From the NCBI GenBank assembly GCA_964606485.1, contig CAZSGP010000002.1, positions 138,766-202,765 of the forward strand: DNA of 64,000 bases. Reading direction: 5' to 3'. Of the stretch, positions 1 to 64,000 are shown in pieces (positions within the stretch are counted from its first letter, which is position 1; every line of letters starts with the position of its first letter). The notes under the pieces are model-generated. The model was not told where the DNA came from and ran no database searches. It saw nothing but the letters and a program-made list of their open reading frames with translations. A program made the position numbers and the translations under genes. The DNA is from an uncultured Planctomycetia bacterium (GTDB lineage Bacteria; Omnitrophota; Gorgyraeia; 2-02-FULL-51-18).

Positions 1-42
1 CATTCCTACCTTTTTTCCTAAAATCGCTAACATGGGAATTCC

Positions 43-357
43 TTATTTGATTTCAACGTCGACGCCGGCAGGCAAATCGAGTTTTCTAAGAGAATCGATA
101 GTCTTTCCGGTGGGATTCAGAATATCGAGAAGGCGCTTATGCGTCTTCATGAAAAACTGCTCGCGGGACTTTTTATCGATCACAGGTGAACGGTTCACGC
201 AAATAAGCTCGCAATCGGTCGGTAATGGGATGGGGCCCGAAACTTTTGCTCCAGTCCTTTTAGCCGTGTCTACGATTTCAATCACCGACTGATCTAATAC
301 CCGGTGATCATAAGCTTTTAAGCGTATTCTAATTTTCTGAACTTGTGCGGTAGCCAT
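43..357 (-). CDS. rpsJ: 30S ribosomal protein S10
   Basis: 104-aa ORF; the translation ([24 protein letters not shown]...) matches the conserved S10 sequence. It lies immediately downstream of tuf, as in str/S10 operons. Confidence 0.9.
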
Positions 358-358
358 G

Positions 359-1549
359 TTAAGCCAAAATCTCCGAGATCACACCTGCTCCGACGGTATG
401 ACCGCCTTCACGAATGGCGAAGCGAAGTTCCTTCTCCATGGCGATGGGAGTGATGAGTTCGGCGCTGACCGAGATCGTGTCGCCGGGCATAACCATTTCC
501 ACATCCTTGGGAAGGGTGATGACTCCGGTCACGTCGGTGGTTCTAAAATAGAATTGGGGTTTGTAACCATTAAAGAAGGCTGTGTGACGTCCACCCTCTT
601 CTTTGGTCAGGATGTACACTTCGCCCTTGAACTTCGTGTGGGGAGTGATCGATCCGGGCTTCGCAAGAACCTGGCCTCTTTCAAGACCGGTTTTATCGAT
701 GCCTCTAAGAAGTAGGCCGACATTGTCTCCGGCTTGTCCGTCGTCAAGAAGCTTACGGAACATTTCAATACCGGTGATGACGGTTTTCTTAGTGGGGTGA
801 ATACCAACCACTTCGACTTCGTCGCCGACTTTGCAAAGACCGCGTTCGATACGGCCGGTTCCGACAGTGCCACGACCCGTGATCGAGAACACGTCTTCGA
901 TCGGCATGAGGAAGGGTTTATCCACTTCACGCTTGGGGGTTGGGACGTATTCGTCAACGGCTTTCATTAAATCCATGATGCATTGAGTTTTGTTGTCGTC
1001 GGTGGGGTTGTTGAGAGCTTCTAAGGCTGAACCACGGACCACGGGGGTCTTTTCACCGGGGAATTGGTACTTCGTGAGAAGCTCACGGACTTCCATTTCC
1101 ACAAGATCTAAAAGTTCTTTGTCGTCCACCGCGTCGCACTTGTTGAGGAATACGACAATGGCAGGGACACCGACCTGACGAGCTAAAAGAATGTGTTCAC
1201 GAGTTTGAGGCATTGGACCATCAGCTGCTGACACGACAAGGATCGCTCCGTCCATTTGAGCGGCACCGGTGATCATGTTTTTGATGTAGTCAGCATGGCC
1301 CGGGCAATCGACGTGAGCGTAGTGACGGTTAGCGGTAGAGTATTCCACGTGAGAGACGGCGATCGTGATACCACGCTCTCTTTCTTCGGGGGCGTTATCA
1401 ATGGTGTCGAAAGCGCGAGCTTCGCATAAGCCTTTTTTAGCAAGAACGGTGGTGATGGCGGCAGTGAGAGTCGTTTTGCCGTGATCGACGTGACCGATGG
1501 TGCCGATGTTAACGTGCGGCTTAGAGCGTTCGAATTTTTCTTTGGACAT
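359..1549 (-). CDS. tuf: elongation factor Tu (copy 1, str-operon copy)
   Basis: 396 aa with the [10 protein letters not shown]1 motif, DCPGHADY and NKCD motifs. Identical to the second copy at 15689..16879. Confidence 0.97.
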
Positions 1550-1566
1550 TTATTATTCTCCTAAAA

Positions 1567-3675
1567 TTATCTGCTGCGTCTAACGATTGCGCTTCCGCTA
1601 TCCTGACGGCCTTTAACGATTTTTTCCGAAACATTTTTCGGCACTTCTTCATAATGTGAAGGTTCCATCATAAATGTTGCGCGGCCCTGACTTAAAGAGC
1701 GGCTAGATGTTGCATAACCAAACATTTCTGAAAGCGGAACAAACCCGCGAATAGTTTTTAAATTTCCCTTCGAACCGGTCGCTTGAATTTTGCAGCGCCG
1801 CGAGCTTAAGTCACCCACGATAGAACCCATGAATTCATCGGGCGTCACAACCTCAATATCCATAATCGGCTCAAGTAAAATTGCGTTAGCACCGCGCATA
1901 CCATCTTTAAATGCGTAGATAGCGGCCATTTTAAATGCGAGTTCCGAAGAGTCCACCACGTGGAACGAACCATCTAAAAGATCAACATGAATATCCGTAA
2001 CAGGATAACCAGCCAAAGCTCCAGAAAGTGACGCTTCCATAACACCCGCTTTAATAGGCGCAATAAATTCGCGTGGGATGGCACCACCAACAATCTTTGA
2101 TTCAAATGTAACTCCACTCCCCTTTTCCATGGGAGTCATTTGAAATACGACGTGACCATATTGACCGCGGCCACCTGATTGCTGAATATGCTTTCCGACG
2201 ATTTCGATGGGCTTCGTAATAGTTTCTTTGAAAGCAACTTGAGGTTTACCGACATTGGCTTCAACTTTAAATTCACGCTTCATGCGGTCAACAATAATTT
2301 CTAAGTGAAGTTCACCCATACCACTGATGATGGTCTCACCGGTTTCTGCATCATAGTGAACTCTTAACGTAGGATCTTCTTCCTTAAGACGTCCAAGAGC
2401 CATGCCTAATTTTTCTTGGTCTACTTTAGTTGCAGGCTCGATGGCCATATCAATAACTGGCTCAGGAAATTGCATTCTCTCGAGAATAATTGGGAATTTT
2501 TCATCACAAACCGAATCGCCGGTTTCCGTTTTCTTCAATCCAACAACGGCTCCGATATCACCCGCTGCAATTTCATCTACAATCTCTTGTTTGTTGGCGT
2601 GCATGCGAACTAATTTTCCAACGCGTTCTTTTTCATTTTTAGAAGCATTGTAAACATAAGTTCCGGAAACGATTTTTCCTGAATAGACTCGAATAAAAGT
2701 GAGCTTTCCAACAAAAGGATCCGTGGCAATTTTAAAAGCAAGCGCTGCTAAAGGTTCGTTGGCATCGGGATTGCGCGTTAAAGGAGCTTCGGTTACAGGA
2801 TCAATCCCAGGTGTCGGAGGAAGATCGATGGGAGACGGTAAATAATCAACCACCGCGTCTAAAACCAACTGAACGCCCTTATTTTTTAGCGAAGAACCGC
2901 AAAGAATAGGAACAAATTTAACAGCAACGGTTGTACGGCGAATAGCCGCTTTTAATTCATCTTTTGAAATTTCTTGGCCATGAATATATTTTTCCATCAT
3001 CGCGTCATCTACTTCAGAAAGTTTTTCAATGAGTTCGTTGCGGGCAGCTTCGGCTTCTACCTTCTGCTTAGCATCGAGCGCCACAACTTCATAATTCGCA
3101 CCCAGATCTTCGGTGTGATACATCTTGCAATCCATTTCAACCACATCAATTTGGCCTAAAAATTTATCTTCTGCTCCGATGGGAAGCTGGATAGGAGCTG
3201 CAACCGCGCCTAGACGCTCACGGATTTGATCGACCACCATTTTAAAATCCGCTCCAGTGCGATCCATTTTATTGACAAAGCAAACGCGAGGGACATGATA
3301 ACGATCGGCTTGGCGCCAAACAGTTTCCGACTGAGGCTCCACGCCAGAAACTGCGTCAAAAACGATGACGGCTCCGTCTAAAACTTTGAGAGAGCGCTCG
3401 ACTTCAACGGTAAAATCAACGTGACCGGGGGTATCAATCAAATTCATCCGGTGCTCTTTCCAAAAACATGTTGTCGCGGCAGATGTGATGGTGATACCAC
3501 GCTCTTGCTCTTGAGCCATCCAGTCCATGGTGGCAGTTCCTTCGTGAACTTCACCCATGCGATGCACTTTACCTGTGTAATAAAGAATGCGTTCACTCGT
3601 CGTGGTTTTACCCGCGTCGATATGCGCTGCAATTCCGAAATTTCTAGTTTTAATTAAAGGGTACGTGTTTGCCAT
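1567..3675 (-). CDS. fusA: elongation factor G
   Basis: 702 aa with [17 protein letters not shown] and NKMD GTPase motifs. Positioned between rpsG and tuf. Confidence 0.97.
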
Positions 3676-3678
3676 TTT

Positions 3679-4149
3679 CTACCACTTATAGTGACTGAAA
3701 GCTCGGTTAGCTTCGGCCATTTTGTGAACTTCTTCGCGCTTCTTAACGGCTGTTCCCTGCCCGTTAAATGCTTCCAAAATTTCATCGGCGAGCTTTTGCT
3801 GCATCGGCTTACCTTTGCGGTTACGAGCGGCATTGCGAATCCAGCGCAATGCTAGCGATGCGCCGCGATCACCTCGAACTTCAATTGGAATCTGATAAGT
3901 TGCGCCACCCACTCGGCGAGACTTAAGCTCTAATAGGGGTCTAACATTATCAACTGCCTTGGTCAATACTTCCACAGGATCACTTTTTTGCGTTTTTTGC
4001 GCAACGATATTTAAAGCGCCGTAAACAATGGATTCGGCATTCCACTTTTTTCCGTCCTCAATCATCATATTAATAAAACGAGAAATTGTTTTATTACTGA
4101 ATTTCGGATCAGGGAGCACTTCTCTACGTTCTGCTCTTCTTCTTCTCAT
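3679..4149 (-). CDS. rpsG: 30S ribosomal protein S7
   Basis: 156 aa with S7-like sequence; str-operon position. Confidence 0.93.
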
Positions 4150-4160
4150 TTATAAAATCC

Positions 4161-4583
4161 TTACTTTTTAGCGGGTGCTTTTGCACCGGCTGCGGGGGCG
4201 GCTGCGCCACCCTGTTTGGGAGCCTTCGCTCCATATTTTGAACGGCTTCTCCGACGGTCTGCCACTCCGCTCGTATCCAAGGTTCCACGAACGATGTGAT
4301 ATCGAACGCCCGGCAAATCCTTAACACGGCCGCCACGAATCGTCACGATCGAGTGTTCCTGCAAGTTATGTCCAACGCCCGGTATATACGCCGTTACTTC
4401 CATTCCATTCGTCAAGCGAACGCGAGCAACTTTTCGAAGTGCCGAATTTGGCTTTTTGGGTGTTTGGGTTTTAACCTGCAAACACACACCGCGGCGTTGT
4501 GGACTTCCTTTTAACGCCGGTGACTTCGTCTTCGTATTTACTTTTTGACGGCCTAGCCGAATCAACTGATTAATTGTTGGCAT
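4161..4583 (-). CDS. rpsL: 30S ribosomal protein S12 (with Ala/Pro/Lys-rich C-terminal extension)
   Basis: 140 aa; MPTINQLIR...[11 protein letters not shown] is canonical S12. It carries an extra ~17-aa tail, [16 protein letters not shown]. Confidence 0.93.
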
Positions 4584-4586
4584 AAA

Positions 4587-7500
4587 CTACAGACTTTTCT
4601 CCTCGGAGATCAACTCTCCCAAATCAGACTTTCCGTTCTTATTTTCTTTTTTTGTTTCTTCACCAATTTGGCGAACGATTTCCACCCGGCGCTGACCTGC
4701 AAAACCTGTTCCGGCTGGAATAAGGTGGCCCATGATAACGTTTTCTTTCAGTCCAAGCAAGTAATCTTTTCGGCCCGCAGCAGCGGCATCCGTTAAGACT
4801 CTCGTTGTTTCTTGAAAACTGGCCGCCGAAATAAAACTATCGGTGCTGAGAGACGCTTTGGTAATACCCAAAAGAATGGGTTCTGCCGAAGCTGGTTTCT
4901 TTCCTTTTTTAGAAATGCGCTCATTCTCGTCTTGAAGTCTGCCCTTGTCCAATTGCATTCCTGCCAAATAGTCCGTATCTCCTGATTCCGATACACGAAC
5001 TTTTTTAAGCATCTGACGGACAATGACTTCAATGTGTTTATCATTAATGCTCACACCCTGCAAACGATAAACTTCCTGAATTTCATTGACGAGATATTCT
5101 TGTAGTTTGCGCTCACCGCTGATTCTCAAAATGTCCTGAGGAACGACGGGACCGTCAACCAACTGTTGACCGGAATAAACATAATCACCTTTGTAAACGT
5201 TCAAGTGTTTTCCGTGCGGAATGAGATATTCTTTTTTCATTCCGGTGGAACTCTTGACCACCACGCGGCGATGACCTTTTTTGCCTTCTCCAAATTCGAC
5301 GGTTCCGTCGATTTCAGAAATAATGGCTGGATCTTTCGGGCGACGCGCTTCAAATAATTCCGCGACGCGAGGAAGACCGCCGGTGATATCCTTCGTCTTC
5401 ATAACTTTACGCGGAGTTTTGCCGATCAAGTCACCCGCGTGAACTTTTTCTCCATCATCAACGACGATGTGAGCGCCGGTTGGAATTGGATAAATCGCAA
5501 CCACGTCTTTTTTGGAATCTAAAATAATAATTTGAGGATGGTGCTCACCGCGGTGTTCGATGATAACCCGCTCAATGTTTCCAGTTGCTGGATCCATCTG
5601 CTTATGCATGGTTACTTCTTCGATCACGTCTTCATATTTCACCGAACCTTCAACTTCGGTAAAAATTGAGGAGCTATACGGATCCCAGTCAATAAAGACC
5701 TGGCCCTTTTGAACCTTGCCACCATCTTTGACTTTCAAATATCCACCGTGAGGAACCGCATGGCGCTCCATTTCACGTCCGGATTCGTCGTGGATAGAAA
5801 TCTGACCGTTTCGATTCAAAATAACGAAACTGCCATTCTTCAATTCGACGGTTTTTAATCCGTGGTATTTGATAAGACCTGAATTTTTGACCTTGATAGA
5901 CGAATCGGCAACGGTTCTGCTCGCCGTTCCACCAATGTGGAAGGTTCTCATGGTGAGCTGTGTTCCCGGTTCACCGATGGACTGCGCAGCAATAATACCT
6001 ACTGCTTCGCCGAGTTCCACTAAGCGACCTGTTGCTAAATTGCGGCCGTAGCACTTAGCGCAAACACCGCGCTTGGATTCGCAAGTGAGCACGGAACGAA
6101 TTTTAATTTTGTCGATTCCAGCTTCTTCAATCTGGCGCGCCATTTCGTCAACGATTTCTTGTCCGGCTTCTACGATTGTGGTATCCGTAACAACATCTAC
6201 GATATTATCGAGAGCCACGCGACCGATGATGCGTTCGCGAAGTGGAACAACGATTTCATCGCCTTCAACGATAGCCTCAATAAAGATACCCTTCACCGTT
6301 CCGCAATCTTCCTGATTAATGATCACGTCCTGTGCCACGTCTACTAAACGACGCGTCAGGTAACCGGAGTCGGCTGTTTTCAAAGCGGTATCCGCCAAAC
6401 CTTTGCGCGCACCGTGCGTCGAAATAAAATATTCGAGCATGGTCAAACCTTCGCGGAAATTTGATTTGATCGGATTTTCAATAATTTCACCTGACGGCTT
6501 CGCCATCAAACCACGCATACCCGCCAGCTGACGAATCTGCTGTTTGGATCCGCGCGCACCGGAGTCGGCCATCATGAAAATTGGATTAAAGACATCAAGC
6601 TCCGCAAAAACACTGTCTGCGACTTCGTCCGTAGCCTGAGTCCAAATATCAATAATGTTGTTGTAGCGTTCACCTTCGGTGATCACACCGCGGCGATACT
6701 GCTCATCAACTTTGGAAACTTTTTCAGTGGCTCTGTCGATAACCTGTTGTTTTTTGGTCGGAATACGCAGATCGTCTACGGAAATAGAGATTCCCGCGAG
6801 CGTCGCGTGTTCGAAACCTAAATCCTTCAGATCATCTAGTAGCTGAATGGTGCGGTGGTGGCCGGACTTTTTATAAGAGTCGGCGATCACAGCGTTCAGC
6901 TTGGACTTGCTTAAAATTCCATTAAAGAATGGAACGTTCTCGGGAAGCAGCTGATTAAAAATCACTCTGCCGGTGGTGGTTTCCACCATCGAACCCTTGA
7001 TGCGAACCTTAATTTTTGCGTGAAGGTGCAATTCTTTGTCTGAATAAGCCGTGATAACTTCCTCAGCACTAGAGAATATGAGACCTTCCCCCATCGCTCC
7101 CTTTCTCTCTTTTGAGAGATAATAGCAACCAAGCACCACGTCCTGCGTGGGAGTCGCGACTGGGCGACCATCGGCCGGTGAGAAAATATTATTCACCGAC
7201 ATAATGAGAATACGGCACTCAATCTGCGCTTCCAGTGAAAGCGGAACGTGAACGGCCATTTGGTCACCGTCGAAGTCGGCGTTGAAAGCCGCGCAAACGA
7301 GCGGATGAACACGAATAGCTTTTCCTTCAACCAAGACCGGCTCAAACGCCTGAATACCCAAACGGTGAAGTGTGGGGGCGCGGTTGAGCATGACGGGGTG
7401 GTTCTTAATAACTTCTTCTAAAATGTCCCAAACTTCTAAGCGTTCTTTTTCCACCATGCGCTTGGCGCTCTTAATGGTGTGAACAAAGCCGCGTTCACGA

Positions 7501-8652
7501 AGTTTTTTGATGATAAACGGCTCGAAAAGTTCGAGAGCCATCTTTTTTGGTAGTCCGCATTGATGCAATTTTAATTCTGGTCCAACGACGATAACCGAAC
7601 GACCGGAATAATCGACGCGTTTTCCAAGCAGATTCTGACGGAAGCGACCTTGTTTTCCCTTAAGCATATCGCTTAATGATTTTAAGGGGCGATTTCCCGA
7701 GCCCAGCACCGGACGACCGTGACGGCCATTGTCAAACAAGGCGTCAACAGCTTCCTGAAGCATGCGCTTTTCGTTACGCACAATGACTTCCGGAGCACGA
7801 AGTTCGAGTAGCTTTTTCAAACGGTTATTGCGGTTAATCACTCGACGATACAAATCATTCAAATCGCTAGTCGCAAAACGTCCACCATCTAAGGGAACGA
7901 GAGGACGCAGATCTGGCGGAATAACAGGGACGGCTTCTAAAACCATCCAATCTAAGTTATTTCCGGAATTTTGAAACTGCTCCACGATTCGAAGATTTTT
8001 AATAATTTTCTTCTGCGTCGCTTCGCTCTTTGCGCTGCGAAGTTCTTCGTGTAGCCGGCGACCTAATTTTTCAAGATTTACTTCTCTTAAGAGGTCGCGA
8101 ATGGCTTCGGCGCCCATCTTGGCCGTAAATTTGTGGCCGTAATTATCGATCATCTGTTGGTATTTTTCTTCGTTCAACAGATCACCCGCTTTGAGCGGTG
8201 TGTCACCTGGATCGATCACAATATATTCTTCATAATAAATAATTCTCTCGAGCTCTCTCAAGTTTAAATCTAGAAGAGCACCCAAACGTGAAGGTACGGA
8301 TTTGTAAAACCAAATATGCGTCACCGGAGCTGCGAGTTCAATATGCCCCATCCGTTCACGACGCACCTTAGAAAGGGTAACTTCCACGCCGCAACGATCG
8401 CAGATGATGCCTTTATGCTTAATACGCTTGTATTTTCCGCAGTTACATTCCCAATCCCTGGAAGGTCCGAAAATCTTTTCGCAGAACAAGCCATCTTTTT
8501 CAGGCTTGAACGTACGGTAATTAATCGTTTCCGGTTTCCTGACTTCACCTCTAGACCAAGAACGAATTACATCGCTCGATGCAATCTTGATCGAAATAAA
8601 ATCAAAACTGGGTGAAACATGCTCCATATTGTTCGCGGGAGTCTCTAGAGTT

Positions 8653-8660
<8 letters not shown>
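4587..8660 (-). CDS. rpoC: DNA-directed RNA polymerase subunit beta'
   Basis: The giant ORF has RpoC motifs (zinc finger CxxC...CxxC, NADFDGD). The six-frame ORF extends to 8708, but the likely start is ATG at 8660 (MSKTLE...), which overlaps the rpoB stop in an ATGAGTAAA arrangement. Confidence 0.92.
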
Positions 8661-12372
<3,712 letters not shown>

Positions 12373-12409
12373 AAGCCTTCCTTTTTTGAAAAAAGTGAGC
12401 CTTGCTTTA

Positions 12410-12465
12410 GAAACAATTAAAAAACAAAGGATAACCTATGCCTTGGAAAAAGGCATAAGTTATCT
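12410..12465 (-). promoter_or_regulatory. rplL-rpoB intergenic attenuator / partial terminator
   Basis: Perfect hairpin ataacctatgcctt / aaggcataagttat at 12431..12463, followed on the minus strand by a U-run (cctttgtttttt). This is the classic position of the L7/L12-rpoB attenuator. Confidence 0.55.
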
Positions 12466-12474
12466 TTTGAAAAT

Positions 12475-12894
12475 TTATTTAAGTTCGACAGTGGCGCCAG
12501 CCGCTTCGAGAGTTTTCTTGATTGCTTCGGCTTCTTTGACTGGGACGTTGTCTTTGACGGGCTTGGGGGCCGCATCAACGAGATCCTTGGCTTCTTTGAG
12601 GCCAAGATTCGTCACGCCACGGATTTCTTTGATCACGCCAATTTTGTTGGCACCGGCACTTTTGAGAATGATCGTAACAGAAGTCTTCTCTTCTGCAGCT
12701 GCTGCACCTGCACCAGCTCCTGCACCCGGGGCCGCCATGGCCATCATGGGAGCGCTCGCGGATACTCCAAACTTCTCTTCAAGAGCCTTTACGAGCTCGG
12801 CCAATTCCAACACGCTCATAGACTCAATCGAGCTGATCATGTCTTGCATTTTGGAACCTGCGCCGTTTTTCTGTGCTTCAACGGTTTGTGTCAT
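12475..12894 (-). CDS. rplL: 50S ribosomal protein L7/L12
   Basis: 139 aa with an Ala/Gly-rich hinge ([16 protein letters not shown]) and a conserved C-terminal domain. Confidence 0.95.
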
Positions 12895-12922
12895 TTTGTT
12901 TTCCTCGCTTTATTGTTTTTGT

Positions 12923-13456
12923 TTAAGTTTGTTTTTTCTTTGCAATAGCATCCAGAGCCGTCACAACTTTACGCATCGTTCCAGCTAGAACACCCACAAA
13001 TCTCGATATCGGTGCTTGCATTCCACCAAGTACTTTTGCAACAAGCACTTCTCTGGAAGGAAGATTCGCTAATTCTTTTACTTGATCAGCAGTAATCATC
13101 TTTCCGTTCATCATGCCTAAATGGATTTTGAATGCTTCGTTTTCCTTAGCAAAACCCACCAATGTTTTAGACGAGGACACTACGTCGCCGCTAGAGAAAG
13201 CAATTCCGGGCGCGCCCGTAAGACTTTCAGCTGCCGCACTCATCCCTGTGTTTTCTAGCGCCTTGCGGCCTAGGCTTTTCTTTACGGACATGTAGCGCGT
13301 CTTCGATGTGCGAAGTTTAGCGCGAAGCTTGTCCATTGAAGTGGCTGAGACAGTTCCCTGCTCCACCACAAAAAAAGTGGGGTGATTCTTAATCTGACCT
13401 TCAATCTCTTTAATAATTAAATCTTTAGAAACTCGGCTAAAACCTGTAGTCTTCAT
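12923..13456 (-). CDS. rplJ: 50S ribosomal protein L10
   Basis: 177 aa, immediately upstream of rplL; L10-like sequence. Confidence 0.88.
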   Translation of the reverse strand: MKTTGFSRVSKDLIIKEIEGQIKNHPTFFVVEQGTVSATSMDKLRAKLRTSKTRYMSVKKSLGRKALENTGMSAAAESLTGAPGIAFSSGDVVSSSKTLVGFAKENEAFKIHLGMMNGKMITADQVKELANLPSREVLVAKVLGGMQAPISRFVGVLAGTMRKVVTALDAIAKKKQT

Positions 13457-13459
13457 GGA

Positions 13460-14194
13460 TTACTCCGTGCTCTCCGCATCATTCATAAATTTCGACAAGT
13501 CCAATTTCGCGGCGGGTCCCATCGTGCTTGAAAGGTGCGCGCTCTTAATAAAAACACCTTTCAGAGACCGGGGGCGAGCCTTCACTAGCGACTCGATCAG
13601 CGCCGTTCCATTTTCTGCAATTTTCTCATCGGTAAACGAAAGTTTGCCGATAGAAGTATTTACGTTTGCAAACTTATCCATCTTAAATTCAATTCGACCG
13701 CCTTTAATTTCTTTCACAGCCTTGGCGGGGTTGTCCGTAACAGTTCCCGCTTTTGGTGATGGCATGAGACCGCGAGGGCCAAGGACTTTACCTAGCTTAC
13801 CCACGTCTTTCATCATGGTTGGCGTTGAAATAACAACGTCGAAATCCATCCAGCCACCCATAACCTTTTCAATCAAATCATCCCCACCAACAACGTCGGC
13901 ACCCGCTTCTTTAGCCGTTTTTGCGCTGTCATCTTTAGAGAAAACAATAACGCGCAACGTTTTACCCTGTCCATGCGGAAGTACGGCAGTTCCGCGAACA
14001 TTCTGATCATTCGCAGCTGGATCTACGCCGAGCTTGAATTGAATATCAACGGACTGATCAAACTTCGTCTTGGGGCCTTTTCTTAGAAAACTCACTGCGT
14101 CGCGAAGGTTGTAAACTTTGCCCTTCTCAACCAACTTCACAAGTTCTTTTTGTCTTTTTGTGACTAGCTTTGACATATTATCCCTCAACCTCAA
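13460..14194 (-). CDS. rplA: 50S ribosomal protein L1
   Basis: 244 aa with L1-like sequence. Overlaps the rplK end by 17 nt. Confidence 0.92.
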
Positions 14195-14603
14195 TACCCA
14201 TGCTTCTGGCGGTACCCTTTAAAATTCTATAAGTTCCAGCTTTATCCTTAGCATTCAAATCAACTGCTTTCATTTCCGCTATCTCTTCAAGCTGAGCCAT
14301 TGTAATTTTTCCAACTTTTGTTTTGTTGGGCTCACCGGACGCTTTGGCGACACCGCAAGCTCTCTTTAATAGAACCGCTGTCGGAGCGCTTTTAACCACA
14401 AAATCAAAGCTGCGATCTTCATAAACGGTGATCACAGCCGGAAGCGTCAAACCTTCACGACCCTTGGTCCGCTCATTAAACTGCTTACAAAAATCCATAA
14501 TGTTAACGCCGTGCTGACCGAGCGCTGGACCGACAGGAGGAGCCGGATTTGCGGCGCCCGCGGGACAGTAAAGTTTGATCGTTGTTTTAATTTTTTTTGC
14601 CAT
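14178..14603 (-). CDS. rplK: 50S ribosomal protein L11
   Basis: 141 aa; [11 protein letters not shown]...[16 protein letters not shown] is the canonical L11 N-terminus. Confidence 0.95.
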
Positions 14604-14614
14604 GATTCATATCC

Positions 14615-15145
14615 CTACATTTTTTCTACTTGCCAATACTCGAGCTCAACGGGGGTCGTTCTTCCAAAAATCGCAACCATTACCTTTAACTTACCTTTGT
14701 TCGGATTGACTTCATCAATCGTCCCATTAAAATTTACAAACGGACCTTCTTTAACACGAATGCTTTCACCCTTTTCATAAATAATCTTCGGTGTCGGCTT
14801 CTCTTTCTTTTCTTCTGCCTGCTTAATGATGCTGTTGACTTCCGTCTCTTTTAAAGGAAGCGGCTTTTTGCCTGCACCAATAAACCCGCTGACGCCTGGC
14901 GTATTGCGAACCAGGTACCATGTCTCGTCTGAAAGTTCCATTTCAACAAGAACATATCCTGGGAAAAATTTGCGCGTTGAGATCTTTTTTTTACCAGCTT
15001 TGACTTCTGAAACTTTTTCAGTCGGGATCAATACCTGAGTGATTTTATCTTGAAGGTTATACTGCTGAGTTCTACCTTCAAGCGTCGTTTTTACGCGCTC
15101 TTCGTGCCCTGTCTGCGTGTGAATCACGTACCAATGTTTGCTCAT
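14615..15145 (-). CDS. nusG: transcription termination/antitermination factor NusG
   Basis: 176 aa with a KOW-containing C-terminus (GPFVNFNGTIDEV). Position between secE and rplK. Confidence 0.92.
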   Translation of the reverse strand: MSKHWYVIHTQTGHEERVKTTLEGRTQQYNLQDKITQVLIPTEKVSEVKAGKKKISTRKFFPGYVLVEMELSDETWYLVRNTPGVSGFIGAGKKPLPLKETEVNSIIKQAEEKKEKPTPKIIYEKGESIRVKEGPFVNFNGTIDEVNPNKGKLKVMVAIFGRTTPVELEYWQVEKM

Positions 15146-15156
15146 GAAAAAATCAT

Positions 15157-15342
15157 TTACCTCAAGATCAGTGATAAAACGTATGAAAGAATTAAATCCG
15201 TTACTCCAATAAAACTCGACAGGATTGCCATGGTCACGAGAACCACTGTCGTTGATCCAATGAGCTCTTCACGCGTCGCCCAAGTTACCTTTTGCATCTC
15301 GGCACGTACTTCTGACGTGAACCCTTGAATTTTCTTAATCAT
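15157..15342 (-). CDS. secE: preprotein translocase subunit SecE
   Basis: A single C-terminal TM helix preceded by a basic segment. The ORF-track start at 15426 would overlap tRNA-Trp, so the internal Met (MIKKIQGF...) at 15342 is preferred. Confidence 0.8.
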   Translation of the reverse strand: MIKKIQGFTSEVRAEMQKVTWATREELIGSTTVVLVTMAILSSFIGVTDLILSYVLSLILR

Positions 15343-15368
15343 CTCTTTAAACTTCCCCTTCGCATCCG

Positions 15369-15442
15369 CAGGCCAGGAGGGACTCGAACCCCCAACAAGC
15401 GGTTTTGGAGACCGCCGCTCTACCAATTGGAGCTACTGGCCT
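15369..15442 (-). tRNA. tRNA-Trp (anticodon CCA)
   Basis: Hand-folded cloverleaf: acceptor aggccag/ctggcct, anticodon loop cuCCAaa, T-loop ggttcgagtcc. Confidence 0.85.
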
Positions 15443-15461
15443 AAACCTTTTATGTGCAATT

Positions 15462-15505
15462 AAAAAAAGCAAAAAAAGCTCTTCAATCGGTTTTAAATCC
15501 GATTG
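15462..15505 (-). terminator. rho-independent terminator downstream of rpmG
   Basis: Hairpin caatcgg-ttttaaat-ccgattg at 15484..15505, followed on the minus strand by aagagctttttttgcttttttt. Confidence 0.6.
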
Positions 15506-15516
15506 AATGCTATAAA

Positions 15517-15666
15517 CTATTTCTTCTCTTTATGTACCGTGTGTTTACGGCAAAAAGGGCAATACTTTTTAAGCTCTATCCTCTCGGGATGTAGCTTTTT
15601 ATTTTTATTCGACGTGTAATTGCGATTCTGACACGACGTGCACTCAAAATCAATAAATTCTCTCAT
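15517..15666 (-). CDS. rpmG: 50S ribosomal protein L33
   Basis: A 49-aa ORF missed by the ORF track ([49 protein letters not shown]). The four Cys zinc ribbon and L33 consensus are recognisable by eye. Confidence 0.85.
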
Positions 15667-15688
15667 GATGCTTTAAATACCCTCTGGC

Positions 15689-16879
15689 TTAAGCCAAAAT
15701 CTCCGAGATCACACCTGCTCCGACGGTATGACCGCCTTCACGAATGGCGAAGCGAAGTTCCTTCTCCATGGCGATGGGAGTGATGAGTTCGGCGCTGACC
15801 GAGATCGTGTCGCCGGGCATAACCATTTCCACATCCTTGGGAAGGGTGATGACTCCGGTCACGTCGGTGGTTCTAAAATAGAATTGGGGTTTGTAACCAT
15901 TAAAGAAGGCTGTGTGACGTCCACCCTCTTCTTTGGTCAGGATGTACACTTCGCCCTTGAACTTCGTGTGGGGAGTGATCGATCCGGGCTTCGCAAGAAC
16001 CTGGCCTCTTTCAAGACCGGTTTTATCGATGCCTCTAAGAAGTAGGCCGACATTGTCTCCGGCTTGTCCGTCGTCAAGAAGCTTACGGAACATTTCAATA
16101 CCGGTGATGACGGTTTTCTTAGTGGGGTGAATACCAACCACTTCGACTTCGTCGCCGACTTTGCAAAGACCGCGTTCGATACGGCCGGTTCCGACAGTGC
16201 CACGACCCGTGATCGAGAACACGTCTTCGATCGGCATGAGGAAGGGTTTATCCACTTCACGCTTGGGGGTTGGGACGTATTCGTCAACGGCTTTCATTAA
16301 ATCCATGATGCATTGAGTTTTGTTGTCGTCGGTGGGGTTGTTGAGAGCTTCTAAGGCTGAACCACGGACCACGGGGGTCTTTTCACCGGGGAATTGGTAC
16401 TTCGTGAGAAGCTCACGGACTTCCATTTCCACAAGATCTAAAAGTTCTTTGTCGTCCACCGCGTCGCACTTGTTGAGGAATACGACAATGGCAGGGACAC
16501 CGACCTGACGAGCTAAAAGAATGTGTTCACGAGTTTGAGGCATTGGACCATCAGCTGCTGACACGACAAGGATCGCTCCGTCCATTTGAGCGGCACCGGT
16601 GATCATGTTTTTGATGTAGTCAGCATGGCCCGGGCAATCGACGTGAGCGTAGTGACGGTTAGCGGTAGAGTATTCCACGTGAGAGACGGCGATCGTGATA
16701 CCACGCTCTCTTTCTTCGGGGGCGTTATCAATGGTGTCGAAAGCGCGAGCTTCGCATAAGCCTTTTTTAGCAAGAACGGTGGTGATGGCGGCAGTGAGAG
16801 TCGTTTTGCCGTGATCGACGTGACCGATGGTGCCGATGTTAACGTGCGGCTTAGAGCGTTCGAATTTTTCTTTGGACAT
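15689..16879 (-). CDS. tuf: elongation factor Tu (copy 2)
   Basis: Protein identical to copy 1; the nucleotide sequence appears identical across the CDS. Sits in the tRNA-tuf-rpmG-secE-nusG context. Confidence 0.97.
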
Positions 16880-16961
16880 TTATATCTCCCCTTTTTCGTT
16901 CTATTGTTTCTTAAATAATAAAATTAGTGCAAAAAAATAATGCTAAACATCCTAAATCTGG

Positions 16962-17034
16962 AGCTGCAGATCGGGATTGAACCGATGACCTCGAACTTAC
17001 CAAGTTCGTGCTCTACCAACTGAGCTACTGCAGC
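16962..17034 (-). tRNA. tRNA-Thr (anticodon GGT)
   Basis: Cloverleaf with acceptor gctgcag, D-arm agctcagttggtagagc, anticodon loop uuGGUaa. Confidence 0.8.
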
Positions 17035-17140
17035 ACGATTTTCTGCGGGCAGTCGCTACAGCAGAAACGAACCTAAAAATACCTGACACAATACGTCAAA
17101 TTTTAATAGGCCCCCAATTATAATGTTTTTTCCATTTCTG

Positions 17141-17833
17141 TCAAGCATCAATCTTAACCAGAATTAATAGCAAAATAAGAGTGCTACAAATCGCCCAATA
17201 GGACCAATGGGTTCTACCCCTTCGGCTGCCTGACAAGGACCACTTGCCTCCCTGCGCGGCATCCACTAATCGAAGTGCGGCCGTCCAATGCGTCCCCACG
17301 GCTAAGACCAAAAGAGCGATTGGCAAATTATTCAAAAAAAGTGCAAGCACGATATAAACAATGCGCTCTCCCCGCTCCCAAAAACCAACCCGGCATTTTT
17401 TGATCTCGCACTCGGCACGCGCCCGGACATAGCTCACCGCAAAAAAACCAACCAGCGTCCAAGCGCTGAGAAGCGCGAACAAATAATTTCCCCGTGCCGC
17501 AAAAAAGAACAAAATTCCAAAGACAATGGCGGCGTCGCCATACCGATCAAGCAGGGAGTCGAATATCCCACCGAAACTATTTTTAGCGGATCCTGAAATC
17601 CTAGCGACTTCTCCATCCATCAAATCCAGCACCCCTGAAACTAAAAGAGCGACGGCGGCCCAAAAAAACAGGCCTACATAAATTAGACATCCGGAAAGCC
17701 CCGCAAAAAAAAGCCCAAGCGCTGTCAGAAAGTTCGCTGACAGCCCTAGGCGATGAAACAAGCTTGCGATGGAGTGTTTAAAGGTTTGCATAAAAATGGA
17801 GCGGGTGGCGGGAATCGGCGCCCTGCGCGGCAC
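17141..17833 (-). CDS. CDP-alcohol phosphatidyltransferase family protein
   Basis: Multi-TM protein carrying the family signature D-x2-DG-x2-AR-x8-G-x3-D-x3-D (DLMDGEVARISGSAKNSFGGIFDSLLDRYGD). The start codon is uncertain. Confidence 0.8.
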   Translation of the reverse strand: MPRRAPIPATRSIFMQTFKHSIASLFHRLGLSANFLTALGLFFAGLSGCLIYVGLFFWAAVALLVSGVLDLMDGEVARISGSAKNSFGGIFDSLLDRYGDAAIVFGILFFFAARGNYLFALLSAWTLVGFFAVSYVRARAECEIKKCRVGFWERGERIVYIVLALFLNNLPIALLVLAVGTHWTAALRLVDAAQGGKWSLSGSRRGRTHWSYWAICSTLILLLILVKIDA

Positions 17834-17942
17834 TGCGTGTCCGCTGCGGGTCGGCCAGTCGCCGCATAAACTGCTTCCATAGGTCGCAGTATATAAGCAT
17901 GCGGCTCAGTTCGATTCCAGCGTTCCTGCACTTAAAAAAATT

Positions 17943-18013
17943 CAGCGGGTGGCGGGAATCGAACCCGCGTAGCGAGTTTGGAAAACTCGAATTCTACCAT
18001 TGAACTACACCCG
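17943..18013 (-). tRNA. tRNA-Gly (anticodon TCC)
   Basis: Cloverleaf with acceptor gcgggtg, anticodon loop uuUCCaa, T-loop ggttcgattcc. Confidence 0.8.
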
Positions 18014-18045
18014 CGAAAACTTAAGGCGTTAGTTTATCAAAACTT

Positions 18046-19623
<1,578 letters not shown>

Positions 19624-19652
19624 TTCATTTCCTCTCGTAAAATAGTAACTCT

Positions 19653-20255
19653 ATGATAAGGTATTTTATCATGGATAAACAAATTTTAAACGCGATCGCC
19701 ATGGTCGTTACTTTTATTTCTTTCGTTCCCTACATCCGCTCCACGCAGCGTGGGCAAACCAAACCCCATGTGTTTTCCTGGTTGATTTGGGGACTTTCGA
19801 CATTGATTGTTTTCTTTGCCCAGCTTTCGGATGGCGCCGGTGTGGGTGCGTGGTCGATTGGATTTTCGGGTGTGGTCACGCTTTACATCGCTTGCTTGGC
19901 GTATCGGAAGCGTGCAGATTACTCGATCACGAAATTGGATTGGAGTTTTTTGGTGATGGCACTGCTTTCATTGCCGCTATGGATTTGGACTCGCAATCCT
20001 TTTTGGGCCGTGGTGATTCTATCGACGATTGATACCCTGGGCTTTGGACCAACGTTCCGGAAAGCCTATCACGCTCCCTACGGAGAAGAGCTTTCACTCT
20101 ACGTACTCACCGCCGTGCGAAACGCAATTGGCATTGCGGCGCTCGAACATTACTCCTGGACCACCGTCCTTTTTCCGGCTGTGGTGGGATTAGTGAGCTT
20201 GATTTTTTATGCGATGGTGCTAATTCGAAGATCCGCCCTTTCGCGGCGCTCTTAG
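19653..20255 (+). CDS. hypothetical integral membrane protein
   Basis: 200 aa with about six hydrophobic helices and no recognisable motif. Confidence 0.5.
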   Translation: MIRYFIMDKQILNAIAMVVTFISFVPYIRSTQRGQTKPHVFSWLIWGLSTLIVFFAQLSDGAGVGAWSIGFSGVVTLYIACLAYRKRADYSITKLDWSFLVMALLSLPLWIWTRNPFWAVVILSTIDTLGFGPTFRKAYHAPYGEELSLYVLTAVRNAIGIAALEHYSWTTVLFPAVVGLVSLIFYAMVLIRRSALSRRS

Positions 20256-20275
20256 AAAAAGTATCACCGCTCCAG

Positions 20276-21393
20276 CTAATTGGCTAGAAGAATACCGCCA
20301 CGGCTTGTGCGCTTGACTTCAAAGAGAGCTTTGTCAGCCAGCTCTAAAAGGCCCTGCTCATTCACGCTGCCTTGCGGTTGGTAACAGGCTGCCCCAAAAC
20401 TAGCAGAAACCTTCACCGGCTTACCGTCGAAATAAAGTTCGATTCGGCGAATATTTTCATTAATTTCACCCGCGCGCCTTAAAAAATCCTCACGAGTCGC
20501 ATGGTCTAAAATAACCATAAACTCATCGCCGCCATAACGTCCGATATGGGTGCTATTGCGAACGCACTTCGTGAGAGTCTTTGCAATCGCCGCTATCACT
20601 TGATCCCCAAATGCATGCCCATAAGTGTCATTGATATGCTTAAAATGATCTACGTCAAAAATGATCAAATAAAAATTTTGACCCCTGCTTCCAGAATCGA
20701 CGACCTTACTGCGGAGCACTTCGAAAAAATAGCGCCTGTTTGAAATTTGCGTCAGCTCATCGGTTTTAGATTGAACGTCTGCCTGCTGATAGAGCTTTGC
20801 CAGTTGCTGTTTTTGCATGAACTCTCTAAAAAATTGGGTTTGATACACATGCGTCATCATCACTACAAACACGCCGGTAGTCCCCATAAAAAAAAGCGCT
20901 GAAAAAACCGTCACATTATTCCAGGCAACGGGAGAAAAGGACACCGCCGCAACATACCCGACAAGAGCCACAATCACATTAAAAAGATTGAAGCGGTAAT
21001 CCAAAGTGTTCACGATCAGTGAGCAAAGGAAAACGATATTAATTCCTTCGTAATAATGACTGACGCCTCCATCCGATCTATAAATCATCCAACAAACAAC
21101 GAGGCATCCAGCCTGAACAAAAAAGGAGTCCACCCACAGGGCAAATCTTTGAACCCATTTCGTTTGGTAGAGGTAATAACTCAAGAAAAATAAACCACAG
21201 AACCCCAACCGGACGTAATAAAACTCGGCCCAGCGCTCCGGATAAACGATTCGATCCAGGAATGTAAATAGAAAGTAAAGCGGGCTCCCGTAGCGTGCGA
21301 TCAACCCCAGACGATACATCACCAATGAATTAACCGATTGGTTGTATTGGGCTTTGAGTTCGGGCGGCAATGCTTTGCTGAGCATAGACCGCA
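20276..21393 (-). CDS. diguanylate cyclase (GGDEF) with N-terminal membrane sensor domain
   Basis: The C-terminus has RYGGDEFMVIL and the RxxD-like context of GGDEF, preceded by about six TM helices. The ORF-track start at 21487 would overlap tRNA-Tyr, so the internal Met (MRSML...) at 21393 is preferred. Confidence 0.85.
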
Positions 21394-21454
21394 TTTTAGC
21401 ATGCCTCAAAAGAAAAAATCCCACGATTAAAAATCGCGGGATTTCTCCAAACCT

Positions 21455-21536
21455 TGGGCAGGGAAGGATTCGAACCTTCGAAGGCATGGCCGACAGATTT
21501 ACAGTCTGTTGCGTTTGACCACTTCGCTACCTGCCC
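21455..21536 (-). tRNA. tRNA-Tyr (anticodon GTA, long variable arm)
   Basis: Class-II tRNA fold: acceptor gggcagg, anticodon loop cuGUAaa, long extra arm, T-loop ggttcgaatcc. Confidence 0.8.
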
Positions 21537-21619
21537 GTAAACTTTCGCCGTTGCGCTTTTTGCAACGGACGAATCCGCCGACGCTTTGTCGCGGATAATA
21601 AACTTTATTCTTTAATCCG

Positions 21620-21692
21620 AGCTGGAAGTCGGGATCGAACCGACGACCTACGGTTTACAAAACCGTTGCTCTACCAGCTGAGCTATTCCAGC
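21620..21692 (-). tRNA. tRNA-Thr (anticodon TGT)
   Basis: Cloverleaf with acceptor gctggaa, D-arm agctcagctggtagagc, anticodon loop uuUGUaa. Confidence 0.8.
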
Positions 21693-21696
21693 AAAT

Positions 21697-22518
21697 TTAC
21701 CTCAAAAAAGCTTTTGGCAAAAATTCTATCAGATCGCTCGCCGTTACCGATAATTCCCCTTTTTCTTGGCGGGCCAAATCTCCGGCGAGTCCGTGAAAAT
21801 GCACTCCCCAGCGTGCCGCTTCAAAAGGTTTGAGCCCTTGAGCGAGGAAAGCTGCGATAATGCCCGTCAGCACGTCCCCACTCCCGCCCTTAGCCATGGA
21901 TGCATTTCCGGTCTGATTCCGTACAACTTTTAAACCCTGCACCACCAGGCTCTGCGAGCCTTTTAAAACAAGGGTCACATCATAAATCTTTGATAATTTT
22001 TTTGCAAGCGCCGCTCTCTTAGAGCCATCCTCGGGCCATTTCACCTCAAAAAGACGCTCAAACTCCCCTTTGTGCGGCGTAAGGACGAGTGGCGAGGAAT
22101 GCTTTTTTAAATCGGGTAAATTGCCTTTAAAACTATTCAAACCATCGGCGTCGAGCACGGCCGGGACTTTCAATTCCAAAACAAGCCGACGGACAAGCTT
22201 GGCAGTTTTGGGCGCCGTCGAAAGCCCGGGTCCAATGGCACACACATTTATTTTCCGTTTGGAAATAGTGTCCACGATTCGTTTATACGAGTTCGTGGCG
22301 CTCAAAGGAAGGCGCATCACCTCTAGCGTCGAAGCAGCCGCATAGTTTTTAAAGGCATCCGGCAGCGCCCAGGTCACAAGTCCAGCGCCCGCCATGAGCG
22401 ACGCTTTGGAAACAAGCGCCCCCGCTCCCATCATGCCACTTGAGCCGGCAACAACGAGCACGTGGCCAAACTTTGTTTTATCGGAATTTTTCTTTCGGGG
22501 AATGAGCGGAAACTTCAA
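21697..22518 (-). CDS. nnr: ADP-dependent NAD(P)H-hydrate dehydratase (YjeF C-terminal / Nnr family)
   Basis: 273 aa with the carbohydrate-kinase-like motifs HVLVVAGSSGMMGAG and KGGSGDVLTG. Confidence 0.8.
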   Translation of the reverse strand: MKFPLIPRKKNSDKTKFGHVLVVAGSSGMMGAGALVSKASLMAGAGLVTWALPDAFKNYAAASTLEVMRLPLSATNSYKRIVDTISKRKINVCAIGPGLSTAPKTAKLVRRLVLELKVPAVLDADGLNSFKGNLPDLKKHSSPLVLTPHKGEFERLFEVKWPEDGSKRAALAKKLSKIYDVTLVLKGSQSLVVQGLKVVRNQTGNASMAKGGSGDVLTGIIAAFLAQGLKPFEAARWGVHFHGLAGDLARQEKGELSVTASDLIEFLPKAFLR

Positions 22519-22892
22519 CGCAGCAGCATGGCACTCGCCACCGCATAATTTTCAGTGTGAGACAAACTCACAACAGCGCCCTTTAATTTTCTTTTCTTGA
22601 GCACTTCTTTAGCTTTGCCATGCCAATGCACCACTGGTTTTCCATAGGCGTTGTTTAGAATTTCAACATTTTTCCAGCCTACAAATTCAGTCTCCACTTC
22701 GCCGAGCGCTTTAAAGATGGCTTCTTTGGCGGCAAAGCGCGCCGCAAGGTGCTGACTTGGAAATTTTTTAGACTGCGCATAATCTAATTCTTTTTGAGTG
22801 TAAATTTTTTCGAGAAACGCCTTGCCCCATTTTTTACTCGTCTTCTCGAGACGCTTAATTTCAACAATATCAATTCCAATCGCGCCCTTCAC
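22515..22892 (-). CDS. acpS: holo-[acyl-carrier-protein] synthase
   Basis: 125 aa; GIDIVEIKR N-terminus and AKEAIFKA motif typical of AcpS. Confidence 0.88.
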   Translation of the reverse strand: MKGAIGIDIVEIKRLEKTSKKWGKAFLEKIYTQKELDYAQSKKFPSQHLAARFAAKEAIFKALGEVETEFVGWKNVEILNNAYGKPVVHWHGKAKEVLKKRKLKGAVVSLSHTENYAVASAMLLR

Positions 22893-23599
22893 CGGATAAG
22901 CGCTTTCATTTTTCGCACGGATTCTTCTAATCCGATTTTCAAAGACTCTGAAATAATGGAATATCCAATGTTCAACTCGTCCATCCCCTTAATCTCAGCA
23001 ATCGGCTTGGCATTTGTATAATCCAGTCCATGTCCCGCGTGCGTGATCATTCCCAGGTCTTGCGCCTGCTTGGCCGCACGCTTAATGCGCTCCAGTTCTT
23101 TACCGCGGCGCACGCCTTGAAAATTAGCGTAATCCCCAGTGTGGAATTCAATGGCGTCCACTCCCAGCGCTTTCGCAAGCTCCACTTGCTTCGAGTCTGG
23201 GTCTAAAAATAGACTCACTGAAATTTTTCTTTTTTTAAATTCGCCGATGACGCGGCGAAGTTCAGGCGTTTTATGAAATAAATCAAGACCACTTTCGGTG
23301 GTGCGCTCTTTGCGCTTTTCGGGAACCAAAGTCACTTGATGGGGCTTGAGTTTTAACGCGACACTCACCACGCTTGGGGCGATAGCCATTTCCATATTAA
23401 GCTTAATGTTTATTGCTTTCTGAACCGCAAATAAATCCGCGTCTTGAATGTGCCGCCGATCTTCACGCAGATGCATCACAATGGACGACGCGCCAGCTTT
23501 TTGGCAAACCCGTGCCGCCCAAACTGGGTCTGGATTTTTGCCGCCTCTGGCCTGTCTTAGCGTCGCAACGTGGTCAATGTTCACACCCAGTTTTGCCAT
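22889..23599 (-). CDS. pdxJ: pyridoxine 5'-phosphate synthase
   Basis: 236 aa; LGVNIDHVATLRQARG and HAGHGL motifs of PdxJ. Confidence 0.9.
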   Translation of the reverse strand: MAKLGVNIDHVATLRQARGGKNPDPVWAARVCQKAGASSIVMHLREDRRHIQDADLFAVQKAINIKLNMEMAIAPSVVSVALKLKPHQVTLVPEKRKERTTESGLDLFHKTPELRRVIGEFKKRKISVSLFLDPDSKQVELAKALGVDAIEFHTGDYANFQGVRRGKELERIKRAAKQAQDLGMITHAGHGLDYTNAKPIAEIKGMDELNIGYSIISESLKIGLEESVRKMKALIR

Positions 23600-23608
23600 G
23601 ATTATTTT

Positions 23609-24040
23609 TTAATTTTCGGATTTTTCGATCGGCGCTGTCACTTGAACGGTGTAGGATTCACCAGCCAAATGAATACCCGCCACACTTTCGAGAGGAATAT
23701 TTTTTACGACGGTTTTAGATTCGTCGCTCAAATCAACCAGAGCCGTTTCTGCACTTTGCGCGTCTTCGAGTAAGGCCTCTGGACCAATAGCCGTGATGGT
23801 GGGCGGATTAGACGAAACTTTTTCCGCGAGCACTTTATAACCCTCTGCGGGTGCTCCCGTGAGCCGCACTTTTACGGGCAGTGTTTTTGCAGTCAGCTTA
23901 ATGAGTTTGTAGGACGGATCGACTACTCCTCGTTCTTTTTTTTCAGCATTTTCTATTTCAGTGGAAATGTACAAGTAAGTTCCCACCGCTAAAATCAGCG
24001 AGAGAATTTTTAAAATCCAGTTGCCTTTTAGAAGACTCAT
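23609..24040 (-). CDS. short YbbR/CdaR-like protein
   Basis: 143 aa with an N-terminal TM helix followed by one YbbR-like beta-rich domain. It sits immediately downstream of cdaA, as CdaR does. Confidence 0.55.
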   Translation of the reverse strand: MSLLKGNWILKILSLILAVGTYLYISTEIENAEKKERGVVDPSYKLIKLTAKTLPVKVRLTGAPAEGYKVLAEKVSSNPPTITAIGPEALLEDAQSAETALVDLSDESKTVVKNIPLESVAGIHLAGESYTVQVTAPIEKSEN

Positions 24041-24861
24041 GATTTGTCTGTTGCCCTTCTAAAACGAATGCGTCTGCGCTTGTCTTTTTCGGTGATCGGC
24101 GCGTAAAGCTCATTGAGCGCGTCGCGCAACCCCTTCTCATCCAAGTCTCTAACCATTTTTCCCTTATTCATGATGGAAATTATTCCAGTCTCTTCGGAAA
24201 CCACGATCACAAGCGCGTCGGTTTCTTCGCTCAAACCAACCGCTGCCCTATGTCGAGTGCCAAGCGCTTTGGAAATAGTCTGGCTTTGAGACAGCGGAAA
24301 AAGACAGCCCACGGCTGACACGCGTCCGCCCTGTACAATCACTCCTCCGTCGTGAAACGGGGTATTGGGCATAAAAATCGTCATCAAAAGCTCAGCAGTC
24401 AAAACAGCGTCGAGCGGAGTGCCGGTTTCGGTGTATGGCTTTAAACTCATCTCGCGCTCAATCGCCACTAAGCTTCCAATTCGCTGACTCGACATTGAAA
24501 GCATGGCCTTCACAAGTTCATCCAGCAACTTCTGCTCCTTCACAAAAATTCGAAACAGCGGACTTTGCCCAATGCGCGTGAGTCCCCGCCGAAGCTCGGG
24601 GTGAAATACAATGATAAAACCTAAAATGGAAAGCTGGAACACATGCGACAACACCCAGCGAATGGTTTTAAATTCCATGACGTGTGCTACCGCAAACATC
24701 ACCACCAAAATCGTAAGCCCCTTTAGAGCCTGAATCATTCCGCTGTCTTTGATGTAAACAAAAAGCAGATAGTACGCAAACCAGAAAACACCGATTTCAA
24801 AAGCGGGTTTCCAGTACGCATGAATGTATAGAGGCAATTGGGCTAATGTTAAATCAATCAT
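24037..24861 (-). CDS. cdaA: diadenylate cyclase (c-di-AMP synthase)
   Basis: 274 aa with three N-terminal TM helices plus a DAC domain (DGGVIVQGGRVSAVGCLFPLS ... ALGTRHRAAVGLSEETDALVIVVSEETG). Confidence 0.88.
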   Translation of the reverse strand: MIDLTLAQLPLYIHAYWKPAFEIGVFWFAYYLLFVYIKDSGMIQALKGLTILVVMFAVAHVMEFKTIRWVLSHVFQLSILGFIIVFHPELRRGLTRIGQSPLFRIFVKEQKLLDELVKAMLSMSSQRIGSLVAIEREMSLKPYTETGTPLDAVLTAELLMTIFMPNTPFHDGGVIVQGGRVSAVGCLFPLSQSQTISKALGTRHRAAVGLSEETDALVIVVSEETGIISIMNKGKMVRDLDEKGLRDALNELYAPITEKDKRRRIRFRRATDKS

Positions 24862-25679
24862 TTGGTTTCCAAAATTTTTGCTGAAACAAGAAGTGCTTTT
24901 TTGTGTTGCGCCACGTCGTGCACGCGAAAAATTTGCGCTCCATGAGCCTGCGCTAAAACTGCCGCGGTAATCGAGCCTTCAAGTCTCGAGCTTTCATCTT
25001 CACCGGTTAGGCGCCCGATAAACGACTTGCGGGACAAGCCCACCGTTACAACAAATTTTAACCTTGAAATTTGCTTTAAGCTAGCTAAAAGTTCCAAATT
25101 ATGATCAAAGCTTTTTCCAAATCCAAAACCAGGGTCCACAGAAATACACTCACGGCGAATTCCGTAGGCCATCGCAAATTCTGCGCGATGCTCTAAAAAC
25201 GTCGCCACCTCGCGAGTCACATTTTTATAATAAGGATTCTTTTGCATGGAGCGCGGCGTTCCCTGCATATGCATCAAAATCACACTTTTTTTATACGCGG
25301 CAATTTTTTTGGCGAGTTTCGCATTATTTTGAAGTGCACAAATATCATTCACGATATCCACTCCCTCGTCCAATGCGAGACTGGCCACATCGTATTTGAA
25401 AGTGTCAATGGAAAGCAGGGCTGTCGTTTTTTTTCGAAGTGTGCGTAGAACTGGGAGAATGCGCTTTATCTCTTCTCGCGTCGACACGCGTTTTGCGCCG
25501 GGTCTAGACGACTCACCGCCAATATCAATGATTTGAGCGCCTTCCCTAACAAGATTTAGCGCGTGGCGAACAGCTTTTTCGGCTTTTAGGAATTTTCCGC
25601 CGTCACTGAAAGAATCGGGGGTCACATTCAAGACCCCCATCAAGATGGGTTTAAACGATCTTGGGTTGAATTCCCACAA
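24858..25679 (-). CDS. folP: dihydropteroate synthase
   Basis: 273 aa; ILMGVLNVTPDSFSDGGKF and a pterin-binding TIM barrel. Confidence 0.9.
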   Translation of the reverse strand: MWEFNPRSFKPILMGVLNVTPDSFSDGGKFLKAEKAVRHALNLVREGAQIIDIGGESSRPGAKRVSTREEIKRILPVLRTLRKKTTALLSIDTFKYDVASLALDEGVDIVNDICALQNNAKLAKKIAAYKKSVILMHMQGTPRSMQKNPYYKNVTREVATFLEHRAEFAMAYGIRRECISVDPGFGFGKSFDHNLELLASLKQISRLKFVVTVGLSRKSFIGRLTGEDESSRLEGSITAAVLAQAHGAQIFRVHDVAQHKKALLVSAKILETK

Positions 25680-27543
25680 TCGCTTTCACTTCCTCGGCGT
25701 CTAACACTTCTTTTTCGAGTAGCTTTTTGGCGAGCGCCTCAAGCTGTGTGGAATGCGCCGCTAAAAGCTCTTTGGCTTGGCGGTAGGCATTGTCAATAAT
25801 GCTTTTAATTTCCTGATCAATGAAGCGCGCGGTTTCTTCGCTGTAATTTCTTTCTTCGCCCAGATCGCGCCCTAAAAATACTTGATGATCGCGGCGCCCG
25901 AGCGTCAGATTGCCCATTTTTTCGCTCATTCCGAACTCACAAACCATTCGTCGTGCCGTTTGAGTCGCGACTTCAATGTCATTGTGCGCGCCGGTCGTGA
26001 TCTCATTAAACACCATCTCTTCTGCCGCGCGTCCACCCATGAGCACAATGAGCCGCCCTAAAAGCTCTGGCTTCGAGGTGAGATATTTGTCTTCGGTCGG
26101 CACCTGCATTGTGTATCCGAGTGCCGCGGTCCCACGGGGAATAATTGAAACTTTGTGAAGTGGGTCAGCACCCGGCACTAAAAGCGCAATCAGCGTGTGT
26201 CCGGACTCATGATATGCCACAATCTTTTTTTCTTTTTCGGAAATCAAGCGGCTCTTTCTTTCGGGGCCCGCCATCACGCGCTCAATCGAGTCTTGTAATT
26301 CTTGAGTCTCCACAGAGTCTTTTCCGTGCCGCGCCGCAAGCAGCGCGCCCTCATTGCAAAGATTCGCCAAATCGGCACCCGAAAATCCGGGCGTTTGCCG
26401 CGCAATGGAATTTAAATCCACATTCGGTGACAGTTTAATATTTTTAGTGTGCACTTTTAAAATTTGCTCGCGCCCGTTTAAGTCGGGGCGATCAATCACC
26501 ACGTGCCGGTCAAAGCGGCCCGGACGAAGCAAGGCTGGGTCTAAAACATCGGGGCGATTCGTCGCCGCCATCAAAATAATTGCTTCGTTGGTGTTAAATC
26601 CGTCCATTTCAACAAGGAGTGCGTTTAAAGTTTGTTCGCGCTCGTCATGACCGCCGCCAATTCCCGCAAAACGCTGCCGGCCCACCGCGTCGATTTCATC
26701 AATGAAAATAATGCAGCCCTTGCCGGTGGTCTTCACACTTTTCTTTGCCTGTTCAAACAAATCTCTCACGCGGGAGGCGCCCACGCCCACAAACATTTCC
26801 ACAAAATCAGATCCAGAGATGCTCATAAAAGGCACGTCCGCTTCGCCGCTCACAGCCTTCGCAAGCAAGGTTTTCCCCGTGCCAGGAGGTCCCATCAAAA
26901 GCACTCCGCGAGGGATTTTTCCGCCGAGCCGCTGAAATTTTTTCGGGTCTTTTAAGTAATCAATAATTTCCTGAAGCTCTTCCTTGGCCTCTTCCACGCC
27001 CGCGACATCTGCAAATGTAATTTTATTATTGATGCCTAGGCGCGCTCTTGAGCGGCCAAATGCCATAATCTTTCCACCGCCGCCTCCGGCCATTCCGCTC
27101 CCGCGCGACATGAGAAGCCAGAACAATCCTACAAATAAGAGAGGTCCGATCACCGCGTATAAAAGCTGCGCCCAAAACGTTTTCTCTGGACGAATTTCAT
27201 AGCTTTGAACATTGTGGCGCAAAGCGCGCTCAAGATCTGGATCGTTATCTGGAATCGTAACCCGGTATTTCTCTCCGGTTGTGAGTTCGCCACTAATCTC
27301 ATTCGTCACACGGATGGCAGACTTAATCGCGGGAGTCTTAAGATTGGTGTCCAGAAGTCCGTAAAATTCGCCGTAGCTAAATTGTTTACTGGGCTTTTCC
27401 ATGGGTAGGGCGCCCATGCGGGTAAAGTAGAAAATGCTTAAAAAGAGAGCAATCCACAAGAAAATAGACCCGGGAAACCCATCTTTTAAGCCCTTCTTGG
27501 GGTCTTGCTTAGGTGTTCCGTTGGGTGTTGGATTTGCCGACAT
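25651..27543 (-). CDS. ftsH: ATP-dependent zinc metalloprotease FtsH
   Basis: 630 aa; AAA Walker A (GPPGTGKT), SRH, and the M41 HESGH zinc site. Confidence 0.96.
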
Positions 27544-27641
27544 TTTGACCGCCTTTTTCTGTAGAGTGAGTGATTATACCCTAGTCGCGTACGCTTGACA
27601 ATACGGATTGGGCTTCATTATACTGAGAGCTCTTAAAAATT

Positions 27642-28748
27642 ATGAAGAAAATCAAACTCGCCATCGTTGGAATCGGTAACTGCGCTAGCTCCCTTATCCA
27701 GGGGATTGAGTATTACCGTCAAGAGTCCTCCTCTCAAGACACCAAAGACCACCTAGGCCTCATGAATTATGAAATTGGCGGCTATCGCCCTCAGGACATC
27801 GAGGTGGTTTGTGCGTTTGACATCGACAAACGCAAAGTGGGATTACCGGTCAATAAAGCTATTTTTCAAGCACCGAATTGCACAAAGCTCATCACAAACA
27901 AGCTCTCCTCCCCGAGCGTCACGGTTCAAATGGGAGAAATTTTAGACGGCGTTGCCGAGCACATGAAAGAATATGCCGACGCGCGCACCTTTTTGCCAAG
28001 CAACAAACCAAGTGTCGACGTGGTTCATGCGCTTAAAAAGTCTGGTGCAGAAATTTTAATCAGCTACTTACCAGTAGGCTCGCTCAAAGCGACAGAGTTT
28101 TACGCCGAGTGCTGTCTAAAAGCTGGTGTGAGCTTCATCAATTGCATGCCCATTTTTATTGCTTCAAACCCCACTTGGGCCAAACGCTTCACAAAAGCTG
28201 GCATCCCCATTATTGGTGACGACATCAAGTCTCAGGTGGGAGCCACAATTGTGCACCGCACCCTCGCACGGCTTTTCGAAGATCGCGGCGTCAAAATTGA
28301 CCGGACCTATCAACTCAATACCGGTGGCAACACGGACTTTTTAAATATGCTCAATCGCGGGCGTTTAAAATATAAAAAGATCTCGAAAACAGAATCCGTT
28401 CAATCACAATTTGCAGAACGCCTAGACCCTGACAACATTCACATTGGCCCCAGCGATTATGTGCCATGGCAAAATGACAATAAAGTTGCGTTTATCCGCA
28501 TCGAAGGACGTGGGTTTGGAAACATTCCCATGAACATGGAAGTGCGCCTTTCTGTTGAAGACTCCCCGAACAGTGCGGGAGTGGCGGTAGACGCGATTCG
28601 CTGCCTCAAACTAGCCCGTGAACGCAAATTAAAAGGCCCTATTTACTCGGTGTCCTCTTACTTAATGAAACATCCCCCCCGTCAATACACGGACAATGCG
28701 GCTAAAAAAATGGTCCGGGAATTCATCGAAGGAAAAAGAAAAGACTAG
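27642..28748 (+). CDS. inositol-3-phosphate synthase (archaeal/bacterial short MIPS type)
   Basis: 368 aa; N-terminal KLAIVGIGNCASSLIQGIEYY is the Rossmann plus NCASS signature of short myo-inositol-1-phosphate synthases. The only substantial plus-strand gene in the window. Confidence 0.8.
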   Translation: MKKIKLAIVGIGNCASSLIQGIEYYRQESSSQDTKDHLGLMNYEIGGYRPQDIEVVCAFDIDKRKVGLPVNKAIFQAPNCTKLITNKLSSPSVTVQMGEILDGVAEHMKEYADARTFLPSNKPSVDVVHALKKSGAEILISYLPVGSLKATEFYAECCLKAGVSFINCMPIFIASNPTWAKRFTKAGIPIIGDDIKSQVGATIVHRTLARLFEDRGVKIDRTYQLNTGGNTDFLNMLNRGRLKYKKISKTESVQSQFAERLDPDNIHIGPSDYVPWQNDNKVAFIRIEGRGFGNIPMNMEVRLSVEDSPNSAGVAVDAIRCLKLARERKLKGPIYSVSSYLMKHPPRQYTDNAAKKMVREFIEGKRKD

Positions 28749-28757
28749 ATTTAGCTC

Positions 28758-28848
28758 GTCATCCTGAGGCGTTTTTTGCCGAAGGATCTTTTCTGCACTC
28801 CAGAATCTATTCACTTAGGCAAGATCCTTCGCTGTCGCTCAGGATGAC
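28758..28848. repeat. long imperfect palindrome (stem ~26 bp with bulges, loop ~30 nt)
   Basis: cgtcatcctgaggcg...gccgaaggatctt // aagatccttcgc...cgctcaggatgac; lies 10 nt after the MIPS stop codon. Confidence 0.6.
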
Positions 28849-28864
28849 CCTCCCCAAAAATAAA

Positions 28865-28905
28865 AACCCCGCTAGAGATTTCTCTCTAGCGGGGCTCTTA
28901 CTTTG
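28865..28905. terminator. bidirectional rho-independent terminator
   Basis: Perfect 12-bp stem ccccgctagaga/tctctagcgggg with a 4-nt loop, flanked by T-rich runs on both strands. Sits between the convergent MIPS (+) and OMP (-) genes. Confidence 0.7.
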
Positions 28906-28918
28906 TTACTTTTAAGTC

Positions 28919-30346
28919 TTAGAAGCTCACCTTAACCGAGGTAACGATATCGGTCGCAACGTCATCCGCAGGTGAATTGTAGAAATCGCCCGGGATAAAC
29001 CATCCGGCTAGAAGGCCGAATGAAACGTCTTCGGTGTAGTCATAAGTGGCTTGGAAATCCCACTCGTAACCAATTTCATCGCTCAGCGTCGCAGAAGCTT
29101 GATTGCCTGCAACAGTGTGAATATCCTCATCGTTCCAGAGGTATGTGAACGATCCTTCAAGCAACAAGTCTTCCATCGGCTTCAAGGAACCCTTAACCTG
29201 AATCAGATTCGAGTTCGTAGTAGCTGGCTGGTCAACTCCAGTGTTATCGGCAGTATTGTAAACAAATTCACGGAAATCGGCATAGGCCGTCCAGAATTTG
29301 CCACGATAGAGACCATTCCACGCGCTGTAGTTTTCAGTGGTGTTGGATCCAGCATTGTCTGTTCCCGAGAAATGAACATACTCGAGAGTCAATTCCGGCT
29401 TCCAAACGTTATCGAAACGGTAGGTACCGAACACATCCAGAGCCAACGCATCGCGATCACGGCTTCCACGAGAAACGTTAGCAGCGTACTTACCAAATTG
29501 GTAAGCAAGTTCAGCGCCTAACGTCATTTGTGAAATAGGATCAAACTGAACACGGCCACCAATGGTGTTCGTGCTATTGTCGAGATCATTGCTATTGGCC
29601 GGAAGCGTCGAAAGAGTTGCTCTGTCAAATTCATTGACCAAGTAACCTTCGGCAACCGCATTGTATTCGGCGAACTTGTAGTTCACGTTAGTGATCCACA
29701 GGTCGGTATCGTCTTCTGGATCATGGGCATTTTCCGTGATCTTCGAATAAGCGATATCGATGGTCCATGGGTTGAAATCGAGCGTTGCGCGGATCGCGTC
29801 AAACGCTGTTTCAGTGGAATACTCATTGGCCGCAATCGTGCCCTGGGAATCCCAAGCGCGGTTGTTGTTACCAATGATGAATCCACGACCAAACCACAGG
29901 TCTTGACGACCAACGGTCAGCGTGAGAGGAGAATAAAAAATCTCCTTCATTTTGACGTAAGCGAGGTCAAGAATAACGTCGAATTCGTTCGCTGTGTTGC
30001 TAGCAACTCCACCGCCGCCCGCATTGTAAGCATCGGCGTTCCAATCGCGCTGGTTAGCGAGATTGATGACGGTAGAAACATTGTCAGTCAGGTCAGCCGC
30101 CACTTCGATCTGGGTGATCGACATGAAGAAGCTATCTCCGTCTGACTTGTTGGTGAGTCCGCCCGCAGCGGCCGCTCCGGCCGGTGAGGAAGCTGCATCG
30201 TTGCCGCCGCGAAGATCATAGTCGCTGCGATAGAATGAGTAAGCATCCAAAGAACCGCTTACTTTGACGTTTTGCGTTTCGGCGAAAGCAGGAGCCGAGA
30301 AGGCGACTGCAAGCGCGAGAACAAATAACGCTTTGATTGATTTCAT
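28919..30346 (-). CDS. outer-membrane beta-barrel (porin-like) protein
   Basis: 475 aa with a signal peptide (MKSIKALFVLALAVAFSAPAFA), alternating-hydrophobic beta-strand character, an Asn/Asp/Thr/Gly-rich composition, and a C-terminal ...VKVSF with terminal Phe. Confidence 0.7.
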   Translation of the reverse strand: MKSIKALFVLALAVAFSAPAFAETQNVKVSGSLDAYSFYRSDYDLRGGNDAASSPAGAAAAGGLTNKSDGDSFFMSITQIEVAADLTDNVSTVINLANQRDWNADAYNAGGGGVASNTANEFDVILDLAYVKMKEIFYSPLTLTVGRQDLWFGRGFIIGNNNRAWDSQGTIAANEYSTETAFDAIRATLDFNPWTIDIAYSKITENAHDPEDDTDLWITNVNYKFAEYNAVAEGYLVNEFDRATLSTLPANSNDLDNSTNTIGGRVQFDPISQMTLGAELAYQFGKYAANVSRGSRDRDALALDVFGTYRFDNVWKPELTLEYVHFSGTDNAGSNTTENYSAWNGLYRGKFWTAYADFREFVYNTADNTGVDQPATTNSNLIQVKGSLKPMEDLLLEGSFTYLWNDEDIHTVAGNQASATLSDEIGYEWDFQATYDYTEDVSFGLLAGWFIPGDFYNSPADDVATDIVTSVKVSF

Positions 30347-30568
30347 TTATTACTCCTAGAGTTTAATTTCTTTATTTTCTTATTTAGGTAGAACTTTAAG
30401 GTCACCGGCTTATCGGGCCGGCGGATAATCCTGAGCCTTGATTATTGCTTCCCCCCTCTCCTTGGCATAGATTAGATTATCTGTTAGGCGTATTTAAACG
30501 CAACGATAGGCTATCAAATTTAAGCGTTTCCTGTCAAGGGGATTTAACCTATTTGTAACAAAAGAATT

Positions 30569-30640
30569 GCCCCCGGGCCGAATCGAACGGCCATAACAGG
30601 TTTAGGAAACCTGCGCTCTATCCAATTGAGCTACAGGGGC
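30569..30640 (-). tRNA. tRNA-Arg (anticodon CCT)
   Basis: Cloverleaf with acceptor gcccctg, D-arm agctcaattggatagagc, anticodon loop uuCCUaa, T-loop gttcgattc. Confidence 0.75.
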
Positions 30641-30657
30641 TAAACTCTTGGTGAAGT

Positions 30658-31488
30658 TTAGGAGCTTGCGTCGTTTTCCTGGCGGATCACGAGTGCGCGG
30701 AGTCGTTTGAGCGCCGACTCTTCTATCTGACGAACTCTTTCGCGGGTAATTTTAAATTTCTTGGCAACTTCTTCAAGCGTCTTTGGCTCATCATCCTTCA
30801 AGCCAAAACGGAGCTCGAGAATTTTTCGTTCGCGCTCATCCATATTTTCCAAAAGCGATGCAACGCGTTCTCCGCGAAATAAATTGTCCATTTGGTCTTG
30901 TGAAGAAACAGCCTTCGGATCTTCCATGACATCAATAATCGAAACTTCCCCTGCTTCGTCAATTGATTGATCCAAAGAAGTAGTCCCTTGATCCATCTGC
31001 TGAAGCTCTTTGATTTTTGAAACGGAAAGCTTCATCGCGCGCGCCAACTCATCCACTTTTGCTTTGCGGCGATGTTTATGCAGTAATTTTTCCTGAACTT
31101 TTCGAAATTTCGAAAGCGTCTCAACCATGTACACGGGAATGCGAACTGTTTTTCCCTGGTCTGCAAGAGCGCGGGTGACATGCTGCTTAATCCACCACGA
31201 GGCATAAGTTGAAAACCGATAACCGCGCTTGGGATCAAACTTGCTTACAGCCTTCATTAAGCCAAGATTTCCCTCTTCAATTAAATCCAGAAGCGGCATC
31301 CCATAATTGCCATACTGCTTGGCGATGTTGATGACGAGGCGCAGATTGGAGCGAATCATTTTGCGACGCGCTTGCGCGTCCCCTCGCTTGATGCGTTTGG
31401 CAGTTTTTAATTCATCTTCCGCCGTTAAAAGCGGAATATGCTTAATGTCTTTGATGTAAAGTTTAAGCGCGTCCATGCGGTCTTCCAA
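30658..31488 (-). CDS. RNA polymerase sigma factor, sigma-70 family (group 2/3-like, RpoS/RpoH size)
   Basis: 276 aa with region 2 (YASWWIKQHVTRAL), region 3 and region 4 (LEEVAKKFKITRERVRQIE) motifs. The assignment to RpoD, RpoS or RpoH is not resolvable by eye. Confidence 0.85.
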   Translation of the reverse strand: MEDRMDALKLYIKDIKHIPLLTAEDELKTAKRIKRGDAQARRKMIRSNLRLVINIAKQYGNYGMPLLDLIEEGNLGLMKAVSKFDPKRGYRFSTYASWWIKQHVTRALADQGKTVRIPVYMVETLSKFRKVQEKLLHKHRRKAKVDELARAMKLSVSKIKELQQMDQGTTSLDQSIDEAGEVSIIDVMEDPKAVSSQDQMDNLFRGERVASLLENMDERERKILELRFGLKDDEPKTLEEVAKKFKITRERVRQIEESALKRLRALVIRQENDASS

Positions 31489-31565
31489 TAATGTTATAAA
31501 GCAAACGAAGCAACCCCGCCGGTTGGCGAGATTGCTTCGTTGTCATTTTTTCTAGCAAATTCAAA

Positions 31566-34238
31566 TTACTTCTTTTCCTTGAGCACAGCTTGTGCTGCTG
31601 CCAATCTTGCAATCGGAACGCGGAACGGCGAACAGCTGACATAATTTAAACCGGAGCGGTGACAAAATTCAATCGACGAAGCATCTCCGCCGTGCTCACC
31701 GCAGATTCCGATCTTCAGATCCTTTTTCACCGAGCGGCCTTTTTGAACAGCCATCTCGATTAGCTTACCCACGCCATGCTGGTCGAGGCTGACAAACGGA
31801 TCTACTTTCAGAATTCCCTTTTCGATGTAGTACGGCAAGAACTTACCAATATCATCGCGCGAAAAACCAAAGCTCATCTGCGTGAGATCGTTGGTTCCGA
31901 AGCTAAAAAATTCTGCTTCAGCCGCAATGTCATCCGCAATCAGCGCCGCACGGGGAATTTCGATCATGGTTCCAACCATGTATTCGATTTTCACTTTGTG
32001 CTTAGCGGTGACTTCCTCGGCAATCTTAATAATATCGCCTTTGGTCATCTGAAGCTCGCCCAAGATACCGACAATCGGAATCATCACTTCAGGCACCACG
32101 CGCAAACCTTCTTTGGCCAATTCGCAGGCGGCGTTAAAAATCGCGCGCGCTTGCATCTTGTACATTTCAGGATACGTCACGGCTAAACGGCAGCCGCGGT
32201 GACCGAGCATGGGGTTCACTTCGTGAAGAAAGAGAACTTTCTTTTCAAGTTCTTTGACCGAGATTTTCAGATCCTTGGCCACTTTTTGCATTTCTTTTCC
32301 ATCTTTAGGTAAGAATTCGTGTAATGGGGGATCCAGAAGACGAATCGTTACTGGTAGACCGGCCATCGCCTTGAAGATTCCTTTAAAGTCCCCTTTTTGC
32401 AAAGGCTCAAGTTTGTTGAGCGCTTTGATGCGGGACGCTTCATCCTGCGCCAAAATCATTTCGCGCATAGCCTTCAAGCGAAATTCTCCGAAGAACATGT
32501 GCTCGGTGCGGCAAAGACCAATTCCCTCTGCCCCAAATTCGCGAGCCGCTTTAGCATCTTCCGGAGTGTCAGCATTGGTGCGCACTTTCAGTTTGCGAAC
32601 ATCATCCGCCCACTGCATAAATTGTTTGAAATCGGCGCTCAGCTCAGGCTTCGTGAGTTTGACTTCACCCAAGATCACTTCACCGGTTGAACCGTTGATC
32701 GTGATCATGTCGCCTTCTTTTACTTTCACCGAACCCACTGTGAACGCTTTTCCGTCAATAGAAAGCTCGCCACAGCCGGCAATACAGCACTTGCCCATGC
32801 CGCGCGCAACCACTGCCGCGTGACTCGTCATTCCGCCCGTCGCAGTTAAAATTCCTTCCGCCGCCGCCATACCACCCACGTCTTCAGGGGAAGTTTCGCG
32901 ACGAACCAAAACTACTTTCTTGCCCGCTTCGCTGGCTTTAATGGCGTCTTCAGCATTGAACACCACTTTACCAACTGCCGCTCCGGGCGAGGCCGGAAGA
33001 CCTTTAGCGAGAACTTTGTACTTCGTCTTGGTGTCAATAGACGGGTGCAGGAGCTGATCCAGCTGATCCGGTGTTACGCGCAGAAGCGCTTCATTTTTAG
33101 AAATAAGTCCTTCGCGCACCATGTCGCAGGCAATTTTAATAGCTGCGCGCGCGACACGTTTTCCATTGCGAGTTTGAAGAAGATAGAGACGCCCTTCTTC
33201 AATAGTGAATTCCAAATCCTGCATGTCGCGGAAATGTTTTTCTAGACGCTGATAAATAGACACAAGCTCCGCATACGCTTTAGGCATTTTATCTTCGAGC
33301 TGGCTAATCGGATTCGGAGTACGAATACCCGCCACCACGTCCTCGCCCTGCGCGTTCATTAAAAATTCACCGAAAAATTTCTTTTCACCAGTGCCGGGGT
33401 CGCGGGTAAATGCGACACCGGTGCCGCTCGTCTCACCCATGTTTCCAAACACCATGGACTGAACGTTAACGCCGGTTCCCAAGTCATGAGGAATCTTGCT
33501 CAAATTGCGATACGTAATTGCGCGGTCGTTGTTCCAAGACGCAAACACCGCGTTGCACGCAAGCGACAACTGAACCATTGGATCTTCCGGAAATGCTTTT
33601 TTAGTCTTCGACTTCACGTAGTCCTTATATTCTTTAACGAGCTCCTTCAAATCAGAAGCTTTAAGATCGGTGTCTTGCGTGATCTTTAGTTTTTTCTTTT
33701 TGGCCGCCAGGATGTGTTCGAAACCATGATGATCCATTTCGAGAACCACGTTGCCGAACATTTGAATAAAACGGCGGTACGCGTCGTACGCAAAGCGCTC
33801 GTTCTTGGTTTTGCGGATCAGCGCCTGCACTGTTTTTTCAGTGAGACCCAAATTCAAAATCGTATCCATCATACCCGGAAGCGAAACCGAGGCACCACTA
33901 CGAACTGACACAAGCAGTGGATTTTCGTCGCCGCCAAATGTTTTACCGGTGGCTTCTTCTAGTAGTTTTAAATTATTTTTGATCTCCGCGTCCAAACCGC
34001 TTGGCCAATGTTCGCCGAGCGCATAAAACTCTTTGCAAGCAACCGTGGAAATCGTAAAACCCGGAGGAACTGGTACGCCAAGATTCGTCATTTCGGCAAG
34101 ATTGGCTCCCTTGCCCCCTAAAAGAATACGCTGGTCTTTGGTGCCTTCGGCTTTACCGTTCCCGAAAAAATAAACATACTTTTTATTGGATCCTGACATT
34201 TTCTGTGATTTCTCCCGGCTTTCAGTTGCAACTGACAT
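31566..34238 (-). CDS. ppdK: pyruvate, phosphate dikinase
   Basis: 890 aa with an N-terminal ATP-grasp, a central phosphohistidine domain (GGMTSHAAVVARGMGKCCIAGC) and a C-terminal PEP-utilising TIM barrel (CGEHGGD). Confidence 0.93.
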   Translation of the reverse strand: MSVATESREKSQKMSGSNKKYVYFFGNGKAEGTKDQRILLGGKGANLAEMTNLGVPVPPGFTISTVACKEFYALGEHWPSGLDAEIKNNLKLLEEATGKTFGGDENPLLVSVRSGASVSLPGMMDTILNLGLTEKTVQALIRKTKNERFAYDAYRRFIQMFGNVVLEMDHHGFEHILAAKKKKLKITQDTDLKASDLKELVKEYKDYVKSKTKKAFPEDPMVQLSLACNAVFASWNNDRAITYRNLSKIPHDLGTGVNVQSMVFGNMGETSGTGVAFTRDPGTGEKKFFGEFLMNAQGEDVVAGIRTPNPISQLEDKMPKAYAELVSIYQRLEKHFRDMQDLEFTIEEGRLYLLQTRNGKRVARAAIKIACDMVREGLISKNEALLRVTPDQLDQLLHPSIDTKTKYKVLAKGLPASPGAAVGKVVFNAEDAIKASEAGKKVVLVRRETSPEDVGGMAAAEGILTATGGMTSHAAVVARGMGKCCIAGCGELSIDGKAFTVGSVKVKEGDMITINGSTGEVILGEVKLTKPELSADFKQFMQWADDVRKLKVRTNADTPEDAKAAREFGAEGIGLCRTEHMFFGEFRLKAMREMILAQDEASRIKALNKLEPLQKGDFKGIFKAMAGLPVTIRLLDPPLHEFLPKDGKEMQKVAKDLKISVKELEKKVLFLHEVNPMLGHRGCRLAVTYPEMYKMQARAIFNAACELAKEGLRVVPEVMIPIVGILGELQMTKGDIIKIAEEVTAKHKVKIEYMVGTMIEIPRAALIADDIAAEAEFFSFGTNDLTQMSFGFSRDDIGKFLPYYIEKGILKVDPFVSLDQHGVGKLIEMAVQKGRSVKKDLKIGICGEHGGDASSIEFCHRSGLNYVSCSPFRVPIARLAAAQAVLKEKK

Positions 34239-34250
34239 AATGAACTCCTC

Positions 34251-36368
34251 TTAAAGTTTAATCTTGGACAAATCGGCGACCCCGTGGGTATAGAGGTCTT
34301 TCACATTTTTCAACAACAACACTCTGTTTTTGCGTACATTTGGATCTTCTGCATTCACAAAAACTGTTTCAAAGAATTCGCTTAAGATATCAAAAAACGT
34401 CTCGGCGTACAAGCTTGTTGCTCGCTCAAGCTCACTAGAGCCTATGAGCTGCCCGATTTGACTTTTCGTCTTTTCAAAACTCTCAAACACTTTTTTTTCG
34501 GCGGGCTCGATTAAAAGCCCGGCTTCGGCCTGACCCGAGAAGGATTCTTTAACGCCTTTCAGAATATTTGAGATACGCTCGACCACCTTGCAGGCATTCG
34601 GGAAAAAGGGTTGGGTGGCTAATTTTGAAATCGCGGTGATCTTCTGTTCGAGTTCCTTTATATTGTCAAATGGCCTTCCGGACAAAACGGCCTCCACCAC
34701 ATCCGGCCGAAAACCCTTATCTCCCATCAGCGCGCGGAAGCGGTCCTTAAAAAGATCTTCTATTTTTTGTTTAAAATTCGACGCAGACAATTCAGCAGTC
34801 GCTCCATCAATCAGCTCTGAAAAAGAGAGGTTCAGGTTTTTTTCGAGGACGATGCGAATCACGGCTGCCGCACTTCGGCGAAGCCCGTAAGGGTCCGCAC
34901 TGCTAGACGGTTCGAGACCTTGACCAAAACACGCTGAGATTAAATCCATTTTATCTAAAATGGAAACGATGGCTCCGAGCTTTGACGCGGGAAGTTTATC
35001 TGAGACGGTTCGAGGCAAGTACTGCTCGCCGATTGCGTCCGATACATTTGACCTATCTCCGCTCGCCTTGGAGTAATACTTACCCATCACTCCTTGAAGC
35101 TCAGGAAATTCACCCACCATCAGCGTCAGGAGATCTGCTTTCGCAAGCATACACGCGCGCTCAAGATCCTGACTCTCTTCCCCGCTTAAACCCAAACGCA
35201 CGGACACCGCGCGAGACAAATTCATCATGCGGCTCGATTTTTCATTCATCGACCCCGCCCCTTTCAAGAAAACGAGATTCTTCAGCTCTTCGCGTTTTTT
35301 ATCGAGCGGCGCTTTCGTATCTTCTTGGAAGAAAAATAAACTATCTTTTAGTTTGGCGTGGAGAATATTTTCTATATTCTTAGAAATTTTATTTTTCTGC
35401 GCAGTATTCGCTTGGCCATCCAAGACCGCCAAGAAGCGCGGGATCACGTTTCCCTTCGAGTCGGTGAGACCAAAGATGCGCTGTTTGCGCGCCATGCTCA
35501 CCGTCAAAACTTCGAGTGGCAGTTTTAAGAATTCTTTGTCAAACGGCGCAGACAACGCGCAAGGGTTTTCCACTAAAAAAACAACTTCGTTCATTAAAAA
35601 TGGATCGTCATAAAGTTTTGCGTTAAATGATTTGGCTAACTTTTGAAGCTCACTCTCAATCACCTTCCGACGCTCAACACTGTCGAGAATGACGCCTTTG
35701 GCTTTCAGAGTTTTGAAGTAATGCTCCGGATCCTTTACCGCAACAAGCGTTCTCTTGGACTTCGAGAAAAAAGAAGTGTGGGGTTTGACATCCGTGAAGC
35801 CAATTTTAAATTTTACGGGTGTTGCTCCATAAAAGCAAAGATAGTTACGGATGGGGCGCGAGAACACAATTCCCGAAGCGTCCCATTTCATGGGCTTCGC
35901 AAAACCGAGCGTGCGCACAAGGTCCTCGCAGAGTTTTGGCAAAACCTGCGTGGTTTTTAAAGCGCTCTCGGCTTTTTTAATGAAGATAAATTCTTTGCCG
36001 TTGAAATCCGAAACAACGGTGTCGGCAACCGTGACCTGGCGGTGTTTTAAAATCGTTAAAAACTTTTCGGTGGGCTTCCCATCCGCATCGTAAGCATCGG
36101 ACTTTGCAAATAATTTTGTCAGTGTGTCTTTGGCGGATTGAGTAGACGAGGCTTCTTTGGCTAAAAACACCAAACGGCGCGGCGTCGCCAACACTTTTAC
36201 GGATGAAAAAGAAATACGGGATTCTTCTAGAAGCTTTTTAAATTTAAGCTCGAAAATATTTTCGGCTTGCGAATAAACGTCCGCGAGCGCGGTCGCCGGA
36301 AGCTCTTCGGCGCCGATTTCAAAAAGAATGTCGTTGGCTTGCCTCTTATCGTTCATAACCTTCCCCAT
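34251..36368 (-). CDS. glyS: glycine--tRNA ligase beta subunit
   Basis: 705 aa; the N-terminus ILFEIGAEELPA is the GlyS signature. Lies downstream of glyQ. Confidence 0.9.
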   Translation of the reverse strand: MGKVMNDKRQANDILFEIGAEELPATALADVYSQAENIFELKFKKLLEESRISFSSVKVLATPRRLVFLAKEASSTQSAKDTLTKLFAKSDAYDADGKPTEKFLTILKHRQVTVADTVVSDFNGKEFIFIKKAESALKTTQVLPKLCEDLVRTLGFAKPMKWDASGIVFSRPIRNYLCFYGATPVKFKIGFTDVKPHTSFFSKSKRTLVAVKDPEHYFKTLKAKGVILDSVERRKVIESELQKLAKSFNAKLYDDPFLMNEVVFLVENPCALSAPFDKEFLKLPLEVLTVSMARKQRIFGLTDSKGNVIPRFLAVLDGQANTAQKNKISKNIENILHAKLKDSLFFFQEDTKAPLDKKREELKNLVFLKGAGSMNEKSSRMMNLSRAVSVRLGLSGEESQDLERACMLAKADLLTLMVGEFPELQGVMGKYYSKASGDRSNVSDAIGEQYLPRTVSDKLPASKLGAIVSILDKMDLISACFGQGLEPSSSADPYGLRRSAAAVIRIVLEKNLNLSFSELIDGATAELSASNFKQKIEDLFKDRFRALMGDKGFRPDVVEAVLSGRPFDNIKELEQKITAISKLATQPFFPNACKVVERISNILKGVKESFSGQAEAGLLIEPAEKKVFESFEKTKSQIGQLIGSSELERATSLYAETFFDILSEFFETVFVNAEDPNVRKNRVLLLKNVKDLYTHGVADLSKIKL

Positions 36369-36487
36369 TCAAACCACCTCCCCGGCGCTTCGCGTCCGCC
36401 CCTCCTTGGTAAGGAGGGGAAAGTTGCCCGAATTTCCTCCCCTTACCAAGGGGAGGTGTCCCCCACGTTCTTCGGGGGACGGAGGGG

Positions 36488-37372
36488 TCAACTCGGCAAA
36501 CTCTCCTTGTTCATGTAAAGTTCCGCACACTTCTTTGCCAGATTCCGCACCCGCGCAATAAAGGTCGGGCGCTCGTTGACACTCACCGCGCCCCGCGCAT
36601 CGAGCATGTTAAACGCGTGCGATGTTTTGAGCGCAAGTTCGTAAGCTGGGAGAATCAAAGAATATTTGTTGAGCTTTGGATCTTCGGCTAAGAGGCGCTT
36701 TGCTTCCTTTTCATAAGTTTCAAATAAATGGTGCAGCATCTGTGTGTCGCTTTTATCAAAATTATAAAAACAATATTCTTCTTCATTGCTGCGGCGCAGG
36801 TCCCCGTACTTCACGCCTTTGGACCAGTCGAGATCAAACATATCCGTCTTGCCCTGTAAAAACATGCAAATGCGCTCGAGCCCGTAAGTGATTTCACAGG
36901 TGATAGGGCTTAAAGGAAAACCGGCCATCTGCTGGAAGTAGGTAAACTGCGTGACTTCTAAGCTATCAATCCACACTTCCCAGCCGAGTCCCGAAGCACC
37001 AAGCGTCGGAGACTCCCAGTCGTCCTGCACAAAACGTAAATCATGCTCTTCAAGTTTAAGTCCAATCGAGCGCAAACTATTCAAATACAAATCCTGCGCG
37101 TTATCTGGGGATGGTTTTAGAATCACCTGATACTGGTAATAATGCTGGGTGCGAAGAGGGTTTTCGCCATAACGTCCATCGGTGGGGCGACGTGTCGGCT
37201 GAACATAAGCTACACTTGTCGGCTTCGGTCCAAGTGATCCAAAAAAAGTAGCGGGGTGAAAGGTGCCTGCACCCACTTCCATATCAAAGGGCTGCAGAAT
37301 AGCGCAACCCTTGTCGGCCCAATAAGCCGATAAATTGGCGATCAAATCCTGAAAATAGACCGACTGTTTCAA
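36488..37372 (-). CDS. glyQ: glycine--tRNA ligase alpha subunit
   Basis: 294 aa; [34 protein letters not shown] is the canonical GlyQ sequence. Confidence 0.95.
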
Positions 37373-38124
37373 GCGTTCATTTTCTCCATAAATTGAAGCG
37401 ATTTAAGCGGATAGTGTAAATGAAAATCTACGAAACGTCTCAATATTTTTTCGAGTTCTTCGCCCACTTCTTGAGCGACTTTAACCGAATAAAGCGAGCG
37501 AATTTCCGAGCGGCGCACGTGGGCTAAAAAGTTGAGCGTACCCTTGGAAACCGGGATCTTTATCCCCTGACTTTTACCGGCACAGTTGCGGCAGAGAATT
37601 CCACCTGAGGACGGATTAAAGAATGCGGGTTCCGGCATCAGCGTCTGGCAGATCGCGCAAGCCTGAATTTCTGGGACAAGTCCCAAAAGTTCAAGCAGCT
37701 TCACTTCAAAGATGCGCGCGGCGCGCTTAACGGAAGCCCCGCTATTTAAAAATAAAATCGATTCATGAAGCAGTGTGAATATTTCCGGGTGCGCCTCTTC
37801 GGTCTCAACGAGCTCGTCAATGAGCTCAACAAAATAGCAGGCATACGCTAATTTTTCCAAGTCCTCGCGAACTTCATAAAACATATCGACGGTGTCTGCG
37901 TGTGTGATTTGATGAAGATCTCCGCCTTTGCGGCGTTTGTAAAATAGGATTTCATTCAGTGAGAAAGGCTCGAAAGTACTGCCATATTTGGCGCGCGTGT
38001 CGCGAACCCCTTTCACAATGCCGCGGATTTTTCCGTGATCCTGAGTGTACACGGTGAGCAGCAAGCTCGTGTCACGATAGTCTTGCGTTTTTAAAACGAA
38101 GGCGTGGGTTTTAGTGGCAGCCAT
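37369..38124 (-). CDS. recO: DNA repair protein RecO
   Basis: 251 aa with an N-terminal OB fold and a C-terminal CxxC...CxxC zinc-binding motif (CAICQ...CRNC). Confidence 0.85.
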
Positions 38125-38823
38125 TTAGCTGAATAATTTAAAAAATAGTGCCGTCACTAAGATCCCAACGAGCGCACCGGCTAAAATTTCTGCGAGTCTA
38201 TGGATACCGCTCTTCACGCGGCTGCGCGCGACCATGATGGCTAGAAAAAAAGTGACTCCGATCACAAACAAATTATCTGTGCAAAATAACACCGCGGTCC
38301 AGAGCGCAAAAGCCGTTGCCGAGTGGCCACTCAAGACTCCCCCGCGAAATGGGGTTCCTTTTGCAAAAAAAGCTTTACCGAAAATCACAAATGCTGCGGT
38401 AAATAAGACTGCAAAAAAAGCAACATTCCACTTGGCGTACTTGATGTGAAGGTCATGCAGATCTAAGGGCCAGGCCCAATACTTGGAAAAAATCAAATAC
38501 CCCACGATGAGTGCATTCACCGCCGTCACGAGACACGCTCCGGCTGAAACATCTTTGATCACGCGCACCCCGGGGTGAATAGAGTCCTCCAGCAAATCAG
38601 TCGTCTCTTCAATGGCGGTGTTAATCATTTCGGTGGCAAGCACCAGCGTAATCACGATGCTCAAGATAATCCACTCGAGTTTCGTGATCTGAAGCAAAAG
38701 GCCCAGAAGCAACACCAAAAACCCAAGCAAAAAATGAATGCGCATATTGCGTTCATTTTTAACCGCGTACAAAAATCCTTCGGCGGCGTTGTTGAGACTA
38801 TCTAGAAAATTACGTTTGCGCAT
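38125..38823 (-). CDS. diacylglycerol kinase (DgkA-type) fused to PAP2-type lipid phosphatase
   Basis: The N-terminal ~120 aa match prokaryotic DgkA (EMINTAIEE). The C-terminal ~110 aa carry PAP2 motifs 2 and 3 (SGHS ... SRVKSGIHRLAEILAG). Confidence 0.7.
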   Translation of the reverse strand: MRKRNFLDSLNNAAEGFLYAVKNERNMRIHFLLGFLVLLLGLLLQITKLEWIILSIVITLVLATEMINTAIEETTDLLEDSIHPGVRVIKDVSAGACLVTAVNALIVGYLIFSKYWAWPLDLHDLHIKYAKWNVAFFAVLFTAAFVIFGKAFFAKGTPFRGGVLSGHSATAFALWTAVLFCTDNLFVIGVTFFLAIMVARSRVKSGIHRLAEILAGALVGILVTALFFKLFS

Positions 38824-38852
38824 TTGTTCCGACCCTTTAACATAAAATTTAC

Positions 38853-38925
38853 GGGTCCTGCCGGCGGTTGTCCGTTCAGAACCACCTACGGTGGCTTCCG
38901 AGACGGACGCCTACCGCCGTCACCC
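38853..38925 (+). repeat. 75-nt palindromic repeat element, copy 1 (supplies the last 3 codons and TGA stop of ybeY)
   Basis: gggtcctgccggcggttgtccg...cggacgcctaccgccgtcaccc, flanked by the complementary extension aaaatttacggg/cccgtaaatttt. The central hairpin variant is gaaccacc-tac-ggtggcttc. Confidence 0.85.
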
Positions 38926-39339
38926 GTAAATTTTAGATAATATAAGTTCTTGCCGACTAAACATTTTCTTTTTGTCCGCCGGCTTCTGATCATCATACCC
39001 TAAAAGGTGAAGCGTGCCATGAATCAAATAACGCGCAAGCTCCTCTTTGAATGAAATCTTGAGTTCTTTCGAAAACGATTTGGCCATGTCCACCGAGACA
39101 ACCAAGTCACCCAGATAATCCGACTCTGGCCCAGGGCCAGCGCCGAACGAAATGACGTCGGTGGCATAATCGTGTTTCAGGAATTTTTTGTTGATCTGTC
39201 GAATCTTGCGGTTGTCCGTCAAAAGGACGCTCACCGAGCAGCGCTTCGATTTTTCAGTTTTTAATGTGTGGTGAACAACGCTTGAAACCCAGGACTGTGT
39301 GACGCTTGGCAACTTTTTAGAAAAGCGGACTTCTATCAA
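38920..39339 (-). CDS. ybeY: endoribonuclease YbeY (rRNA maturation factor)
   Basis: 139 aa with the HGTLHLLGYDD zinc-binding motif. The final IYG and the stop codon are encoded within repeat copy 1. Confidence 0.88.
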   Translation of the reverse strand: MIEVRFSKKLPSVTQSWVSSVVHHTLKTEKSKRCSVSVLLTDNRKIRQINKKFLKHDYATDVISFGAGPGPESDYLGDLVVSVDMAKSFSKELKISFKEELARYLIHGTLHLLGYDDQKPADKKKMFSRQELILSKIYG

Positions 39340-41072
39340 CGAAGTTTAATTCCAACTTCTTTTAGTTGGCGCTCTGAGGCCTGAGACGGCGCCTCGGTCA
39401 TCGGGCAAACGGCTTTTTGATTTTTGGGAAACGCAATCACTTCGCGGATGGAGTCAAGCCCCAGGAGAATCGTGAGAACGCGGTCAATGCCGAGGGCGGC
39501 TCCTCCGTGCGGAGGCGCACCAAACTGAAATGCTTTCAAAAGAAACCCGAATCTTTTTTGAATTTCTTCAGGCGCCAAGCCAATTGCTTCAAAAATTTCT
39601 TTCTGCATAGCTTCCGAGTGAATACGGATTGAGCCGGACGCAATTTCATTCCCATTCAAAACCAAGTCATAAGCGCGAGAACGGACCGGCTCGTGATTGC
39701 CATCGGACTTAAACTTCTTCCAGTCTTCCACATTCGGCGACGTGAAGGGATGGTGCTCGCTCGCCCATCGCTTTTCTTCAGCGTCGTAGGCAAATAATGG
39801 GAAATCAATCACCCAGCTAAAATGAAATTCATCGGCCTTCATTAATTTTTTAGTCTTCCCTAAATGTAAGCGCAGGGCACCTAAAATTTTTAACGACTTA
39901 TGACGGTCGCCCGCAGCAAAGAAAATCATGTCACCGGCATTAGCTCCGGAGACTTTTTTAATTTCGGCTAGCATCTCTGGTTTAAAAAATTTGGCAATCG
40001 GTGCTTCGAGTCCCGCTTCGGTGACTTTGAAATACGCCAATCCCCCAGCTCCTTCAGCTTTCACAAATTCAGTGAGCGCATCAATTTCGCTACGGGGAAT
40101 GGCAGCGCCACCCGACAAAACAATTGCAAACACGCCGCTCTTTGGAGCTGAAACCGCTTCATTGAAAATTTTAAACTCGCAACCCTTAACCGCCGAAGAG
40201 AGCTCTTTAATTTCCATGCCGAAACGCAGGTCCGGTTTGTCCGAGCCGTATTTGGCCATGGCGTCTTGATAAGTCAGTTGAACAAATGGCGTTTTTAAGT
40301 CGCGGCCCATCACCTCTTTGAAAACATTCTTCATCACGTCTTCGACGACGACAAACAAATCTTTTTCATCGATGAAGGACATTTCGAGATCAAGCTGGGT
40401 GAATTCGGGCTGGCGATCAGCACGCAAATCCTCATCGCGGAAACATTTGGCAATTTGGAAATAACGGTCAAATCCGGACACCATGAGAATTTGCTTAAAA
40501 AGCTGCGGGGACTGCGGCAACGCGTAGAACTCCCCTTGGTTCACGCGGCTCGGAACCAAATAGTCGCGCGCGCCTTCCGGAGTTGACTTTGTGAGAATCG
40601 GTGTCTCGACTTCAATAAAATTGTGCTTATCAAGACTCTGACGCATGACTTGATAAATTTTGTGACGCGCGAATAAATTTTTCTGCACCGACGGATTGCG
40701 CAAATCAAGGTAACGGTACGTCATGCGCAGTTCTTCGTTGGTCTCCTGGCTTTTGGTCACTTCAAACGGAAGCGCTTGGCAGGAATTTAAAAGTTCGACG
40801 GTTGCTTTTGTAATTTCAATTTGGCCAGTGGGAAGCTTTGAGTTTTCGGTGCCTTGAGGACGGCGCTCAACGGTGCCAGTTACGCGGACAACTTCTTCGG
40901 ATTTAAACTGCGCGCCCTGCCCTGCGACGACTTGCGTTTTTCCGTAACGGTCACGCACGTCAATAAACGTAACACCACCATGATCGCGCACGGTGTCGAC
41001 CCAGCCGGAGAGTGTGACGTTTTGTCCGATATTTTTTTCGGTGAGTTCACCGCAAGTGTGAGTTCTTAGCAT
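39336..41072 (-). CDS. aspS: aspartate--tRNA ligase
   Basis: 578 aa with an N-terminal OB anticodon-binding domain and class-II motifs (FRDEDLRADRQPEFTQLD, GGAAIPR...GLDR). Confidence 0.93.
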   Translation of the reverse strand: MLRTHTCGELTEKNIGQNVTLSGWVDTVRDHGGVTFIDVRDRYGKTQVVAGQGAQFKSEEVVRVTGTVERRPQGTENSKLPTGQIEITKATVELLNSCQALPFEVTKSQETNEELRMTYRYLDLRNPSVQKNLFARHKIYQVMRQSLDKHNFIEVETPILTKSTPEGARDYLVPSRVNQGEFYALPQSPQLFKQILMVSGFDRYFQIAKCFRDEDLRADRQPEFTQLDLEMSFIDEKDLFVVVEDVMKNVFKEVMGRDLKTPFVQLTYQDAMAKYGSDKPDLRFGMEIKELSSAVKGCEFKIFNEAVSAPKSGVFAIVLSGGAAIPRSEIDALTEFVKAEGAGGLAYFKVTEAGLEAPIAKFFKPEMLAEIKKVSGANAGDMIFFAAGDRHKSLKILGALRLHLGKTKKLMKADEFHFSWVIDFPLFAYDAEEKRWASEHHPFTSPNVEDWKKFKSDGNHEPVRSRAYDLVLNGNEIASGSIRIHSEAMQKEIFEAIGLAPEEIQKRFGFLLKAFQFGAPPHGGAALGIDRVLTILLGLDSIREVIAFPKNQKAVCPMTEAPSQASERQLKEVGIKLR

Positions 41073-41096
41073 AATATTCTCTAACCGAAATTGAAC

Positions 41097-41169
41097 GGGT
41101 CCTGCCGGCGGTTGTCCGTTCGAAAGCCACCTTCGGTGTTTTCGAGACGGACGCCTACCGCCGTCACCC
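41097..41169 (+). repeat. 75-nt palindromic repeat element, copy 2 (supplies the last codons and TGA stop of hisS)
   Basis: The same core as copy 1, with the different complementary flank gaaattgaacggg/cccgttcaatttc. The central hairpin is gccacc-UUCG-gtg. Confidence 0.85.
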
Positions 41170-42423
41170 GTTCAATTTTCGAATAATCTCCGTTACCTCA
41201 GTAAACTTAAGCTCTTGTTGACTGCCGTCGTTCAAATCTTTTAAAACAGCGACGCCTTTTTCAATTTCGTTGTCGCCCAAAATAATCATGTACCGACTTC
41301 CGGACTTGTCGGCTGAGCGCATTTGGCTTTTCAGCGACTTGCCGTCCAAATCCATAAAGGCCGCTATTTTATGCGACCGGAGCTCTCCAAGCAACCCAAA
41401 AGCGACTTGAAATGCTTTCTCCCCCAAAGCTGCAAGGAACACGCTGTTTTTTCGGACGGGTGCTGCGTCGTTTTGTTTTTCGAGACACATTTGAAGACGT
41501 TCAACGCCTACTGCAAAACCGACCGCCCCCAATTTTGGCCCACCGAAGGATTCGATTAAATTATCGTAGCGACCGCCTGCTCCCAGCGCGTCTTGAGCGC
41601 CAAGCTTTGGGTGAGTAACTTCAAAAACCGTCAGCGTGTAATAATCAAGACCTCTCACCATAAAATCATCTTGAATGTAGGAAATTTTGAGTGCGTCGAG
41701 CGCTCGGCAAACTTTTTCGTAATGGGCTGTGCTCTCCGCGGTTAGGAATTTTTTTAGCGGCGGCGATTGGCGTGCGATTTTCCGGCACGTTTCAACTTTG
41801 CAATCTAAAAGACGAAATACATTTTTTTCCATGCGGCGTTTGCAGTCCTCGCACAATTCTTTGGCGTGAGGCTTAAAAAATTCAAGAAGCTCTCCCCTAA
41901 AAATTTTTCGCTCGTCGAAAGTTCCGAGATTATTCAGTTTTACTTTGTAGCCATGCGCACCAACAGCGTCTAAAAAAGTGGTGAGTGCGTGAATGGCTTC
42001 GGCGTCGGCGTAAGGGCTATTTGTCCCAAGCTCCTCAACTCCGATCTGATGAAACTGTCTTAAGCGACCCGCTTGGGGACGTTCGCTTCGAAACATCGGA
42101 CCCATGTAATAAAACTTTTCGAGACCATTTTTTTTGTCGAGTTCATTTTCGAGATACGCGCGGACCACACCCGCTGTTCCTTCAGGACGAAGCGCTACAC
42201 GCGTACCAGAGCGATCTTCAAATTCATACATTTCTTTTTGGACAATGTCGGTCTCGGTTCCGATCGCGCGGCAAAAAACATCTTTCTCTTCCATGATGGG
42301 CGTGCGGAGTTCTTGAAATCCAAATTTGGAAAATGTTTCGCGCGCTTTGGATTCGATAAAAGAAAAATCCAGTGCGTCTTGGGAAAAAATATCGTGCGTG
42401 CCGCGAAGGCGTTGAAAATTCAC
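41164..42423 (-). CDS. hisS: histidine--tRNA ligase
   Basis: 419 aa with class-II motifs and a HisRS anticodon-binding C-terminus. The final NG and the stop codon lie within repeat copy 2. Confidence 0.9.
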   Translation of the reverse strand: MNFQRLRGTHDIFSQDALDFSFIESKARETFSKFGFQELRTPIMEEKDVFCRAIGTETDIVQKEMYEFEDRSGTRVALRPEGTAGVVRAYLENELDKKNGLEKFYYMGPMFRSERPQAGRLRQFHQIGVEELGTNSPYADAEAIHALTTFLDAVGAHGYKVKLNNLGTFDERKIFRGELLEFFKPHAKELCEDCKRRMEKNVFRLLDCKVETCRKIARQSPPLKKFLTAESTAHYEKVCRALDALKISYIQDDFMVRGLDYYTLTVFEVTHPKLGAQDALGAGGRYDNLIESFGGPKLGAVGFAVGVERLQMCLEKQNDAAPVRKNSVFLAALGEKAFQVAFGLLGELRSHKIAAFMDLDGKSLKSQMRSADKSGSRYMIILGDNEIEKGVAVLKDLNDGSQQELKFTEVTEIIRKLNG

Positions 42424-42452
42424 GGGAGAAATGGGCGCGGTAAACCGCGCCC

Positions 42453-42731
42453 CTACTTAACGTCTTTCTTCATAATGAGGCCGGGTTTAAAAACCACGAC
42501 CTTTTTTGGGGGAACCGGAACTTCCTGGCCGGTGCGAGGGTTGCGCCCGAGTCTGCCGCGACGGGATTTAATTTTAAAAATCCCGAAATTGCGCAATTCG
42601 ACGGTCTGACCTTGAGCCAAATACTCGGTGATTTTATCAAGCGACGACTGAACAACACGCTTCACGTCAATCTGCTTGATGCCGGTTTCGTTCGAAACTT
42701 TGATAACAATATCTTTTTTAGTGATGGCCAT
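42453..42731 (-). CDS. HU/IHF-family DNA-binding protein
   Basis: 92 aa; the ...RNFGIFKIKSRRGRLGRNPRTGQEVPVPPKKVVVFKPG beta-arm is typical of HU/IHF. Confidence 0.85.
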   Translation of the reverse strand: MAITKKDIVIKVSNETGIKQIDVKRVVQSSLDKITEYLAQGQTVELRNFGIFKIKSRRGRLGRNPRTGQEVPVPPKKVVVFKPGLIMKKDVK

Positions 42732-42780
42732 GGGCTCCCCTCAATGTATGTATCAGCTTACCACACAAGAACTTACGGGG

Positions 42781-45700
42781 TCAAATTCTAAGACTAACCG
42801 CCTCGGATCCGACGAGCTCCTGGAGAGAGGTTACAAGCGTAGGGCTCGGTTTGACAAAAAGACTGCGGTCCACCAAGAGCTGGCTCTTTGCGTTATTTTT
42901 GTCTACAAACTCTAAGTACACCGGCACATTGCCGGGGTGCTGAGACAAAACGCCTTGCACGTTTTTGAGTGTATTTTCTTCAAGGCCTGACGCAACGAGC
43001 CGCACATGCACACTGCGCGTAAATTTTTTATGAACATCAGCAACTGGGGTGATCTCACTCACCAAGAGTTTTGGGTCCTGCTCTTTTTTATCGACATTGC
43101 CGCGAAAAAATAAAATAGCATCTTTAACCAGATGATGACCGAACTCTTTAAAGGTTTTAGGGAAAACCAAAAGATCGATGGTTCCTTCCAAATCTTCGAG
43201 ACCAACGATAGCCATTTTCTCACCGGCTTTTTTAGTGACAGTAAACTTAAGTTTGCTGACGAGTCCCCCAATCACCACTTCTTCTTGATCATTGCGTTTT
43301 CCGATAGTCGCGGTCGATACCGACGAATAGCTCTTAAGCTCGACCCCGAAACGCTTGAGCGGATGACCTGTGACATAAAACCCGAGCATCTCTTTTTCGA
43401 AGAGTAATTTTTCAGCGTCTTGCCATTCGGGGATATCCGGAATCCTTTGGAATTTGCTTTTATCTTCAAAAGAATCGAATAAAGATTTCTGTCCGGTCTC
43501 ACGGTCTTTCTGGATTTCACCGCCCATGGAAAGCGCTTGGTCCATCGCGCCAAAAAGCCGCGAACGAAAAATTCCCATGGTGTCAAAAGCGCCGCACTTG
43601 ATTAAACTTTCAAGCACTTTGCGGTTCACGACACGCAAGTCCACATTTTCAGTCAGATCAAAAAAAGATTTAAAACTTTTTTTCCGGATGCGCCCTTGAA
43701 TAATGGCGTCAATAGCCGTCTGCCCCACGTTTTTAACGGCGGCCAGTCCAAAGCGAATAGTCTCCTGGTCAATCACAGTGAATTGCGGAAAACTTTGATT
43801 TACATCCGGGGGCAACACCTTCAGCCCCATGCGCTTAGCTTCATCAATGTAGAGCACCACTTTGTCAGTGTTGTCTTTTTCCGAAGTAAGCAAAGCTGTC
43901 ATAAATTCCACCGAGTAATTGGCTTTCAAATACGCCGTGCGGAACGAAATGACGGCGTACGCGGCCGAGTGACTCTTGTTGAAACCGTATCCGGCAAAGT
44001 GCATGATCAAATTAAAAATTTTCTCGGCGACCTTTTTGTCGACTTTATTTTTGACGCAGCCCTCAACAAAATCATTTTTGGCTTCTTGAATAATTTCTTC
44101 TTTCTTCTTTGAAATGGCGCGGCGCAAACTATCGGCTTTGGCAAGCGAGAAACCGGCGAGGCTACTCACGATTTTCATAATCTGCTCTTGGAACACGATG
44201 ATGCCGTACGTATCTTTTAAGATGGGTTCCAAAAGTGGGTGATCGTAAACAATGGGGACCTGGCCGTGTTTGCGCTTAATAAAATCATCGACCATGCCCG
44301 AACCGATCGGACCCGGGCGATACAGCGCCAAGATAGCGATCAAATCTTCGAATTTATCCGGGCGCAGTTTCTTTAAAATGTCGCGCATGCCCGAACTTTC
44401 AAGCTGAAACACGCCCACGGACTGAGCTTTCACGAGCCATTCAAACGTTTTCACGTCATCCATCGGAATCTGGGACCAGTCGATTTCTTTTTTCTGCGTG
44501 CGCTTAATAATTTTGATGGTGTCTTCGATTACGGTGAGCGTGCGAAGTCCCAAGAAATCCATCTTAAGAAGCCCGATTTTTTCAAGCGACTCCATGGCAA
44601 ACATCGTGGAAATCTGACCGTCCCCCGTCTTGAAAAGCGGGACGTGTTCTTTTAAGGGGCGTTGGCTAATCACCACGCCGGCCGCGTGCGTCGACGCATG
44701 GCGCGTGGTTCCCTCTAAAATACGCGAGGTATCGATCAGCTCTTTGACTTGAGGATTCGTTTTGTAAAGATTTTTGAGCTCGGGCTCGCGCTCGAGCGCC
44801 ATATCGATCGTGATTTCAAGTTCGGTCGGAATCAGCTTCGCAATTTTATCCACTTCGTTATAAGGCATACTCATCACGCGACCCACATCACGGATAACGG
44901 CCTTGGCCATCATGGTTCCGAAGGTGATGATCTGAGCGACGTTGTCCTTGGAATATTTGTCGGTCACGTATTGAATAACGTTGTCGCGGTTTTCGTAGCA
45001 AAAATCGATATCGATATCCGGCATGGTGACGCGGTCAGGGTTTAAGAAGCGCTCGAACAGCAAATCGTATTTGAGCGGGTCGATGTCGGTGATGCCGAGC
45101 GCATAACTCACCACACTGCCCGCCGCCGAACCGCGGCCCGGACCCACCGGAATGCCGTTGCTCTTCGCAAAATTCACAAAATCCCAAACGACAAGGAAAT
45201 AACTCACGTATCCGCTTTTACGGATCACCGCAAGCTCATGCTTCACACGCTCTTTGATGGCGTCCGTGATCGGAATATACCGCTTTTCAAGCCCAGCCTG
45301 AACGAGCTCATCCAAATACCCATCTTGAGTTTTTCCAGGAGGCGGCGTGTACTCGGGCACGTAGGTTTTTGAAAAATCGAGTTTTAAATTGCACATCTCC
45401 GAAATTTTCACCGTGTTTTCGATGGCTTCCGGCACATCGCGAAACGCTTTTTCCATTTCCTCGGCGGTTTTGAAATAAAAATCGTCGCTTTGAAAGCGGG
45501 CACGGTTCGTGTCATCGAGCGTGGTTTGTGTTTGCAGACAAAGCACCACTTCGTGAGCGCGGGCAAATTCGCGCTTTAAATATTTCACGTCGTTGGTCGC
45601 GACCACGCCAATTCCAAGTTCTTTGCCCAGCGCAATCATATCGTCGTTGACGCGTTCTTGTTCGCGAATTCCATTGCGGATAATTTCTAAATAATAATTT

Positions 45701-46212
45701 TCTTTCCCGAAAATTTCTGTGTATTCTTTCGCGGCCGCGCGGCCGCGCTCGGGCTGACCGATGTTAAAGCAGTATGGAATTTCCCCTCTCAGATTTCCGG
45801 AGAGCGCGATGAGACCCTTCGAATGCTTCCGCAAACATTCCTTATCCACGCGCGGCTTATAATAAAAACCTTCAAGATAACCGATCGTGACAAGCTCGAT
45901 TAAATTCCGGTAGCCTTCCATATCTTTGCAAAGAAGAACCAGAGGATGGGACGCTCCGGGAAGTCCGTGTGTGGCGCGCTCAAAGCGGCTTTCAGGAGCG
46001 ACGTATACTTCGGCGCCGATAATGGGTTTAATCCCAGCTTTTTGGCAAGCGTTGTAAAACTCAATGGCGCCAAACATATTGCCGTTGTCGGTAATGGCAA
46101 GCGCCGGCATCTTCAGCGCTTTGGCCGTGTCGGCTAAATCGTCGACAAAGCACACGGCGTCTAAGAGGCTGTACTGAGAATGGACATGAAGGTGAACGAA
46201 TTTGGAACTCAT
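42781..46212 (-). CDS. dnaE: DNA polymerase III subunit alpha
   Basis: 1143 aa with an N-terminal PHP domain (HLHVHSQYSLLDA), a polymerase core and a C-terminal OB fold. Confidence 0.95.
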   Translation of the reverse strand: MSSKFVHLHVHSQYSLLDAVCFVDDLADTAKALKMPALAITDNGNMFGAIEFYNACQKAGIKPIIGAEVYVAPESRFERATHGLPGASHPLVLLCKDMEGYRNLIELVTIGYLEGFYYKPRVDKECLRKHSKGLIALSGNLRGEIPYCFNIGQPERGRAAAKEYTEIFGKENYYLEIIRNGIREQERVNDDMIALGKELGIGVVATNDVKYLKREFARAHEVVLCLQTQTTLDDTNRARFQSDDFYFKTAEEMEKAFRDVPEAIENTVKISEMCNLKLDFSKTYVPEYTPPPGKTQDGYLDELVQAGLEKRYIPITDAIKERVKHELAVIRKSGYVSYFLVVWDFVNFAKSNGIPVGPGRGSAAGSVVSYALGITDIDPLKYDLLFERFLNPDRVTMPDIDIDFCYENRDNVIQYVTDKYSKDNVAQIITFGTMMAKAVIRDVGRVMSMPYNEVDKIAKLIPTELEITIDMALEREPELKNLYKTNPQVKELIDTSRILEGTTRHASTHAAGVVISQRPLKEHVPLFKTGDGQISTMFAMESLEKIGLLKMDFLGLRTLTVIEDTIKIIKRTQKKEIDWSQIPMDDVKTFEWLVKAQSVGVFQLESSGMRDILKKLRPDKFEDLIAILALYRPGPIGSGMVDDFIKRKHGQVPIVYDHPLLEPILKDTYGIIVFQEQIMKIVSSLAGFSLAKADSLRRAISKKKEEIIQEAKNDFVEGCVKNKVDKKVAEKIFNLIMHFAGYGFNKSHSAAYAVISFRTAYLKANYSVEFMTALLTSEKDNTDKVVLYIDEAKRMGLKVLPPDVNQSFPQFTVIDQETIRFGLAAVKNVGQTAIDAIIQGRIRKKSFKSFFDLTENVDLRVVNRKVLESLIKCGAFDTMGIFRSRLFGAMDQALSMGGEIQKDRETGQKSLFDSFEDKSKFQRIPDIPEWQDAEKLLFEKEMLGFYVTGHPLKRFGVELKSYSSVSTATIGKRNDQEEVVIGGLVSKLKFTVTKKAGEKMAIVGLEDLEGTIDLLVFPKTFKEFGHHLVKDAILFFRGNVDKKEQDPKLLVSEITPVADVHKKFTRSVHVRLVASGLEENTLKNVQGVLSQHPGNVPVYLEFVDKNNAKSQLLVDRSLFVKPSPTLVTSLQELVGSEAVSLRI

Positions 46213-46261
46213 AACTGAAACCGGATTATAACAAAAAATGGACGAGTCGAGCGAACAAGCT

Positions 46262-49200
46262 TTAAGCGGCCTGGCGAATCAGGCGGTCGGCGAGTCTCGC
46301 GGCAGAAAAAGCCTGATTGAGCGTGAGTTTGGCGAGTGCCGGAATCGCTGAGAGCTCCGGATTGTCGAGATCGCTAGCATTTTGAATCTCGTGGCCCGTA
46401 AGCCGCCTCATCAATGAAAAAATATCTGCGAAGTTTTGATCATCCATCTTACGCATCCGCGCGCGTTTTAGACCGATTCGAATTTGCGCTCTAAAATTAG
46501 GGATGTCCCCTTCTTCTAAAGTTTTATGATAAGCAGGAATCGTTTTTGGATCCAACACTCCGCCCGGCGTGGTCAAAAGTGCGGCAGGAATATCGCCAAG
46601 ATCTGTTCCGTCCTCTACCAAATTATCCAGAAGAGACGGTTCCATAGCCTCGATTCTTTTTTTCACTTTTTCGATAAGCTGCGTATCCGTACTTCTTAAA
46701 ATAAATTTTGCATCCTTCTTTGCTAAACTCATTTCGCGGATCAAGATGGGCAGAATGATCTCATCAAACCCTTTAAGCGTCGGCCCAAATTGGTCCAGAT
46801 CCACGATGCCAGCCGCCTCCCCTTGTCCTTGCTTAAGATCTGCCAACGCCAAATTATTTTGCTCGTAAAGCATTTTGAAATCGGCCATGGGCATTTGAAT
46901 TTGAACCCGTTCAGCCTGAGCAGAGCCGGTTATTTTTTTCCAATTCACCTTTTGACTGCCATTGAGCGTCAGGGTTGCGTCGCCGTTGTCGACGTAATCC
47001 AACTCCAGAGCGCCCAACACCAGCTTGGCTGATTTTTCTTCGGTGGCCTGGCGGACACATGCCACGAAAATAACGGTCTCTTCCGGCAAAATCTTTCGCC
47101 CTACTTGTTCTTTGGCCAGCCGCGCGGCTGCGCTTTGCCTGTGTTCCTTTAAATAATGATGGAGCAAAAGTTTGGCCCTATGAAAAATATACGACTGACC
47201 CCGGAACTCGGAACGCTTACGAATCAAGACCTGTTTATTGTTGAGCTTGTTTTTAAAGCTTCGAAGAATTGCTAATTTAACACCGCCATTAGCAAATCCT
47301 TCGCGAATGATTTTTAAATCCGGCTCGAGACTTTGACGCACCGGTTCCGGTAGCGTGCGCACCACGGCGGCCAAGTATTTTATGTGCTCGCTCATACTCG
47401 CGAGCGTAAAATCAGACTCTATAAATACGCCTGAAAATTTTTCAATGACTCTTGAAAAATCCCGCTCAAGCATCTGGTCGATCTCTGCATCTTGCGCTTT
47501 TGAAAGCTCGGCATCCAGCGCTCGCAAAAGTGCCGCTTTCTCGATCTTGTCGTTTAAGAATTTCCCGATCACCTCGCGGCTAAAATAATCCCGCGCCTCC
47601 GGCTGAAGCCGGGTCCACTCCTCGGCAATTTTTAACCGCCAAGCACGCCGGACCTGCTCTCCCTGTACAACTCCCTTAAATGAGATGCCCGCCAAATTCC
47701 GCTTTGGAATAAAAGCCGCGGCGAGACCCGGTAAACGTAAAATGACCGCGTAATCGATCCAGAACTGTTTAAGGCGTTGGGGAATTTGAGTAACGGAACT
47801 GCCGTCAGAATCAGCAAGCCGCGCGCCGCTCTGAGACTCCTTGTCCGACTCGCTCCAAATATCAGAAATTTTTTTAAAAGCAGCCGGAATCCTGTGAATT
47901 GCAGTATCGGCCATAAAATAAATCACAAAACCCAGCCCATAGGCTGTCAGGAGGCTTTGGTAGGCTTGTAATTTAAATACGAAACTTAGTTGATGGAGGT
48001 CAGAGAGGGCCCAAGTGATATTTCCCAAAAAAAGCCAATAAATCGCAAGTCCTTGGGCAAACAGTGCAATCCAGGGCCTTTGATTCCAAATACCGGTCCG
48101 TAGTAGACCGATCGGAATCGCAACCCCCATAGAAAAGGGCAAGATCCCGCACAAAAAAACAGAAAATCGTGGCAAGTGGTGGCCAAAAACCGGCAGAGTG
48201 TATCCCGACGCAGCTCCGGGCGGATCGACATGGGCTACAACGCCCGGTACCCAAAGAACCGCTTGATTCAAAATTCCTGCAAAGGCGGTCGCTTCGGGGT
48301 TAAATCCGACGGCGGAGATCCCGCCCATTAAAAAAACGGGGATGTGGTGAAAAAGCTCGTGGCAAAAAAATGAAATCGCATTGAGCGGAAGGTAGTAACC
48401 AAAGTACGGGTCAAAAACAAAACTAAATCCGACGACAAAAAAAATCAGCTTCCGCCACTGCCAATCATTTTCGGCATTCAATGCTTTTTTCACAATTAAG
48501 GCGTGTAGAGGCAACATCGCAGCGGCATTCGCTAGATATTCGTAAGCGAGCCTCGCGCCCTGAGCGCGTTGTCCGGACCGAAGCGCGAACAACTCTTCCG
48601 CGGAAACTTCCACCACCGTCTGGTTATTAAAACGAGTATCGAGCAACGAGCAAATGCTGTCCCAACTTAGAAGAATATCAGGGTAATCCGTCCGATCGGG
48701 TCTTTGATAGCGAATGCCTACGCTCTCTGACGTCGCAACGATCATCGCTTTCTGCGCCGAACTTTTCATCGGCCGCTCAATCATCAGCTTGCGCGCATTT
48801 TTAGACTTGAGAGCCGCTTCGAGCTTCGGCATAATTCCAACAATGATCGCTCTTGTGTCTGCACGGAAACTACTGACTAAAATTTTTGGGGTTGTTGCTG
48901 GCAAACTGTCGATCGCTTCAATAATTTCCCGCGCTTTAGCCGCAGAATAGTCGTCCAACACCGGTGCTTTGTTGGGAAGTAAATGCTGGTGCAAAACCGC
49001 GCCTTGAGGCGCGCGGCCCTTCTCTAGGGAAACAGCAACAATGCCCTGACAATTGAACAATCCACCTGTCGCGAGCATCGTGTGGCTATTCAATTCGCCC
49101 GAAATCATCGCGGACTTTTCAGGAGAACCGAATTCCGCATTCAAAATCTTGAAACCCTGCCCACGGTAAACATCAGTCGCCACTCTCATGAACGGTGCCT

Positions 49201-52200
49201 CCTCCCGAAACCGTTGATAGGCGTTTAAGGCGAGCCGCGCGCCAATTTTTGATGCTGCTTTGCGACGATAATAGCGGAATCGTTCAGCACGTTTTCGGGC
49301 GTGCCCAATAGCCGACCGCCGCTCAGACAAAGGATTGTAATCGCGGCGCATGTCGGCCATCTTGGATAAAATTCGGGCACTGTGCTTCCAAGAGATGAAT
49401 GTTATTTCCACCCCCATGGCGCGCGCGAATCTTCGAAATTGAATTCTCTCGTTCCTACTACCAATTGGACGGCGCGCCGCCCTCCAAGCCCGCCATGAAT
49501 TCCAGACCATGTCGGAATCAATGGGGCCAACTTTTCCGGCGATCAATCGCCCATCCACCGACCGGATGAAAGTGACTCCAAGCGGCGAAATATGAAAATT
49601 TTGAGTGCCCATATTCACGAAATTAGCGATATCGTGCTCGGAGGGCATTTTGAGCCAATTCACGTTGTATCCCGGGCCCATATTGTGTGTGTGAAAATCA
49701 ATTATAATCCGGCCTTGTTTAGCGAGCTCATTCAATTCACCGGTCAGCTCAACGTTCGTTTTATCTCCCGTGACGAGTAACCATTCGCCGCTGTCGAGAT
49801 AGATGATTTCCACTTCGAAATCAAGATGTAGCATCCAACGCATGTCCGACAAGTTTGGCATGTAACGAATTTGGAATACCCGCTGGCGGCCCGGCCGCAC
49901 TAGTCGCAACGCTTCCCGCAATTTCGCCATCGTTAAAATGGGATAACTGCCTTTTTTAGTAGCTTGTTTTTGCCAAATAGCAACGCTCGAGGAAAGCCGC
50001 GCGCCAAATTTCTCATCGGCCAATCGACGCGCCTCTTTTCGCCGCTCGCGCGTTAAAATACTTCCTCTTTTTGAAATCCAAAAACGGATCACCGAAAATA
50101 AACGGGCCGAGTAGCGGTTCGCCGGACCCACGTAAACGCGATAGGCTAATTTCCGAATAAATTGCCCCGCCGTCATGTCCACCGCGATGTCGCCGCTGGG
50201 AGTTTGAAGAACTGCATAATCATGAACCGGACGATCCTGAATATAAATTCTTTCAATTCTTGAGGGGATATTTAATTCATACAGCGCATCCAGTAACAGT
50301 GCCGTCACCACCTGGCAGAAGCCGCCATCGGGTGCTCCATAAAAAAGAAGGGTCGCGTAACGATCTCTATCCCCTTCTTTCAAAGTTAATCGAAGTTCGC
50401 TGTTGTAGAGCGCCCCAATAAATTTTTTGAGTGCCGGGCCGTGAAGATTCATCGCCTTTCGGACCGATTCCAAGCTAATTTCCTCACTTCTTAATGAAGC
50501 GAACGCAAGAACGATCGACTCTTTGAATAAATCATGCATCAGTCGGTCTGCGTCCAACATGCTTTCGTGTTGTGCGTCACGGTCTGAGGACAATCTAGAA
50601 CCTTCGGAGAGCCGCGCGCCTCCCATTAGGCCTTCCAATAGAGCTACCTTCGTTTTTCCATCATCATAAAGGCGCTTGATGAGCTGGTGTTTTTTGGTAG
50701 TTCGGGCATTGATTTCAGCGATGGTTTCGGGTAAAGCGCCGGGCGCATCTGCCGCCGTCAGTAGCAGCGGCGAGTCGATTCTTTCAAGCTTCGCGCTCCA
50801 AGATTCAGAGGATGCTCTAATTCTATTTAACATCTCCAGATAACGTTCAGCAGCTTGGCGAACACGAACTTTATCTGTTCGGCCATCTTTCGCCAAACGA
50901 ATCAACAAATCCGCAAAAGATAAAAATCTTGCCACACTTTCTGAACTCACCCCAAGATCAGGGTCGATCACCGCGGGTGACGATAGATAAGCTAAATACC
51001 CTTCGGCATCTTCCAGGTCATCCTCATCGAAAAGAGGCGCGGATTCGAAATAGATCCTCATAGCCCGTAGAAGCAAGTAATGACGCCTGAGAATCGTCGC
51101 CTCTTCATCTTCTCCAAATCGCGAAATATCGAGATCAACTGACGCGGCATCGTAACCGAATCTTGCGCTCATTTGATCCAGACTCGGGGCAAGATCGGAC
51201 TGGTTTAAATTTAAAAAAATCCTCTTCACGGTATTAATTCCGGTGGACGAGGAAGCATCTCCCAGCTCACCCCGCTGATATAGATGGAACCAGCGATCAG
51301 CCGAATCATGTGTCAGCGACAACCCTTTTTGGGCCTGAGAAAGAACATCTTCTGGTCTAAGCGCGTCAACCTCACGAAAAACCTTTTCTTTTAAAGGATG
51401 ATCGACCGTAAGAAACGTTTGAATATCCGCGTTCCCGCCAAGATGCCTTAAGATCAGATTGCCCATCCACGGATCGGACAAAAGCGAGCTTTTGACGGCC
51501 AACCGCGCGCCCGACCCGTCTTTTGAAGTATCACCTCTCTCGATGCCTTTTTCACGATCCATAAATTTACTGTCTTTTATAAATTTTTCTACAACGCCAA
51601 ACGTCATTAAAACCGAGGAAAGATCTAAAATAATATCAACGACTATACGGCGAATTTGTCTAGCGCTTCTGGGACGAATCTTCCGAATGCGATCGACGTG
51701 CCCTTCAAACCTAAATATCATTCGGTGCCACAACCGTCTAAAGTCATCAAACATGGCGTACGCAAAACCGCAGGTGGGTCCGGCAAGATAAATAAGCAGA
51801 CACCCCCCAACCCCAAAAATTAGAAAGTCCAGAGAAGCGCCGGATGAGAGGCGCGCGCCGTCTTCACGTACCACCCACTTACTCGGAGCAACGGTGAGAT
51901 CAGCAACAAAATCGACATCGGCTGCCGATTTTTGCGCATACAGCTCCCAAGCTTGGTTCTTTAACTCGATCAACCTTCGGCGAAACTCGATAAACGCGTC
52001 ATCTCCTTTATAGAGCTGCCGAGAACGCTCGACAAATCTCTCCGTGGTTGCGCGCGAATCGCTTTTCAAGCGAACGTGAAGATGAGGTATCGCATCCCGT
52101 TCAAAATTCAATAAATGCGCGCACGTCCAATCCACTAGAAGGACATCGCCTTTTTTAAAGGTAAATTCTTTTGGGCCCATTTTGCGCTCGTTGCGATGAT

Positions 52201-55200
52201 AGGCGTTGGGGACCATAATGCGGGTTTCTTGGGATACGTCTTGATTCAGGAAATGACTGCGCAGCTTGTCAAAAAATCGACTCACCTCTTCAACCTGGTA
52301 AGTGTCTTCGTACTCCGTAGTAAACGGCTTTCCGGCACTCACTATTTTTTTAAAAATAGCTGCTTTTTTTTCGGGATCAATCAGGAATAGGTCTATATCG
52401 AGAGGCTCGTTTGGAGTCGAAACGCCGATCAGTCTGAGAGCGGGCGCGAGAGCGCGTGTTAGCGTCGTTTTTCCGCCGCCCGAAAGACCATCAAAAAATA
52501 CAATACCGCCGGACGGCAAATGTTTTTTGATTTGCCCTGCAAGTTGCTCCGCCAATCTTTTATAAGCTTCAACTTCTTCCGGCGAAATTTGAGCGGACCT
52601 GCCTCGCTCTGCGGCCAGCCGCATATTAAGCTCTGACGAATAAGCGATCTTGCCGTCAGCGGCCAATCTCGACGCCGCCTTTAGCGCTTGATTCAGATAA
52701 GCGATGGCGCGCTTTTGATCGTCCTTTTTAAGCGCATGCAGTCCCAAGATGTGGGATACGGCAAATAAATTTCTTTGTGGGAAAAGCTCCTGAATCAAAA
52801 TCGCCACATCGAAATAGTCATCGGTGCGAATCGAGTTGTCGTCCTTGAGCAGAGAAAAAATAACCGCTAAATCTTCAAGCGCCACATTCCCCGTTTTTTC
52901 TTTGGCGTCGGCTGAGCCGCCGATTCCGCCAATTGAGCCGTCAAAATGCGTCATTCCCTCTTCGAGAGCGACGAGAACATTCACGAGGCCCAAACCGTGA
53001 TCGTGCAAATGCCACCCGAATTCCAAACCTTCAAACGGCCCGCCCTTTTTATTTCTTTTCAAGACAAACCGTGAAAATTTCCGAATATCCTCAGGCTTTG
53101 CCCTTCCGGAAGTATCGCTCAGCCAAATTTTTGTGACCCCATTGTCCCGGAGCGCCCTGATATTGGCGGCCAGCATTTTAAAAGTAACCTTCTCTTTGCT
53201 GTAAGAGGGAATCGCCGAAATATAACCGTGCTTTTCGATCGAATGCCCAGTTTCCCGTTCATAGCCGGCAATCTCGTTCAGCATGGGGACCACTTTCGCC
53301 GTAAAATCCTCCAGCGGGCTCTTGTCGATTCTGGCTGCCCGCTCCATTTTTTTTGCCATTTTTTCCTTCAGCTTAGCTTTCTCGTCAGCGCCAGTCTCGA
53401 TAGCAATGCTTTTTTCTAATTCTTTAATATAGCGCTCGGAAACTTGTTGATTGTCTTTTAGATACTCCTTCGAGGCCGACGTCCACACCGCGATCGCTTG
53501 AGGTCGAGCGTCGCTCTCACGCAATTTGCTCCAGGATTCTTGATTGAACAGCAAATGGCGCACCGTCGGCACTTCGTGATCTTTGCGATATTCGGCTAGC
53601 CATCTGGCAAATTCAGGAGAATCTGCCATCGATGCATAGACCCCGAACGAAGTCGCTTCGAGCGGAAGACCAAGCTTAAACAAAAGCTTCGCGAGTTTTT
53701 TCTTAGATTCGGTGGTTAGAATCGGCTTCAGGCTTTGAATGCCGTCCCGCAGGGTGTCGTCGCTGATGTAAATTTTATTTATGTTCAGGATTTTTTTAAC
53801 TTTTTCTAAATCCACTCCGGAAGCGTTGAGTTTCGAAATAAATTCGTCAATCCGCGCTTTGATATCATCAAACTCTACGGTCTCCGCTAGCCTCGTAGCT
53901 TGAATTTTTAGCTCTTCTGCGGAAATTTCAACCACCGTCTGGTTATTAAAACGAGTATCGAGCAGCGAGCGAATGCTGTCCCAACTGAGAAGAATATCAG
54001 GGTAATCCGTTCGATCAGGTTTTTGAGTGCGGATACCCACACTCTCCGACGTCGCAACGATCATCGCTTTCTGCGCAGAACTTTTCATCGGTCGCTCAAT
54101 CATCAACATGCGCGCGTTTTTAGACTTGAGGGCCGCTTCGAGCTTCGGCATCATGCCAACAATAAGCGCTCGTGTATCTGCGCGAAAACTGCTGATTAGA
54201 ATTTTTGGGGCGGGACTAGGCAAGCTGTCAGCGGCCTCTATGATTTCTTGCGCTTTGATCGCCAAATAGTCGTCCGATGCTGGAGCTTTACTGGGAAGTA
54301 AATGCTGGTGTAAAACCGTTCCCTGAGTCGCGCGGCCCTTCTCCAGCGAAACAGCTACAGCTCCCTGACAATTGAACAATCCGCCTGTCGCAAGCATCGT
54401 CCGGTCATTCAACTCCCCGGAAATCATCGCAGACTTTTCAGGAGAGCCAAATTCCGCGTTCAATATTTTGAAACCCTGGTCACGGTAAACATTAGTCTCC
54501 GCTCTCATAAACGGTGCTTTCTCCCGAAACCGTTGATAAGCATTTAAGGCGAGGCGGGCGCCATCTCCACCTTTTTGTTGACCACTCACCACCTCCGGAG
54601 TGGAAATGGGTAGTTTCTCGAAATCATTTCGAAGAAGCCCAACTGTATCGCGCCCCATCAACCCTGCGTCCATCACGGACACGGTCTGAAGCATGCTCGC
54701 CGGAACGCTTAAAAACTTTGGAGTGGAATTCGACCCCAAAAGAATCTGCTCGTACCGCTTTTGATTGGTTTCGTGCAGGACCTGAGGGCGAAGTGAAATG
54801 TAGGAAATATTTTTAGAACGCAGAATCGACTTGAGATTGGCGGTGTGATAGCCGCCTGTGATCAAAACTGATAACAGCGGGTCCTGCCGGCGGTTGTCCG
54901 TTCGAAAGCCACCTTCGGTGTTTTCGAGACGGACGCCTACCGCCGTCACCCGCTGCTGCTCAGCTTGATTCAGCATATTCTCAATAAATTTTTCATCGCG
55001 CTTAAGTGTTAGTGTGTAAAACGCTTCCGCGCTTGTAACGATTTCGTCGAAACCCGGCTCAAGGAAGGCGGCGTGTTCATAAAATTGCTTCTGTTCCATG
55101 ATTTTTAAGTTCAGAAATCCGGTCAGCGGCTTGATGCTGTCGCCTGCTTTTTTGAATTCAGCGTATTCTTCAGGCGTTAGCTGAAAGTTAAACAGCTTTC

Positions 55201-56197
55201 GGTAAAAATAAAGCGTTCGGACAGAACGAAGCAAGTTTTGCTCATCCGGCGTTTGAGCCAAACTTTGAAAGACTTCATTTTCCATAGCCTTCTGCTCGGT
55301 CATTAAGTCTGAATAATTCAACGCCTTCGACGAACGAATGATTCTTTCGAGGATTGTCTTCTGATGCTTCGGGGAAACCTTGAGACGATCCAGCTTCTTC
55401 TCGAGTGCTTTTAGTTTTTGGAGGCGTTTGAAATTCGGATAACGACCCTTGATGGGCTGACTCATCAGAATATCCGCGTAAACCACGAAGGAGGTTTCGC
55501 CTTTACGGTATTTCTCGTAAGAGTTTTCAAAGGATAAAAGGACAGGGTTTAGAATCCGGGGTTTCAGCACTTCAATCGTATTCTGAATTTTATCGAGATA
55601 ACTTTCAAAGCGTCCGCGCTCACTAGCCACACCGCGATACAGTTCTAGCGCTTGCCGGTATAAATCTTTGTCCTCTACGCCCCATAACTGAAAGTCGTGG
55701 TCAGATATAAGGTCTAAATATTCTTCGCCGTGAATCAGCCCCTTTTGAAGATAACTTCTGGCAATATTTTTTCTTTGCTCGGTGCTTCCGTATTGACGCA
55801 AGAAGGAAAGCGAGTCGTTTCCGAAGCCGCCTTCGACGAAAACCTGGATCTTATCGTCATTCCTGCGCAAGCGGGAATCTAATCGCTCTGATCCCCGCCT
55901 ACGCGGGGATGACTGGATATTTTTCGCCAAAATTAGATCAAGCGACTTCGCAAGATTGAGCTGTCCTGAAGGATTGGTGTGCGCATCCTGTAAGAGGATG
56001 ACGATCTGCGGACCACCATGCCACGCATCTTCCACAGTTGCCATCGAAGAAGGAATTGAAGGTAAAACGCTTTCAGCCCATTTCGCGCTTTGAAATTGCT
56101 GGAATTTCAGGAAGTCAAAACTTTTGGAATCAGGGTTCGCAAAACTTAAATCCTGCAGAAAAAAAGTAAAAACGAGCCCCAAGGAAATGGCTTTCAT
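46262..56197 (-). CDS. giant (3311 aa) multidomain membrane-associated protein of unknown function
   Basis: An uninterrupted 9,936-nt ORF. It has a signal-peptide-like N-terminus, a duplicated ~220-aa domain, a DRE-TIM/HMGL-like domain (DTLRDGIQS, DTSGRAKPEDI, HLHDHGLG...DGSIGGIGG), a P-loop motif (GLSGGGKTT), TM helices near aa ~1470 and ~1530, a TM bundle at aa ~2540-2760 with HELFHH, an in-frame 75-nt repeat insertion, and a recurrent GARL(A/S) motif. Confidence 0.75.
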   Translation of the reverse strand: MKAISLGLVFTFFLQDLSFANPDSKSFDFLKFQQFQSAKWAESVLPSIPSSMATVEDAWHGGPQIVILLQDAHTNPSGQLNLAKSLDLILAKNIQSSPRRRGSERLDSRLRRNDDKIQVFVEGGFGNDSLSFLRQYGSTEQRKNIARSYLQKGLIHGEEYLDLISDHDFQLWGVEDKDLYRQALELYRGVASERGRFESYLDKIQNTIEVLKPRILNPVLLSFENSYEKYRKGETSFVVYADILMSQPIKGRYPNFKRLQKLKALEKKLDRLKVSPKHQKTILERIIRSSKALNYSDLMTEQKAMENEVFQSLAQTPDEQNLLRSVRTLYFYRKLFNFQLTPEEYAEFKKAGDSIKPLTGFLNLKIMEQKQFYEHAAFLEPGFDEIVTSAEAFYTLTLKRDEKFIENMLNQAEQQRVTAVGVRLENTEGGFRTDNRRQDPLLSVLITGGYHTANLKSILRSKNISYISLRPQVLHETNQKRYEQILLGSNSTPKFLSVPASMLQTVSVMDAGLMGRDTVGLLRNDFEKLPISTPEVVSGQQKGGDGARLALNAYQRFREKAPFMRAETNVYRDQGFKILNAEFGSPEKSAMISGELNDRTMLATGGLFNCQGAVAVSLEKGRATQGTVLHQHLLPSKAPASDDYLAIKAQEIIEAADSLPSPAPKILISSFRADTRALIVGMMPKLEAALKSKNARMLMIERPMKSSAQKAMIVATSESVGIRTQKPDRTDYPDILLSWDSIRSLLDTRFNNQTVVEISAEELKIQATRLAETVEFDDIKARIDEFISKLNASGVDLEKVKKILNINKIYISDDTLRDGIQSLKPILTTESKKKLAKLLFKLGLPLEATSFGVYASMADSPEFARWLAEYRKDHEVPTVRHLLFNQESWSKLRESDARPQAIAVWTSASKEYLKDNQQVSERYIKELEKSIAIETGADEKAKLKEKMAKKMERAARIDKSPLEDFTAKVVPMLNEIAGYERETGHSIEKHGYISAIPSYSKEKVTFKMLAANIRALRDNGVTKIWLSDTSGRAKPEDIRKFSRFVLKRNKKGGPFEGLEFGWHLHDHGLGLVNVLVALEEGMTHFDGSIGGIGGSADAKEKTGNVALEDLAVIFSLLKDDNSIRTDDYFDVAILIQELFPQRNLFAVSHILGLHALKKDDQKRAIAYLNQALKAASRLAADGKIAYSSELNMRLAAERGRSAQISPEEVEAYKRLAEQLAGQIKKHLPSGGIVFFDGLSGGGKTTLTRALAPALRLIGVSTPNEPLDIDLFLIDPEKKAAIFKKIVSAGKPFTTEYEDTYQVEEVSRFFDKLRSHFLNQDVSQETRIMVPNAYHRNERKMGPKEFTFKKGDVLLVDWTCAHLLNFERDAIPHLHVRLKSDSRATTERFVERSRQLYKGDDAFIEFRRRLIELKNQAWELYAQKSAADVDFVADLTVAPSKWVVREDGARLSSGASLDFLIFGVGGCLLIYLAGPTCGFAYAMFDDFRRLWHRMIFRFEGHVDRIRKIRPRSARQIRRIVVDIILDLSSVLMTFGVVEKFIKDSKFMDREKGIERGDTSKDGSGARLAVKSSLLSDPWMGNLILRHLGGNADIQTFLTVDHPLKEKVFREVDALRPEDVLSQAQKGLSLTHDSADRWFHLYQRGELGDASSSTGINTVKRIFLNLNQSDLAPSLDQMSARFGYDAASVDLDISRFGEDEEATILRRHYLLLRAMRIYFESAPLFDEDDLEDAEGYLAYLSSPAVIDPDLGVSSESVARFLSFADLLIRLAKDGRTDKVRVRQAAERYLEMLNRIRASSESWSAKLERIDSPLLLTAADAPGALPETIAEINARTTKKHQLIKRLYDDGKTKVALLEGLMGGARLSEGSRLSSDRDAQHESMLDADRLMHDLFKESIVLAFASLRSEEISLESVRKAMNLHGPALKKFIGALYNSELRLTLKEGDRDRYATLLFYGAPDGGFCQVVTALLLDALYELNIPSRIERIYIQDRPVHDYAVLQTPSGDIAVDMTAGQFIRKLAYRVYVGPANRYSARLFSVIRFWISKRGSILTRERRKEARRLADEKFGARLSSSVAIWQKQATKKGSYPILTMAKLREALRLVRPGRQRVFQIRYMPNLSDMRWMLHLDFEVEIIYLDSGEWLLVTGDKTNVELTGELNELAKQGRIIIDFHTHNMGPGYNVNWLKMPSEHDIANFVNMGTQNFHISPLGVTFIRSVDGRLIAGKVGPIDSDMVWNSWRAWRAARRPIGSRNERIQFRRFARAMGVEITFISWKHSARILSKMADMRRDYNPLSERRSAIGHARKRAERFRYYRRKAASKIGARLALNAYQRFREEAPFMRVATDVYRGQGFKILNAEFGSPEKSAMISGELNSHTMLATGGLFNCQGIVAVSLEKGRAPQGAVLHQHLLPNKAPVLDDYSAAKAREIIEAIDSLPATTPKILVSSFRADTRAIIVGIMPKLEAALKSKNARKLMIERPMKSSAQKAMIVATSESVGIRYQRPDRTDYPDILLSWDSICSLLDTRFNNQTVVEVSAEELFALRSGQRAQGARLAYEYLANAAAMLPLHALIVKKALNAENDWQWRKLIFFVVGFSFVFDPYFGYYLPLNAISFFCHELFHHIPVFLMGGISAVGFNPEATAFAGILNQAVLWVPGVVAHVDPPGAASGYTLPVFGHHLPRFSVFLCGILPFSMGVAIPIGLLRTGIWNQRPWIALFAQGLAIYWLFLGNITWALSDLHQLSFVFKLQAYQSLLTAYGLGFVIYFMADTAIHRIPAAFKKISDIWSESDKESQSGARLADSDGSSVTQIPQRLKQFWIDYAVILRLPGLAAAFIPKRNLAGISFKGVVQGEQVRRAWRLKIAEEWTRLQPEARDYFSREVIGKFLNDKIEKAALLRALDAELSKAQDAEIDQMLERDFSRVIEKFSGVFIESDFTLASMSEHIKYLAAVVRTLPEPVRQSLEPDLKIIREGFANGGVKLAILRSFKNKLNNKQVLIRKRSEFRGQSYIFHRAKLLLHHYLKEHRQSAAARLAKEQVGRKILPEETVIFVACVRQATEEKSAKLVLGALELDYVDNGDATLTLNGSQKVNWKKITGSAQAERVQIQMPMADFKMLYEQNNLALADLKQGQGEAAGIVDLDQFGPTLKGFDEIILPILIREMSLAKKDAKFILRSTDTQLIEKVKKRIEAMEPSLLDNLVEDGTDLGDIPAALLTTPGGVLDPKTIPAYHKTLEEGDIPNFRAQIRIGLKRARMRKMDDQNFADIFSLMRRLTGHEIQNASDLDNPELSAIPALAKLTLNQAFSAARLADRLIRQAA
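48612..49245 (-). repeat. intragenic duplication, unit B (~640 bp) within the giant ORF
   Basis: Paralogous to 53925..54565. Encodes the second copy of the ~220-aa domain, immediately N-terminal of the HExxH transmembrane domain. Confidence 0.85.
53925..54565 (-). repeat. intragenic duplication, unit A (~640 bp) within the giant ORF
   Basis: About 88-90% nucleotide identity to 48612..49245. Encodes GARLALNAYQRF...MLATGGLFNCQG...VVEISAEEL. Confidence 0.85.
54879..54951 (+). repeat. 75-nt palindromic repeat element, copy 3 (in-frame insertion inside the giant ORF)
   Basis: The same core, with the complementary flank cagcggg/cccgctg. In the host frame it reads RVTAVGVRLENTEGGFRTDNRRQDP. Confidence 0.85.
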
Positions 56198-56199
56198 AA

Positions 56200-56394
56200 A
56201 AAAACCATACCGCCTTTTAGTCTTTGATTTTAAATCGGTTATGAAACTCGAGATAATTTACCCCTTGGGTTTTAGACACTCAAAATTTACACGAGTCAGG
56301 AGGGAAATTCAAACTTTTAGAACTATAATAATTTATTAAAATTTATTAAATAATAACAACTTCTAATTAGAATTTTTAAAAAAATAAATGGGGA
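56200..56394 (-). promoter_or_regulatory. AT-rich putative promoter region of the giant gene
   Basis: About 190-bp spacer with >75% A+T, containing direct repeats aatttattaaa x2 and TTGACA/TATAAT-like hexamers. No specific element is resolvable by eye. Confidence 0.3.
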
Positions 56395-57753
56395 TTATTC
56401 GATAGGGATTAAAATGGGTTCAGAACCGTATTGACTCCGGGTGTCAGCCGATAAAACGGTTAATTGAATACAGGCTTTTGAGGTCTCGTATTCGGGCTGG
56501 CCCAAGCCCATGTCCATAACGGGCCGGCGAACCACACTCCCGTTGATTAAAAAATCATCTTCAGCGGATTGCCCGGGTTCGATCGTGATCGAATCAACGG
56601 ACGTATATACACCCATGATACTTCCCATCGAAAAATAAAAAGGGCCATCCTGTCCCTCGCCGGACCAGTTAAGTTTTCCATTGGGCTTAAATAGATGGAT
56701 CGATTCGGATCCGCTATTCGCTAGCCGCGCATGAAAAGAGTAAACGCCCGGCGACGAAATACCTTTGAAATCAAGCGTGATATTCAACCCTTCTCTCTGA
56801 TAAGTTGAGGCAACGGTGATGCGATTGCTCCACACCGGCTTTTCATAACCTTTGCGGTAAAAACCAAGGCGAAAACTCTTGAATGTTTGTAAACGCAAAT
56901 TTGCCGCCATGGAATCCATGGGATGCGAATATGAAAAAAGAAGCTCTCCTTCAAAAGGCTTTCCCGGAACGAGCTCCATCTGGTCTTCCCCCCGCTGCCC
57001 CCACGGAATCGAAGCGACATGGCCCGTCGAAACCCAGGGTTCATAACCGGGTGTATTCATGAGTCCTTCGGTCGTAAGCGTAAGGGGTTCACCACCCTTA
57101 TTCGACACGCGGTAGCGCGCGACATGCATGGGCACATTCTGCATTGACGCGGTTTTTTTGACGGACAAAATCTCAAGTGTAATGACTGGATCCTCGGCCT
57201 CATCTAGCGGATAGATGATTAGCGCTTCGTCGGGATCCTGCGGTAAAATTTTGGTCTGCGCCAGCGCCTCAATCCGATCTACGGCTTTAGACATCAGGAT
57301 TTTTAAATCCTCCAAATTTTTAAATTCTATCGAGTTTAAATTTTTGAGAGTCGAGCGGCTAGAAAAAATTTTAAGTCCTCTATTGGCACTCAAAAAAATG
57401 CGGTCATCATCAACGTTCAATCCGACAACGCCATACAAACCTCCGAATGAAGTGCTGAAAAATCCTCCGAACATTCGGTAATCCCGGATTTTTTGGTATA
57501 GATTACCCAATGATTTCTGGTCTAAAACTGCTGTCTTCTCGTCTTGTGTGACAACGAGGCTGTAGATATTCTTATCGGGATCAAACACGACAAAAGCGCC
57601 AATAGGGTTTGGTTTTCCAGGAAGCACTTCAAAGGATTCGATTGTCCGTGCTTTAGGACCTACGATTTTTGAAAAATCAGGCGAGTCTGCGTAAGAAAAC
57701 GGCGCTAATAATAAAACCCACAAAACCAAAAAAGCTTTTGGTTTTATTCCCAT
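56395..57753 (-). CDS. secreted hypothetical protein (signal peptide, no recognisable domain)
   Basis: 452 aa. The N-terminus [27 protein letters not shown] is signal-peptide-like. No motif recognised. Lies directly upstream of the giant gene on the same strand. Confidence 0.6.
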
Positions 57754-59282
57754 TCGATCGTGGCGGGAGGTTTGGAGCTTACGTCATAAACGACGCGGTT
57801 TACACCTTTGACTTCATTGATGATGCGATTAGAAATTTTTCCGAGTATGGGTTTCGGGATCTCAAACCAGTCAGCCGTCATGCCGTCAACACTGGTAACG
57901 GCACGAAGGGCGACCACATTTTCGTAAGTACGCTCATCCCCCATCACGCCCACGCTTTTAACAGGAAGTAGCACGGCGAACGCTTGCCAAATTTTATTGT
58001 ATAGCCCGGCGTTGCGGATTTCTTCGATGAAGCGTGCATCCGCTTCTCTTAAAATACGAAGCCGTTCTTCCGTAACATCGCCGAGCACTCGCACCGCAAG
58101 ACCCGGACCCGGAAATGGATGACGACCCACCAGCGTTTCAGGAAGACCAAGTTCCCTTCCCAATTGCCGCGTCTCGTCTTTAAAAAGTTCGCGAAGCGGC
58201 TCGATGAGTTTCAAATTCATTTTTTCAGGAAGACCGCCCACGTTGTGATGGGTTTTGATCACGGCCGACGGACCACCAAACGCCGAACGGCTTTCGATCA
58301 CGTCCGGGTAAAGAGTCCCTTGGGCTAAAAATTTGACGTTCTTGATGCGTTTGGCTTCCCTGTCGAATGCGTTGATAAACTCATGGCCAATGATTTTCCG
58401 CTTCCGTTCAGGCTCAGTGACGCCTTTTAATTTCTTTAAGAAATTTTTCTGTGCCTGCACAAAATGAATTTCGCAGTTAAAGCGGCCTTTAAAGGCACGG
58501 CGCACTTCCTCTTCTTCATTTTTACGGCAGAGGCCGTTATTTACAAAGATACAAACAAGTTTTTTTCCCACCGCGCGCGCAAGAAGCGCTCCGGCAACCG
58601 AGGAATCCACACCTCCCGAAAGACCCAAGATCACGCGAGAACCGCCCACCTTCTGGCGAATAATTCCAATTTGTTCGCGGATAAAATTTTTCATCGTCCA
58701 CGAAGGATGAAAGCGGCAAATCGGGAACAAAAAGTTTTGAATGATTTGCGTGCCGTACTCGCTATGCATCACTTCCGGGTGAAACTGCACGCCGTAAATT
58801 TTCTTTTCGGTGTTTTCAAAGGCGGCTAAGTGCGTGTTCTTCGTATCGGCCGTTTTTGAGAAGCCTTTCGGCATCCGCGCCACATAATCGCCGTGACTCA
58901 TCCAGCTAATCGACTTGCGGGGAACCTTGAAAAAAAGTTTTCCAGGTCTATTGCCGAGGTAAAGCTCTGCGCGGCCGTATTCGCGATGACGCGCTTTTTT
59001 AACGTGTCCGCCTAAAAGCTGTGAAATCGCCTGCATGCCGTAGCAAATGCCCAGCACCGGAACGCCCATTTGTAAAAGGGCCGGATTTAATTTCGGTGAA
59101 TTTTTTTGGTAAATGCTCGCAGGACCCCCGGAAAGAATGATGCCTTTGATATTTTTTTCGCGAAGGGATTCGAGGGAAACGGTGGGTGGCACGATTTCGC
59201 AGAAGACCTTAGCTTCACGCACGCGCCGCGCGATAAGCTGATTGTACTGCGAACCAAAATCAATAATTAATAGGGTTTCCAT
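57744..59282 (-). CDS. guaA: GMP synthase (glutamine-hydrolysing)
   Basis: 512 aa with an N-terminal class-I glutamine amidotransferase domain (GICYGMQ), a PP-loop SGGVDSS, and a C-terminal dimerisation domain ending ...PPATIEWE. Confidence 0.95.
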
Positions 59283-59917
59283 GATCTTACCGGTTCAAAA
59301 CTTTTTCGATGAATCTCGCACGGACCTTTTGTTTTAAGCGCCTCCACATGCTGGCGCGTTCCATAGCCCTTATGTTTTTTAAATCCGTACTCCGGATAAA
59401 CGTCATCGTAATAATCCATCATCCGGTCCCGCGTAACTTTTGCCACAATCGACGCGCAGGCAATCGAAAACGAAAGCGCATCTCCGTCCACAATCGCAAA
59501 CTGTCTTATCGGAAGTTTCGGGGTTTTATTCCCATCCACCAACAAACAATCGGGCAACACACCGAGCTTTCCGACCGCGATTTCCATCGCCTTCAGCGAC
59601 GCTTGGAGAATATTGATTCGGTCAATCTCCCTCGTCTCCACCACTCCAATCCCCACGATGCACTTACCCATAATCTCATCGAAGGCCGCCTCGCGTTTCT
59701 TGGCGGTTAATTTCTTGGAGTCATCTACTGCACTTAAAAACGAAAAGTCCCTGACGATGACTGCTGAAGCGACCACCGGTCCCGCTAGAGGACCGCGACC
59801 CGCTTCATCCACTCCCGCCAGGGACGAGAAGCCTTGCTTTAGAAACTGTTCGTCATGCCGAAGCAGCGCTTGGAGATTCAACCTTGCGGTCTTCTTCGAT
59901 GCGATGCTGTTTACCAA
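59267..59917 (-). CDS. rnhB: ribonuclease HII
   Basis: 216 aa with the [15 protein letters not shown] catalytic motif. The annotated start overlaps the rplS 3' end by ~65 nt, so the true start may be downstream. Confidence 0.85.
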
Positions 59918-60230
59918 CCGAACCTCTCAAATAATAAAGTTTCGAACGGCGAACTTTTCCAGAACGAATCACTTCAATTTTTTGAACCGTCGGTGAATGG
60001 ACCGGGAAACTGCGTTCAACGCCTTCACCAAAAGAGACGCGGCGAACCACAATCGTTTCGCGAATGCTCGAACCATTCTTAGCGATAACCGTGCCTTCGA
60101 AATTTTGGGTGCGAATCTTGTCGCCCTCTTCAATAACTTTGACGGCGATGCGGACGCTATCTCCCACTTTGTAACGCGGAAGGTCCTTTTTTAGATTCTC
60201 TTGTTCCAACTCTTTAATTAACCGATGCAT
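59853..60230 (-). CDS. rplS: 50S ribosomal protein L19
   Basis: 125 aa; the ...[31 protein letters not shown]... sequence is the L19 core. Confidence 0.9.
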
Positions 60231-60245
60231 TTTCGTTCCTCGTTT

Positions 60246-60947
60246 CTATCTTTTAACTTCTAACAAATCCGGCCGCCGTTTAACCGTCTTTTCATAAGCC
60301 ATCTTCTGCCTCCAGTCGGCAATCTTTTTATGATCGCCTGAAAGAAGAACCTGGGGCACCTTGAGACCCTGGTATTCGGCTGGCCTTGTATAGTGGGGGT
60401 ATTCTAGCAGATTTTGGGAGAAAGTTTCAAATTCCTTCGATTCCTCTCTCCCGAGCACCCCTTTGACAAAACGGGCGGCTGTTTCGATCACCACCATGGC
60501 TGGAAGCTCGCCTCCAGTCAAAACATAGTCTCCAACCGAGATCTCGTCCGTCACAAAACGATCAATCACGCGCTGATCGACCCCCTCGTAATGGCCGCAA
60601 AGGATGACTATCTCCTTCACCTTGGCCAACTCCTGGGCTTTTTTTTGCGTCAGCGTTTCTCCCTGCGGAGACATGTACAAAAAGCGAAAATTCTTCGACT
60701 TGCGGCTAGCTTTGCGCTTAGGGAAGAGCTTGGCGCAGGCCTTAAAAATCGGCTCAGGCTTCATCAGCATCCCCGGCCCCCCACCAAAGGGTTTATCGTC
60801 GCAAGTCTTATGACGGTCGGTGGCGAAAGCCCTTAGATCGTGCACTTCGACCGAGATCAATTTCTTCTCGATCGCGCGCTTGATCATCGAATGCGAGGTA
60901 AAACAATGAAAGCTGGTCGGAAACAGCGTTAAAACGTGGATTTTCAT
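60246..60947 (-). CDS. trmD: tRNA (guanine37-N1)-methyltransferase
   Basis: 233 aa; SPOUT knot motifs (DDKPFGGGPGMLM, ILCGHYEGVDQRV). Confidence 0.92.
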   Translation of the reverse strand: MKIHVLTLFPTSFHCFTSHSMIKRAIEKKLISVEVHDLRAFATDRHKTCDDKPFGGGPGMLMKPEPIFKACAKLFPKRKASRKSKNFRFLYMSPQGETLTQKKAQELAKVKEIVILCGHYEGVDQRVIDRFVTDEISVGDYVLTGGELPAMVVIETAARFVKGVLGREESKEFETFSQNLLEYPHYTRPAEYQGLKVPQVLLSGDHKKIADWRQKMAYEKTVKRRPDLLEVKR

Positions 60948-60954
60948 CCTACGT

Positions 60955-61203
60955 TTATTTAAATTTAATTCCGGCCTTTTTTAAAATCGAGCGAACGGTT
61001 TCGGAAGGCTTTGCACCCTTCTTGATCCAGTGTTCAATGCGCTCATTTTTCACGCTCATTTCGGCGGGTTCCTTGGATGGATCCCAATACCCAACTTCTT
61101 CCAGAAAACGTCCATCGCGCGGAAACTTGCTGTCCGTCACCACGATGCGGTGCTTAATCTTCTTCTTGGTTCCGGTTGATTTCATGCGAATTACGACTGC
61201 CAT
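60955..61203 (-). CDS. rpsP: 30S ribosomal protein S16
   Basis: MAVVIRMK...RDGRFLEEVGYWDP is the canonical S16 sequence. The start was moved to the internal Met at aa 4 of the ORF. No rimM lies between rpsP and trmD. Confidence 0.88.
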   Translation of the reverse strand: MAVVIRMKSTGTKKKIKHRIVVTDSKFPRDGRFLEEVGYWDPSKEPAEMSVKNERIEHWIKKGAKPSETVRSILKKAGIKFK

Positions 61204-61230
61204 TTCATTCACCCCTCTCTCTCTCTTTTT

Positions 61231-62499
61231 TTAACGATTATCTTTTTCTCTTCTGATCTTAGCGCCTAAACTTTGTAATTTTTGAACCAAATTTTCATAG
61301 CCGCGGTCTAAATGATACACGCGCGACACTTCAGTCTCGCCTTCAGCTACCAGTCCCGCAAGCACGAGGGCGGCACTCGCGCGCAAATCGGACGCCATCA
61401 CTGGCGCGCCACTCAAAGTTTTTTTGCCGCTCACAATCGCGCTGTGTCCTTCAAGCATGATGTTGGCGCCCATGCGGTTAAGCTCCGAAACGTGCATGAA
61501 GCGCTCTGGGTAAATCTTTTCCGTGATCACGCTGATTCCCGGCACCACGCACATCAAAGCCATCATCTGCGCCTGCAAGTCGGTCGGAAAGCCCGGGTAC
61601 GGCAAAGTCGTCACGGAAACCGGACGGAGGATTTTCTCACGACGCACCCGTACATGTCCATTTTTCTCGGTGATCATAACACCGGCGTCTTTAAGCTTAT
61701 CGAGCATCGCGCCGAGCATGTGAAGCTGCATGTTTTTAAGCGTCACGTCGCCCTTGGTCATGGCCGAGCCAATAATATACGTTCCCGCTTCAATGCGGTC
61801 CGGAATAATCGAGTAGGTTGCGCCATTCAAATGCTTCACACCTTCAATTTCAATCGACGGAGAACCGAGACCCTCGATCTTCGCGCCCATTTTCTTCAGA
61901 TAATTACCAAGGTCGACAACCTCGGGCTCGCAAGCGGCGCTATCAATCACTGTTTTACCTTGGGCGAGACACGCGGCCATCATGACATTGGCAGTGCCAA
62001 GAACACTCGACCCAAACGCTCCGCCCAAATAAATGCGACCGCCCATTAATTTTTTAGTCTTTGCCATCACATAACCATGGTCCAGCGTAATGTCGGCGCC
62101 AAGCGAGCGGATTCCCTTGATATGCAAATCGATCGGACGTGGACCAATGACGCAACCGCCCGGAAACGAAACTTGCGCATGACCAAAACGCGCGAGTAGC
62201 GGTCCAAGCAAACAAATCGAGCCGCGCATTGTGCTGACAATCTTATAATCGAGAATTGGAGACTTGATCCCGCTCGGATCCACAGTGACCGTGCTTCCTT
62301 CGTGGGTCACTTTTGCGCCGAGTAATTTCAAAATTTTAATCATGGTCAAAATGTCCGAAACAGACGGGACATTTTTGATCACAGATTTTTGCTTACTCAG
62401 AACAGTGGCCGCTAAAATAGGAAGTGCTGCGTTTTTGGCGCCGCTCACTTCCACCGTGCCCTCTAGCTTATGGCCACCTTGAATAACGAGTTTATCCAT
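61231..62499 (-). CDS. murA: UDP-N-acetylglucosamine 1-carboxyvinyltransferase
   Basis: 422 aa; the N-terminus LVIQGGHKLEGTVEVSGAKNAALPILAA and the EPSP-synthase fold are typical of MurA. Confidence 0.95.
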   Translation of the reverse strand: MDKLVIQGGHKLEGTVEVSGAKNAALPILAATVLSKQKSVIKNVPSVSDILTMIKILKLLGAKVTHEGSTVTVDPSGIKSPILDYKIVSTMRGSICLLGPLLARFGHAQVSFPGGCVIGPRPIDLHIKGIRSLGADITLDHGYVMAKTKKLMGGRIYLGGAFGSSVLGTANVMMAACLAQGKTVIDSAACEPEVVDLGNYLKKMGAKIEGLGSPSIEIEGVKHLNGATYSIIPDRIEAGTYIIGSAMTKGDVTLKNMQLHMLGAMLDKLKDAGVMITEKNGHVRVRREKILRPVSVTTLPYPGFPTDLQAQMMALMCVVPGISVITEKIYPERFMHVSELNRMGANIMLEGHSAIVSGKKTLSGAPVMASDLRASAALVLAGLVAEGETEVSRVYHLDRGYENLVQKLQSLGAKIRREKDNR

Positions 62500-63421
62500 G
62501 CTGAATTTTTAACACTCTCTCAATTCCGTTAAAATCTTTGATAAATTCCAAATTTTTGTAATTCGAACTATCTTTTAAAATTTTGCGCAACGCCTTCGAT
62601 TGCCCCGCGCCGATTTCCATCAAAAGAAAACCGCCCTTTTTTAAATAACGCGGCGCTTCATCCAAAATTTTCTCGATGATCTGAAGTCCGTTTTTTCCAC
62701 CGTCCAGCGCGAGCCTTGGGTCGCACTTCACTTCAGGCGACAAACCGTTTAATTCCTTTTTGGGAATATACGGAGGATTTGAAACAATCACATCCCATTG
62801 CGCTCCCGGCTTTATCGAACTAAAAAGGTCGCTTTTTTGAAAATGAATCTGCTTCCCAACCCCATGCAATCTAGCGTTTTTACGAGCTAAATTCAGCGCT
62901 TTTTGGCTCTTATCGAGAGCCGTCATTCTACAGTCGGGTAAAGCCAGAGTCAAGCTGACCGCAACGCACCCTGATCCAGTACCTAAATCTAGAATTTCGG
63001 GCTCGGGGTCCTGCCGGCGGTTGTCCGCTCGAAAGCCACCTTCGGTGTTTTCGAGACGGACGCCTACCGCCGTCACCCCTCGCTCTTGACTCTTAGCTAG
63101 AACAGATAGGGTTTCGCTTACCAAAATCTCCGTCTCGGGCCGTGGAATCAGCGCGTCTTTGGTCGTGATGAACCGGTGCCCATAAAACCAAGCTTCTCCC
63201 AAGATATGCTGAAGCGGCTCGCGCTTGATGCGCCGCTTGAGCGCCTTCTCAATCTTTTTTTGGGTGACACTGGAAACCGGCTGATCCTTTAAAAAAAAAT
63301 CCGCTCGGCCAAGCTTCGTAAAATGGCCCAGTAAAATTTCAGCTTCCGCTTGGGCGGATGCTATTTTATTTTTTTTAAATATATTTCGGATATTATTTAA
63401 TAAATGAAAGGTGGTGAGCAA
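62492..63421 (-). CDS. prmC: release factor glutamine methyltransferase (PrmC/HemK) with in-frame repeat-element insertion
   Basis: 309 aa; NPPY motif (VSNPPYIPKKE), SAM-binding LDLGTGSG. A 25-aa insertion GVTAVGVRLENTEGGFRADNRRQDP, encoded by repeat copy 4, sits just before the MTase domain. Confidence 0.9.
   Translation of the reverse strand: MLTTFHLLNNIRNIFKKNKIASAQAEAEILLGHFTKLGRADFFLKDQPVSSVTQKKIEKALKRRIKREPLQHILGEAWFYGHRFITTKDALIPRPETEILVSETLSVLAKSQERGVTAVGVRLENTEGGFRADNRRQDPEPEILDLGTGSGCVAVSLTLALPDCRMTALDKSQKALNLARKNARLHGVGKQIHFQKSDLFSSIKPGAQWDVIVSNPPYIPKKELNGLSPEVKCDPRLALDGGKNGLQIIEKILDEAPRYLKKGGFLLMEIGAGQSKALRKILKDSSNYKNLEFIKDFNGIERVLKIQHG
63006..63078 (+). repeat. 75-nt palindromic repeat element, copy 4 (in-frame insertion inside prmC)
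   Basis: The same core, with gttgtccgCtcgaaa as the one variant position. The flanks are only partly complementary (ctcgggg / cccctcg). Confidence 0.85.
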
Positions 63422-63424
63422 GAA

Positions 63425-64000
63425 TCAGCTAGCTTGTTTTTCAAGCTCGTGTTCGTAGAGCGCGTTTACGAAAGGTTCGATACCACCCTCCATCACCGCT
63501 TCTAAATTATAAAGCGTCAGACCCACGCGGTGGTCCGTAACGCGCCGGTCGGGGAAATTATAGGTACGGATTTTTTCACTGCGGTCTCCGGAACCGACTT
63601 GCTCTTTTCGGTTCTTGGCGATTTCGGCGTTGCGCTCGCTCATAATTTTATCGTACAGCCGCGAGCGTAAAATTTTCATGCCCTTTTGTTTGTTCTTGAG
63701 CTGAGATTTTTCATCCTGGCAGCTCACCACGAGCCCTGAAGGAATGTGTGTAATGCGCACCGCGGAGTCCGTGGTGTTCACCGACTGTCCGCCAGGACCA
63801 CCCGAACGAAACACGTCAATTCGAAGTTCTTCAGGCTTAATTTCCACGTCCACTTCTTCGGCTTCCGGTAAAATTGCCACCGTCACAGCCGACGTATGAA
63901 TGCGACCTTGAGCTTCGGTCGCTGGCACGCGCTGAACGCGGTGCGTGCCGCTTTCAAATTTATACTTTCCAAAAGCACCATCACCCGTGATATTGGCGAC
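63425..64000 (-). CDS. prfA: peptide chain release factor 1 (C-terminal part; gene runs off the window edge)
   Basis: GGQ motif ([25 protein letters not shown]). The reading frame stays open to position 64000 (…[18 protein letters not shown]…). RF1 is assigned rather than RF2 from its adjacency to prmC. Confidence 0.88.

What the first reader, a model, noticed from the sequence alone, without database searches (positions are those of the whole stretch)
38844..63078. Dispersed 75-nt structured palindromic element in four copies and one orientation, used both as in-frame coding insertions and as gene 3' ends
Core: gggtcctgccggcggttgtccg(t/c)tcgaaagccaccttcggtgttttcgagacggacgcctaccgccgtcaccc. 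Copies lie at 38853..38925, 41097..41169, 54879..54951 and 63006..63078. All host genes are on the minus strand, so the mRNA carries GGGUGACGGCGG...CCGCCGGCAGGACCC. In ybeY and hisS the frame reads ...GGG TGA, so the element donates the final residues and the stop codon. In the giant ORF and in prmC the +1 frame is open and adds the same 25 aa, VTAVGVRLENTEGGFR(T/A)DNRRQDP; in PrmC this falls in the linker right before the GTGSG SAM-binding motif. The element has long terminal inverted repeats and a central C(UUCG)G-type tetraloop hairpin. Copy 1 carries a compensated variant, gaaccacc-uac-gguggcuuc, suggesting structure conservation. The bases just outside the core are complementary to each other but differ in sequence between copies (aaaatttacggg/cccgtaaatttt, gaaattgaacggg/cccgttcaatttc, cagcggg/cccgctg). 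This pattern means either insertion into pre-existing palindromes or covarying extended stems. The behaviour matches Rickettsia palindromic elements, but the sequence is not an RPE that I recognise. The element is likely undescribed for this lineage.
Basis: seen in the sequence. Interest (0 to 1): 0.8.

Follow-up and report, generated by a model that had tools for sequence, protein, structure and literature searches.

The report
GC-rich palindromic mini-transposon inside Omnitrophota genes
A 75-base hairpin-forming selfish DNA repeat sits four times in 25 kb of an Omnitrophota genome, twice supplying a gene's stop codon and twice adding 25 amino acids in frame; it is an apparently undescribed member of a known class (REP/RPE/MITE-like repeats).

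Summary
Four copies lie in one orientation at the stated coordinates. Their 22-nt ends are invariant and they fold into long hairpins of -48 to -57 kcal/mol. The element supplies GGG-UGA to ybeY and hisS. It adds 25 in-frame residues to a 3311-aa ORF and to PrmC. Sixteen Omnitrophota PrmC orthologues lack that insert.

New findings:
- The inserted unit is 75 nt.
- The terminal module GGGTCCTGC-CGGCGG...CCGCCG-TCA-CCC recurs in eight further hairpins: an Omnitrophota MAG (four copies), a deltaproteobacterial MAG, a Planctomycetia MAG and two metagenome contigs. Their inner stems have different sequences.
- Flanks are copy-specific inverted repeats. They reach about 10 bp at gene ends and are essentially absent inside coding sequence.
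- Two independent short-read contigs end inside three of the copies.
- Another Omnitrophota PrmC carries an unrelated 61-nt hairpin in the same linker.

Best reading: a non-autonomous palindromic mobile element that behaves like Rickettsia RPEs, intragenic REP dimers and Coxiella QMITEs. It is probably mobilised in trans through its conserved asymmetric base module. No transposase was found, and no Rfam family or paper matches the sequence. It is a new member of a known kind and moderately interesting. The inverted flanks and the cross-phylum module remain unexplained.

The parts
38852..38926 (+). Copy 1: 75-nt unit (73-nt core 38853-38925 plus the closing C...G). Its apical stem is a variant. 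On the minus-strand mRNA it supplies GGG-UGA, the last codon and the stop of ybeY.
38843..38852 (.). Copy 1 outer-stem arm TAAAATTTAC. It pairs with 38926-38935 (GTAAATTTTA). The 38926-38935 arm encodes the last codons of ybeY on the minus strand; this arm is intergenic.
   Evidence: (I1)
38926..38935 (.). Copy 1 outer-stem arm GTAAATTTTA. On the minus strand it reads ...AAAAUUUAC, the codons K-I-Y of ybeY.
41096..41170 (+). Copy 2: 75-nt unit. It supplies GGG-UGA to hisS (HisS ends ...IIRKLNG*). aspS starts 24 nt beyond the element at 41072.
41085..41096 (.). Copy 2 outer-stem arm CCGAAATTGAAC (intergenic side). It pairs with 41170-41181 as 9 bp, a 1-nt bulge, then 3 bp.
   Evidence: I2
41170..41181 (.). 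Copy 2 outer-stem arm GTTCAATTTTCG. On the minus strand it encodes R-K-L-N, the C-terminus of HisS.
54878..54952 (+). Copy 3: 75-nt unit inside the 3311-aa ORF. It is read in frame as (R)VTAVGVRLENTEGGFRTDNRRQDP, starting at residue 417 of the product.
63005..63079 (+). Copy 4: 75-nt unit with closing pair G...C inside prmC. It is read as GVTAVGVRLENTEGGFRADNRRQDP in the linker before the GTGSG SAM-binding motif. It has no outer stem and shares the flanks GGCTCG/CTCGC with locus L003.
38920..39339 (-). ybeY (host of copy 1; its stop codon TGA at 38920-38922 lies inside the element).
41164..42423 (-). hisS (host of copy 2; its stop codon TGA at 41164-41166 lies inside the element). The C-terminal length is normal compared with 15 orthologues.
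46262..56197 (-). Giant ORF of 3311 aa (host of copy 3). Its only Pfam hit is an HMGL-like domain at residues 808-1131.
62492..63421 (-). prmC (host of copy 4).

Best explanation
This is a short, non-autonomous, GC-rich palindromic mobile element of the REP/REPIN, RPE or MITE kind in an Omnitrophota genome.

Shown:
- A 75-nt unit is present in four near-identical copies at unrelated loci.
- It is absent from orthologous PrmC proteins.
- Short-read assemblies break inside it.
- Hairpin elements with the same ends occur in other genomes.

Shown, and explaining tolerance in genes:
- The unit is 25 codons long.
- Two of its three sense frames are open.
- The third frame begins GGG-UGA.
- An insertion inside a gene therefore adds a 25-aa loop at a permissive site (the PrmC linker, the giant ORF). 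An insertion at the very end of a gene costs only one extra glycine (ybeY, hisS).

Inferred mechanism: the element is copied or moved in trans by an enzyme that was not found here. That enzyme would recognise the folded single strand through the invariant asymmetric base module, GGG / 6-nt UCCUGC opposite 3-nt UCA / CGGCGG:CCGCCG. The inner stem only has to pair. An HUH/Y1 (RAYT- or TnpA-like) transposase acting on single-stranded DNA is the leading candidate.

Inferred origin of the flanks: the copy-specific inverted repeats outside the unit arise after insertion. Replication template switching at the foot of a very stable hairpin (quasipalindrome correction) would overwrite the unconstrained intergenic flank with the complement of the coding flank. 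This would explain why the flanks are long at gene ends and missing inside coding sequence.
For: Repeat and hairpin.

Insertion rather than ancestral sequence: 16 PrmC orthologues lack it. HisS has a normal C-terminal length, 15 residues after the conserved Q-x-E against 13-17 in orthologues, so the element sits at the natural gene end.

Repeat behaviour in an independent assembly: Logan contigs of SRR12487046 end inside copies 2, 3 and 4.

Same module elsewhere, with different inner stems: L001, L002, L004 and L006 (Omnitrophota MAG JACQQY01), L003, L005, L034 and L036. About 0.002 chance matches were expected for the 27 specified bases, and every true hit is a hairpin with GGG/CCC ends.

Pairing is maintained while sequence changes: copy 1 against copies 2-4; an A:U to C:G change in L001; a wholly different apical stem in L004.

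Flank pairing across 12 copies: 83.7% of cells are paired against 69% in shuffles (0 of 500 shuffles reach the observed value) and 36-55% when the partner is slid.

Stem length tracks constraint: 10, 9+3, 10 and 7 bp at gene ends or in intergenic DNA (w1, w2, L005, L001), against 4 and 0 bp inside coding sequence (w3, w4).

Natural hairpins in the window are GC-rich, have 4-10-nt loops and lie 25-30 nt beyond stop codons. The AT-rich, loopless outer stems that overlap the last codons look different.

No strand is consistently favoured by G:U pairs, and orientation relative to transcription differs between genomes. Both points argue against one RNA-level function.

Precedents: PMC3733652 (intragenic REP dimers of 20-30 aa, REP ends as stop codons, TIRs of RAYT-like genes sharing GGGGWSAS, which (C/G)GGGTGAC resembles); PMC5896051 (QMITE stop-codon and C-terminus donation, conserved stem with a divergent tip across classes); PMC7202029 and PMC8604942 (template switching that makes inverted repeats perfect).
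Against: - No transposase or other candidate partner gene lies in the 64-kb window or in the 8-kb loci examined.
- No Y1-transposase locus fetched carries the module.
- No empty site at DNA level could be obtained, because the closest relatives are only about 53-67% identical at protein level. Target-site structure and the origin of the inverted flanks are therefore inferred only.
- Only 12 copies are known in total, and the whole-genome copy number of the window organism was not measured.
- The GGGGWSAS resemblance is a 7-8 of 8 match to a degenerate motif and could be chance.
- Orientation is uniform within each genome (4 of 4 in the window; 3 or 4 of 4 in JACQQY01). That is also what a selected RNA element would show.
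- A 27-base module identical across MAGs labelled as three phyla is unusual for REP-type repeats, which normally differ even between related species.
Confidence: 0.6

Rival explanations
1. An ordinary double-stranded MITE. The two ends, GGGT(CCT)TGCCGGCGG and GGGTGACGGCGG, would be imperfect terminal inverted repeats of an insertion-sequence family that spreads horizontally. Each genome's short derivative would be moved by cut-and-paste with that IS's DDE transposase.
For: As duplex DNA the ends read as 12-15-bp imperfect TIRs. The ends are conserved across phyla while the interiors are unrelated, as expected if MITEs arise independently from related IS copies. Short non-autonomous elements mobilised through their TIRs are well documented (PMC10969869).
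Against: There are no direct target-site duplications; the flanks are inverted instead. The interior is a paired stem in all 12 copies and shows compensatory changes, which a DDE transposase does not require. The 3-nt asymmetry between the two ends is invariant.
Confidence: 0.15
2. A host-selected cis-acting RNA or DNA structure, such as an mRNA 3'-end stabiliser, a processing or attenuation site, or the binding site of a conserved protein. The conserved internal loop would be the recognition site, and the outer and inner stems would be kept by selection on structure.
For: Seven of the eight copies in other genomes were mapped against ORFs, and five of these have Pfam-confirmed flanking genes. 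They lie 10-33 nt downstream of a stop codon between co-oriented genes. Orientation relative to transcription is uniform within each genome. The internal loop is invariant and the stems covary. REPs are known to act as RNA hairpins (PMC3733652).
Against: Orientation on the mRNA is opposite in the window (GGGUGAC...) and in MAG JACQQY01 (GGGUCC...). Neither strand is consistently favoured by G:U pairs. Two copies lie inside coding sequence, where they add 25 aa. The element does not register as an intrinsic terminator. No Rfam family matches. The loop does not fit a canonical kink-turn, because the 2b-2n position would be G-G (read from the sequence).
Confidence: 0.12
3. The element homes into the apex of pre-existing hairpins, as IS1397 does in REP loops and IS1111 in QMITE2/REP. 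On this view the complementary flanks are the arms of the target.
For: Published cases exist of REP dimers lying inside palindromes and of IS elements targeting REP hairpins (PMC3733652, PMC5896051). Most copies sit just downstream of genes, where hairpins are common. This is a rival only for the origin of the flanks. It is compatible with the element being mobile.
Against: The outer stems run straight into the unit and leave no loop residues. In w1 and w2 one arm is the last 3-4 codons of a conserved protein, and the stems are AT-rich. The window's natural hairpins are GC-rich, looped and 25-30 nt beyond stops. Copies inside coding sequence have no such stem. Removing the unit would leave ybeY and hisS without a nearby in-frame stop (reading).
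Confidence: 0.1
4. The insert is neutralised at the RNA or translation level: excised from the mRNA, or bypassed by the ribosome like T4 gene 60 or the mitochondrial 'byp' elements. The take-off codon would be GGG, followed by UGA and a hairpin.
For: GGG-UGA followed at once by a strong hairpin, with GGA near the 3' end, loosely resembles a bypass cassette (read from the sequence).
Against: In PrmC and the giant ORF the frame in use is open and needs no bypass. In ybeY and hisS, stopping at UGA gives proteins of normal length. In most other genomes the element is intergenic.
Confidence: 0.03

Closest known systems
Rickettsia palindromic elements (RPE; Ogata et al. 2000, 2002, as cited in PMC5896051 and PMC3733652)
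   Same: Short hairpin-forming repeats inserted in frame into conserved protein genes. They add a peptide at a tolerated site, encode no transposase, and have no obvious target duplication.
   Different: There is no sequence relationship and the host phylum differs (Omnitrophota, not Alphaproteobacteria). This unit is 75 nt and GC-rich in a 47-49% GC genome, whereas RPE-1 is about 100-150 bp. Its end module is shared across phyla. Its flanks are copy-specific inverted repeats.
REP / REPIN repeats and their RAYT (Y1/HUH) transposases, including intragenic REP dimers and the 'TIR' repeats of RAYT-like TIRYT genes (PMC3733652)
   Same: Imperfect palindromes that fold into one long hairpin. Pairing is maintained by compensatory changes. 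They sit mostly just downstream of ORFs, their ends donate stop codons, and dimers inside ORFs encode 20-30 aa. They are abundant in some PVC bacteria. The end (C/G)GGGTGAC resembles the GGGGWSAS motif of TIRYT-associated TIRs.
   Different: There is no terminal GTAG or CGTC tag in the defined position. Only the window variant has an internal GTAG. CGTC straddles the stem and bulge and is not followed by an A/T-started 8-9-bp stem. No RAYT or TIRYT gene was found next to a copy. REP sequences usually differ between species, whereas this module is identical across phyla.
Coxiella burnetii QMITE1/QMITE2 (PMC5896051)
   Same: Long-hairpin non-autonomous elements found at the 3' ends of ORFs. They donate stop codons or C-terminal residues and are sometimes in frame inside ORFs. 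The QMITE2 stem is conserved in other proteobacterial classes while its palindromic tip diverges.
   Different: QMITEs are 150-190 bp or longer and have direct repeats at their ends (7-11 nt in QMITE2). This element is 75 nt and has inverted flanks, not direct ones.
Mitochondrial GC clusters and 'byp' elements of yeasts (own knowledge, not tested)
   Same: Short GC-rich palindromic mobile inserts in more AT-rich genomes, including inside coding sequence.
   Different: They are organellar and unrelated in sequence, and byps require translational bypass. Here the frame is simply open.

Membership tests
Rickettsia palindromic elements (RPE-1 to RPE-10) | Sequence similarity to an RPE consensus and occurrence in Rickettsia or its relatives | tested here: not met
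   The host is Omnitrophota by best protein matches. The exact end pattern hit only Omnitrophota, deltaproteobacterial and Planctomycetia MAGs. No direct alignment to RPE consensus sequences was possible, because none is held by the tools.
Rickettsia palindromic elements (RPE-1 to RPE-10) | Palindromic repeat inserted in frame in conserved protein genes and absent from orthologues | tested here: met
   PrmC and the giant ORF carry in-frame copies. Sixteen PrmC orthologues lack the segment.
GTAG- or CGTC-tagged REP / REPIN | A 20-40-nt stem-loop bearing a conserved GTAG or CGTC tetranucleotide at one end. CGTC types have an 8-9-bp stem starting with A/T pairs, a 4-5-nt loop and a CCA tail (PMC3733652) | tested here: not met
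   CGTC occurs in all copies but inside CCGC-CGTC-ACCC, across the stem and bulge, and is not followed by such a stem. GTAG occurs only in the window variant, as GGCG-GTAG-GC-GTCCGT. The other variants have NCGRRG at that position.
GTAG- or CGTC-tagged REP / REPIN | A RAYT (Y1/HUH) transposase gene flanked by the repeat in the same genome | not testable with these tools
   Only 64 kb of the window genome and 8-kb pieces of the other genomes are held. None encodes a Y1 transposase.
GTAG- or CGTC-tagged REP / REPIN | High copy number, tens to hundreds per genome, mostly extragenic | tested here: inconclusive
   There are four copies in 25 kb and none in the other 39 kb of the window. An independent assembly breaks inside three of them. 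A whole-genome count was not obtainable.
TIR repeats of RAYT-like 'TIRtrons' (PMC3733652) | TIR carrying GGGGWSAS and flanking a TIRYT gene | tested here: inconclusive
   The end is GGGGTGAC in w4 and L003 and CGGGTGAC in the other ten copies. Of 18 Y1-transposase loci fetched from viral contigs, one (L116) has GGGGACAGGT TIRs and none has this module.
Classical prokaryotic MITE | Terminal inverted repeats plus direct target-site duplications, with a related autonomous IS | tested here: not met
   Imperfect TIRs are present. The flanks are inverted, not direct, in 10 of 12 copies; w4 and L003 share a direct CTCG. No parent IS was identified.
Any Rfam RNA family | Score at or above the family's gathering threshold | tested here: not met
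   The whole window at gathering thresholds gave only six tRNAs. A permissive scan of copy 2 gave a best score of 20.7 bits against a threshold of 53.1, for an unrelated plastid hairpin.
Integron attC site | R''/R' boxes RYYYAAC...GTTRRRY flanking an imperfect hairpin with extrahelical bases | tested here: not met
   No GTTRRRY or RYYYAAC boxes are present in the sequence. The architecture is similar (conserved asymmetric base, variable tip) but the boxes are absent.

The most novel reading that the evidence does not exclude
The invariant asymmetric module, GGG / UCCUGC opposite UCA / CGGCGG:CCGCCG, is shared by hairpin elements in Omnitrophota, Planctomycetia and a deltaproteobacterial MAG. 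It would be the recognition site of an as yet undescribed, horizontally spreading single-strand hairpin mobilisation system. Insertion by that system would itself create an inverted duplication of the target flank, rather than the direct duplication or no duplication produced by known transposases.
Probability: 0.12. Interest if true: 0.7.

Novelty: new member of a known kind. Interest (0 to 1): 0.42.

Why it matters
Omnitrophota are uncultured nanobacteria whose mobile DNA has hardly been described. This element shows that RPE-style protein-coding palindromes are not peculiar to Rickettsia and a few proteobacteria. It also remodels core genes (prmC, hisS, ybeY) in this phylum. In practice, such repeats break short-read assemblies, shift stop codons and add spurious-looking loops to conserved proteins in MAG annotation. 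The element has a 27-base module identical across phyla and copy-specific inverted flanks. These give a compact, testable handle on how hairpin repeats are recognised and how palindromes grow after insertion.

Tried and rejected
1. Rfam, at gathering thresholds over the whole window and permissively over copy 2: no family.
2. Literature search for the end sequences as strings: only irrelevant primer hits.
3. An internal empty site from the giant ORF's own 5.3-kb repeat: the paralogous segment does not extend to the insertion point.
4. Exact-protein look-ups of PrmC to obtain the source record: not on record. murA and a truncated HisS did retrieve Logan contigs of SRR12487046.
5. A search for other proteins carrying the element's translation, using the five open frames joined together. 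The word-indexed search gave nothing. The full HMMER scan of 1.84 billion representatives gave one irrelevant hit at 37% identity. Neither search recovered the known PrmC or giant-ORF copies, so the negative result is uninformative.
6. The metagenome scan with loosened ends gave 35 loci. Only L034 and L036 are true; the rest are chance matches in GC-rich coding DNA with no GGG/CCC ends and no hairpin.
7. Viral contigs: no paired-end match. The 70 single-end matches are all chance.
8. RAYT/TIRYT lead: I took TIRYT sequences from a supplement of PMC3733652, aligned them and fetched 18 Y1-transposase loci. None has the module.
9. Kink-turn, loop E, attC, SECIS and translational bypass were considered and rejected on sequence grounds. 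In the UGA frame a UAG follows two codons later. The 2b-2n position would be G-G. There are no R boxes.
10. The 21-nt similarity of copy 1's flank to 19493 and 35806 (family D6) lies inside unrelated coding sequence and was set aside as probable chance.
11. The intrinsic-terminator scan does not flag the elements.

Full report
**1. The observation**

The four stretches were read directly.
All are on the + strand and none has a mismatch.
- Shuffled sequence gives no match even with three mismatches allowed. A looser scan finds no further degenerate copy in the window.
- Copies 2 and 3 are identical. Copy 4 has one T>C that turns a G:U pair into G:C. Copy 1 has a different apical stem that still pairs.
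- With 13-nt flanks each copy folds into one long hairpin of -48.5 to -56.8 kcal/mol, 4.4 to 7.5 standard deviations below shuffles, on either strand.

**2. The hosts**

Pfam confirms YbeY (38920-39339), HisS (41164-42423) and PrmC (62492-63421), all on the minus strand.
- The fourth host is a 3311-aa ORF whose only Pfam hit is an HMGL-like domain.
- The ybeY and hisS ORFs end on the element's own TGA (...SKIYG*...IIRKLNG*). PrmC and the giant ORF read the element as VTAVGVRLENTEGGFR(A/T)DNRRQDP.
- Counting codons shows that the inserted unit in the two internal copies is 75 nt: the 73-nt core plus one closing pair, C...G in copy 3 and G...C in copy 4.
- Five of the six reading frames are open. 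The only closed one is the sense frame that begins GGG-UGA.

**3. Insertion, not ancestral sequence**

The closest PrmC relatives are all Omnitrophota, so the window comes from that phylum. An identical PrmC lies on a 401-kb NCBI contig.
- In an alignment with 16 orthologues the 25 residues are absent. They fall in a length-variable linker directly before PEILDLGTGSG.
- For HisS, 15 orthologues end 13-17 residues after a conserved Q-x-E. The window protein ends 15 residues after it. The element therefore sits at the natural end of the gene and costs one glycine.
- The YbeY Pfam match likewise runs to three residues from the end.

**4. Independent evidence that it is a repeat**

The same organism is present in the Logan assembly of run SRR12487046.
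- One contig spans window positions 41143-48641 and ends inside copy 2.
- Another contig runs between copy 3 and copy 4 and ends inside both.
- Short-read assemblers break where a sequence longer than the k-mer is repeated.

**5. Relatives elsewhere**

A scan of one genome per GTDB species for GGGTCCTGCCGGCGG-N30-55-CCGCCGTCACCC gave six loci. About 0.002 chance matches were expected.
- Four loci are in one Omnitrophota MAG (JACQQY01), one in a MAG labelled deltaproteobacterium and one in a Planctomycetia MAG.
- A looser metagenome scan added two true cases (L034, L036) among 33 chance hits in GC-rich DNA.
- All eight are hairpins with GGG...CCC ends. Their interiors share no sequence with the window element, or with each other across genomes.
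- What is conserved is therefore a module at the base of the hairpin. It runs GGG:CCC, then six unpaired bases (UCCUGC) opposite three (UCA), then CGGCGG:CCGCCG.
- Inside that module lies a second asymmetric loop and a stem that only has to pair.
- Within JACQQY01 the copies differ by a compensated A:U to C:G change, and L004 has a wholly different apical stem.

**6. The flanks**

Across the 12 copies the bases just outside the module pair with each other.
- The first position pairs in 12 of 12 copies and the next four in 9-11 of 12.
- Overall 83.7% of cells are paired, against 69% in shuffles (0 of 500 shuffles as high) and 36-55% when the partner is slid.
- Each copy has its own flank sequence, so this is not a diverging extension of the element. 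Copies 1-3 have nearly identical cores and unrelated flanks.
- Stem length tracks constraint. It is 10 bp (copy 1), 9+3 bp (copy 2), 10 bp (L005) and 7 bp (L001) at gene ends or between genes. It is 4 bp and none in the two copies inside coding sequence.
- In copies 1 and 2 one arm is the last three or four codons of a conserved protein.
- The natural hairpins of this window are different: GC-rich, with 4-10-nt loops, and 25-30 nt beyond stop codons.
- I therefore favour growth of the palindrome after insertion. Replication template switching at the foot of a very stable hairpin is a documented mutational process (PMC7202029, PMC8604942). It would overwrite the unconstrained side.
- Homing into existing hairpins, or an insertion chemistry that duplicates the flank in inverted form, are not excluded. 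No empty site could be obtained because relatives are too distant.
- Copy 4 and L003 share the flanks GGCTCG/CTCGC. In that variant the unit may extend a few bases further.

**7. RNA element or DNA element**

- Seven of the eight copies in other genomes were mapped against ORFs, and five of these have Pfam-confirmed flanking genes. They lie 10-33 nt after a stop codon between co-oriented genes.
- Orientation is uniform within a genome but opposite between genomes. The mRNA carries GGGUGAC... in the window, L003 and L005, and GGGUCC... in JACQQY01.
- G:U pairs favour the plus strand in three copies and the minus strand in others.
- The elements do not register as intrinsic terminators.
- The internal loop does not fit a kink-turn, loop E, attC boxes or a SECIS.
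- This pattern fits a DNA-level selfish element better than one conserved RNA function, though it does not exclude local RNA effects.

**8. Comparison with what is known**

No Rfam family matches and no paper in the held library contains the end sequences. The behaviour, however, is well precedented.
- Di Nocera et al. (PMC3733652) describe REP dimers inside ORFs that encode 20-30 aa and REP ends that supply stop codons. They describe REP dimers lying inside palindromes and a PVC bacterium rich in intragenic REPs. They also describe RAYT-like Y1 transposase genes flanked by inverted repeats that share GGGGWSAS.
- The end of this element, (C/G)GGGTGAC, fits that motif fully in two copies and at seven of eight positions in ten. 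This is a lead, not a test.
- I rebuilt several of those transposases from the paper's supplement and fetched 18 related loci. None carries the module.
- Coxiella QMITEs (PMC5896051) also donate stop codons and C-termini. They keep a conserved stem with a divergent tip across bacterial classes, but have direct repeats at their ends.
- The element fails the defining tags of GTAG and CGTC REPs and lacks the direct duplications of classical MITEs. It has no sequence or lineage link to RPEs.
- It works like these families without being a member of any described one.

**9. Verdict**

This is a real and apparently undescribed family of palindromic non-autonomous elements: a new member of a known kind.
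- Confidence is high for what is seen: a repeat, an insertion, a hairpin, frame tolerance and relatives in other phyla.
- Confidence is moderate for mobility in trans and low for the specific enzyme.
- Two features deserve follow-up: the 27-base module identical across phyla, and the copy-specific inverted flanks.

Noticed in passing
L043 2737-2797 (= L044 3350-3410); L045 about 1520-1585: The PrmC gene of another Omnitrophota genome (MHFI01000055, protein P0016) carries an unrelated 61-nt perfect GC-rich hairpin in frame in the same linker before GTGSG: GTCATCCTCGCGCCCGCC...GGCGGGCGCGGGGATGAC, -48 kcal/mol. P0003, P0004 and P0005 have shorter, related remnants ending ...GGGGATGAC (peptide GMTAT). 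The PrmC linker is thus a recurrent landing or tolerated site for palindromic inserts in this phylum.
   Followed up: partly
L042 (window about 54929-63050) and L134 (window 41143-48641): Logan contigs of run SRR12487046 from the same organism end inside element copies 2, 3 and 4. One also ends inside the giant ORF's internal repeat. This explains why this region fragments in short-read assemblies.
   Followed up: yes
window 63000-63005 / 63079-63084 and L003 692-697 / 769-774: Copy 4 (inside prmC) and the copy in the deltaproteobacterial MAG (intergenic) share the same immediate flanks, GGCTCG...CTCGC. These could form G:C and C:G pairs around a 2x2 loop. They suggest a sub-variant whose unit is a few bases longer, or a shared target preference.
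   Followed up: partly
window 38889-38914 and equivalents (minus-strand reading GGCG-GTAG-GC-GTCCGT...): Only the window variant has a GTAG tetranucleotide directly 5' of its inner hairpin, the arrangement typical of GTAG-tagged REPs. The variants in other genomes have NCGRRG at that place.
   Followed up: partly
window 19493-19513 and 35806-35826: Two 21-nt stretches, TTA(G/A)A(A/T)TTTACGGGTGTTGCT, are 90% alike and resemble the left flank of copy 1 (AAAATTTACGGGT). Both lie inside unrelated coding sequence: a 147-aa ORF and the glycyl-tRNA synthetase beta subunit gene. This is probably chance.
   Followed up: partly
window 36399-36481: The glyQ-glyS intergenic region holds three adjacent GC-rich hairpins: CCCCTCCTTGGTAAGGAGGGG, its near reverse complement CCTCCCCTTACCAAGGGGAGG, and GTCCCCCACGTTCTTCGGGGGAC. 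There is no Rfam match, and the first hairpin has no other copy in the window.
   Followed up: partly
window 359-1549 and 15689-16879: There are two 396-aa ORFs in the positions of tufA and tufB. One follows fusA in the str operon and the other follows a tRNA cluster upstream of secE-nusG. They are identical over at least 300 nt.
   Followed up: no
window 46262-56197: The 3311-aa ORF has only one recognisable domain (HMGL-like, residues 808-1131). It contains an internal 300-nt repeat, 89% identical, at 48593-48892 and 53912-54211, with 5319 nt between starts.
   Followed up: no
L005, 17-25 nt upstream of the element (plus orientation of the element): An isolated CGGGTCCT octamer, the first eight bases of the unit, lies 25 nt before the full copy in the Planctomycetia MAG. 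It could be a remnant or chance.
   Followed up: no

Follow-up and report, generated by a model that had tools for sequence, protein, structure and literature searches.

A giant mosaic protein of the Omnitrophota with conserved pentapeptide joints at its module borders and a possible polyprotein organization

Results

A long open reading frame among housekeeping genes

The window analysed here is a stretch of 64,000 nucleotides, whose minus strand, left unspecified in an earlier note on this DNA, carries the frame described below and all its parts. A single open reading frame extends without interruption from ATG to stop (46262..56197) and encodes 3,311 amino acids followed by the stop codon. 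The earlier note had described such an uninterrupted frame in a genome of about 48% GC, and a composition scan confirms a GC content of 0.48–0.50 along its length, matching the remainder of the 64-kb window. The gene dnaE is located 49 bp downstream, guaA, rnhB and trmD are found on the upstream side and tuf/fusA/rpoC/rpoB are also present elsewhere within the window, which places the frame in a chromosomal neighbourhood of housekeeping genes with no mobile element. Two sigma-70-like promoter matches (56322..56379), which are consensus matches only, lie in the 197-bp gap 5' of the start codon. A scan of the frame with Rfam returned no matches, by which we have rejected a self-cleaving or structured RNA within it, and the PADLOC phage-defence models showed no meaningful match to the protein.

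In searches for relatives, we have identified 118 proteins and 206 loci in species-representative genomes, with family members ranging in size from 1.9 to 5.7 kaa. They share a common plan consisting of a hydrophobic leader and a head domain of about 470 residues, a variable chain of modules, each of which is a whole protein (enzyme, regulator or membrane module), and a conserved C-terminal tail, and each member carries its own differing set of ordinary enzymes, including in relatives triosephosphate isomerase (TIM), hexokinase, CsrA and sigma-70. The protein is thus a member of an Omnitrophota-specific 'punctuated mosaic' family defined by head, joints and tail, with the assignment to this phylum following the source labels of the relatives. 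An HMM built from alignment A1 matches 119 of 119 proteins, and each part of the region encompassing aa 1–500 is aligned by 76–117 of the 118 relatives. Since the family head coincides with the start of the frame and the family tail with its end, these features speak against an assembly chimera and in favour of an intact gene. The sequence presumably derives from a metagenome assembly, with an identical protein on an NCBI record, and we have found nothing in favour of an artefact by chimeric assembly or by sequencing errors that merged neighbouring genes; with a uniform composition, a head that is exactly N-terminal, a tail that is exactly C-terminal and the same architecture in more than 100 independent assemblies, this explanation is scarcely credible. 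The exact set of modules, which the note had called unprecedented, does not occur a second time among the relatives or in 1.84 billion representative proteins and is in this sense unique, whereas proteins of this kind are not, as it belongs to a large Omnitrophota family. The earlier description as a mosaic, membrane-associated giant protein is upheld.

The leader and the conserved head domain

The N-terminus was previously described as secretion-signal-like and indeed contains a hydrophobic leader of this character (aa 1–21, MKAISLGLVFTFFLQDLSFAN; 56135..56197), recognized by its hydrophobicity and its conservation in the family, where the sequence is kept as ..L[KR]xIS..F..Q[DEQ]..[FY]A[AN]P. 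It is followed by the family-defining head domain (aa ~22–490; 54728..56134), which exhibits an alpha/beta fold of the TIKI/ChaN/EreA/RRSP type with a parallel beta-sheet core and a large helical insert. Among curated Pfam models none matches the head at threshold, and PF04187 appears below threshold in 5 of 36 members (best E = 0.003) and not in the query. The residues D71-x-H73, E122, E175, R400 and H451 are invariant, with no substitutions of the catalytic set D-x-H, E, R and H in the family, and the motifs QDAHTN, WGVE and TGGYH are all present within aa 1–490 of the query. In sequence order, which is the only aspect compared, D71-x-H73, E122, R400 and H451 follow the same arrangement as E3900-x-H3902, E3930, R4001 and H4030 of RRSP. 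We also find the two histidines, two acidic residues and the conserved basic residue that are characteristic of the TIKI/TraB/PrgY/ChaN/erythromycin-esterase superfamily, each adjoining a core strand. The head differs from this superfamily in the replacement of the first glutamate by aspartate and in the splitting of its fold by some 240 inserted helical residues (aa ~177–420). The TIKI superfamily includes site-specific endopeptidases (RRSP, Tiki), esterases (Ere) and the haem-binding ChaN. A linker predicted to be disordered (aa 491–545; 54563..54727; pLDDT <50) extends from the head up to the first joint.

Modules and joints along the protein

The region following the head is punctuated by a pentapeptide with the consensus [G>A]-[A>S]-R-[L~M]-[A>S>T>G], which we refer to as a joint. 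In the query, 13 joints set off the head, 12 modules of 116–408 aa and a 9-residue tail, and they flank both copies of a duplicated unit as well as the HMGL-like and the P-loop domains. Joint 1 (G-A-R-L-A, aa 546–550; 54548..54562) precedes module 1 (aa 550–770; 53888..54550), the first copy of a CheD/CNF1/BLF1-fold deamidase-like domain (T604, C610, H630). The degenerate joint 2 (A-T-R-L-A, aa 767–771; 53885..53899) leads to the HMGL-like DRE-TIM domain of module 2 (aa 771–1178; 52664..53887; Pfam match aa 808–1131), and the relaxed joint 3 (A-S-R-L-A, aa 1175–1179; 52661..52675) marks its exact border with the P-loop NTPase/kinase-like module 3 (aa 1179–1450; 51848..52663). Joint 4 (G-A-R-L-S, aa 1447–1451; 51845..51859) is followed by the small module 4 (aa 1451–1566; 51500..51847), where two strongly hydrophobic helices (aa 1458–1476 and 1518–1536) account for the isolated transmembrane helices noticed before, and joint 5 (G-A-R-L-A, aa 1563–1567; 51497..51511) by module 5 (aa 1567–1863; 50609..51499), which has no detectable Pfam relatives. 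Joints 6 and 7 form the tandem G-A-R-L-S-E-G-S-R-L-S (aa 1860–1870; 50588..50620) in front of module 6 (aa 1870–2068; 49994..50590), and joint 8 (G-A-R-L-S, aa 2065–2069; 49991..50005) separates the latter from module 7 (aa 2069–2322; 49232..49993). Both are rare and have stand-alone relatives, of 225–318 aa for module 6 and of 320–433 aa for module 7. The second deamidase-like copy in module 8 (aa 2323–2550; 48548..49231; T2377, C2383, H2403) is framed by joint 9 (G-A-R-L-A, aa 2319–2323; 49229..49243) and joint 10 (G-A-R-L-A, aa 2547–2551; 48545..48559), beyond which follows a hydrophobic multi-helix module 9 containing HELFHH (aa 2551–2794; 47816..48547). Joint 11 (G-A-R-L-A, aa 2791–2795; 47813..47827) opens module 10 (aa 2795–3027; 47117..47815), which again lacks detectable Pfam relatives, and joint 12 (A-A-R-L-A, aa 3024–3028; 47114..47128) opens the C-terminal module 11 (aa 3028–3302; 46292..47116), which is common to about eight family members. 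Joint 13 (A-A-R-L-A, aa 3299–3303) resides inside the C-terminal tail.

Compared in full length with Pfam at E ≤ 1, the protein yielded only the HMGL-like domain and weak P-loop families, without RTX repeats or a C80 cysteine-protease domain. The HMGL-like assignment already made in the note is borne out by a match of module 2 to PF00682 with 76.8 bits (cut-off 29, E = 2e-21) that covers positions 1–256 of the 260 in the model. In NCBIfam, the best match to PRK05692 reaches 78.5 bits (cut-off 246) and those to LeuA models 30–44 bits (cut-offs >500). As far as its sequence tells, module 2 is a divergent HMGL-like member and not an HMG-CoA lyase or isopropylmalate synthase proper. In module 3, the Walker A motif GLSGGGKTT is present and accompanied by generic sub-threshold Pfam matches (AAA_18, E = 2e-4; TsaE, E = 1e-4; APS kinase, E = 0.02), whereas the proposed relationship to uridine kinase/PRK is not supported, as no family-level match to these profiles was found and PRK07667 (E = 0.026) is the sole 'kinase' in NCBIfam. 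The domain of about 220 residues that had been recognized to occur twice, with no known function, corresponds to a duplicated unit of about 225 aa (aa 547–770 and aa 2320–2550, 83% identity). Its duplication is confirmed and its description as a domain of no known function is superseded by a CheD/CNF1/BLF1-type deamidase fold with conserved Cys and His (and Thr) at catalytic positions. This module has no CheD match in Pfam and only four relatives among 1.84 billion representatives, and it differs from the Cys-His deamidases CheD, CNF1, BLF1 and NTAN1 by about 80 additional C-terminal residues.

Module 6 contains invariant C1961, H1992 and D2007 and is a putative Cys-His-Asp hydrolase. In module 7, E2128, H2169-x-H2171 and S2186-x-x-D2189 (E63, H104, H106, S121 and D124 in module numbering) are invariant in nine sequences of about 22% identity and conform to the JAMM/MPN+ signature E...H-x-H...S-x-x-D, without profile similarity to JAB domains: the A2 profile of this module retrieved no JAB protein from the PDB sequences in an hmmsearch, nor were there Pfam matches. 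The hydrophobic module with HELFHH is present as described earlier, and its suggested relationship to M50 or M48 peptidases found no profile match, with no Pfam hit at E ≤ 10 and no relatives among 1.84 billion representative proteins. Single-sequence searches of PDB and Pfam with the dark modules yielded nothing significant, and three of these modules have stand-alone relatives of 225–433 aa. The predicted cargo of the query, with two deamidase-like modules, a JAMM signature, a Cys-His-Asp module, an HMG-CoA-lyase-like domain and a P-loop, appears hydrolase-rich and effector-like.

The note had proposed that an entire pathway or toxin-processing machine is fused into one polypeptide, with its lyase, kinase and HExxH membrane modules working together. 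The unique combination of modules and the presence of several hydrolase-looking ones are compatible with this view, which is nevertheless highly improbable, as head and tail are common to paralogues whose enzymes are unrelated, modules have stand-alone relatives and the kinase-family and M50/M48 assignments are without support. Since modules shuffle as units, as seen in paralogue alignments, and the dark modules of the query recur in no other member, a string of independent complete proteins is likelier. HMMs of three query modules matched no other family member, and we have on these grounds rejected the idea that one of the putative hydrolases within the query processes the whole family.

The joint is a strict peptide motif at module borders

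The joint motif is strongly enriched. GARL is observed 8 times in the query with 0.16 expected, and all 10 [G/A]ARL sites in the 37 long ORFs of the window are located in the giant protein. In the family, GARL occurs 498 times (16 expected) in 86 of 119 proteins and GARM 94 times (3 expected), and GARLA is enriched 238-fold. The grammar is strict, in that the arginine is never replaced by lysine and L/M never by I or V, and the following residue is small. Between paralogues, 30–40% of alignment ends fall within 15 aa of a joint compared to 7% for random positions, and joint sites are 3-fold depleted within paralogue alignments. In two family members (P0006 and P0112), whose modules comprise whole ADK, PEPCK, FBPase, CsrA, TIM, iPGM and a two-domain hexokinase, no joint site is found inside a Pfam domain. 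The median distance between joints is 249 aa. As alignment ends cluster at the joints and sites are rare within alignments and Pfam domains, we consider the joints to be the borders of modules.

All synonymous codons are in use at the joints. Of 80 same-strand copies of the DNA word GGCGCGCGG inside giant ORFs, 75 follow the coding frame, and few copies are found on the other strand or beyond giant ORFs. Because of this variation of synonymous codons and the frame-specificity of the DNA word, the signal appears to sit in the peptide and not in the DNA. We thus rejected a repeat acting purely at the DNA level as main signal, which leaves the codon usage unaccounted for: compared to the same ORFs, joint codons are skewed about 2-fold towards GGC-GCG-CGG, which a peptide-only model does not explain. 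This skew, together with the shuffling of motif-bounded modules as units and the duplication of one module with its joints within the query, would fit a recombination joint for cassettes, formed by GC-rich in-frame microhomology (GGCGCGCGGCT), with the peptide as by-product. Such a DNA element would be frame-blind, contrary to the observed bias, and the residues survive non-wobble changes (CGN/AGR for Arg, CTN/TTG for Leu) and the alternation between L and M, which makes this explanation very unlikely. The codon skew could still aid recombination secondarily. An internal translation start at the L/M codon (NTG) was rejected as well, since GARV, whose GTG would also serve as start, is not enriched (8 observed, 9.5 expected) and 7 of the 10 [G/A]ARL sites of the query use CTC or CTT.

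Joints occupy the centre of flexible linkers of about 20–25 residues, with a disorder propensity that is elevated within about 10 residues on either side (p = 1e-14 to 1e-20) and low pLDDT values in the stretches preceding joints in both structure models. Such linkers suit docking as well as cleavage, and the protein might be an uncleaved scaffold resembling beads on a string, where the pentapeptide acts as hinge or as docking motif for the head, a chaperone or the export machine, or is a linker inherited with the shuffled modules. The accessible parts of publications on larger Omnitrophota giants treat these as single membrane-anchored proteins, in line with this idea. We regard it as unlikely, since a plain spacer would neither keep a strict five-residue grammar with an invariant arginine and the exclusion of I/V and K, nor persist through synonymous codon turnover or diverge in concert within genomes, and since complete unrelated modules including the regulators CsrA and sigma-70 of relatives are hard to picture working in a tethered state. 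The preferred flavour of the motif differs between genomes, with AARL prevailing 17:3 in one and GARM 13:2 in another and GARL occurring 46 times in a third, which fits co-evolution with a recognition factor.

The C-terminal tail and members lacking joints

A tail of about 27 residues is conserved in most members, often with one further joint and a Q-A-A-COOH end. In the query, it encompasses aa 3285–3311 (IPALAKLTLNQAFSAARLADRLIRQAA-COOH; 46265..46345), includes joint 13 and terminates in ...SAARLADRLIRQAA, in agreement with the family pattern [Q/x]-[A/S]-A. Tail-specific proteases recognize small non-polar C-termini.

Joints are absent from 24 family members, some of which carry the relaxed variants GSRL, [A/S]xRM[T/A] or AGSRV; a search for another joint motif in these 24 proteins left several without any. 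The catalytic set of the head is just as intact in all 24 of them, for which reason the cleavage of joints cannot be its only role. From the same members it may also be that a protease is encoded elsewhere. In this alternative, the joints would be cut in trans, for example by a Tsp/Ctp-type protease docking on the ...Q-A-A-COOH end, and the head would have another task, either as an esterase or hydrolase with a substrate in the host or the envelope or as a membrane tether. Besides the retention of catalytic residues in joint-less members, a motif flavour that is common to all paralogues of one genome would fit a single trans factor, and the tail, which ends in [A/S][A/V/L] in 97 of 119 members compared to about 4% by chance, would provide its docking site. 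We found no candidate for such a protease within 64 kb of the genome and, in the flanks, no motif-rich ORF demonstrably without a head domain, as is expected if head and joints act together. The family was gathered via the head, and the controls for its coupling to the motif consist only of the other ORFs of the window and about 250,000 residues from ORFs in the flanks. We consider cleavage in trans to be doubtful, albeit the likeliest of the alternatives.

Discussion

Our analysis of a 3,311-residue protein has revealed three features that were absent from the earlier note, namely the GAR[L/M]A joints, the TIKI-fold head and the C-terminal tail. We propose, with a probability of roughly 0.5, that the protein is a polyprotein of complete modules that would be cut at its pentapeptide joints, with the head domain as leading candidate for the processing enzyme. 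As suggested by the sequence patterns, the pentapeptide would constitute a proteolytic processing site at which the product is cut into single modules. The scissile bond would most plausibly be located after L/M, by analogy with the small-Leu-small sites in MARTX toxins. The head is the leading candidate enzyme, acting in cis or on paralogues, because it is the only globular domain found in all members and because its superfamily includes site-specific endopeptidases. The TIKI fold is also found in esterases and in the haem-binding ChaN, and the fold is in itself no proof of a peptidase. Because of the signal-like leader, processing might take place at or beyond the cytoplasmic membrane. A Sec-like leader ahead of normally cytoplasmic enzymes, such as TIM, hexokinase, CsrA and sigma-70 in relatives, poses a topological puzzle.

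In viral polyproteins, a short conserved cleavage motif is found at every boundary and the protease is encoded in cis. With viral polyproteins and with the polyvalent proteins that phages and conjugative elements encode, as described in the accessible part of Iyer et al. 2017 (PMC5512222), our protein shares in general terms the presence of many unrelated functional modules on one polypeptide; it differs in being encoded on the chromosome among housekeeping genes, in lacking a phage-defence match and in a family cargo that includes core metabolic enzymes. The Vibrio MARTX toxins, which reach up to ~5,200 aa, are of similar size and combine conserved ends with variable, shuffled modules in the middle. 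They are processed at sites in the unstructured stretches that separate effectors, where a P1 Leu is flanked by small residues (PMC2900308), and the L/M motif in flexible linkers described here may be analogous. The TIKI fold of our head recurs in their effector RRSP, where it belongs to the cargo and does not form a conserved head. Further differences concern the lack of matches to the glycine-rich RTX repeats of both MARTX termini and to the internal InsP6-activated C80 protease, the obligatory arginine before L/M, the Sec-like leader in place of a type I secretion architecture and the organism, which is an uncultivated, ultra-small and probably host-dependent bacterium.

The closest precedents are the giant 'multi-enzyme metabolic cluster' proteins and Archaeovorins of Omnitrophota, as presented in the accessible parts of three reports (West-Roberts et al. 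2023, bioRxiv 10.1101/2023.11.21.568195; Nielsen & Lui 2026, bioRxiv 10.64898/2026.06.07.730766; Seymour et al. 2023, PMC10066038). According to these parts, post-translational cleavage of the giants is suspected, with C39 or S8 peptidase domains proposed as processing enzymes, and in one such study the cleavage points were not known, which blocked structural analysis. Our protein resembles these giants in its phylum, as judged by the source labels of relatives, and in a single ORF that is tiled with unrelated, ordinarily cytoplasmic enzymes and with signal-peptide or transmembrane segments. With 3,311 aa and 9.9 kb, it falls below the sizes from which, in the same parts, the giants are catalogued, which are 10 kaa or more for Nielsen & Lui and ORFs longer than 20 kb for Seymour et al. 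Mosaic Omnitrophota giants thus have already been described in the two preprints, whereas neither the joint motif nor the TIKI-fold head nor the Q-A-A tail, by which we define the family, is described in the accessible parts of the three sources. The string 'GARL' is absent from the text of both preprints, and a literature search for it returned nothing relevant on the motif.

The Omnitrophota are characterized by giant mosaic proteins, which occupy a large share of their reduced genomes, and it is at stake whether these proteins work as single molecules or are cut up. With a strict and enriched motif at module borders, the joints offer the first testable cut sites for these giant proteins and a concrete, falsifiable cleavage map, and the invariant TIKI-fold head provides a specific candidate enzyme. 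The joint rule also splits the giants into units that are tractable for structure prediction and annotation. If processing is true, it would define a cellular polyprotein system of a size for which only viruses and a few toxins offer parallels, and the metabolic potential of these genomes would be read differently, since enzymes hidden in giants would count. It is conceivable, though rather doubtful in this full extent, that Omnitrophota routinely make true polyproteins, with dozens to hundreds of genes per genome-set for strings of whole enzymes, regulators and effectors. These would be exported behind a Sec-like leader and cleaved at GAR[L/M]|A by the TIKI-fold protease at their own head, possibly during emergence of the chain, with dialects of the x-R-[A/S]-E-V-R type in other lineages and a logic that reaches to the giants of 10–147 kaa. 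If true, cells would possess an equivalent of the polyprotein expression of viruses, and the cleavage map still lacking for the largest bacterial proteins known would be at hand. Even without cleavage, the definition of head, joints and tail organizes hundreds of unnamed 'hypothetical' giant ORFs.

Organization of the giant protein by recurring joints

The giant open reading frame at positions 46262-56197 of the minus strand, detected by ORF search and translation, comprises 3,311 uninterrupted codons and shares the base composition of the surrounding window. It resides among housekeeping genes, with dnaE starting 49 bp downstream and guaA, rnhB, trmD and aroA located upstream, and hisS, aspS, tuf, fusA, rpoC and rpoB are found elsewhere in the window. 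Consensus matching identified two promoter-like sequences in the 197-bp gap upstream of the ORF, and a scan for structured RNA families found no match inside it. Directly upstream of the giant gene, a 452-residue ORF (56395-57753, minus strand) overlaps guaA by 10 bp and matches no Pfam or PADLOC entry. Two EF-Tu genes of 396 residues (359-1549 and 15689-16879, both on the minus strand), which have identical Pfam scores and are probably identical or nearly so, lie about 14 kb from one another and flank the fusA-rpoC-rpoB block; EF-Tu and ribosomal protein content is described for hypervariable regions of Omnitrophota chromosomes by Nielsen & Lui (bioRxiv 10.64898/2026.06.07.730766).

The organizing feature of the encoded protein, which had no place in the earlier note on this DNA, is a recurring pentapeptide, here termed joint. 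The pattern [G/A]-A-R-L-[A/S] occurs in ten copies, with GARL found eight times compared to an expected 0.16, and [G/A]ARL is absent from the other 36 long ORFs of the window. A scan with relaxed grammar adds the sequences A-T-R-L-A at residue 767, A-S-R-L-A at residue 1175, exactly between the HMGL-like and P-loop domains, and G-S-R-L-S at residue 1866 of the minus-strand ORF. The resulting 13 joints divide the protein into a head of 549 residues, 12 modules of 116-408 residues and a tail of nine residues, and they bracket all of its recognizable domains.

Several features that had been read by eye were borne out by our analysis, including the hydrophobic N-terminus in the translated sequence, two strong hydrophobic helices (residues 1458-1476 and 1518-1536) and a repeated unit, which at about 225 residues and 83% identity between its two copies corresponds to exactly one joint-to-joint module, both copies opening with G|ARLALNAY and ending at a joint. 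The proposed DRE-TIM metallolyase was recovered as an HMGL-like domain at residues 808-1131 (E = 2e-21, well over the Pfam threshold), which is divergent, scoring far under the NCBIfam family cut-offs. By eye, its sequence appears to read GGS-A in place of the GGC-P signature of HMG-CoA lyase. Other assignments stood in part: the Walker-A motif of the P-loop module is present but its label as a uridine-kinase-like family found only sub-threshold generic matches, and HELFHH does lie in a hydrophobic module, for which neither a match to a peptidase family nor any relative was found.

Of the modules that have no relatives in Pfam, the one at residues 2069-2322 carries an E...HxH...SxxD (JAMM-type) signature that is invariant in nine sequences of about 22% identity; since a profile search of PDB sequences reached no JAB protein, this assignment is based on the motif. 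In the preceding module (residues 1870-2068), a Cys, a His and an Asp are invariant among its relatives. Such modules are rare, with 18 matches among 1.84 billion representative proteins, and, searched as profiles, did not recur in other members of the family defined below; they are therefore cargo instead of family processing machinery.

A family with common ends and variable cargo

A search of 5.8 billion proteins retrieved 118 relatives, 1.8-5.7 kaa in length; those with a source name are almost without exception labelled as Omnitrophota. The relatives match the query over its first approximately 500 residues only, corresponding to the head before joint 1; about eight also share its last approximately 250 residues. 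Behind the head, the cargo varies between relatives and encompasses hexokinase, TIM, PGK, aldolase, phosphomannomutase, adenylate kinase, PEPCK, malate synthase, sigma-70, CsrA, protein kinases, methyltransferases and M48/M50 peptidases. Scanning one genome per species, we located 206 family loci; genomes carry several paralogues each, and some of these are arranged in tandem. In five of the loci (L012, L022, L030, L052 and L053) another giant ORF rich in the motif, encoded on the same strand, extends past the upstream locus edge.

At the opposite end, the proteins share a tail of about 27 residues with the consensus L-P-P-[IL]-x-[RK]-[VLI]-x-[ILV]-x3-L-[QR]-[AG]-A-R-[LM]-A-x-[RK]-M-x-[EG]-Q-[AS]-A, which is matched by the C-terminus of the query (...IPALAKLTLNQAFSAARLADRLIRQAA). 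A terminal [A/S][A/V/L] is found in 97 of the 119 members, compared to about 4% by chance, with Q-A-A as commonest ending. That one and the same ORF begins with a family head and closes with a family tail argues against an assembly chimera, and with it against the view of the giant ORF as an artefact. Small-residue C-termini resembling the tail also terminate proteins lacking head and joints, among them stand-alone relatives of cargo modules (P0120, P0124 and P0135) and other giants (P0125, P0128, P0130 and P0131), with the endings ...SSA, ...SGA, ...RAA, ...ATA, ...AAA, ...QSA and ...VAA, and the C-terminal [A/S]-A signature may thus be wider than the family.

The earlier note had considered the combination of domains as unprecedented and the protein as a single integrated machine. 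The combination is indeed unique, but trivially so, as every family member has its own cargo; the observation is real and its framing wrong. Giant mosaic ORFs are themselves described as a hallmark of Omnitrophota (PMC10066038), and Nielsen & Lui (bioRxiv 10.64898/2026.06.07.730766), cataloguing proteins of 10 kaa or longer, distinguish a 'multi-enzyme metabolic cluster' as one of their classes.

Joints are module boundaries

Of the alignment ends between paralogues, 30-40% lie no more than 15 residues from a joint, compared to 7% for random positions, and joints are threefold depleted inside such alignments. The Pfam domains of two well-annotated relatives are never interrupted by a joint, and every module contains a single complete enzyme, with TIM in a module of 303 residues, CsrA in one of 94 residues and the hexokinase halves undivided. 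Joints are spaced by a median of 249 residues (73% of spacings between 100 and 700), disorder propensity is raised within about 10 residues of them (p = 1e-14 to 1e-20) and both structure models show low confidence in the stretches preceding them. Finally, three modules of the query without Pfam relatives have stand-alone counterparts of 225-433 residues. Joints are module boundaries.

The joint as peptide signal

An unbiased analysis of 4-mer enrichment in the family recovered only GARL (498 observed vs 16 expected; present in 86 of 119 proteins) and GARM (94 observed vs 3 expected), besides the head motifs QDAHTN, LWGVE and ITGGYHT, which occur once per protein. The grammar of the joint is [G>A]-[A>S]-R-[L~M>>F]-[A>S>T>G>V], with GARLA being 238-fold enriched, and motif counts show no replacement of Arg by Lys or of Leu/Met by Ile or Val. 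If the joint were a site of recombination, its signal would be expected in the DNA. Instead, every synonymous codon is used, AGR (Arg) and TTG (Leu) among them. Of 80 same-strand copies of the DNA word GGCGCGCGG within giant ORFs, 75 are in the coding frame, and the word is rare on the opposite strand and outside of these ORFs. Judged from these counts, the joint is a family trait whose signal is at the peptide level. A DNA contribution might persist in an about twofold codon skew towards GGC-GCG-CGG (GGC 65% vs 35%, GCG 60% vs 35%, CGG 47% vs 20%), determined from joints of the query (e.g. positions 54551-54562 and 51848-51859) and 253 joints in loci L001-L078, which might reflect microhomology helping the shuffling of modules.

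The flavour of the joint differs by genome, with AARL prevailing over GARL by 17:3 in one genome, GARM prevailing by 13:2 in another, GARL occurring 46 times in a third and a few genomes being almost joint-free, and some seemingly motif-less family proteins contain an excess of relaxed variants. Read from these tallies, motif flavour is a genome-level trait, and such concerted divergence is the pattern expected if the motif evolved together with a factor recognizing it. This motif would more probably be a cleavage site than, as a less likely alternative, a docking site on an uncleaved scaffold. A second linker motif, x-R-[A/S]-E-V-R, was found 12 times in the giant P0128 (6,894 residues), where RAEVR is about 1,260-fold enriched, and five times in P0109 (5,198 residues); P0128 contains neither GAR[L/M] joints nor the QDAH head motif. 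There may be several punctuation 'dialects' across mosaic giants.

The head as putative hydrolase

An alignment of 36 heads shows invariant D71, A72, H73, N75, Q79, E122, E175, R400, D401, G448, G449 and H451, and the AlphaFold model of the domain is confident (pLDDT 83, pTM 0.77). In RRSP, a TIKI-family endopeptidase, catalysis involves E3900-x-H3902, E3930 and H4030, with R4001 also conserved (PMC6254334). In the head, D71-x-H73, E122, R400 and H451 follow in the same order, each just past a predicted strand, and in 119 proteins none is substituted, the only deviations being gaps in eight N-terminally truncated sequences. The catalytic set, in RRSP order and never substituted, makes it very probable that the head is active as a hydrolase. 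A low-confidence insertion, QRVTAVGVRLENTEGGFRTDNRRQDPLLS (positions 54866-54952, residues 416-444), immediately preceding the catalytic TGGYH strand, is found near-verbatim in P0002 and P0012 and is missing from most other members.

Possible processing of a putative polyprotein

As most economical reading, the family members would be polyproteins, with complete proteins arranged in a string and separated post-translationally at the joints. Among worked examples, the MARTX toxin comes closest, with its conserved ends, shuffled effector modules and small-Leu-small cleavage sites in unstructured inter-effector segments (PMC2900308); by analogy, the scissile bond would follow the Leu or Met of the joint. 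We assign a probability of about 0.5 to proteolytic processing at joints. As sole globular domain common to all members, belonging to a superfamily that includes site-specific endopeptidases, the head is the prime candidate processing enzyme, a role that we nevertheless consider doubtful: its catalytic set is equally intact in 24 joint-less members, and the superfamily also holds esterases and a haem-binding protein. The joints might instead be cut by a protease acting in trans, perhaps recognizing the Q-A-A tail. A further point against this reading is the puzzling presence of a Sec-like leader ahead of normally cytoplasmic enzymes, a puzzle that the literature also raises for larger Omnitrophota giants.

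The term 'GARL' is absent from the text of two preprints (bioRxiv 10.1101/2023.11.21.568195 and bioRxiv 10.64898/2026.06.07.730766), and full-text searches, mostly of non-subscription journals, revealed no paper connecting Omnitrophota with polyproteins, with Tiki/TraB or with polyvalent or autoproteolytic proteins, an earlier description elsewhere being possible. The family member P0048 combines a domain of isocitrate lyase (PF00463) with one of malate synthase (PF01274), whereas Nielsen & Lui (bioRxiv 10.64898/2026.06.07.730766) list the glyoxylate shunt as missing in all 176 complete genomes; metabolic reconstructions may be affected by cargo enzymes residing inside such giants. The interest of the giant protein is at the level of its family, with a defined architecture of head, joints and tail and a strict, testable candidate processing motif.

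Follow-up and report, generated by a model that had tools for sequence, protein, structure and literature searches.

What role is played by a short peptide that recurs at the borders between otherwise unrelated domains of a single giant bacterial protein? The question is raised by a 3,311-aa ORF in the window, as the whole 64,000-nucleotide stretch of DNA analysed here is called, for which an initial annotation had reported the pentapeptide [G/A]-A-R-L-[A/S] at about ten apparent module boundaries.

Layout of the giant protein

The ORF encodes an N-terminal hydrophobic helix, a conserved N-terminal domain, approximately nine variable modules and a conserved C-terminal domain, in that order, with several independent modules (an HMGL-like domain, a P-loop kinase and others) in one reading frame. 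Its flanking genes are housekeeping genes (dnaE, guaA, hisS, aspS and rnhB). The parts of the protein are:

46262..56197, minus strand: giant ORF, 3,311 aa, a single ORF by translation
54728..56197, minus strand: conserved N-terminal domain (aa 1-490), TIKI/ChaN/TraB/EreA-like fold with a large helical insert
55973..55990, minus strand: QDAHTN (aa 70-75), with invariant D71 and H73, end of strand 65-71
55832..55834, minus strand: invariant E122, end of strand 118-121
54845..54856, minus strand: GGYH (aa 448-451), with invariant H451, end of strand 442-448
53912..54563, minus strand: duplicated unit copy 1, 652 nt (blastn against copy 2, 84.7% identity)
52805..53776, minus strand: HMGL-like domain (pyruvate carboxyltransferase/aldolase TIM-barrel), aa 808-1131 (Pfam PF00682, E 2.3e-21)
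51866..52573, minus strand: P-loop kinase-like region, aa ~1209-1444
51590..51838, minus strand: module 3, two hydrophobic TM-like segments (aa 1454-1476 and 1518-1536; hydropathy scan)
48593..49244, minus strand: duplicated unit copy 2 (blastn against copy 1)
47828..48559, minus strand: orphan membrane module with HELFHH (aa 2547-2790), polytopic and hydrophobic
46265..47128, minus strand: conserved C-terminal domain (aa 3024-3311)

The N-domain (∼500 aa) and C-domain (∼290 aa) are common to all members of a chromosomal, multi-copy family of giant proteins restricted to Omnitrophota-like MAGs, and are the only parts shared among the motif-bearing proteins. A disordered linker (aa 491-545) follows the N-domain, and the C-terminal domain adopts a generic alpha/beta fold in which the last Ala is the sole invariant residue. 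One family relative of the P-loop kinase-like region was found (P0120, aa 973-1215), with GARLS after both. PDB sequence searches with modules 5, 6 and 7 gave no useful match; database searches with internal pieces of the protein were empty, a weak negative since the source protein was also unreturned.

A pentapeptide at module borders

The copies of the motif in the window protein, together with three degenerate sites, are:

54548..54562, minus strand: motif 1, GARLA, aa 546 (GGC GCC CGC CTC GCC), where the N-domain linker ends and duplicated unit copy 1 starts
53885..53899, minus strand: degenerate site ATRLA, aa 767, separating duplicated unit copy 1 from the HMGL-like domain
52661..52675, minus strand: degenerate site ASRLA, aa 1175, separating the HMGL-like domain from the P-loop kinase-like region
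51845..51859, minus strand: motif 2, GARLS, aa 1447
51497..51511, minus strand: motif 3, GARLA, aa 1563
50606..50620, minus strand: motif 4, GARLS, aa 1860
50588..50602, minus strand: degenerate site GSRLS, aa 1866, 6 aa past motif 4
49991..50005, minus strand: motif 5, GARLS, aa 2065
49229..49243, minus strand: motif 6, GARLA, aa 2319, opening duplicated unit copy 2
48545..48559, minus strand: motif 7, GARLA, aa 2547
47813..47827, minus strand: motif 8, GARLA, aa 2791
47114..47128, minus strand: motif 9, AARLA, aa 3024, opening the conserved C-terminal domain
46289..46303, minus strand: motif 10, AARLA, aa 3299, 13 aa from the C-terminus

All ten copies (GARL[AS] eight times and AARLA twice) stand in the contexts that the initial annotation quoted except for one, the second 'DGARLALNAYQRF', which is actually 'IGARLALNAYQRF'; the three degenerate copies also lie at domain borders. 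Motif 10 is found inside a predicted terminal helix, a position kept in many relatives. Composition alone predicts 0.068 copies of [GA]ARL[AS] and 0.026 of GARL[AS] in an ORF of this length, and the enrichment held against shuffled sequence, with none of 5,000 residue shuffles reaching the observed counts (maxima of 2 and 1, respectively). A six-frame scan of the 64-kb window recovered the pentapeptide in the frame of the giant ORF and only twice elsewhere, outside the listed ORFs.

The regular spacing initially described was not borne out: the gaps between motifs 1-10 (901, 116, 297, 205, 254, 228, 244, 233 and 275 aa) are non-periodic, and are better described as domain-sized. The Gly/Ser/Asp-rich linker character ascribed to the flanks was weakly supported, order-promoting residues falling to 0.23-0.24 against a background of 0.33 (894 sites in relatives), with a depletion that spans merely ∼5 residues on either side of the motif.

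Placement relative to folded domains is strict, with 0 of 92 sites in 10 proteins lying inside Pfam matches, where 13.3 were expected (0 of 20,000 simulations). The relatives' modules include complete enzymes and regulators, namely PEPCK, aldolase, PFK, hexokinase, TIM, adenylate kinase (ADK) and CsrA, and all of these other than TIM were seen bracketed whole by the motif. In P0035, PEPCK (1025-1595) is flanked by sites 976 and 1625, class-I aldolase (1633-1984) by sites 1625 and 1983, and PFK (2394-2673) by sites 2372 and 2870, position 1 of the aldolase profile falling 8 aa past its site; in P0006, PEPCK_ATP, ADK and a 94-aa CsrA module are each flanked by sites. The median inter-site distance is 268 aa, and 45 of 583 gaps are shorter than 50 aa; one such pair in the window protein has a spacer of 6 aa, and one in P0076 a spacer of 11 aa. 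First sites concentrate between aa 500 and 640, directly past the N-domain, where AF2 predicts a disordered segment.

Conservation and variation across the family

Conservation in relatives was confirmed among 118 homologous giant proteins from Omnitrophota MAGs, which contain 417 copies of GARL[AS] (2.8 expected) and 685 of the broad pattern (13.7 expected); GARLA itself was counted 349 times, against a median of 2 over its 60 letter permutations. The giant ORFs carry 1.5 sites per 1,000 aa, and the remaining ORFs of these loci 0.14. Chance or composition as the source of the motif is ruled out by the shuffles, the composition expectations and this permutation control. A linker inherited through one repeated duplication was also considered; the modules are, one duplicated unit apart, unrelated to each other and to the modules of relatives, yet the motif is kept, and this idea was therefore rejected.

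A logo of 491 GARL sites, in which the tetrapeptide is fixed by construction, its enrichment having been established separately, gives A 71%, S 14%, T 5% and G 4% at position 5 (2.1 bits) and ≤0.3 bit in the flanks, confining the information to five positions. Read from this logo, the motif has the shape expected where a protease recognises a short site followed by a small residue. Across the family the site takes the form [G/A]-[A/S]-R-[L/M/A/V]-[A/S], with variants (GARLA, AARLA, GARMA, GSRLA and GAR[A/M]A) that are common to the paralogs within one genome and differ between genomes, as is expected from co-evolution with one recognising enzyme. The motif is sparse or absent in a subset of the family, which includes the whole of genomes JBLINS and JACPAX and the most distant relatives, and a de novo motif search in motif-poor relatives gave a faint ARMA signal only and no alternative motif.

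Codon usage and a possible DNA-level role

Arginine is encoded at the sites by CGC, CGG, AGG and AGA, and leucine by CTC, CTT, CTG and TTG, a mixture of CGN with AGR and of CTN with TTR codons which argues for selection at the peptide level; the two copies of the duplicated unit have likewise diverged by 15% at the DNA level, with GARLA held by synonymous changes. Taken with placement and conservation, selection of the motif as a peptide that marks the borders of independent modules is strongly supported by sequence comparison.

Motif codons in the window gene nevertheless exceed the prediction from codon usage, for GGC (8/8, P = 3e-4), GCG (9/10, P = 1e-3), CGG (6/10, P = 9e-3) and CTC (6/10, P = 1e-3), and the same tendency is evident in 58 other loci (GGC 156 against 90 expected, GCG 129 against 76, CGG 110 against 45). 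This GGC-GCG-CGG bias indicates constraint beyond the peptide and makes a role for the DNA in module shuffling possible. With at most one mismatch, GGCGCGCGGCT has 12 matches against 1.96 expected, nearly confined to the window gene and solely in the coding frame and strand; the DNA homology of the duplicated units starts 1 nt ahead of the first codon of the motif (blastn), and BLAST homology blocks between paralogs begin and end near motifs above random. A rare-codon translational pause is unlikely, GGC and GCG being the gene's commonest Gly and Ala codons and CGG accounting for 22% of its Arg codons.

The N-terminal domain as candidate enzyme

The N-domain has a core of parallel beta-strands with flanking helices, structurally resembling ChaN, Ere, HopBA1 and RRSP, and carries D71-x-H73, E122 and H451, which are invariant in 25 aligned sequences and kept in distant members. 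The TIKI superfamily (Tiki, TraB/PrgY, ChaN, erythromycin esterases, HopBA1, RRSP and PMT) places a 2His/2Glu set (E-x-H ... E ... H) at the ends of core strands, from which the N-domain differs in having Asp for the first Glu, an extra helical insert of ∼240 aa, and a constant position at the head of a giant multi-module protein. Pfam profiles for TraB, Tiki, ChaN/Cofac_haem_bdg and Erythro_esterase did not match the N-domain at E≤1, a PDB profile search gave no match, and Foldseek against the PDB gave no useful match. On its predicted fold and residues, this TIKI-like domain is the leading candidate for a protease acting on the motif.

Proposed cleavage and its alternatives

On balance, it is probable that the ORF is an Omnitrophota multi-enzyme polyprotein, in which a site-specific endopeptidase would recognise G-A-R-L-[A/S] and separate the modules, with its own N-domain as the leading candidate enzyme. 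Tethered through the N-terminal hydrophobic helix, the N-domain would cut in cis, or would cut paralogous polyproteins in trans, at L|A/S or, equally possible, after the invariant Arg. The cut, the bond and the enzyme are what we infer from the non-random occurrence, conservation, placement and variants of the motif and from the fold and residues of the N-domain. The need for a small residue at position 5 is a classic hallmark of P1', and a cut at L|A/S would leave a stabilising N-terminus under the N-end rule. The suggestion in the initial annotation of a cleavage or recognition site is thereby upheld as far as a candidate cut site, the motif being family-wide, inter-domain, genome-specific in its variants and placed around whole enzymes.

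Peptide selection, inter-domain placement and genome-specific variants would fit binding as well as cutting, and the giant protein may instead work as a single membrane-tethered multi-enzyme assembly whose motif is an uncut docking, modification or regulatory element, bound by a conserved domain, a chaperone or a modifying enzyme. The last copy favours such a reading, as it lies within a conserved, predicted terminal helix and not in a linker, but the small residue at position 5, the modules that start a few residues from the natural starts of complete enzymes, and the very short spacers between paired sites are typical of proteolytic sites and processed polyproteins, and we regard an uncut motif as rather unlikely, even though a 2026 preprint (10.64898/2026.06.07.730766) reads such proteins as membrane-anchored multi-enzyme clusters. 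It is more improbable still that nucleic acid is primary, with a ∼14-nt GGCGCGCGGCT(C/G)GC serving as a recombination or junction sequence, or as an RNA signal, and the peptide arising as a by-product. The uniformity of the motif codons, the near-confinement of GGCGCGCGGCT to the gene, the start of the duplication and the ends of paralog homology blocks all speak for it; the mixed Arg and Leu codons beneath fixed amino acids, the restriction to coding frame and strand, and variants that are conservative substitutions (L/M, G/A, A/S) consistent within each genome speak against. A DNA role alone leaves the peptide pattern unexplained, and both roles may co-exist.

If the motif is indeed cut, the enzyme may be a separate genome-encoded or housekeeping protease and not the N-domain, which we consider possible but doubtful. 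One variant among the paralogs of a genome would suit one trans-acting enzyme per genome, and P0087, P0089, P0093 and P0112 bear the motif without either of the N-domain signatures in the available records. The D-x-H/E/H residues are retained in motif-poor and motif-less members, such that the activity of the N-domain may be independent of the motif; the N-terminus also resembles a Sec signal peptide, and an N-domain that is exported would be unable to reach cytoplasmic junctions, which would require a cytoplasmic enzyme. Against a separate protease, no enzyme-like element other than the N-domain is constantly present alongside the motif, and the neighbourhood yielded no conserved protease; the 452-aa ORF upstream was rejected as a partner, since it matched nothing in Pfam and 78 related loci held no relative. 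The embedded HExxH membrane module, proposed initially as the processing metalloprotease on account of HELFHH within a polytopic hydrophobic module, is a very improbable candidate: aa 2547-2790 match no Pfam family at E≤1, including M50, M48 and other HExxH peptidase families, and BLAST and phmmer found no relative among the other 208 motif-carrying family proteins, so that the module is not the processing enzyme of the family. A database search with this module was empty, a weak negative given that the source protein was unreturned too; the module may nonetheless have a local role.

Relation to known systems

Viral polyproteins (picornavirus 3C, coronavirus Mpro, potyvirus NIa, flavivirus NS3) share with the window family many proteins per ORF and a short junction site. 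They have a small P1' residue and a protease in the same polypeptide, and their site co-varies with the protease between lineages. The window family differs from them in its cellular genome and in a candidate protease of a different fold class (TIKI superfamily). Repeated short recognition sequences that flank variable cassettes or proteins and are served by one dedicated protease are also found in cyanobactin-type RiPP precursors and in phage phiKZ and T4 head proteins, although the cassettes there are peptides or virion proteins and the modules here are enzymes of 100-900 aa. Double-glycine leaders carry GG, GA or GS at -2/-1 and a hydrophobic pattern at -4, -7 and -12; the present motif has ≤0.3 bit upstream, and no C39 domain was found by Pfam.

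The MARTX toxins (multifunctional autoprocessing RTX toxins) of Vibrio and relatives are processed at Leu residues located in the unstructured stretches that separate their effectors (PMC2900308); a cut at L|A/S would resemble these sites. With viral and MARTX-type systems the window family has in common complete proteins in one ORF and a conserved junction site outside domains, whereas the RTX repeats, C80 cysteine protease and type I secretion operon of MARTX were not detected by Pfam, whose one finding was the HMGL-like domain, or among the neighbours of the window protein, the modules are metabolic enzymes and regulators of a housekeeping type and not toxins, and the site is a strict pentapeptide, not merely Leu with a small residue.

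Among Omnitrophota giant proteins, a 2023 preprint (West-Roberts et al.) described 'Archaeovorins' and dockerin-type proteins and states that their cleavage points are unknown, and the 2026 preprint described 'multi-enzyme metabolic clusters'; both leave open whether the proteins are cut. The window family resembles these proteins in its phylum, its great length, scattered metabolic domains, signal peptides and TM segments. Both preprints suggest that processing might be carried out by C39 or S8 peptidase domains, neither of which was found by Pfam in the window protein, and report no junction motif; their texts do not mention the motif, a TIKI-like leader domain or the conserved C-terminal domain. 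Searches of the literature for the motif strings, and for polyproteins with Omnitrophota, returned nothing relevant.

Implications

The giant genes of Omnitrophota are a puzzle, for which the motif provides explicit cut-point predictions in thousands of proteins and the first concrete candidate for the sites separating a giant protein into enzymes, with the N-domain as a named candidate enzyme in which three residues (H73, E122 and H451) stand out. Each giant ORF can be split at the motif computationally into modules for annotation and structure prediction. If cleavage is confirmed, a cellular organism would be shown to express central-metabolism enzymes as polyproteins, for which no description was found in the searchable literature, and a new pair of sequence-specific protease and site would be at hand. 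More tentatively, a large part of the cytoplasmic enzymes and regulators of Omnitrophota may be produced in the form of membrane-tethered polyproteins, on a scale of thousands of families, with several paralogs in each genome and proteins reaching at least 7,500 aa. Each would be headed by a TIKI-type endopeptidase that cuts at G-A-R-(L/M)-A, with the GC-rich junction DNA GGCGCGCGGCTSGC doubling as a microhomology site for module duplication and exchange. If true, cells would here have their own equivalent of viral polyprotein expression, with built-in module shuffling.

The giant gene and its pentapeptide

The minus-strand giant gene is one ORF of 3,311 codons set among housekeeping genes, with dnaE downstream and an unannotated ORF followed by guaA upstream; hisS, aspS, rnhB, trmD, aroA, prmC, glyQS, a pyruvate phosphate dikinase and rpoC also lie nearby. 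A public NCBI record (P0001), a 401-kb contig, holds the identical protein, whose N-terminus resembles a signal peptide and whose hydrophobic segments lie at aa 1454-1536 and inside the module at aa 2547-2790; its relatives come nearly all from Omnitrophota MAGs. The unannotated upstream ORF has a signal-like N-terminal sequence, with no Pfam match and no relative among 78 related loci.

Features of the giant gene and its surroundings (window coordinates)
46262..56197 (-): giant gene
56395-57753 (-): 452-aa ORF directly upstream
53912-54563 and 48593-49244: copies of an intragenic duplication, 652-nt unit (~217 aa, domain of unknown function)
50006-50620: module 5 (aa 1860-2064)
49244-50005: module 6 (aa 2065-2318)
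55844-55918: in-frame insertion SSPRRRGSERLDSRLRRNDDK (aa 94-118)
54878-54952, 63006-63078, 41096-41170 and 38852-38926: 73-75-nt GC-rich hairpin repeat
46265-46303: C-terminus

The pentapeptide [GA]ARL[AS], which the initial annotation had placed at about ten module boundaries, occurs ten times, at aa 546, 1447, 1563, 1860, 2065, 2319, 2547, 2791, 3024 and 3299 (eight GARL[AS], two AARLA). Amino-acid composition, raised there as a possible explanation, predicts 0.068 occurrences (0.026 for GARL[AS]), and none of 5,000 shuffles matched the observed counts. Within the 64-kb window the motif is essentially limited to the frame of the giant ORF, with degenerate copies at further domain borders of the protein (ATRLA 767, ASRLA 1175, GSRLS 1866). 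The spacing, described there as regular, is domain-sized (116-901 aa, mostly 205-297) and not periodic.

Conservation across the family

A database search with the window protein identified 118 further giant proteins (1.8-5.7 kaa) that have the first ~500 aa in common with the query and, in some, the last ~290 aa, around unrelated middles with very diverse Pfam domains, including glycolytic/gluconeogenic and sugar-nucleotide enzymes, kinases, methyltransferases, sigma factors and HEAT repeats. The motif is abundant in these relatives, with 417 GARL[AS] against 2.8 expected; GARLA alone accounts for 349, whereas a median of 2 is reached by the 60 permutations of its letters. In a sequence logo built from 491 GARL sites the fifth position is A (71%), S (14%), T (5%) or G (4%) and the flanks hold at most 0.3 bit, and disorder-promoting residues are enriched only ~5 residues either side.

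An exhaustive profile search with the conserved N-terminal domain (N-domain) gave 9,552 clusters at 50% identity, with lengths up to 7,482 aa; in all listed matches covering the profile start, the domain begins no more than ~30 residues from the N-terminus. Motif density in the newly listed members is unchanged at 1.4 per 1,000 aa, and in giant ORFs is about tenfold that of other ORFs at the same loci; few or no sites were found in genomes JBLINS and JACPAX and in the most distant relatives. Many paralogues of the N-domain-led giant genes can be found in a single MAG (at least six loci in WC_9, five in binchicken_co165_23, four in NC_groundwater_242), and two may share one contig (loci L011 and L012; L049 and L051). 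Some records among the related loci L001-L078 are labelled Planctomycetia, Eisenbacteria or Auribacterota.

The motif variant is common to paralogues within a genome and different between genomes: GARLA in CAYODQ, AARLA in CAMDWQ, GARMA in CAZBAY and JAGVCY, GAR[A/M]A in CAYJVC, and GSRLA in the giant proteins P0076 and P0081. Such uniformity is what co-evolution of a single recognising protein with its sites in each genome would be expected to produce.

Position of sites relative to domains

None of 92 sites in ten proteins falls inside a Pfam match, against 13.3 expected, an outcome reached in none of 20,000 simulations, and whole enzymes are bracketed by sites.

Domains bracketed by sites in homologous giant proteins (aa)
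P0035: GTP-PEPCK, 1025-1595, between sites 976 and 1625
P0035: class-I aldolase, 1633-1984 (profile 1-333 of 349), between sites 1625 and 1983
P0035: PFK, between sites 2372 and 2870
P0112: hexokinase, between sites 2383 and 3034
P0006: ATP-PEPCK, adenylate kinase and a 94-aa CsrA module, each between sites

Sites are a median of 268 aa apart. The first tends to fall at aa 500-640, directly after the N-domain (for the window protein, AF2 models aa 491-546 as disordered), and in many members the last lies 9-13 aa before the C-terminus. The sole internal module of the window protein with a relative in the set is a P-loop kinase, matching P0120 aa 973-1215 and, in both proteins, followed by GARLS. 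Module 5 carries a Cys...His...Asp-like pattern (GGFCQVV / VHDYAV / DIAVD) that may recall transglutaminase-like cysteine proteases, and HTH...PSEHD in module 6 may recall a JAMM motif; both resemblances are tentative, since neither module matched in Pfam or PDB sequence searches.

Conserved termini

The TIKI superfamily, members of which include ChaN, HopBA1, PMT, Ere-family proteins and RRSP, has a 2His/2Glu catalytic motif (E-x-H...E...H) at strand ends, and Tiki and RRSP are site-specific endopeptidases (PMC6254334). In the N-domain (AF2 model pLDDT 80.8, pTM 0.74), the invariant residues D71-x-H73, E122 and H451 sit where strands 65-71, 118-121 and 442-448 end and are kept even in motif-less distant members. 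Confidence in assigning the domain a TIKI-like fold is moderate, because neither sequence-profile methods nor Foldseek detected the relationship.

The C-domain has a generic alpha/beta fold (pLDDT 80.8) without invariant residues save the final Ala. Family C-termini (P0002-P0209) usually close with a small dipeptide [AS]-A (QAA, QSA, GSA, RAA) after a conserved terminal helix, which often bears the final GAR[L/M]A, 9-13 aa before the protein stops; such endings recall C-terminal recognition tags, for example ssrA-type ...LAA.

Nucleotide-level features

Site codons in the window gene vary less than codon usage would predict (GGC 8/8, GCG 9/10, CGG 6/10, CTC 6/10), as they are at 58 other loci (GGC 156 against 90 expected, GCG 129 against 76, CGG 110 against 45), and GGCGCGCGGCT, allowing at most one mismatch, is almost limited to the giant gene. 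The duplicated-unit copies are 84.7% identical in DNA, their homology starting 1 nt before the first motif codon in both, and paralogue homology blocks begin and finish near motifs more often than random. These features suggest that the DNA encoding the junctions may provide microhomology through which modules are duplicated and exchanged, or may be selected for accurate decoding. Pausing at rare codons is unlikely, since the gene uses GGC and GCG more than any other Gly and Ala codons, and CGG is not rare in it either. The nucleotide features alone cannot account for the peptide pattern. Selection at the level of the peptide is indicated by the codons in use at the sites, CGN as well as AGR for Arg and CTN as well as TTR for Leu, and by the duplicated copies, both of which keep GARLA while 15% of their bases differ.

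Two kinds of in-frame insertion also occur. The hairpin repeat copies are 91-100% identical (blastn; RNA MFE -51 kcal/mol, z -5.7), two lying in frame within coding sequence (the N-domain and prmC) and two being intergenic, with no Rfam family matched; the N-domain copy (aa ~416-440) is modelled by AF2 as a loop with low confidence, and P0002 and P0012 carry the same inserted peptide in their N-domains. The repeat resembles Rickettsia-type palindromic elements, which insert into ORFs. The DNA for the SSPRRRGSERLDSRLRRNDDK insertion, a low-pLDDT loop, is made up of short GC hairpins (CCCCGC-GTAG-GCGGGG), and 24-26-nt pieces of it recur in other Omnitrophota MAGs (L045, L007, L039).

A proposed processing site in the giant proteins

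MARTX toxins are cut at Leu residues within the unstructured stretches that separate their effectors (PMC2900308). A cut between L/M and A/S of the pentapeptide would parallel this; cleavage after Arg is also possible, given that Arg is strictly invariant. L/M–A/S cleavage would leave stabilising N-termini under the N-end rule. The HExxH membrane module (HELFHH, aa 2547-2790), proposed initially as the processing enzyme, is an orphan absent from 208 of 208 relatives examined and so cannot be that of the family. Among candidate proteases the TIKI-like leader domain ranks first, and a separate enzyme acting in trans is a strong rival. A docking or modification motif that is never cleaved would fit the same comparative data, and we consider it improbable.

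Two preprints on Omnitrophota giant proteins (West-Roberts et al. 2023; 10.64898/2026.06.07.730766) consider processing and name no sites, one stating that cleavage points are unknown; a Nature Microbiology survey makes no mention of cleavage, and querying the literature for the motif, or for polyprotein together with Omnitrophota, brought up nothing relevant. The most economical reading of these sequences, and one that we somewhat favour, is that the giant proteins are polyproteins with the pentapeptide as processing site. The closest known systems are MARTX toxins and viral polyproteins, from which the family differs in the fold of the candidate enzyme, the housekeeping-type enzymes and regulators that it carries as cargo, its strict pentapeptide and its expansion as a very large chromosomal paralogue family.

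Follow-up and report, generated by a model that had tools for sequence, protein, structure and literature searches.

A sequence-orphan HExxH membrane cassette between GARLA junction motifs in a modular giant protein of an uncultured bacterium

Residues 2552-2795 of a 3311-residue giant protein, encoded on the minus strand (46262..56197) of the 64,000-nt stretch of DNA analysed here (hereafter the window), form one self-contained cargo cassette of a modular polypeptide, which probably comes from Omnitrophota. This cassette is a sequence orphan, namely a polytopic membrane domain in which three hydrophobic helices are strong and three or four are weaker, and it carries the sole HExxH motif of the giant protein. 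As judged from its sequence, it cannot be recognized as a protease of the S2P/M50 type, and one HExxH, seen in a single protein of a single uncultured bacterium, does not justify calling it a protease. Of greater note is the junction motif, G-A-R-L-A, which stands on either side of every cassette. The value of the HExxH cassette lies in its boundaries, which belong to a family built of protein-sized cassettes (PEPCK, aldolase, PFK, adenylate kinase, CsrA, S2P, a membrane module), with a five-residue motif between them and a conserved hydrolase-like head placed first. The junction motif supplies precise candidate cleavage sites in Omnitrophota giant proteins; if cleavage does take place, the HExxH cassette would be a free small membrane protein, and possibly a new type of membrane metalloprotease.

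Results and Discussion

Position and integrity of the HExxH cassette

In the giant ORF, about 12 cassettes delimited by junctions stand between a head and a tail. The first-pass annotation of this DNA had reported a HELFHH motif within a hydrophobic module at window positions 47917-48577, and this span indeed corresponds to aa 2541-2761 of the ORF, with the string LNAISFFCHELFHHIPVFLMGG found there. The cassette as delimited by us (244 residues, 47813..48544; all features of the giant gene lie on the minus strand) follows an upstream GARLA junction (aa 2547-2551, 48545..48559), and its C-terminal end is the downstream GARLA junction (aa 2791-2795, 47813..47827). HELFH occupies aa 2613-2617 (48347..48361) and is followed by H2618 and by G2625/G2626 at +12/+13; in the surroundings of the motif, FFCHELFHHIPVFLMGG, bulky hydrophobic residues stand ahead of the HExxH and Gly is present at +12. 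As had also been observed previously, the module comes directly after the GARLA that ends the second copy of a duplicated cassette (aa 2324-2551, 48545..49228). This copy shares 83% amino acid identity with copy 1 (aa 551-771, window positions 53885-54547), the DNA of the two copies contains a 300-nt stretch that is 89% identical, and the edges of this intragenic duplication coincide with junction motifs. A sequence search of the duplicated cassette against the PDB gave no match; it may be CheD-like. The same giant protein contains a second membrane cassette (aa 1452-1567), which has two TM helices and is clearly non-catalytic.

An assembly artefact or a frameshift can be ruled out for the HExxH cassette: window positions 41143-48641, the cassette included, recur with 100% identity in an independent Logan assembly (L001), there is no rival ORF, and the composition is gene-like, with a GC content of 0.481 versus 0.485 and a GC3 of 0.492 versus 0.509 in the rest of the gene. 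The reading frame across the cassette is unbroken within the 9.9-kb ORF, and the giant gene is a gene of a bacterial chromosome, situated among the housekeeping genes dnaE, hisS and aspS.

Searches for relatives and for protease signatures

Neither a word-indexed search of 5.8 billion protein clusters, nor an exhaustive phmmer search of 1.84 billion representative proteins, nor a scan of the GTDB genomes returned any relative of the cassette other than the protein itself. No homologue was found among the 118 family relatives of the giant protein (phmmer --max), and the sequence search against the PDB gave no match. In Pfam there was no match whatever at E<=10, and hence none to M50, M50B, M48, M56, CPBP (M79) or DUF3267, so that the profile search against M50, M48, M56 and CPBP proposed in the first-pass annotation was negative; in NCBIfam the sole match at E<=10 was AciT (E 1.4), which is noise, although the speed filters of HMMER could conceal very weak matches in such searches.

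Comparison of the cassette with our alignment of M50 sequences (A2) by hhalign gave a probability of 2.3% over 36 columns, in which the HExxH helix alone was aligned. The M50 alignment has an invariant G...N (AGPIxN). The cassette has no GPxxN, and its next core helix has no GxxxN; the AGILNQ sequence is one residue off register, lacks Pro and was left unaligned by hhalign. The LDG motif (NxxPxxxxDG), which supplies the Asp zinc ligand in M50 and had been proposed for a downstream helix, does not occur in aa 2552-2795, and neither does PxxxxDG; its closest look-alike is NITWALSD, with the wrong spacing and without Pro or Gly. As in M50, HELFH lies inside a predicted TM helix (aa 2608-2632), which is moderately hydrophobic only. 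The topology according to the charge rule reveals no gluzincin-type Glu at the level of the HExxH on the following helix. E2635, which follows H2617 at a distance of 17 residues and is predicted to sit in an NPE turn on the cytoplasmic side, at the far end of TM2, was considered as a gluzincin third ligand and rejected, since both topology models put it across the membrane from the HExxH. Membership in M50, M48, M56, CPBP, M50B and DUF3267 was rejected on account of the lack of profile matches, the missing motifs and the hhalign probability of 2.3%. In view of the missing homologues, an S2P/M50-like mode of action of the cassette is conjectural.

Predicted membrane topology

The claim of at least six hydrophobic helices holds on the Kyte-Doolittle scale, where 19-residue windows yield seven peaks with scores of 1.24-2.10, but a Hessa-type insertion scale, with literature values, delineates only three clearly membrane-like segments (aa 2681-2699, 2709-2727 and 2749-2767) and two marginal ones. 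Similarly, the HExxH taken earlier to be membrane-embedded is part of a polytopic hydrophobic module and lies in one of its predicted helices, but this helix, which is the least hydrophobic and contains four polar residues and one proline, is absent from the minima on the insertion scale. Both the six or more TM helices and the embedding of the HExxH should be regarded as predictions and not as facts.

The choice between a six-helix (N-in) and a seven-helix (N-out) topology hinges on TM0 (aa 2555-2573, 48479..48535), an optional hydrophobic or amphipathic segment with a Kyte-Doolittle score of 1.28. It precedes the predicted TM1 (aa 2584-2605, 48383..48448), which is of marginal hydrophobicity and has D2596 in its outer half, TM2 (aa 2608-2632, 48302..48376), with HELFHH in its outer half and the lowest Kyte-Doolittle peak among the six core segments, and TM3 (aa 2636-2657, 48227..48292), again marginal, which contains the off-register counterpart of the M50 AGPxxN (AGILNQ) and has H2656 at its outer end. 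The predicted TM4 (aa 2677-2699, 48101..48169) is the most hydrophobic segment (2.10) and has no Asp or Asn, hence no third M50 motif at the expected place. The predicted TM5 (aa 2709-2730, 48008..48073) and TM6 (aa 2748-2766, 47900..47956) are both strongly hydrophobic; the former is followed by SDLHQ (D2733, H2735) on the outer side and the latter by the basic HRIPAAFKK on the cytoplasmic side.

The charges of the six-helix core fit the positive-inside rule, with nine Lys and Arg residues inside and one outside. The resulting topology places the HExxH on the outer face of the membrane, level with most of the other His and Asp residues: this predicted face holds seven of the nine His, together with D2596, D2658 and D2733, and the possible third ligands at the level of the HExxH are D2596, H2656, D2658, H2673/H2674, D2733 and H2735. 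The clustering of His was recognized post hoc, and its hand-estimated p of about 0.07, calculated as if either interface were equally likely for His, is not significant on a fair null. A model of the cassette calculated by AF2 from the single sequence, without an alignment, is all-helical and, with a pLDDT of 47, unreliable; a Foldseek search with this model returned no metalloprotease, an outcome that is meaningless at such a pLDDT.

The family of proteins with GARLA junctions

The giant protein and 118 homologues that share its aa 1-545 form a family of 119 members, which range from 1.8 to 5.7 kaa in size and exhibit a common layout: a conserved head of about 545 aa, a series of protein-sized cassettes with [GA][AS]R[LM][AS] at the end of each, and a conserved C-terminal tail. 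The named homologues are labelled as Omnitrophota or Omnitrophica, except for P0045 (Eisenbacteria) and P0108 (Elusimicrobia). GARL[AS] is observed 425 times in the 119 members versus 2.6 expected, and GARLA is the most over-represented pentamer of the family, with flanks that are not conserved. The giant protein has 12 junctions, if the weak ATRLA and ASRLA are counted. In P0001, P0035 and P0006 all 10 of 10 Pfam domains are bracketed and never interrupted by junction motifs, and PEPCK, aldolase, PFK, ADK and CsrA are each found whole in one cassette apiece. This architecture looks like that of a polyprotein. The linker ahead of the first junction (aa 490-550) has a pLDDT below 35. In 27 of 76 members a junction motif is located 4-20 aa from the C-terminus, which would be unexpected for a pure cleavage site. 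The possibility that the junction is purely a repeat at the DNA level was mostly rejected, since the codons for Arg and Leu vary freely. At the codon level, GGC-GCG-CGG is over-used at the junction motif.

The head of the giant protein (aa 1-545, 54563..56197), which defines the family, has a signal-peptide-like N-terminus, and alignment A1 reveals D71, H73, E122, E175, R400 and H451 as the invariant residues of the heads. Four of 16 heads match PF04187, with a best E of 0.0019, below the curated cut-off, and the head matches DUF5694 at E 0.0014. The profile search of the head alignment against the PDB gave coiled-coil noise only, and among the leading Foldseek matches just one is an enzyme fold, EreC (6xcs_A; rank 7, E 0.45). 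The head domain weakly resembles the Tiki/TraB/ChaN/erythromycin-esterase superfamily.

Membrane metalloproteases occur among the cargo of this family. P0071 contains a junction-delimited M50 cassette (HEVAH...AGPIMN...NMLPLGPLDG, PF02163), P0050 contains a junction-delimited M50-like cassette, and P0009, P0025 and P0110 possess Pfam M48 domains together with ABC1. The cargo of the 119 members contains 28 HExxH motifs compared to 7.7 +/- 2.6 in shuffles, a 3.6-fold enrichment in which homologous cassettes enter the count more than once (control motifs, 1-8). In only 4 of these 28 cases does the host protein contain a Pfam peptidase domain, and therefore invisibility to Pfam is normal in this family. 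The S2P/M50-like metalloprotease suggested in the first-pass annotation is thus partly supported: this metalloprotease cargo, the enrichment of HExxH, the location of the motif in a predicted helix and the possible third ligands speak for it, and the lack of a match to any protease family speaks against it. With respect to the giant protein, an HExxH appeared in 0.7% of the shuffled sequences of the cassette and in 7.4% of those of the whole protein, and extrapolation of the per-residue rate to the entire protein complement of a 64-kb window gives an expectation of roughly 0.4. By itself, the motif is not significant after multiple looks.

Possible functions of the cassette

We tentatively favor, at somewhat short of even confidence, the interpretation of the cassette as an orphan and possibly zincin-like membrane module. 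It would then be a small membrane-embedded, metal-dependent hydrolase of the zincin type, with H2613 and H2617 as metal ligands, E2614 as the general base, the metal site in that half of helix 2 which spans the outer leaflet, and a third ligand drawn from the His and Asp cluster on the same face (D2596, H2656, D2658, H2673/H2674, D2733 or H2735). In favor of a metal site are the 0.7% of cassette shuffles with an HExxH, the enrichment of the motif in the family cargo, the membrane metalloproteases of relatives, the His and Asp residues on one predicted face, and the local sequence with Gly at +12. Such an enzyme could be functionally like S2P/M50 or HtpX/M48 while being a detectable member of neither. 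The sites of S2P, HtpX and BlaR1 face the cytoplasm, and the predicted location of the HExxH on the outer side would argue against a zincin, as would the lack of homologues, the lack of similarity to any peptidase family or solved structure, the missing second and third M50 motifs and the low hydrophobicity of the HExxH helix. The cassette was also considered as the protease of the GARLA junctions and rejected in this role: the junctions occur across the family and the cassette in one protein only, hence it is not the enzyme that recognizes GARLA.

A plausible, if somewhat doubtful, alternative is that the cassette is a membrane anchor or a topogenic element, which tethers the giant protein or a processed fragment in the cytoplasmic membrane or threads it through, and that the HExxH arose by chance in a His-rich, fast-evolving sequence. 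The long proteins of Omnitrophota almost always have TM helices (bioRxiv 10.64898/2026.06.07.730766), and the non-catalytic two-helix cassette at aa 1452-1567 illustrates their presence elsewhere in this very protein. The cassette lacks both homologues and protease signatures, chance accounts for about 7.7 of the 28 HExxH motifs of the family, and whole-protein shuffles contain the motif in 7.4% of cases. Shuffles of the cassette, however, do so in 0.7% only, and six or seven helices with nine His in 244 aa appear elaborate for tethering alone, the more so as His and Asp concentrate on one face of the membrane and relatives carry membrane metalloproteases as cargo. One could also imagine that the cassette has no activity of its own, being a non-functional or decaying filler, or no membrane domain at all, i.e. 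a young lineage-specific sequence between functional cassettes. The lack of any relative among 1.84 billion representative proteins, the marginal hydrophobicity of several helices and the failure of AF2 to fold the sequence would be in line with this scenario, which we nonetheless deem very improbable: the frame is intact within the 9.9-kb ORF, GC and GC3 are like those of the remainder of the gene, proper junction motifs stand at both ends, the positive-inside rule is obeyed by 9 to 1, and most of the family cargo is just as "dark".

The nine His in 248 residues, of which seven share a predicted face, might alternatively build a metal site other than that of a peptidase, in which HELFHH (HX3HH), GHH and further His would constitute a His-box di-iron center or a metal-transport site. 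In membrane desaturases and AlkB-type hydroxylases the first His box reads HE(C/L)GH(H/K), and the HX3HH of HELFHH would be similar to this box as it occurs in enzymes of the FAD2/AlkB type. However, no Pfam match was obtained at E<=10, and hence none to FA_desaturase or FA_hydroxylase, and the canonical boxes 2 and 3 (HxxHH) are missing, on which grounds a His-box di-iron enzyme was judged unlikely. Moreover, the His boxes of desaturase and AlkB-type families face the cytoplasm, whereas the His of the cassette are predicted on the outer side. We would therefore be surprised if this interpretation proved correct.

Carrying the zincin-like interpretation further, one may speculate that the giant protein is a bacterial polyprotein, that its [GA][AS]R[LM]A junctions are processed by the Tiki/ChaN-like head or by an enzyme acting in trans, and that the freed 244-residue cassette founds a new family of zincins embedded in the membrane, which would have no sequence relationship to M50 or M48 and would have the active site at the outer face. 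We regard this extended scenario as unlikely.

Comparison with known systems

With the S2P/M50 proteases (RseP, SpoIVFB, mjS2P; PF02163) the cassette shares an HExxH in a hydrophobic helix of a small polytopic module, a size close to that of the stand-alone mini-S2Ps (207-221 aa), and a Gly at +12 from the first His, which alignment A2 shows in six of its seven rows (the six canonical M50 sequences, but not the cassette of P0050); in addition, M50 modules are found as junction-delimited cassettes in its relatives P0071 and P0050. On the other hand, it has neither GPxxN nor NxxPxxxxDG, its TM4, which is the helix expected to carry the Asp motif, contains no acidic residue, and its site is predicted at the outer face instead of the cytoplasmic face where that of M50 is located. 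The juxtamembrane HExxH is reminiscent of HtpX/Ste24 (M48), BlaR1/MecR1 (M56) and the minigluzincin scaffold, and M48 domains do occur in members of the GARLA family. However, in those enzymes the catalytic domain is soluble and located between TM helices, and a Glu ligand follows downstream, whereas the loops of the cassette are very short and the sole Glu at a gluzincin-like spacing (E2635) is on the opposite face.

At the level of the whole polypeptide, the GARLA family resembles the giant "multi-enzyme" membrane-associated proteins of Omnitrophota (West-Roberts et al., bioRxiv 10.1101/2023.11.21.568195; bioRxiv 10.64898/2026.06.07.730766) in combining many unrelated enzyme domains in one polypeptide, and in having a signal-peptide-like N-terminus and internal TM helices; a signal peptide or TM helices are present in 94% of the long Omnitrophota proteins (bioRxiv 10.64898/2026.06.07.730766). 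It differs in that its members are smaller and are defined by the ChaN/Tiki-like head and the junction motif. Both preprints ask about cleavage of the giant proteins, for which a post-translational process has been suspected, and one calls the cleavage points unknown (bioRxiv 10.1101/2023.11.21.568195; 10.64898/2026.06.07.730766). We found no description of the ChaN/Tiki-like head or of the [GA][AS]R[LM][AS] motif in either of them, the words "motif", "linker" and "Tiki" do not occur in bioRxiv 10.64898/2026.06.07.730766, and a full-text literature search for GARLA retrieved no relevant paper among the matches listed.

Viral and engineered polyproteins with protease-site linkers offer another comparison. 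Unlike theirs, the junctions of the GARLA family are only candidate cleavage sites, the giant protein is encoded by a bacterial chromosome gene among housekeeping genes, and in 27 of 76 members the motif is found again close to the C-terminus, at a distance of 4-20 aa. Like viral and engineered polyproteins, the GARLA family joins full-length, unrelated proteins via one short conserved motif.

Boundaries and authenticity of the HExxH cassette

The HELFH sequence (aa 2613-2617, window 48347-48361, minus strand) is the sole HExxH in the 3311-aa product of the giant ORF (window 46262-56197, minus strand), and the motif-bearing string quoted in the first-pass annotation is found where that annotation placed it. 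The region it delineated, window 47917-48577, corresponds to aa 2541-2761 on the minus strand. As described there, a GARLA motif (aa 2547-2551, minus strand) and copy 2 of a duplicated cassette (aa 2324-2551) directly precede the module. Another GARLA (aa 2791-2795, minus strand) closes it, and since the motif stands on both sides, the unit that needs to be explained is aa 2552-2795 (window 47813-48544, minus strand). The cassette nature of this segment is well supported and we regard it as very probable; it is a protein-sized unit, like the other cassettes of the family. An assembly chimera is ruled out, because an independent Logan assembly contig (L001, from SRR12487046) is 100% identical, i.e. 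free of sequence variation, across window 41143-48641.

Relationship to known metalloproteases

Searches with the cassette at E<=10 returned no match in Pfam or among PDB sequences, and in NCBIfam only AciT with an E-value of 1.4, which is noise. No relative was found in a word-indexed collection of 5.8 billion clusters or in the GTDB species genomes, and in an exhaustive phmmer search of 1.84 billion representatives the cassette matches itself alone. A single-sequence AF2 model is all-helical with a pLDDT of 47, and a Foldseek search with it yielded no significant match and no protease.

The site had been compared to that of site-2 proteases (S2P, M50), with a second M50 motif (LDG) to be sought downstream and M48, M56 and CPBP as further candidate families. 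This family assignment fails. In an alignment of M50 cassettes from relatives of the giant protein with five stand-alone PF02163 proteins, the invariant columns comprise HExxH, G...N, N..P and G; in contrast, the cassette contains neither GPxxN nor NxxPxxxxDG, and its fourth core helix, the expected place of the Asp motif, has no acidic residue. The hhalign probability against this alignment is 2.3%, with the aligned region confined to the HExxH helix. Because of the missing motifs, together with the lack of any profile match, membership in M50, M48, M56 or CPBP is rejected.

Predicted membrane topology and the significance of the motif

The prediction of a polytopic module with at least six helices held in part: Kyte-Doolittle windows reveal seven hydrophobic peaks (1.24-2.10), but a Hessa-type insertion scale with literature values clearly supports only three membrane segments (aa 2681-2699, 2709-2727 and 2749-2767), two others being marginal. 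The HExxH helix is absent from the insertion-scale minima, and its Kyte-Doolittle peak is the lowest among the six core segments. Loop Lys and Arg residues of the six-helix core are distributed 9 inside to 1 outside, and the orientation of helices 1-6 does not depend on membrane insertion of the weak first segment (aa 2555-2573). This charge-based topology puts HExxH in the outer half of helix 2 and E2635, the only Glu with gluzincin-like spacing, at the cytoplasmic end, so that E2635 cannot be a ligand and was rejected. On the predicted outer side lie seven of the nine His residues together with D2596, D2658 and D2733, a clustering that is only suggestive, as it was noted post hoc and is not significant on a fair null (hand-estimated p ~0.07).

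Shuffling creates an HExxH in 0.7% of trials with the cassette sequence and in 7.4% with that of the whole protein, and extrapolation of the shuffle rate gives ~0.4 expected occurrences across all proteins of the 64-kb window. The family often carries metalloprotease cargo: its cargo portions contain 28 HExxH motifs compared to 7.7 +/- 2.6 in shuffles (homologous cassettes being counted more than once), and control motifs number 1-8. Just 4 of these 28 motifs belong to proteins in which Pfam recognises a peptidase domain (M48 in three, M50 in one), hence invisibility to Pfam is normal here. Among eleven other junction-delimited cassettes with at least three hydrophobic helices, three contain HExxH, including two S2P-like ones found in relatives of the giant protein (P0071 aa 4676-5174 and P0050 aa 3322-3509). 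Further Pfam-dark HExxH sites adjoin hydrophobic helices in the relatives P0071 (aa 4042), P0101 (aa 976) and P0114 (aa 1712).

Family architecture and the junction motif

A search with the whole protein identified 118 relatives of 1.8-5.7 kaa each; those named by source are labelled Omnitrophota or Omnitrophica, except for two labelled Eisenbacteria and Elusimicrobia. All share aa 1-545 and about ten also aa 3030-3311, with nothing common in between. In the resulting 119-member family no other pentamer comes close to the over-representation of GARLA (354 copies), GARL[AS] is found 425 times where 2.6 would be expected, and the flanks of the motif show no conservation family-wide. The junctions follow the five-residue pattern [GA][AS]R[LM][AS], in most cases GARLA; lineage variants include AARLA, GSRLA and GARMA, and the median spacing is 274 aa. 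The window protein has 12 junctions, counting the weak ATRLA and ASRLA (aa 546, 767, 1175, 1447, 1563, 1860/1866, 2065, 2319, 2547, 2791, 3024 and 3299; window 46289-54562, minus strand), around every recognisable unit, including an HMGL-like domain and a P-loop kinase-like unit. In the relatives P0035 and P0006, the central-metabolism enzymes PEPCK, class-I aldolase, PFK, FBPase and adenylate kinase, and likewise PEPCK-ATP, are each whole within one cassette, as is the 53-position domain of CsrA, a small RNA-binding regulator; in three proteins checked, these two among them, none of 10 Pfam envelopes is interrupted by the motif.

The junctions are candidate sites of polyprotein processing or docking. 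Of 76 motif-rich members, 27 carry their final motif 4-20 aa before the C-terminus, and most of these 27 end in QAA, SAA, QSA or GSA; the window protein ends in SAARLADRLIRQAA (aa 3299-3311, window 46265-46303, minus strand). A motif this near the end would be unusual if it served cleavage alone, and it may point to a C-terminal tag or degron. Junction codons are biased to GGC-GCG-CGG in three distantly related genes (the window giant gene and those on contigs L002, 10001-24682, and L003, 213-10322). Gly is GGC at all eight GAR[LM][AS] junctions of the giant gene (P = 3e-4) and CGG is used at 8 of 20 junctions in the relative P0030 versus a 9% background, while Leu codons vary freely; the bias may reflect a slight constraint at the nucleotide level or a common origin of the junctions. 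Omnitrophota "multi-enzyme" giant proteins bearing TM helices have been described (bioRxiv 10.1101/2023.11.21.568195; bioRxiv 10.64898/2026.06.07.730766); no mention of the junction motif or the head domain was found in the searchable literature.

The head domain, other cassettes and gene neighbourhood

The head (aa 1-545, window 54563-56197, minus strand) is the only part common to all relatives; D71, H73, E122, E175, R400 and H451 are invariant in it, and it contains a long helical insert. Its predicted structure is confident, with a pLDDT of 78 overall and >90 across much of the core, but the linker leading to the first GARLA (aa 490-550) stays below 35. PF04187 (ChaN, Tiki superfamily) is weakly matched by four of 16 heads, with a best E of 0.0019, and the highest-ranked Foldseek matches include a single enzyme fold, erythromycin esterase EreC, at a non-significant score. 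It is possible that the head is a hydrolase that reads the junctions. Tiki1 reportedly cuts Wnt3a between Leu and Ala, which would fit R-L|A cleavage by a Tiki-like head. The HExxH cassette cannot be the reader, as it occurs in a single protein and the junctions are family-wide. The conserved hydrophobic segment at aa 1-21 (window 56135-56197, minus strand; consensus ...FxxQxLxFAAP, end FA-(A/N)-P) resembles a Sec signal peptide, cleavage of which would place the head and the first ~1430 residues, including the HMGL-like and P-loop kinase-like cassettes, outside the cytoplasm. A second, small membrane cassette (aa 1452-1567, window 51497-51844, minus strand) has two hydrophobic helices separated by the very basic loop DDFRRLWHRMIFRFEGHVDRIRKIRPRSARQIRR, and by the positive-inside rule its flanks would be outside the cytoplasm.

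The duplicated cassette (window 53885-54547 and 48545-49228, minus strand) was copied recently: aa 2324-2551 and 551-771 are 83% identical, with a 300-nt stretch at 89%, and the intragenic duplication starts and stops at junctions. It has no match in Pfam or PDB; its TGGLFNCQGxVAV...VLHQHLLP, by eye, presumably recalls the Cys/His site of CheD-type deamidases. The giant genes lie amid ordinary housekeeping genes: dnaE, an HU-like gene, hisS and aspS in the window (38000-46212, minus strand), and ribF, truB, rpsO and pnp among the neighbours in L002. No neighbour is common to these two loci, and thus no dedicated partner gene is seen adjoining.

Possible function of the HExxH cassette

The observation is real but modest, and it is the junction-motif architecture delimiting the cassette that deserves follow-up. 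The analysis establishes the motif itself, the cassette limits, the pattern of hydrophobic peaks, the orphan status and the negative outcome of the family comparisons. A mere anchor carrying a chance motif is a somewhat doubtful explanation, only slightly behind the hydrolase reading given below. Another kind of metal site is improbable, even though HX3HH recalls the first His box of the FAD2/AlkB enzymes, and we consider non-functional filler similarly improbable. With due reservation we lean towards a divergent membrane-embedded zincin-type hydrolase. Helix 2 would then be inserted in the membrane, and the cassette would bind a metal and catalyze hydrolysis; such a possible protease-like function would resemble that of S2P or HtpX without family membership. 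Stand-alone mini-S2Ps, at 207-221 aa, are not much smaller than the 244-aa cassette.
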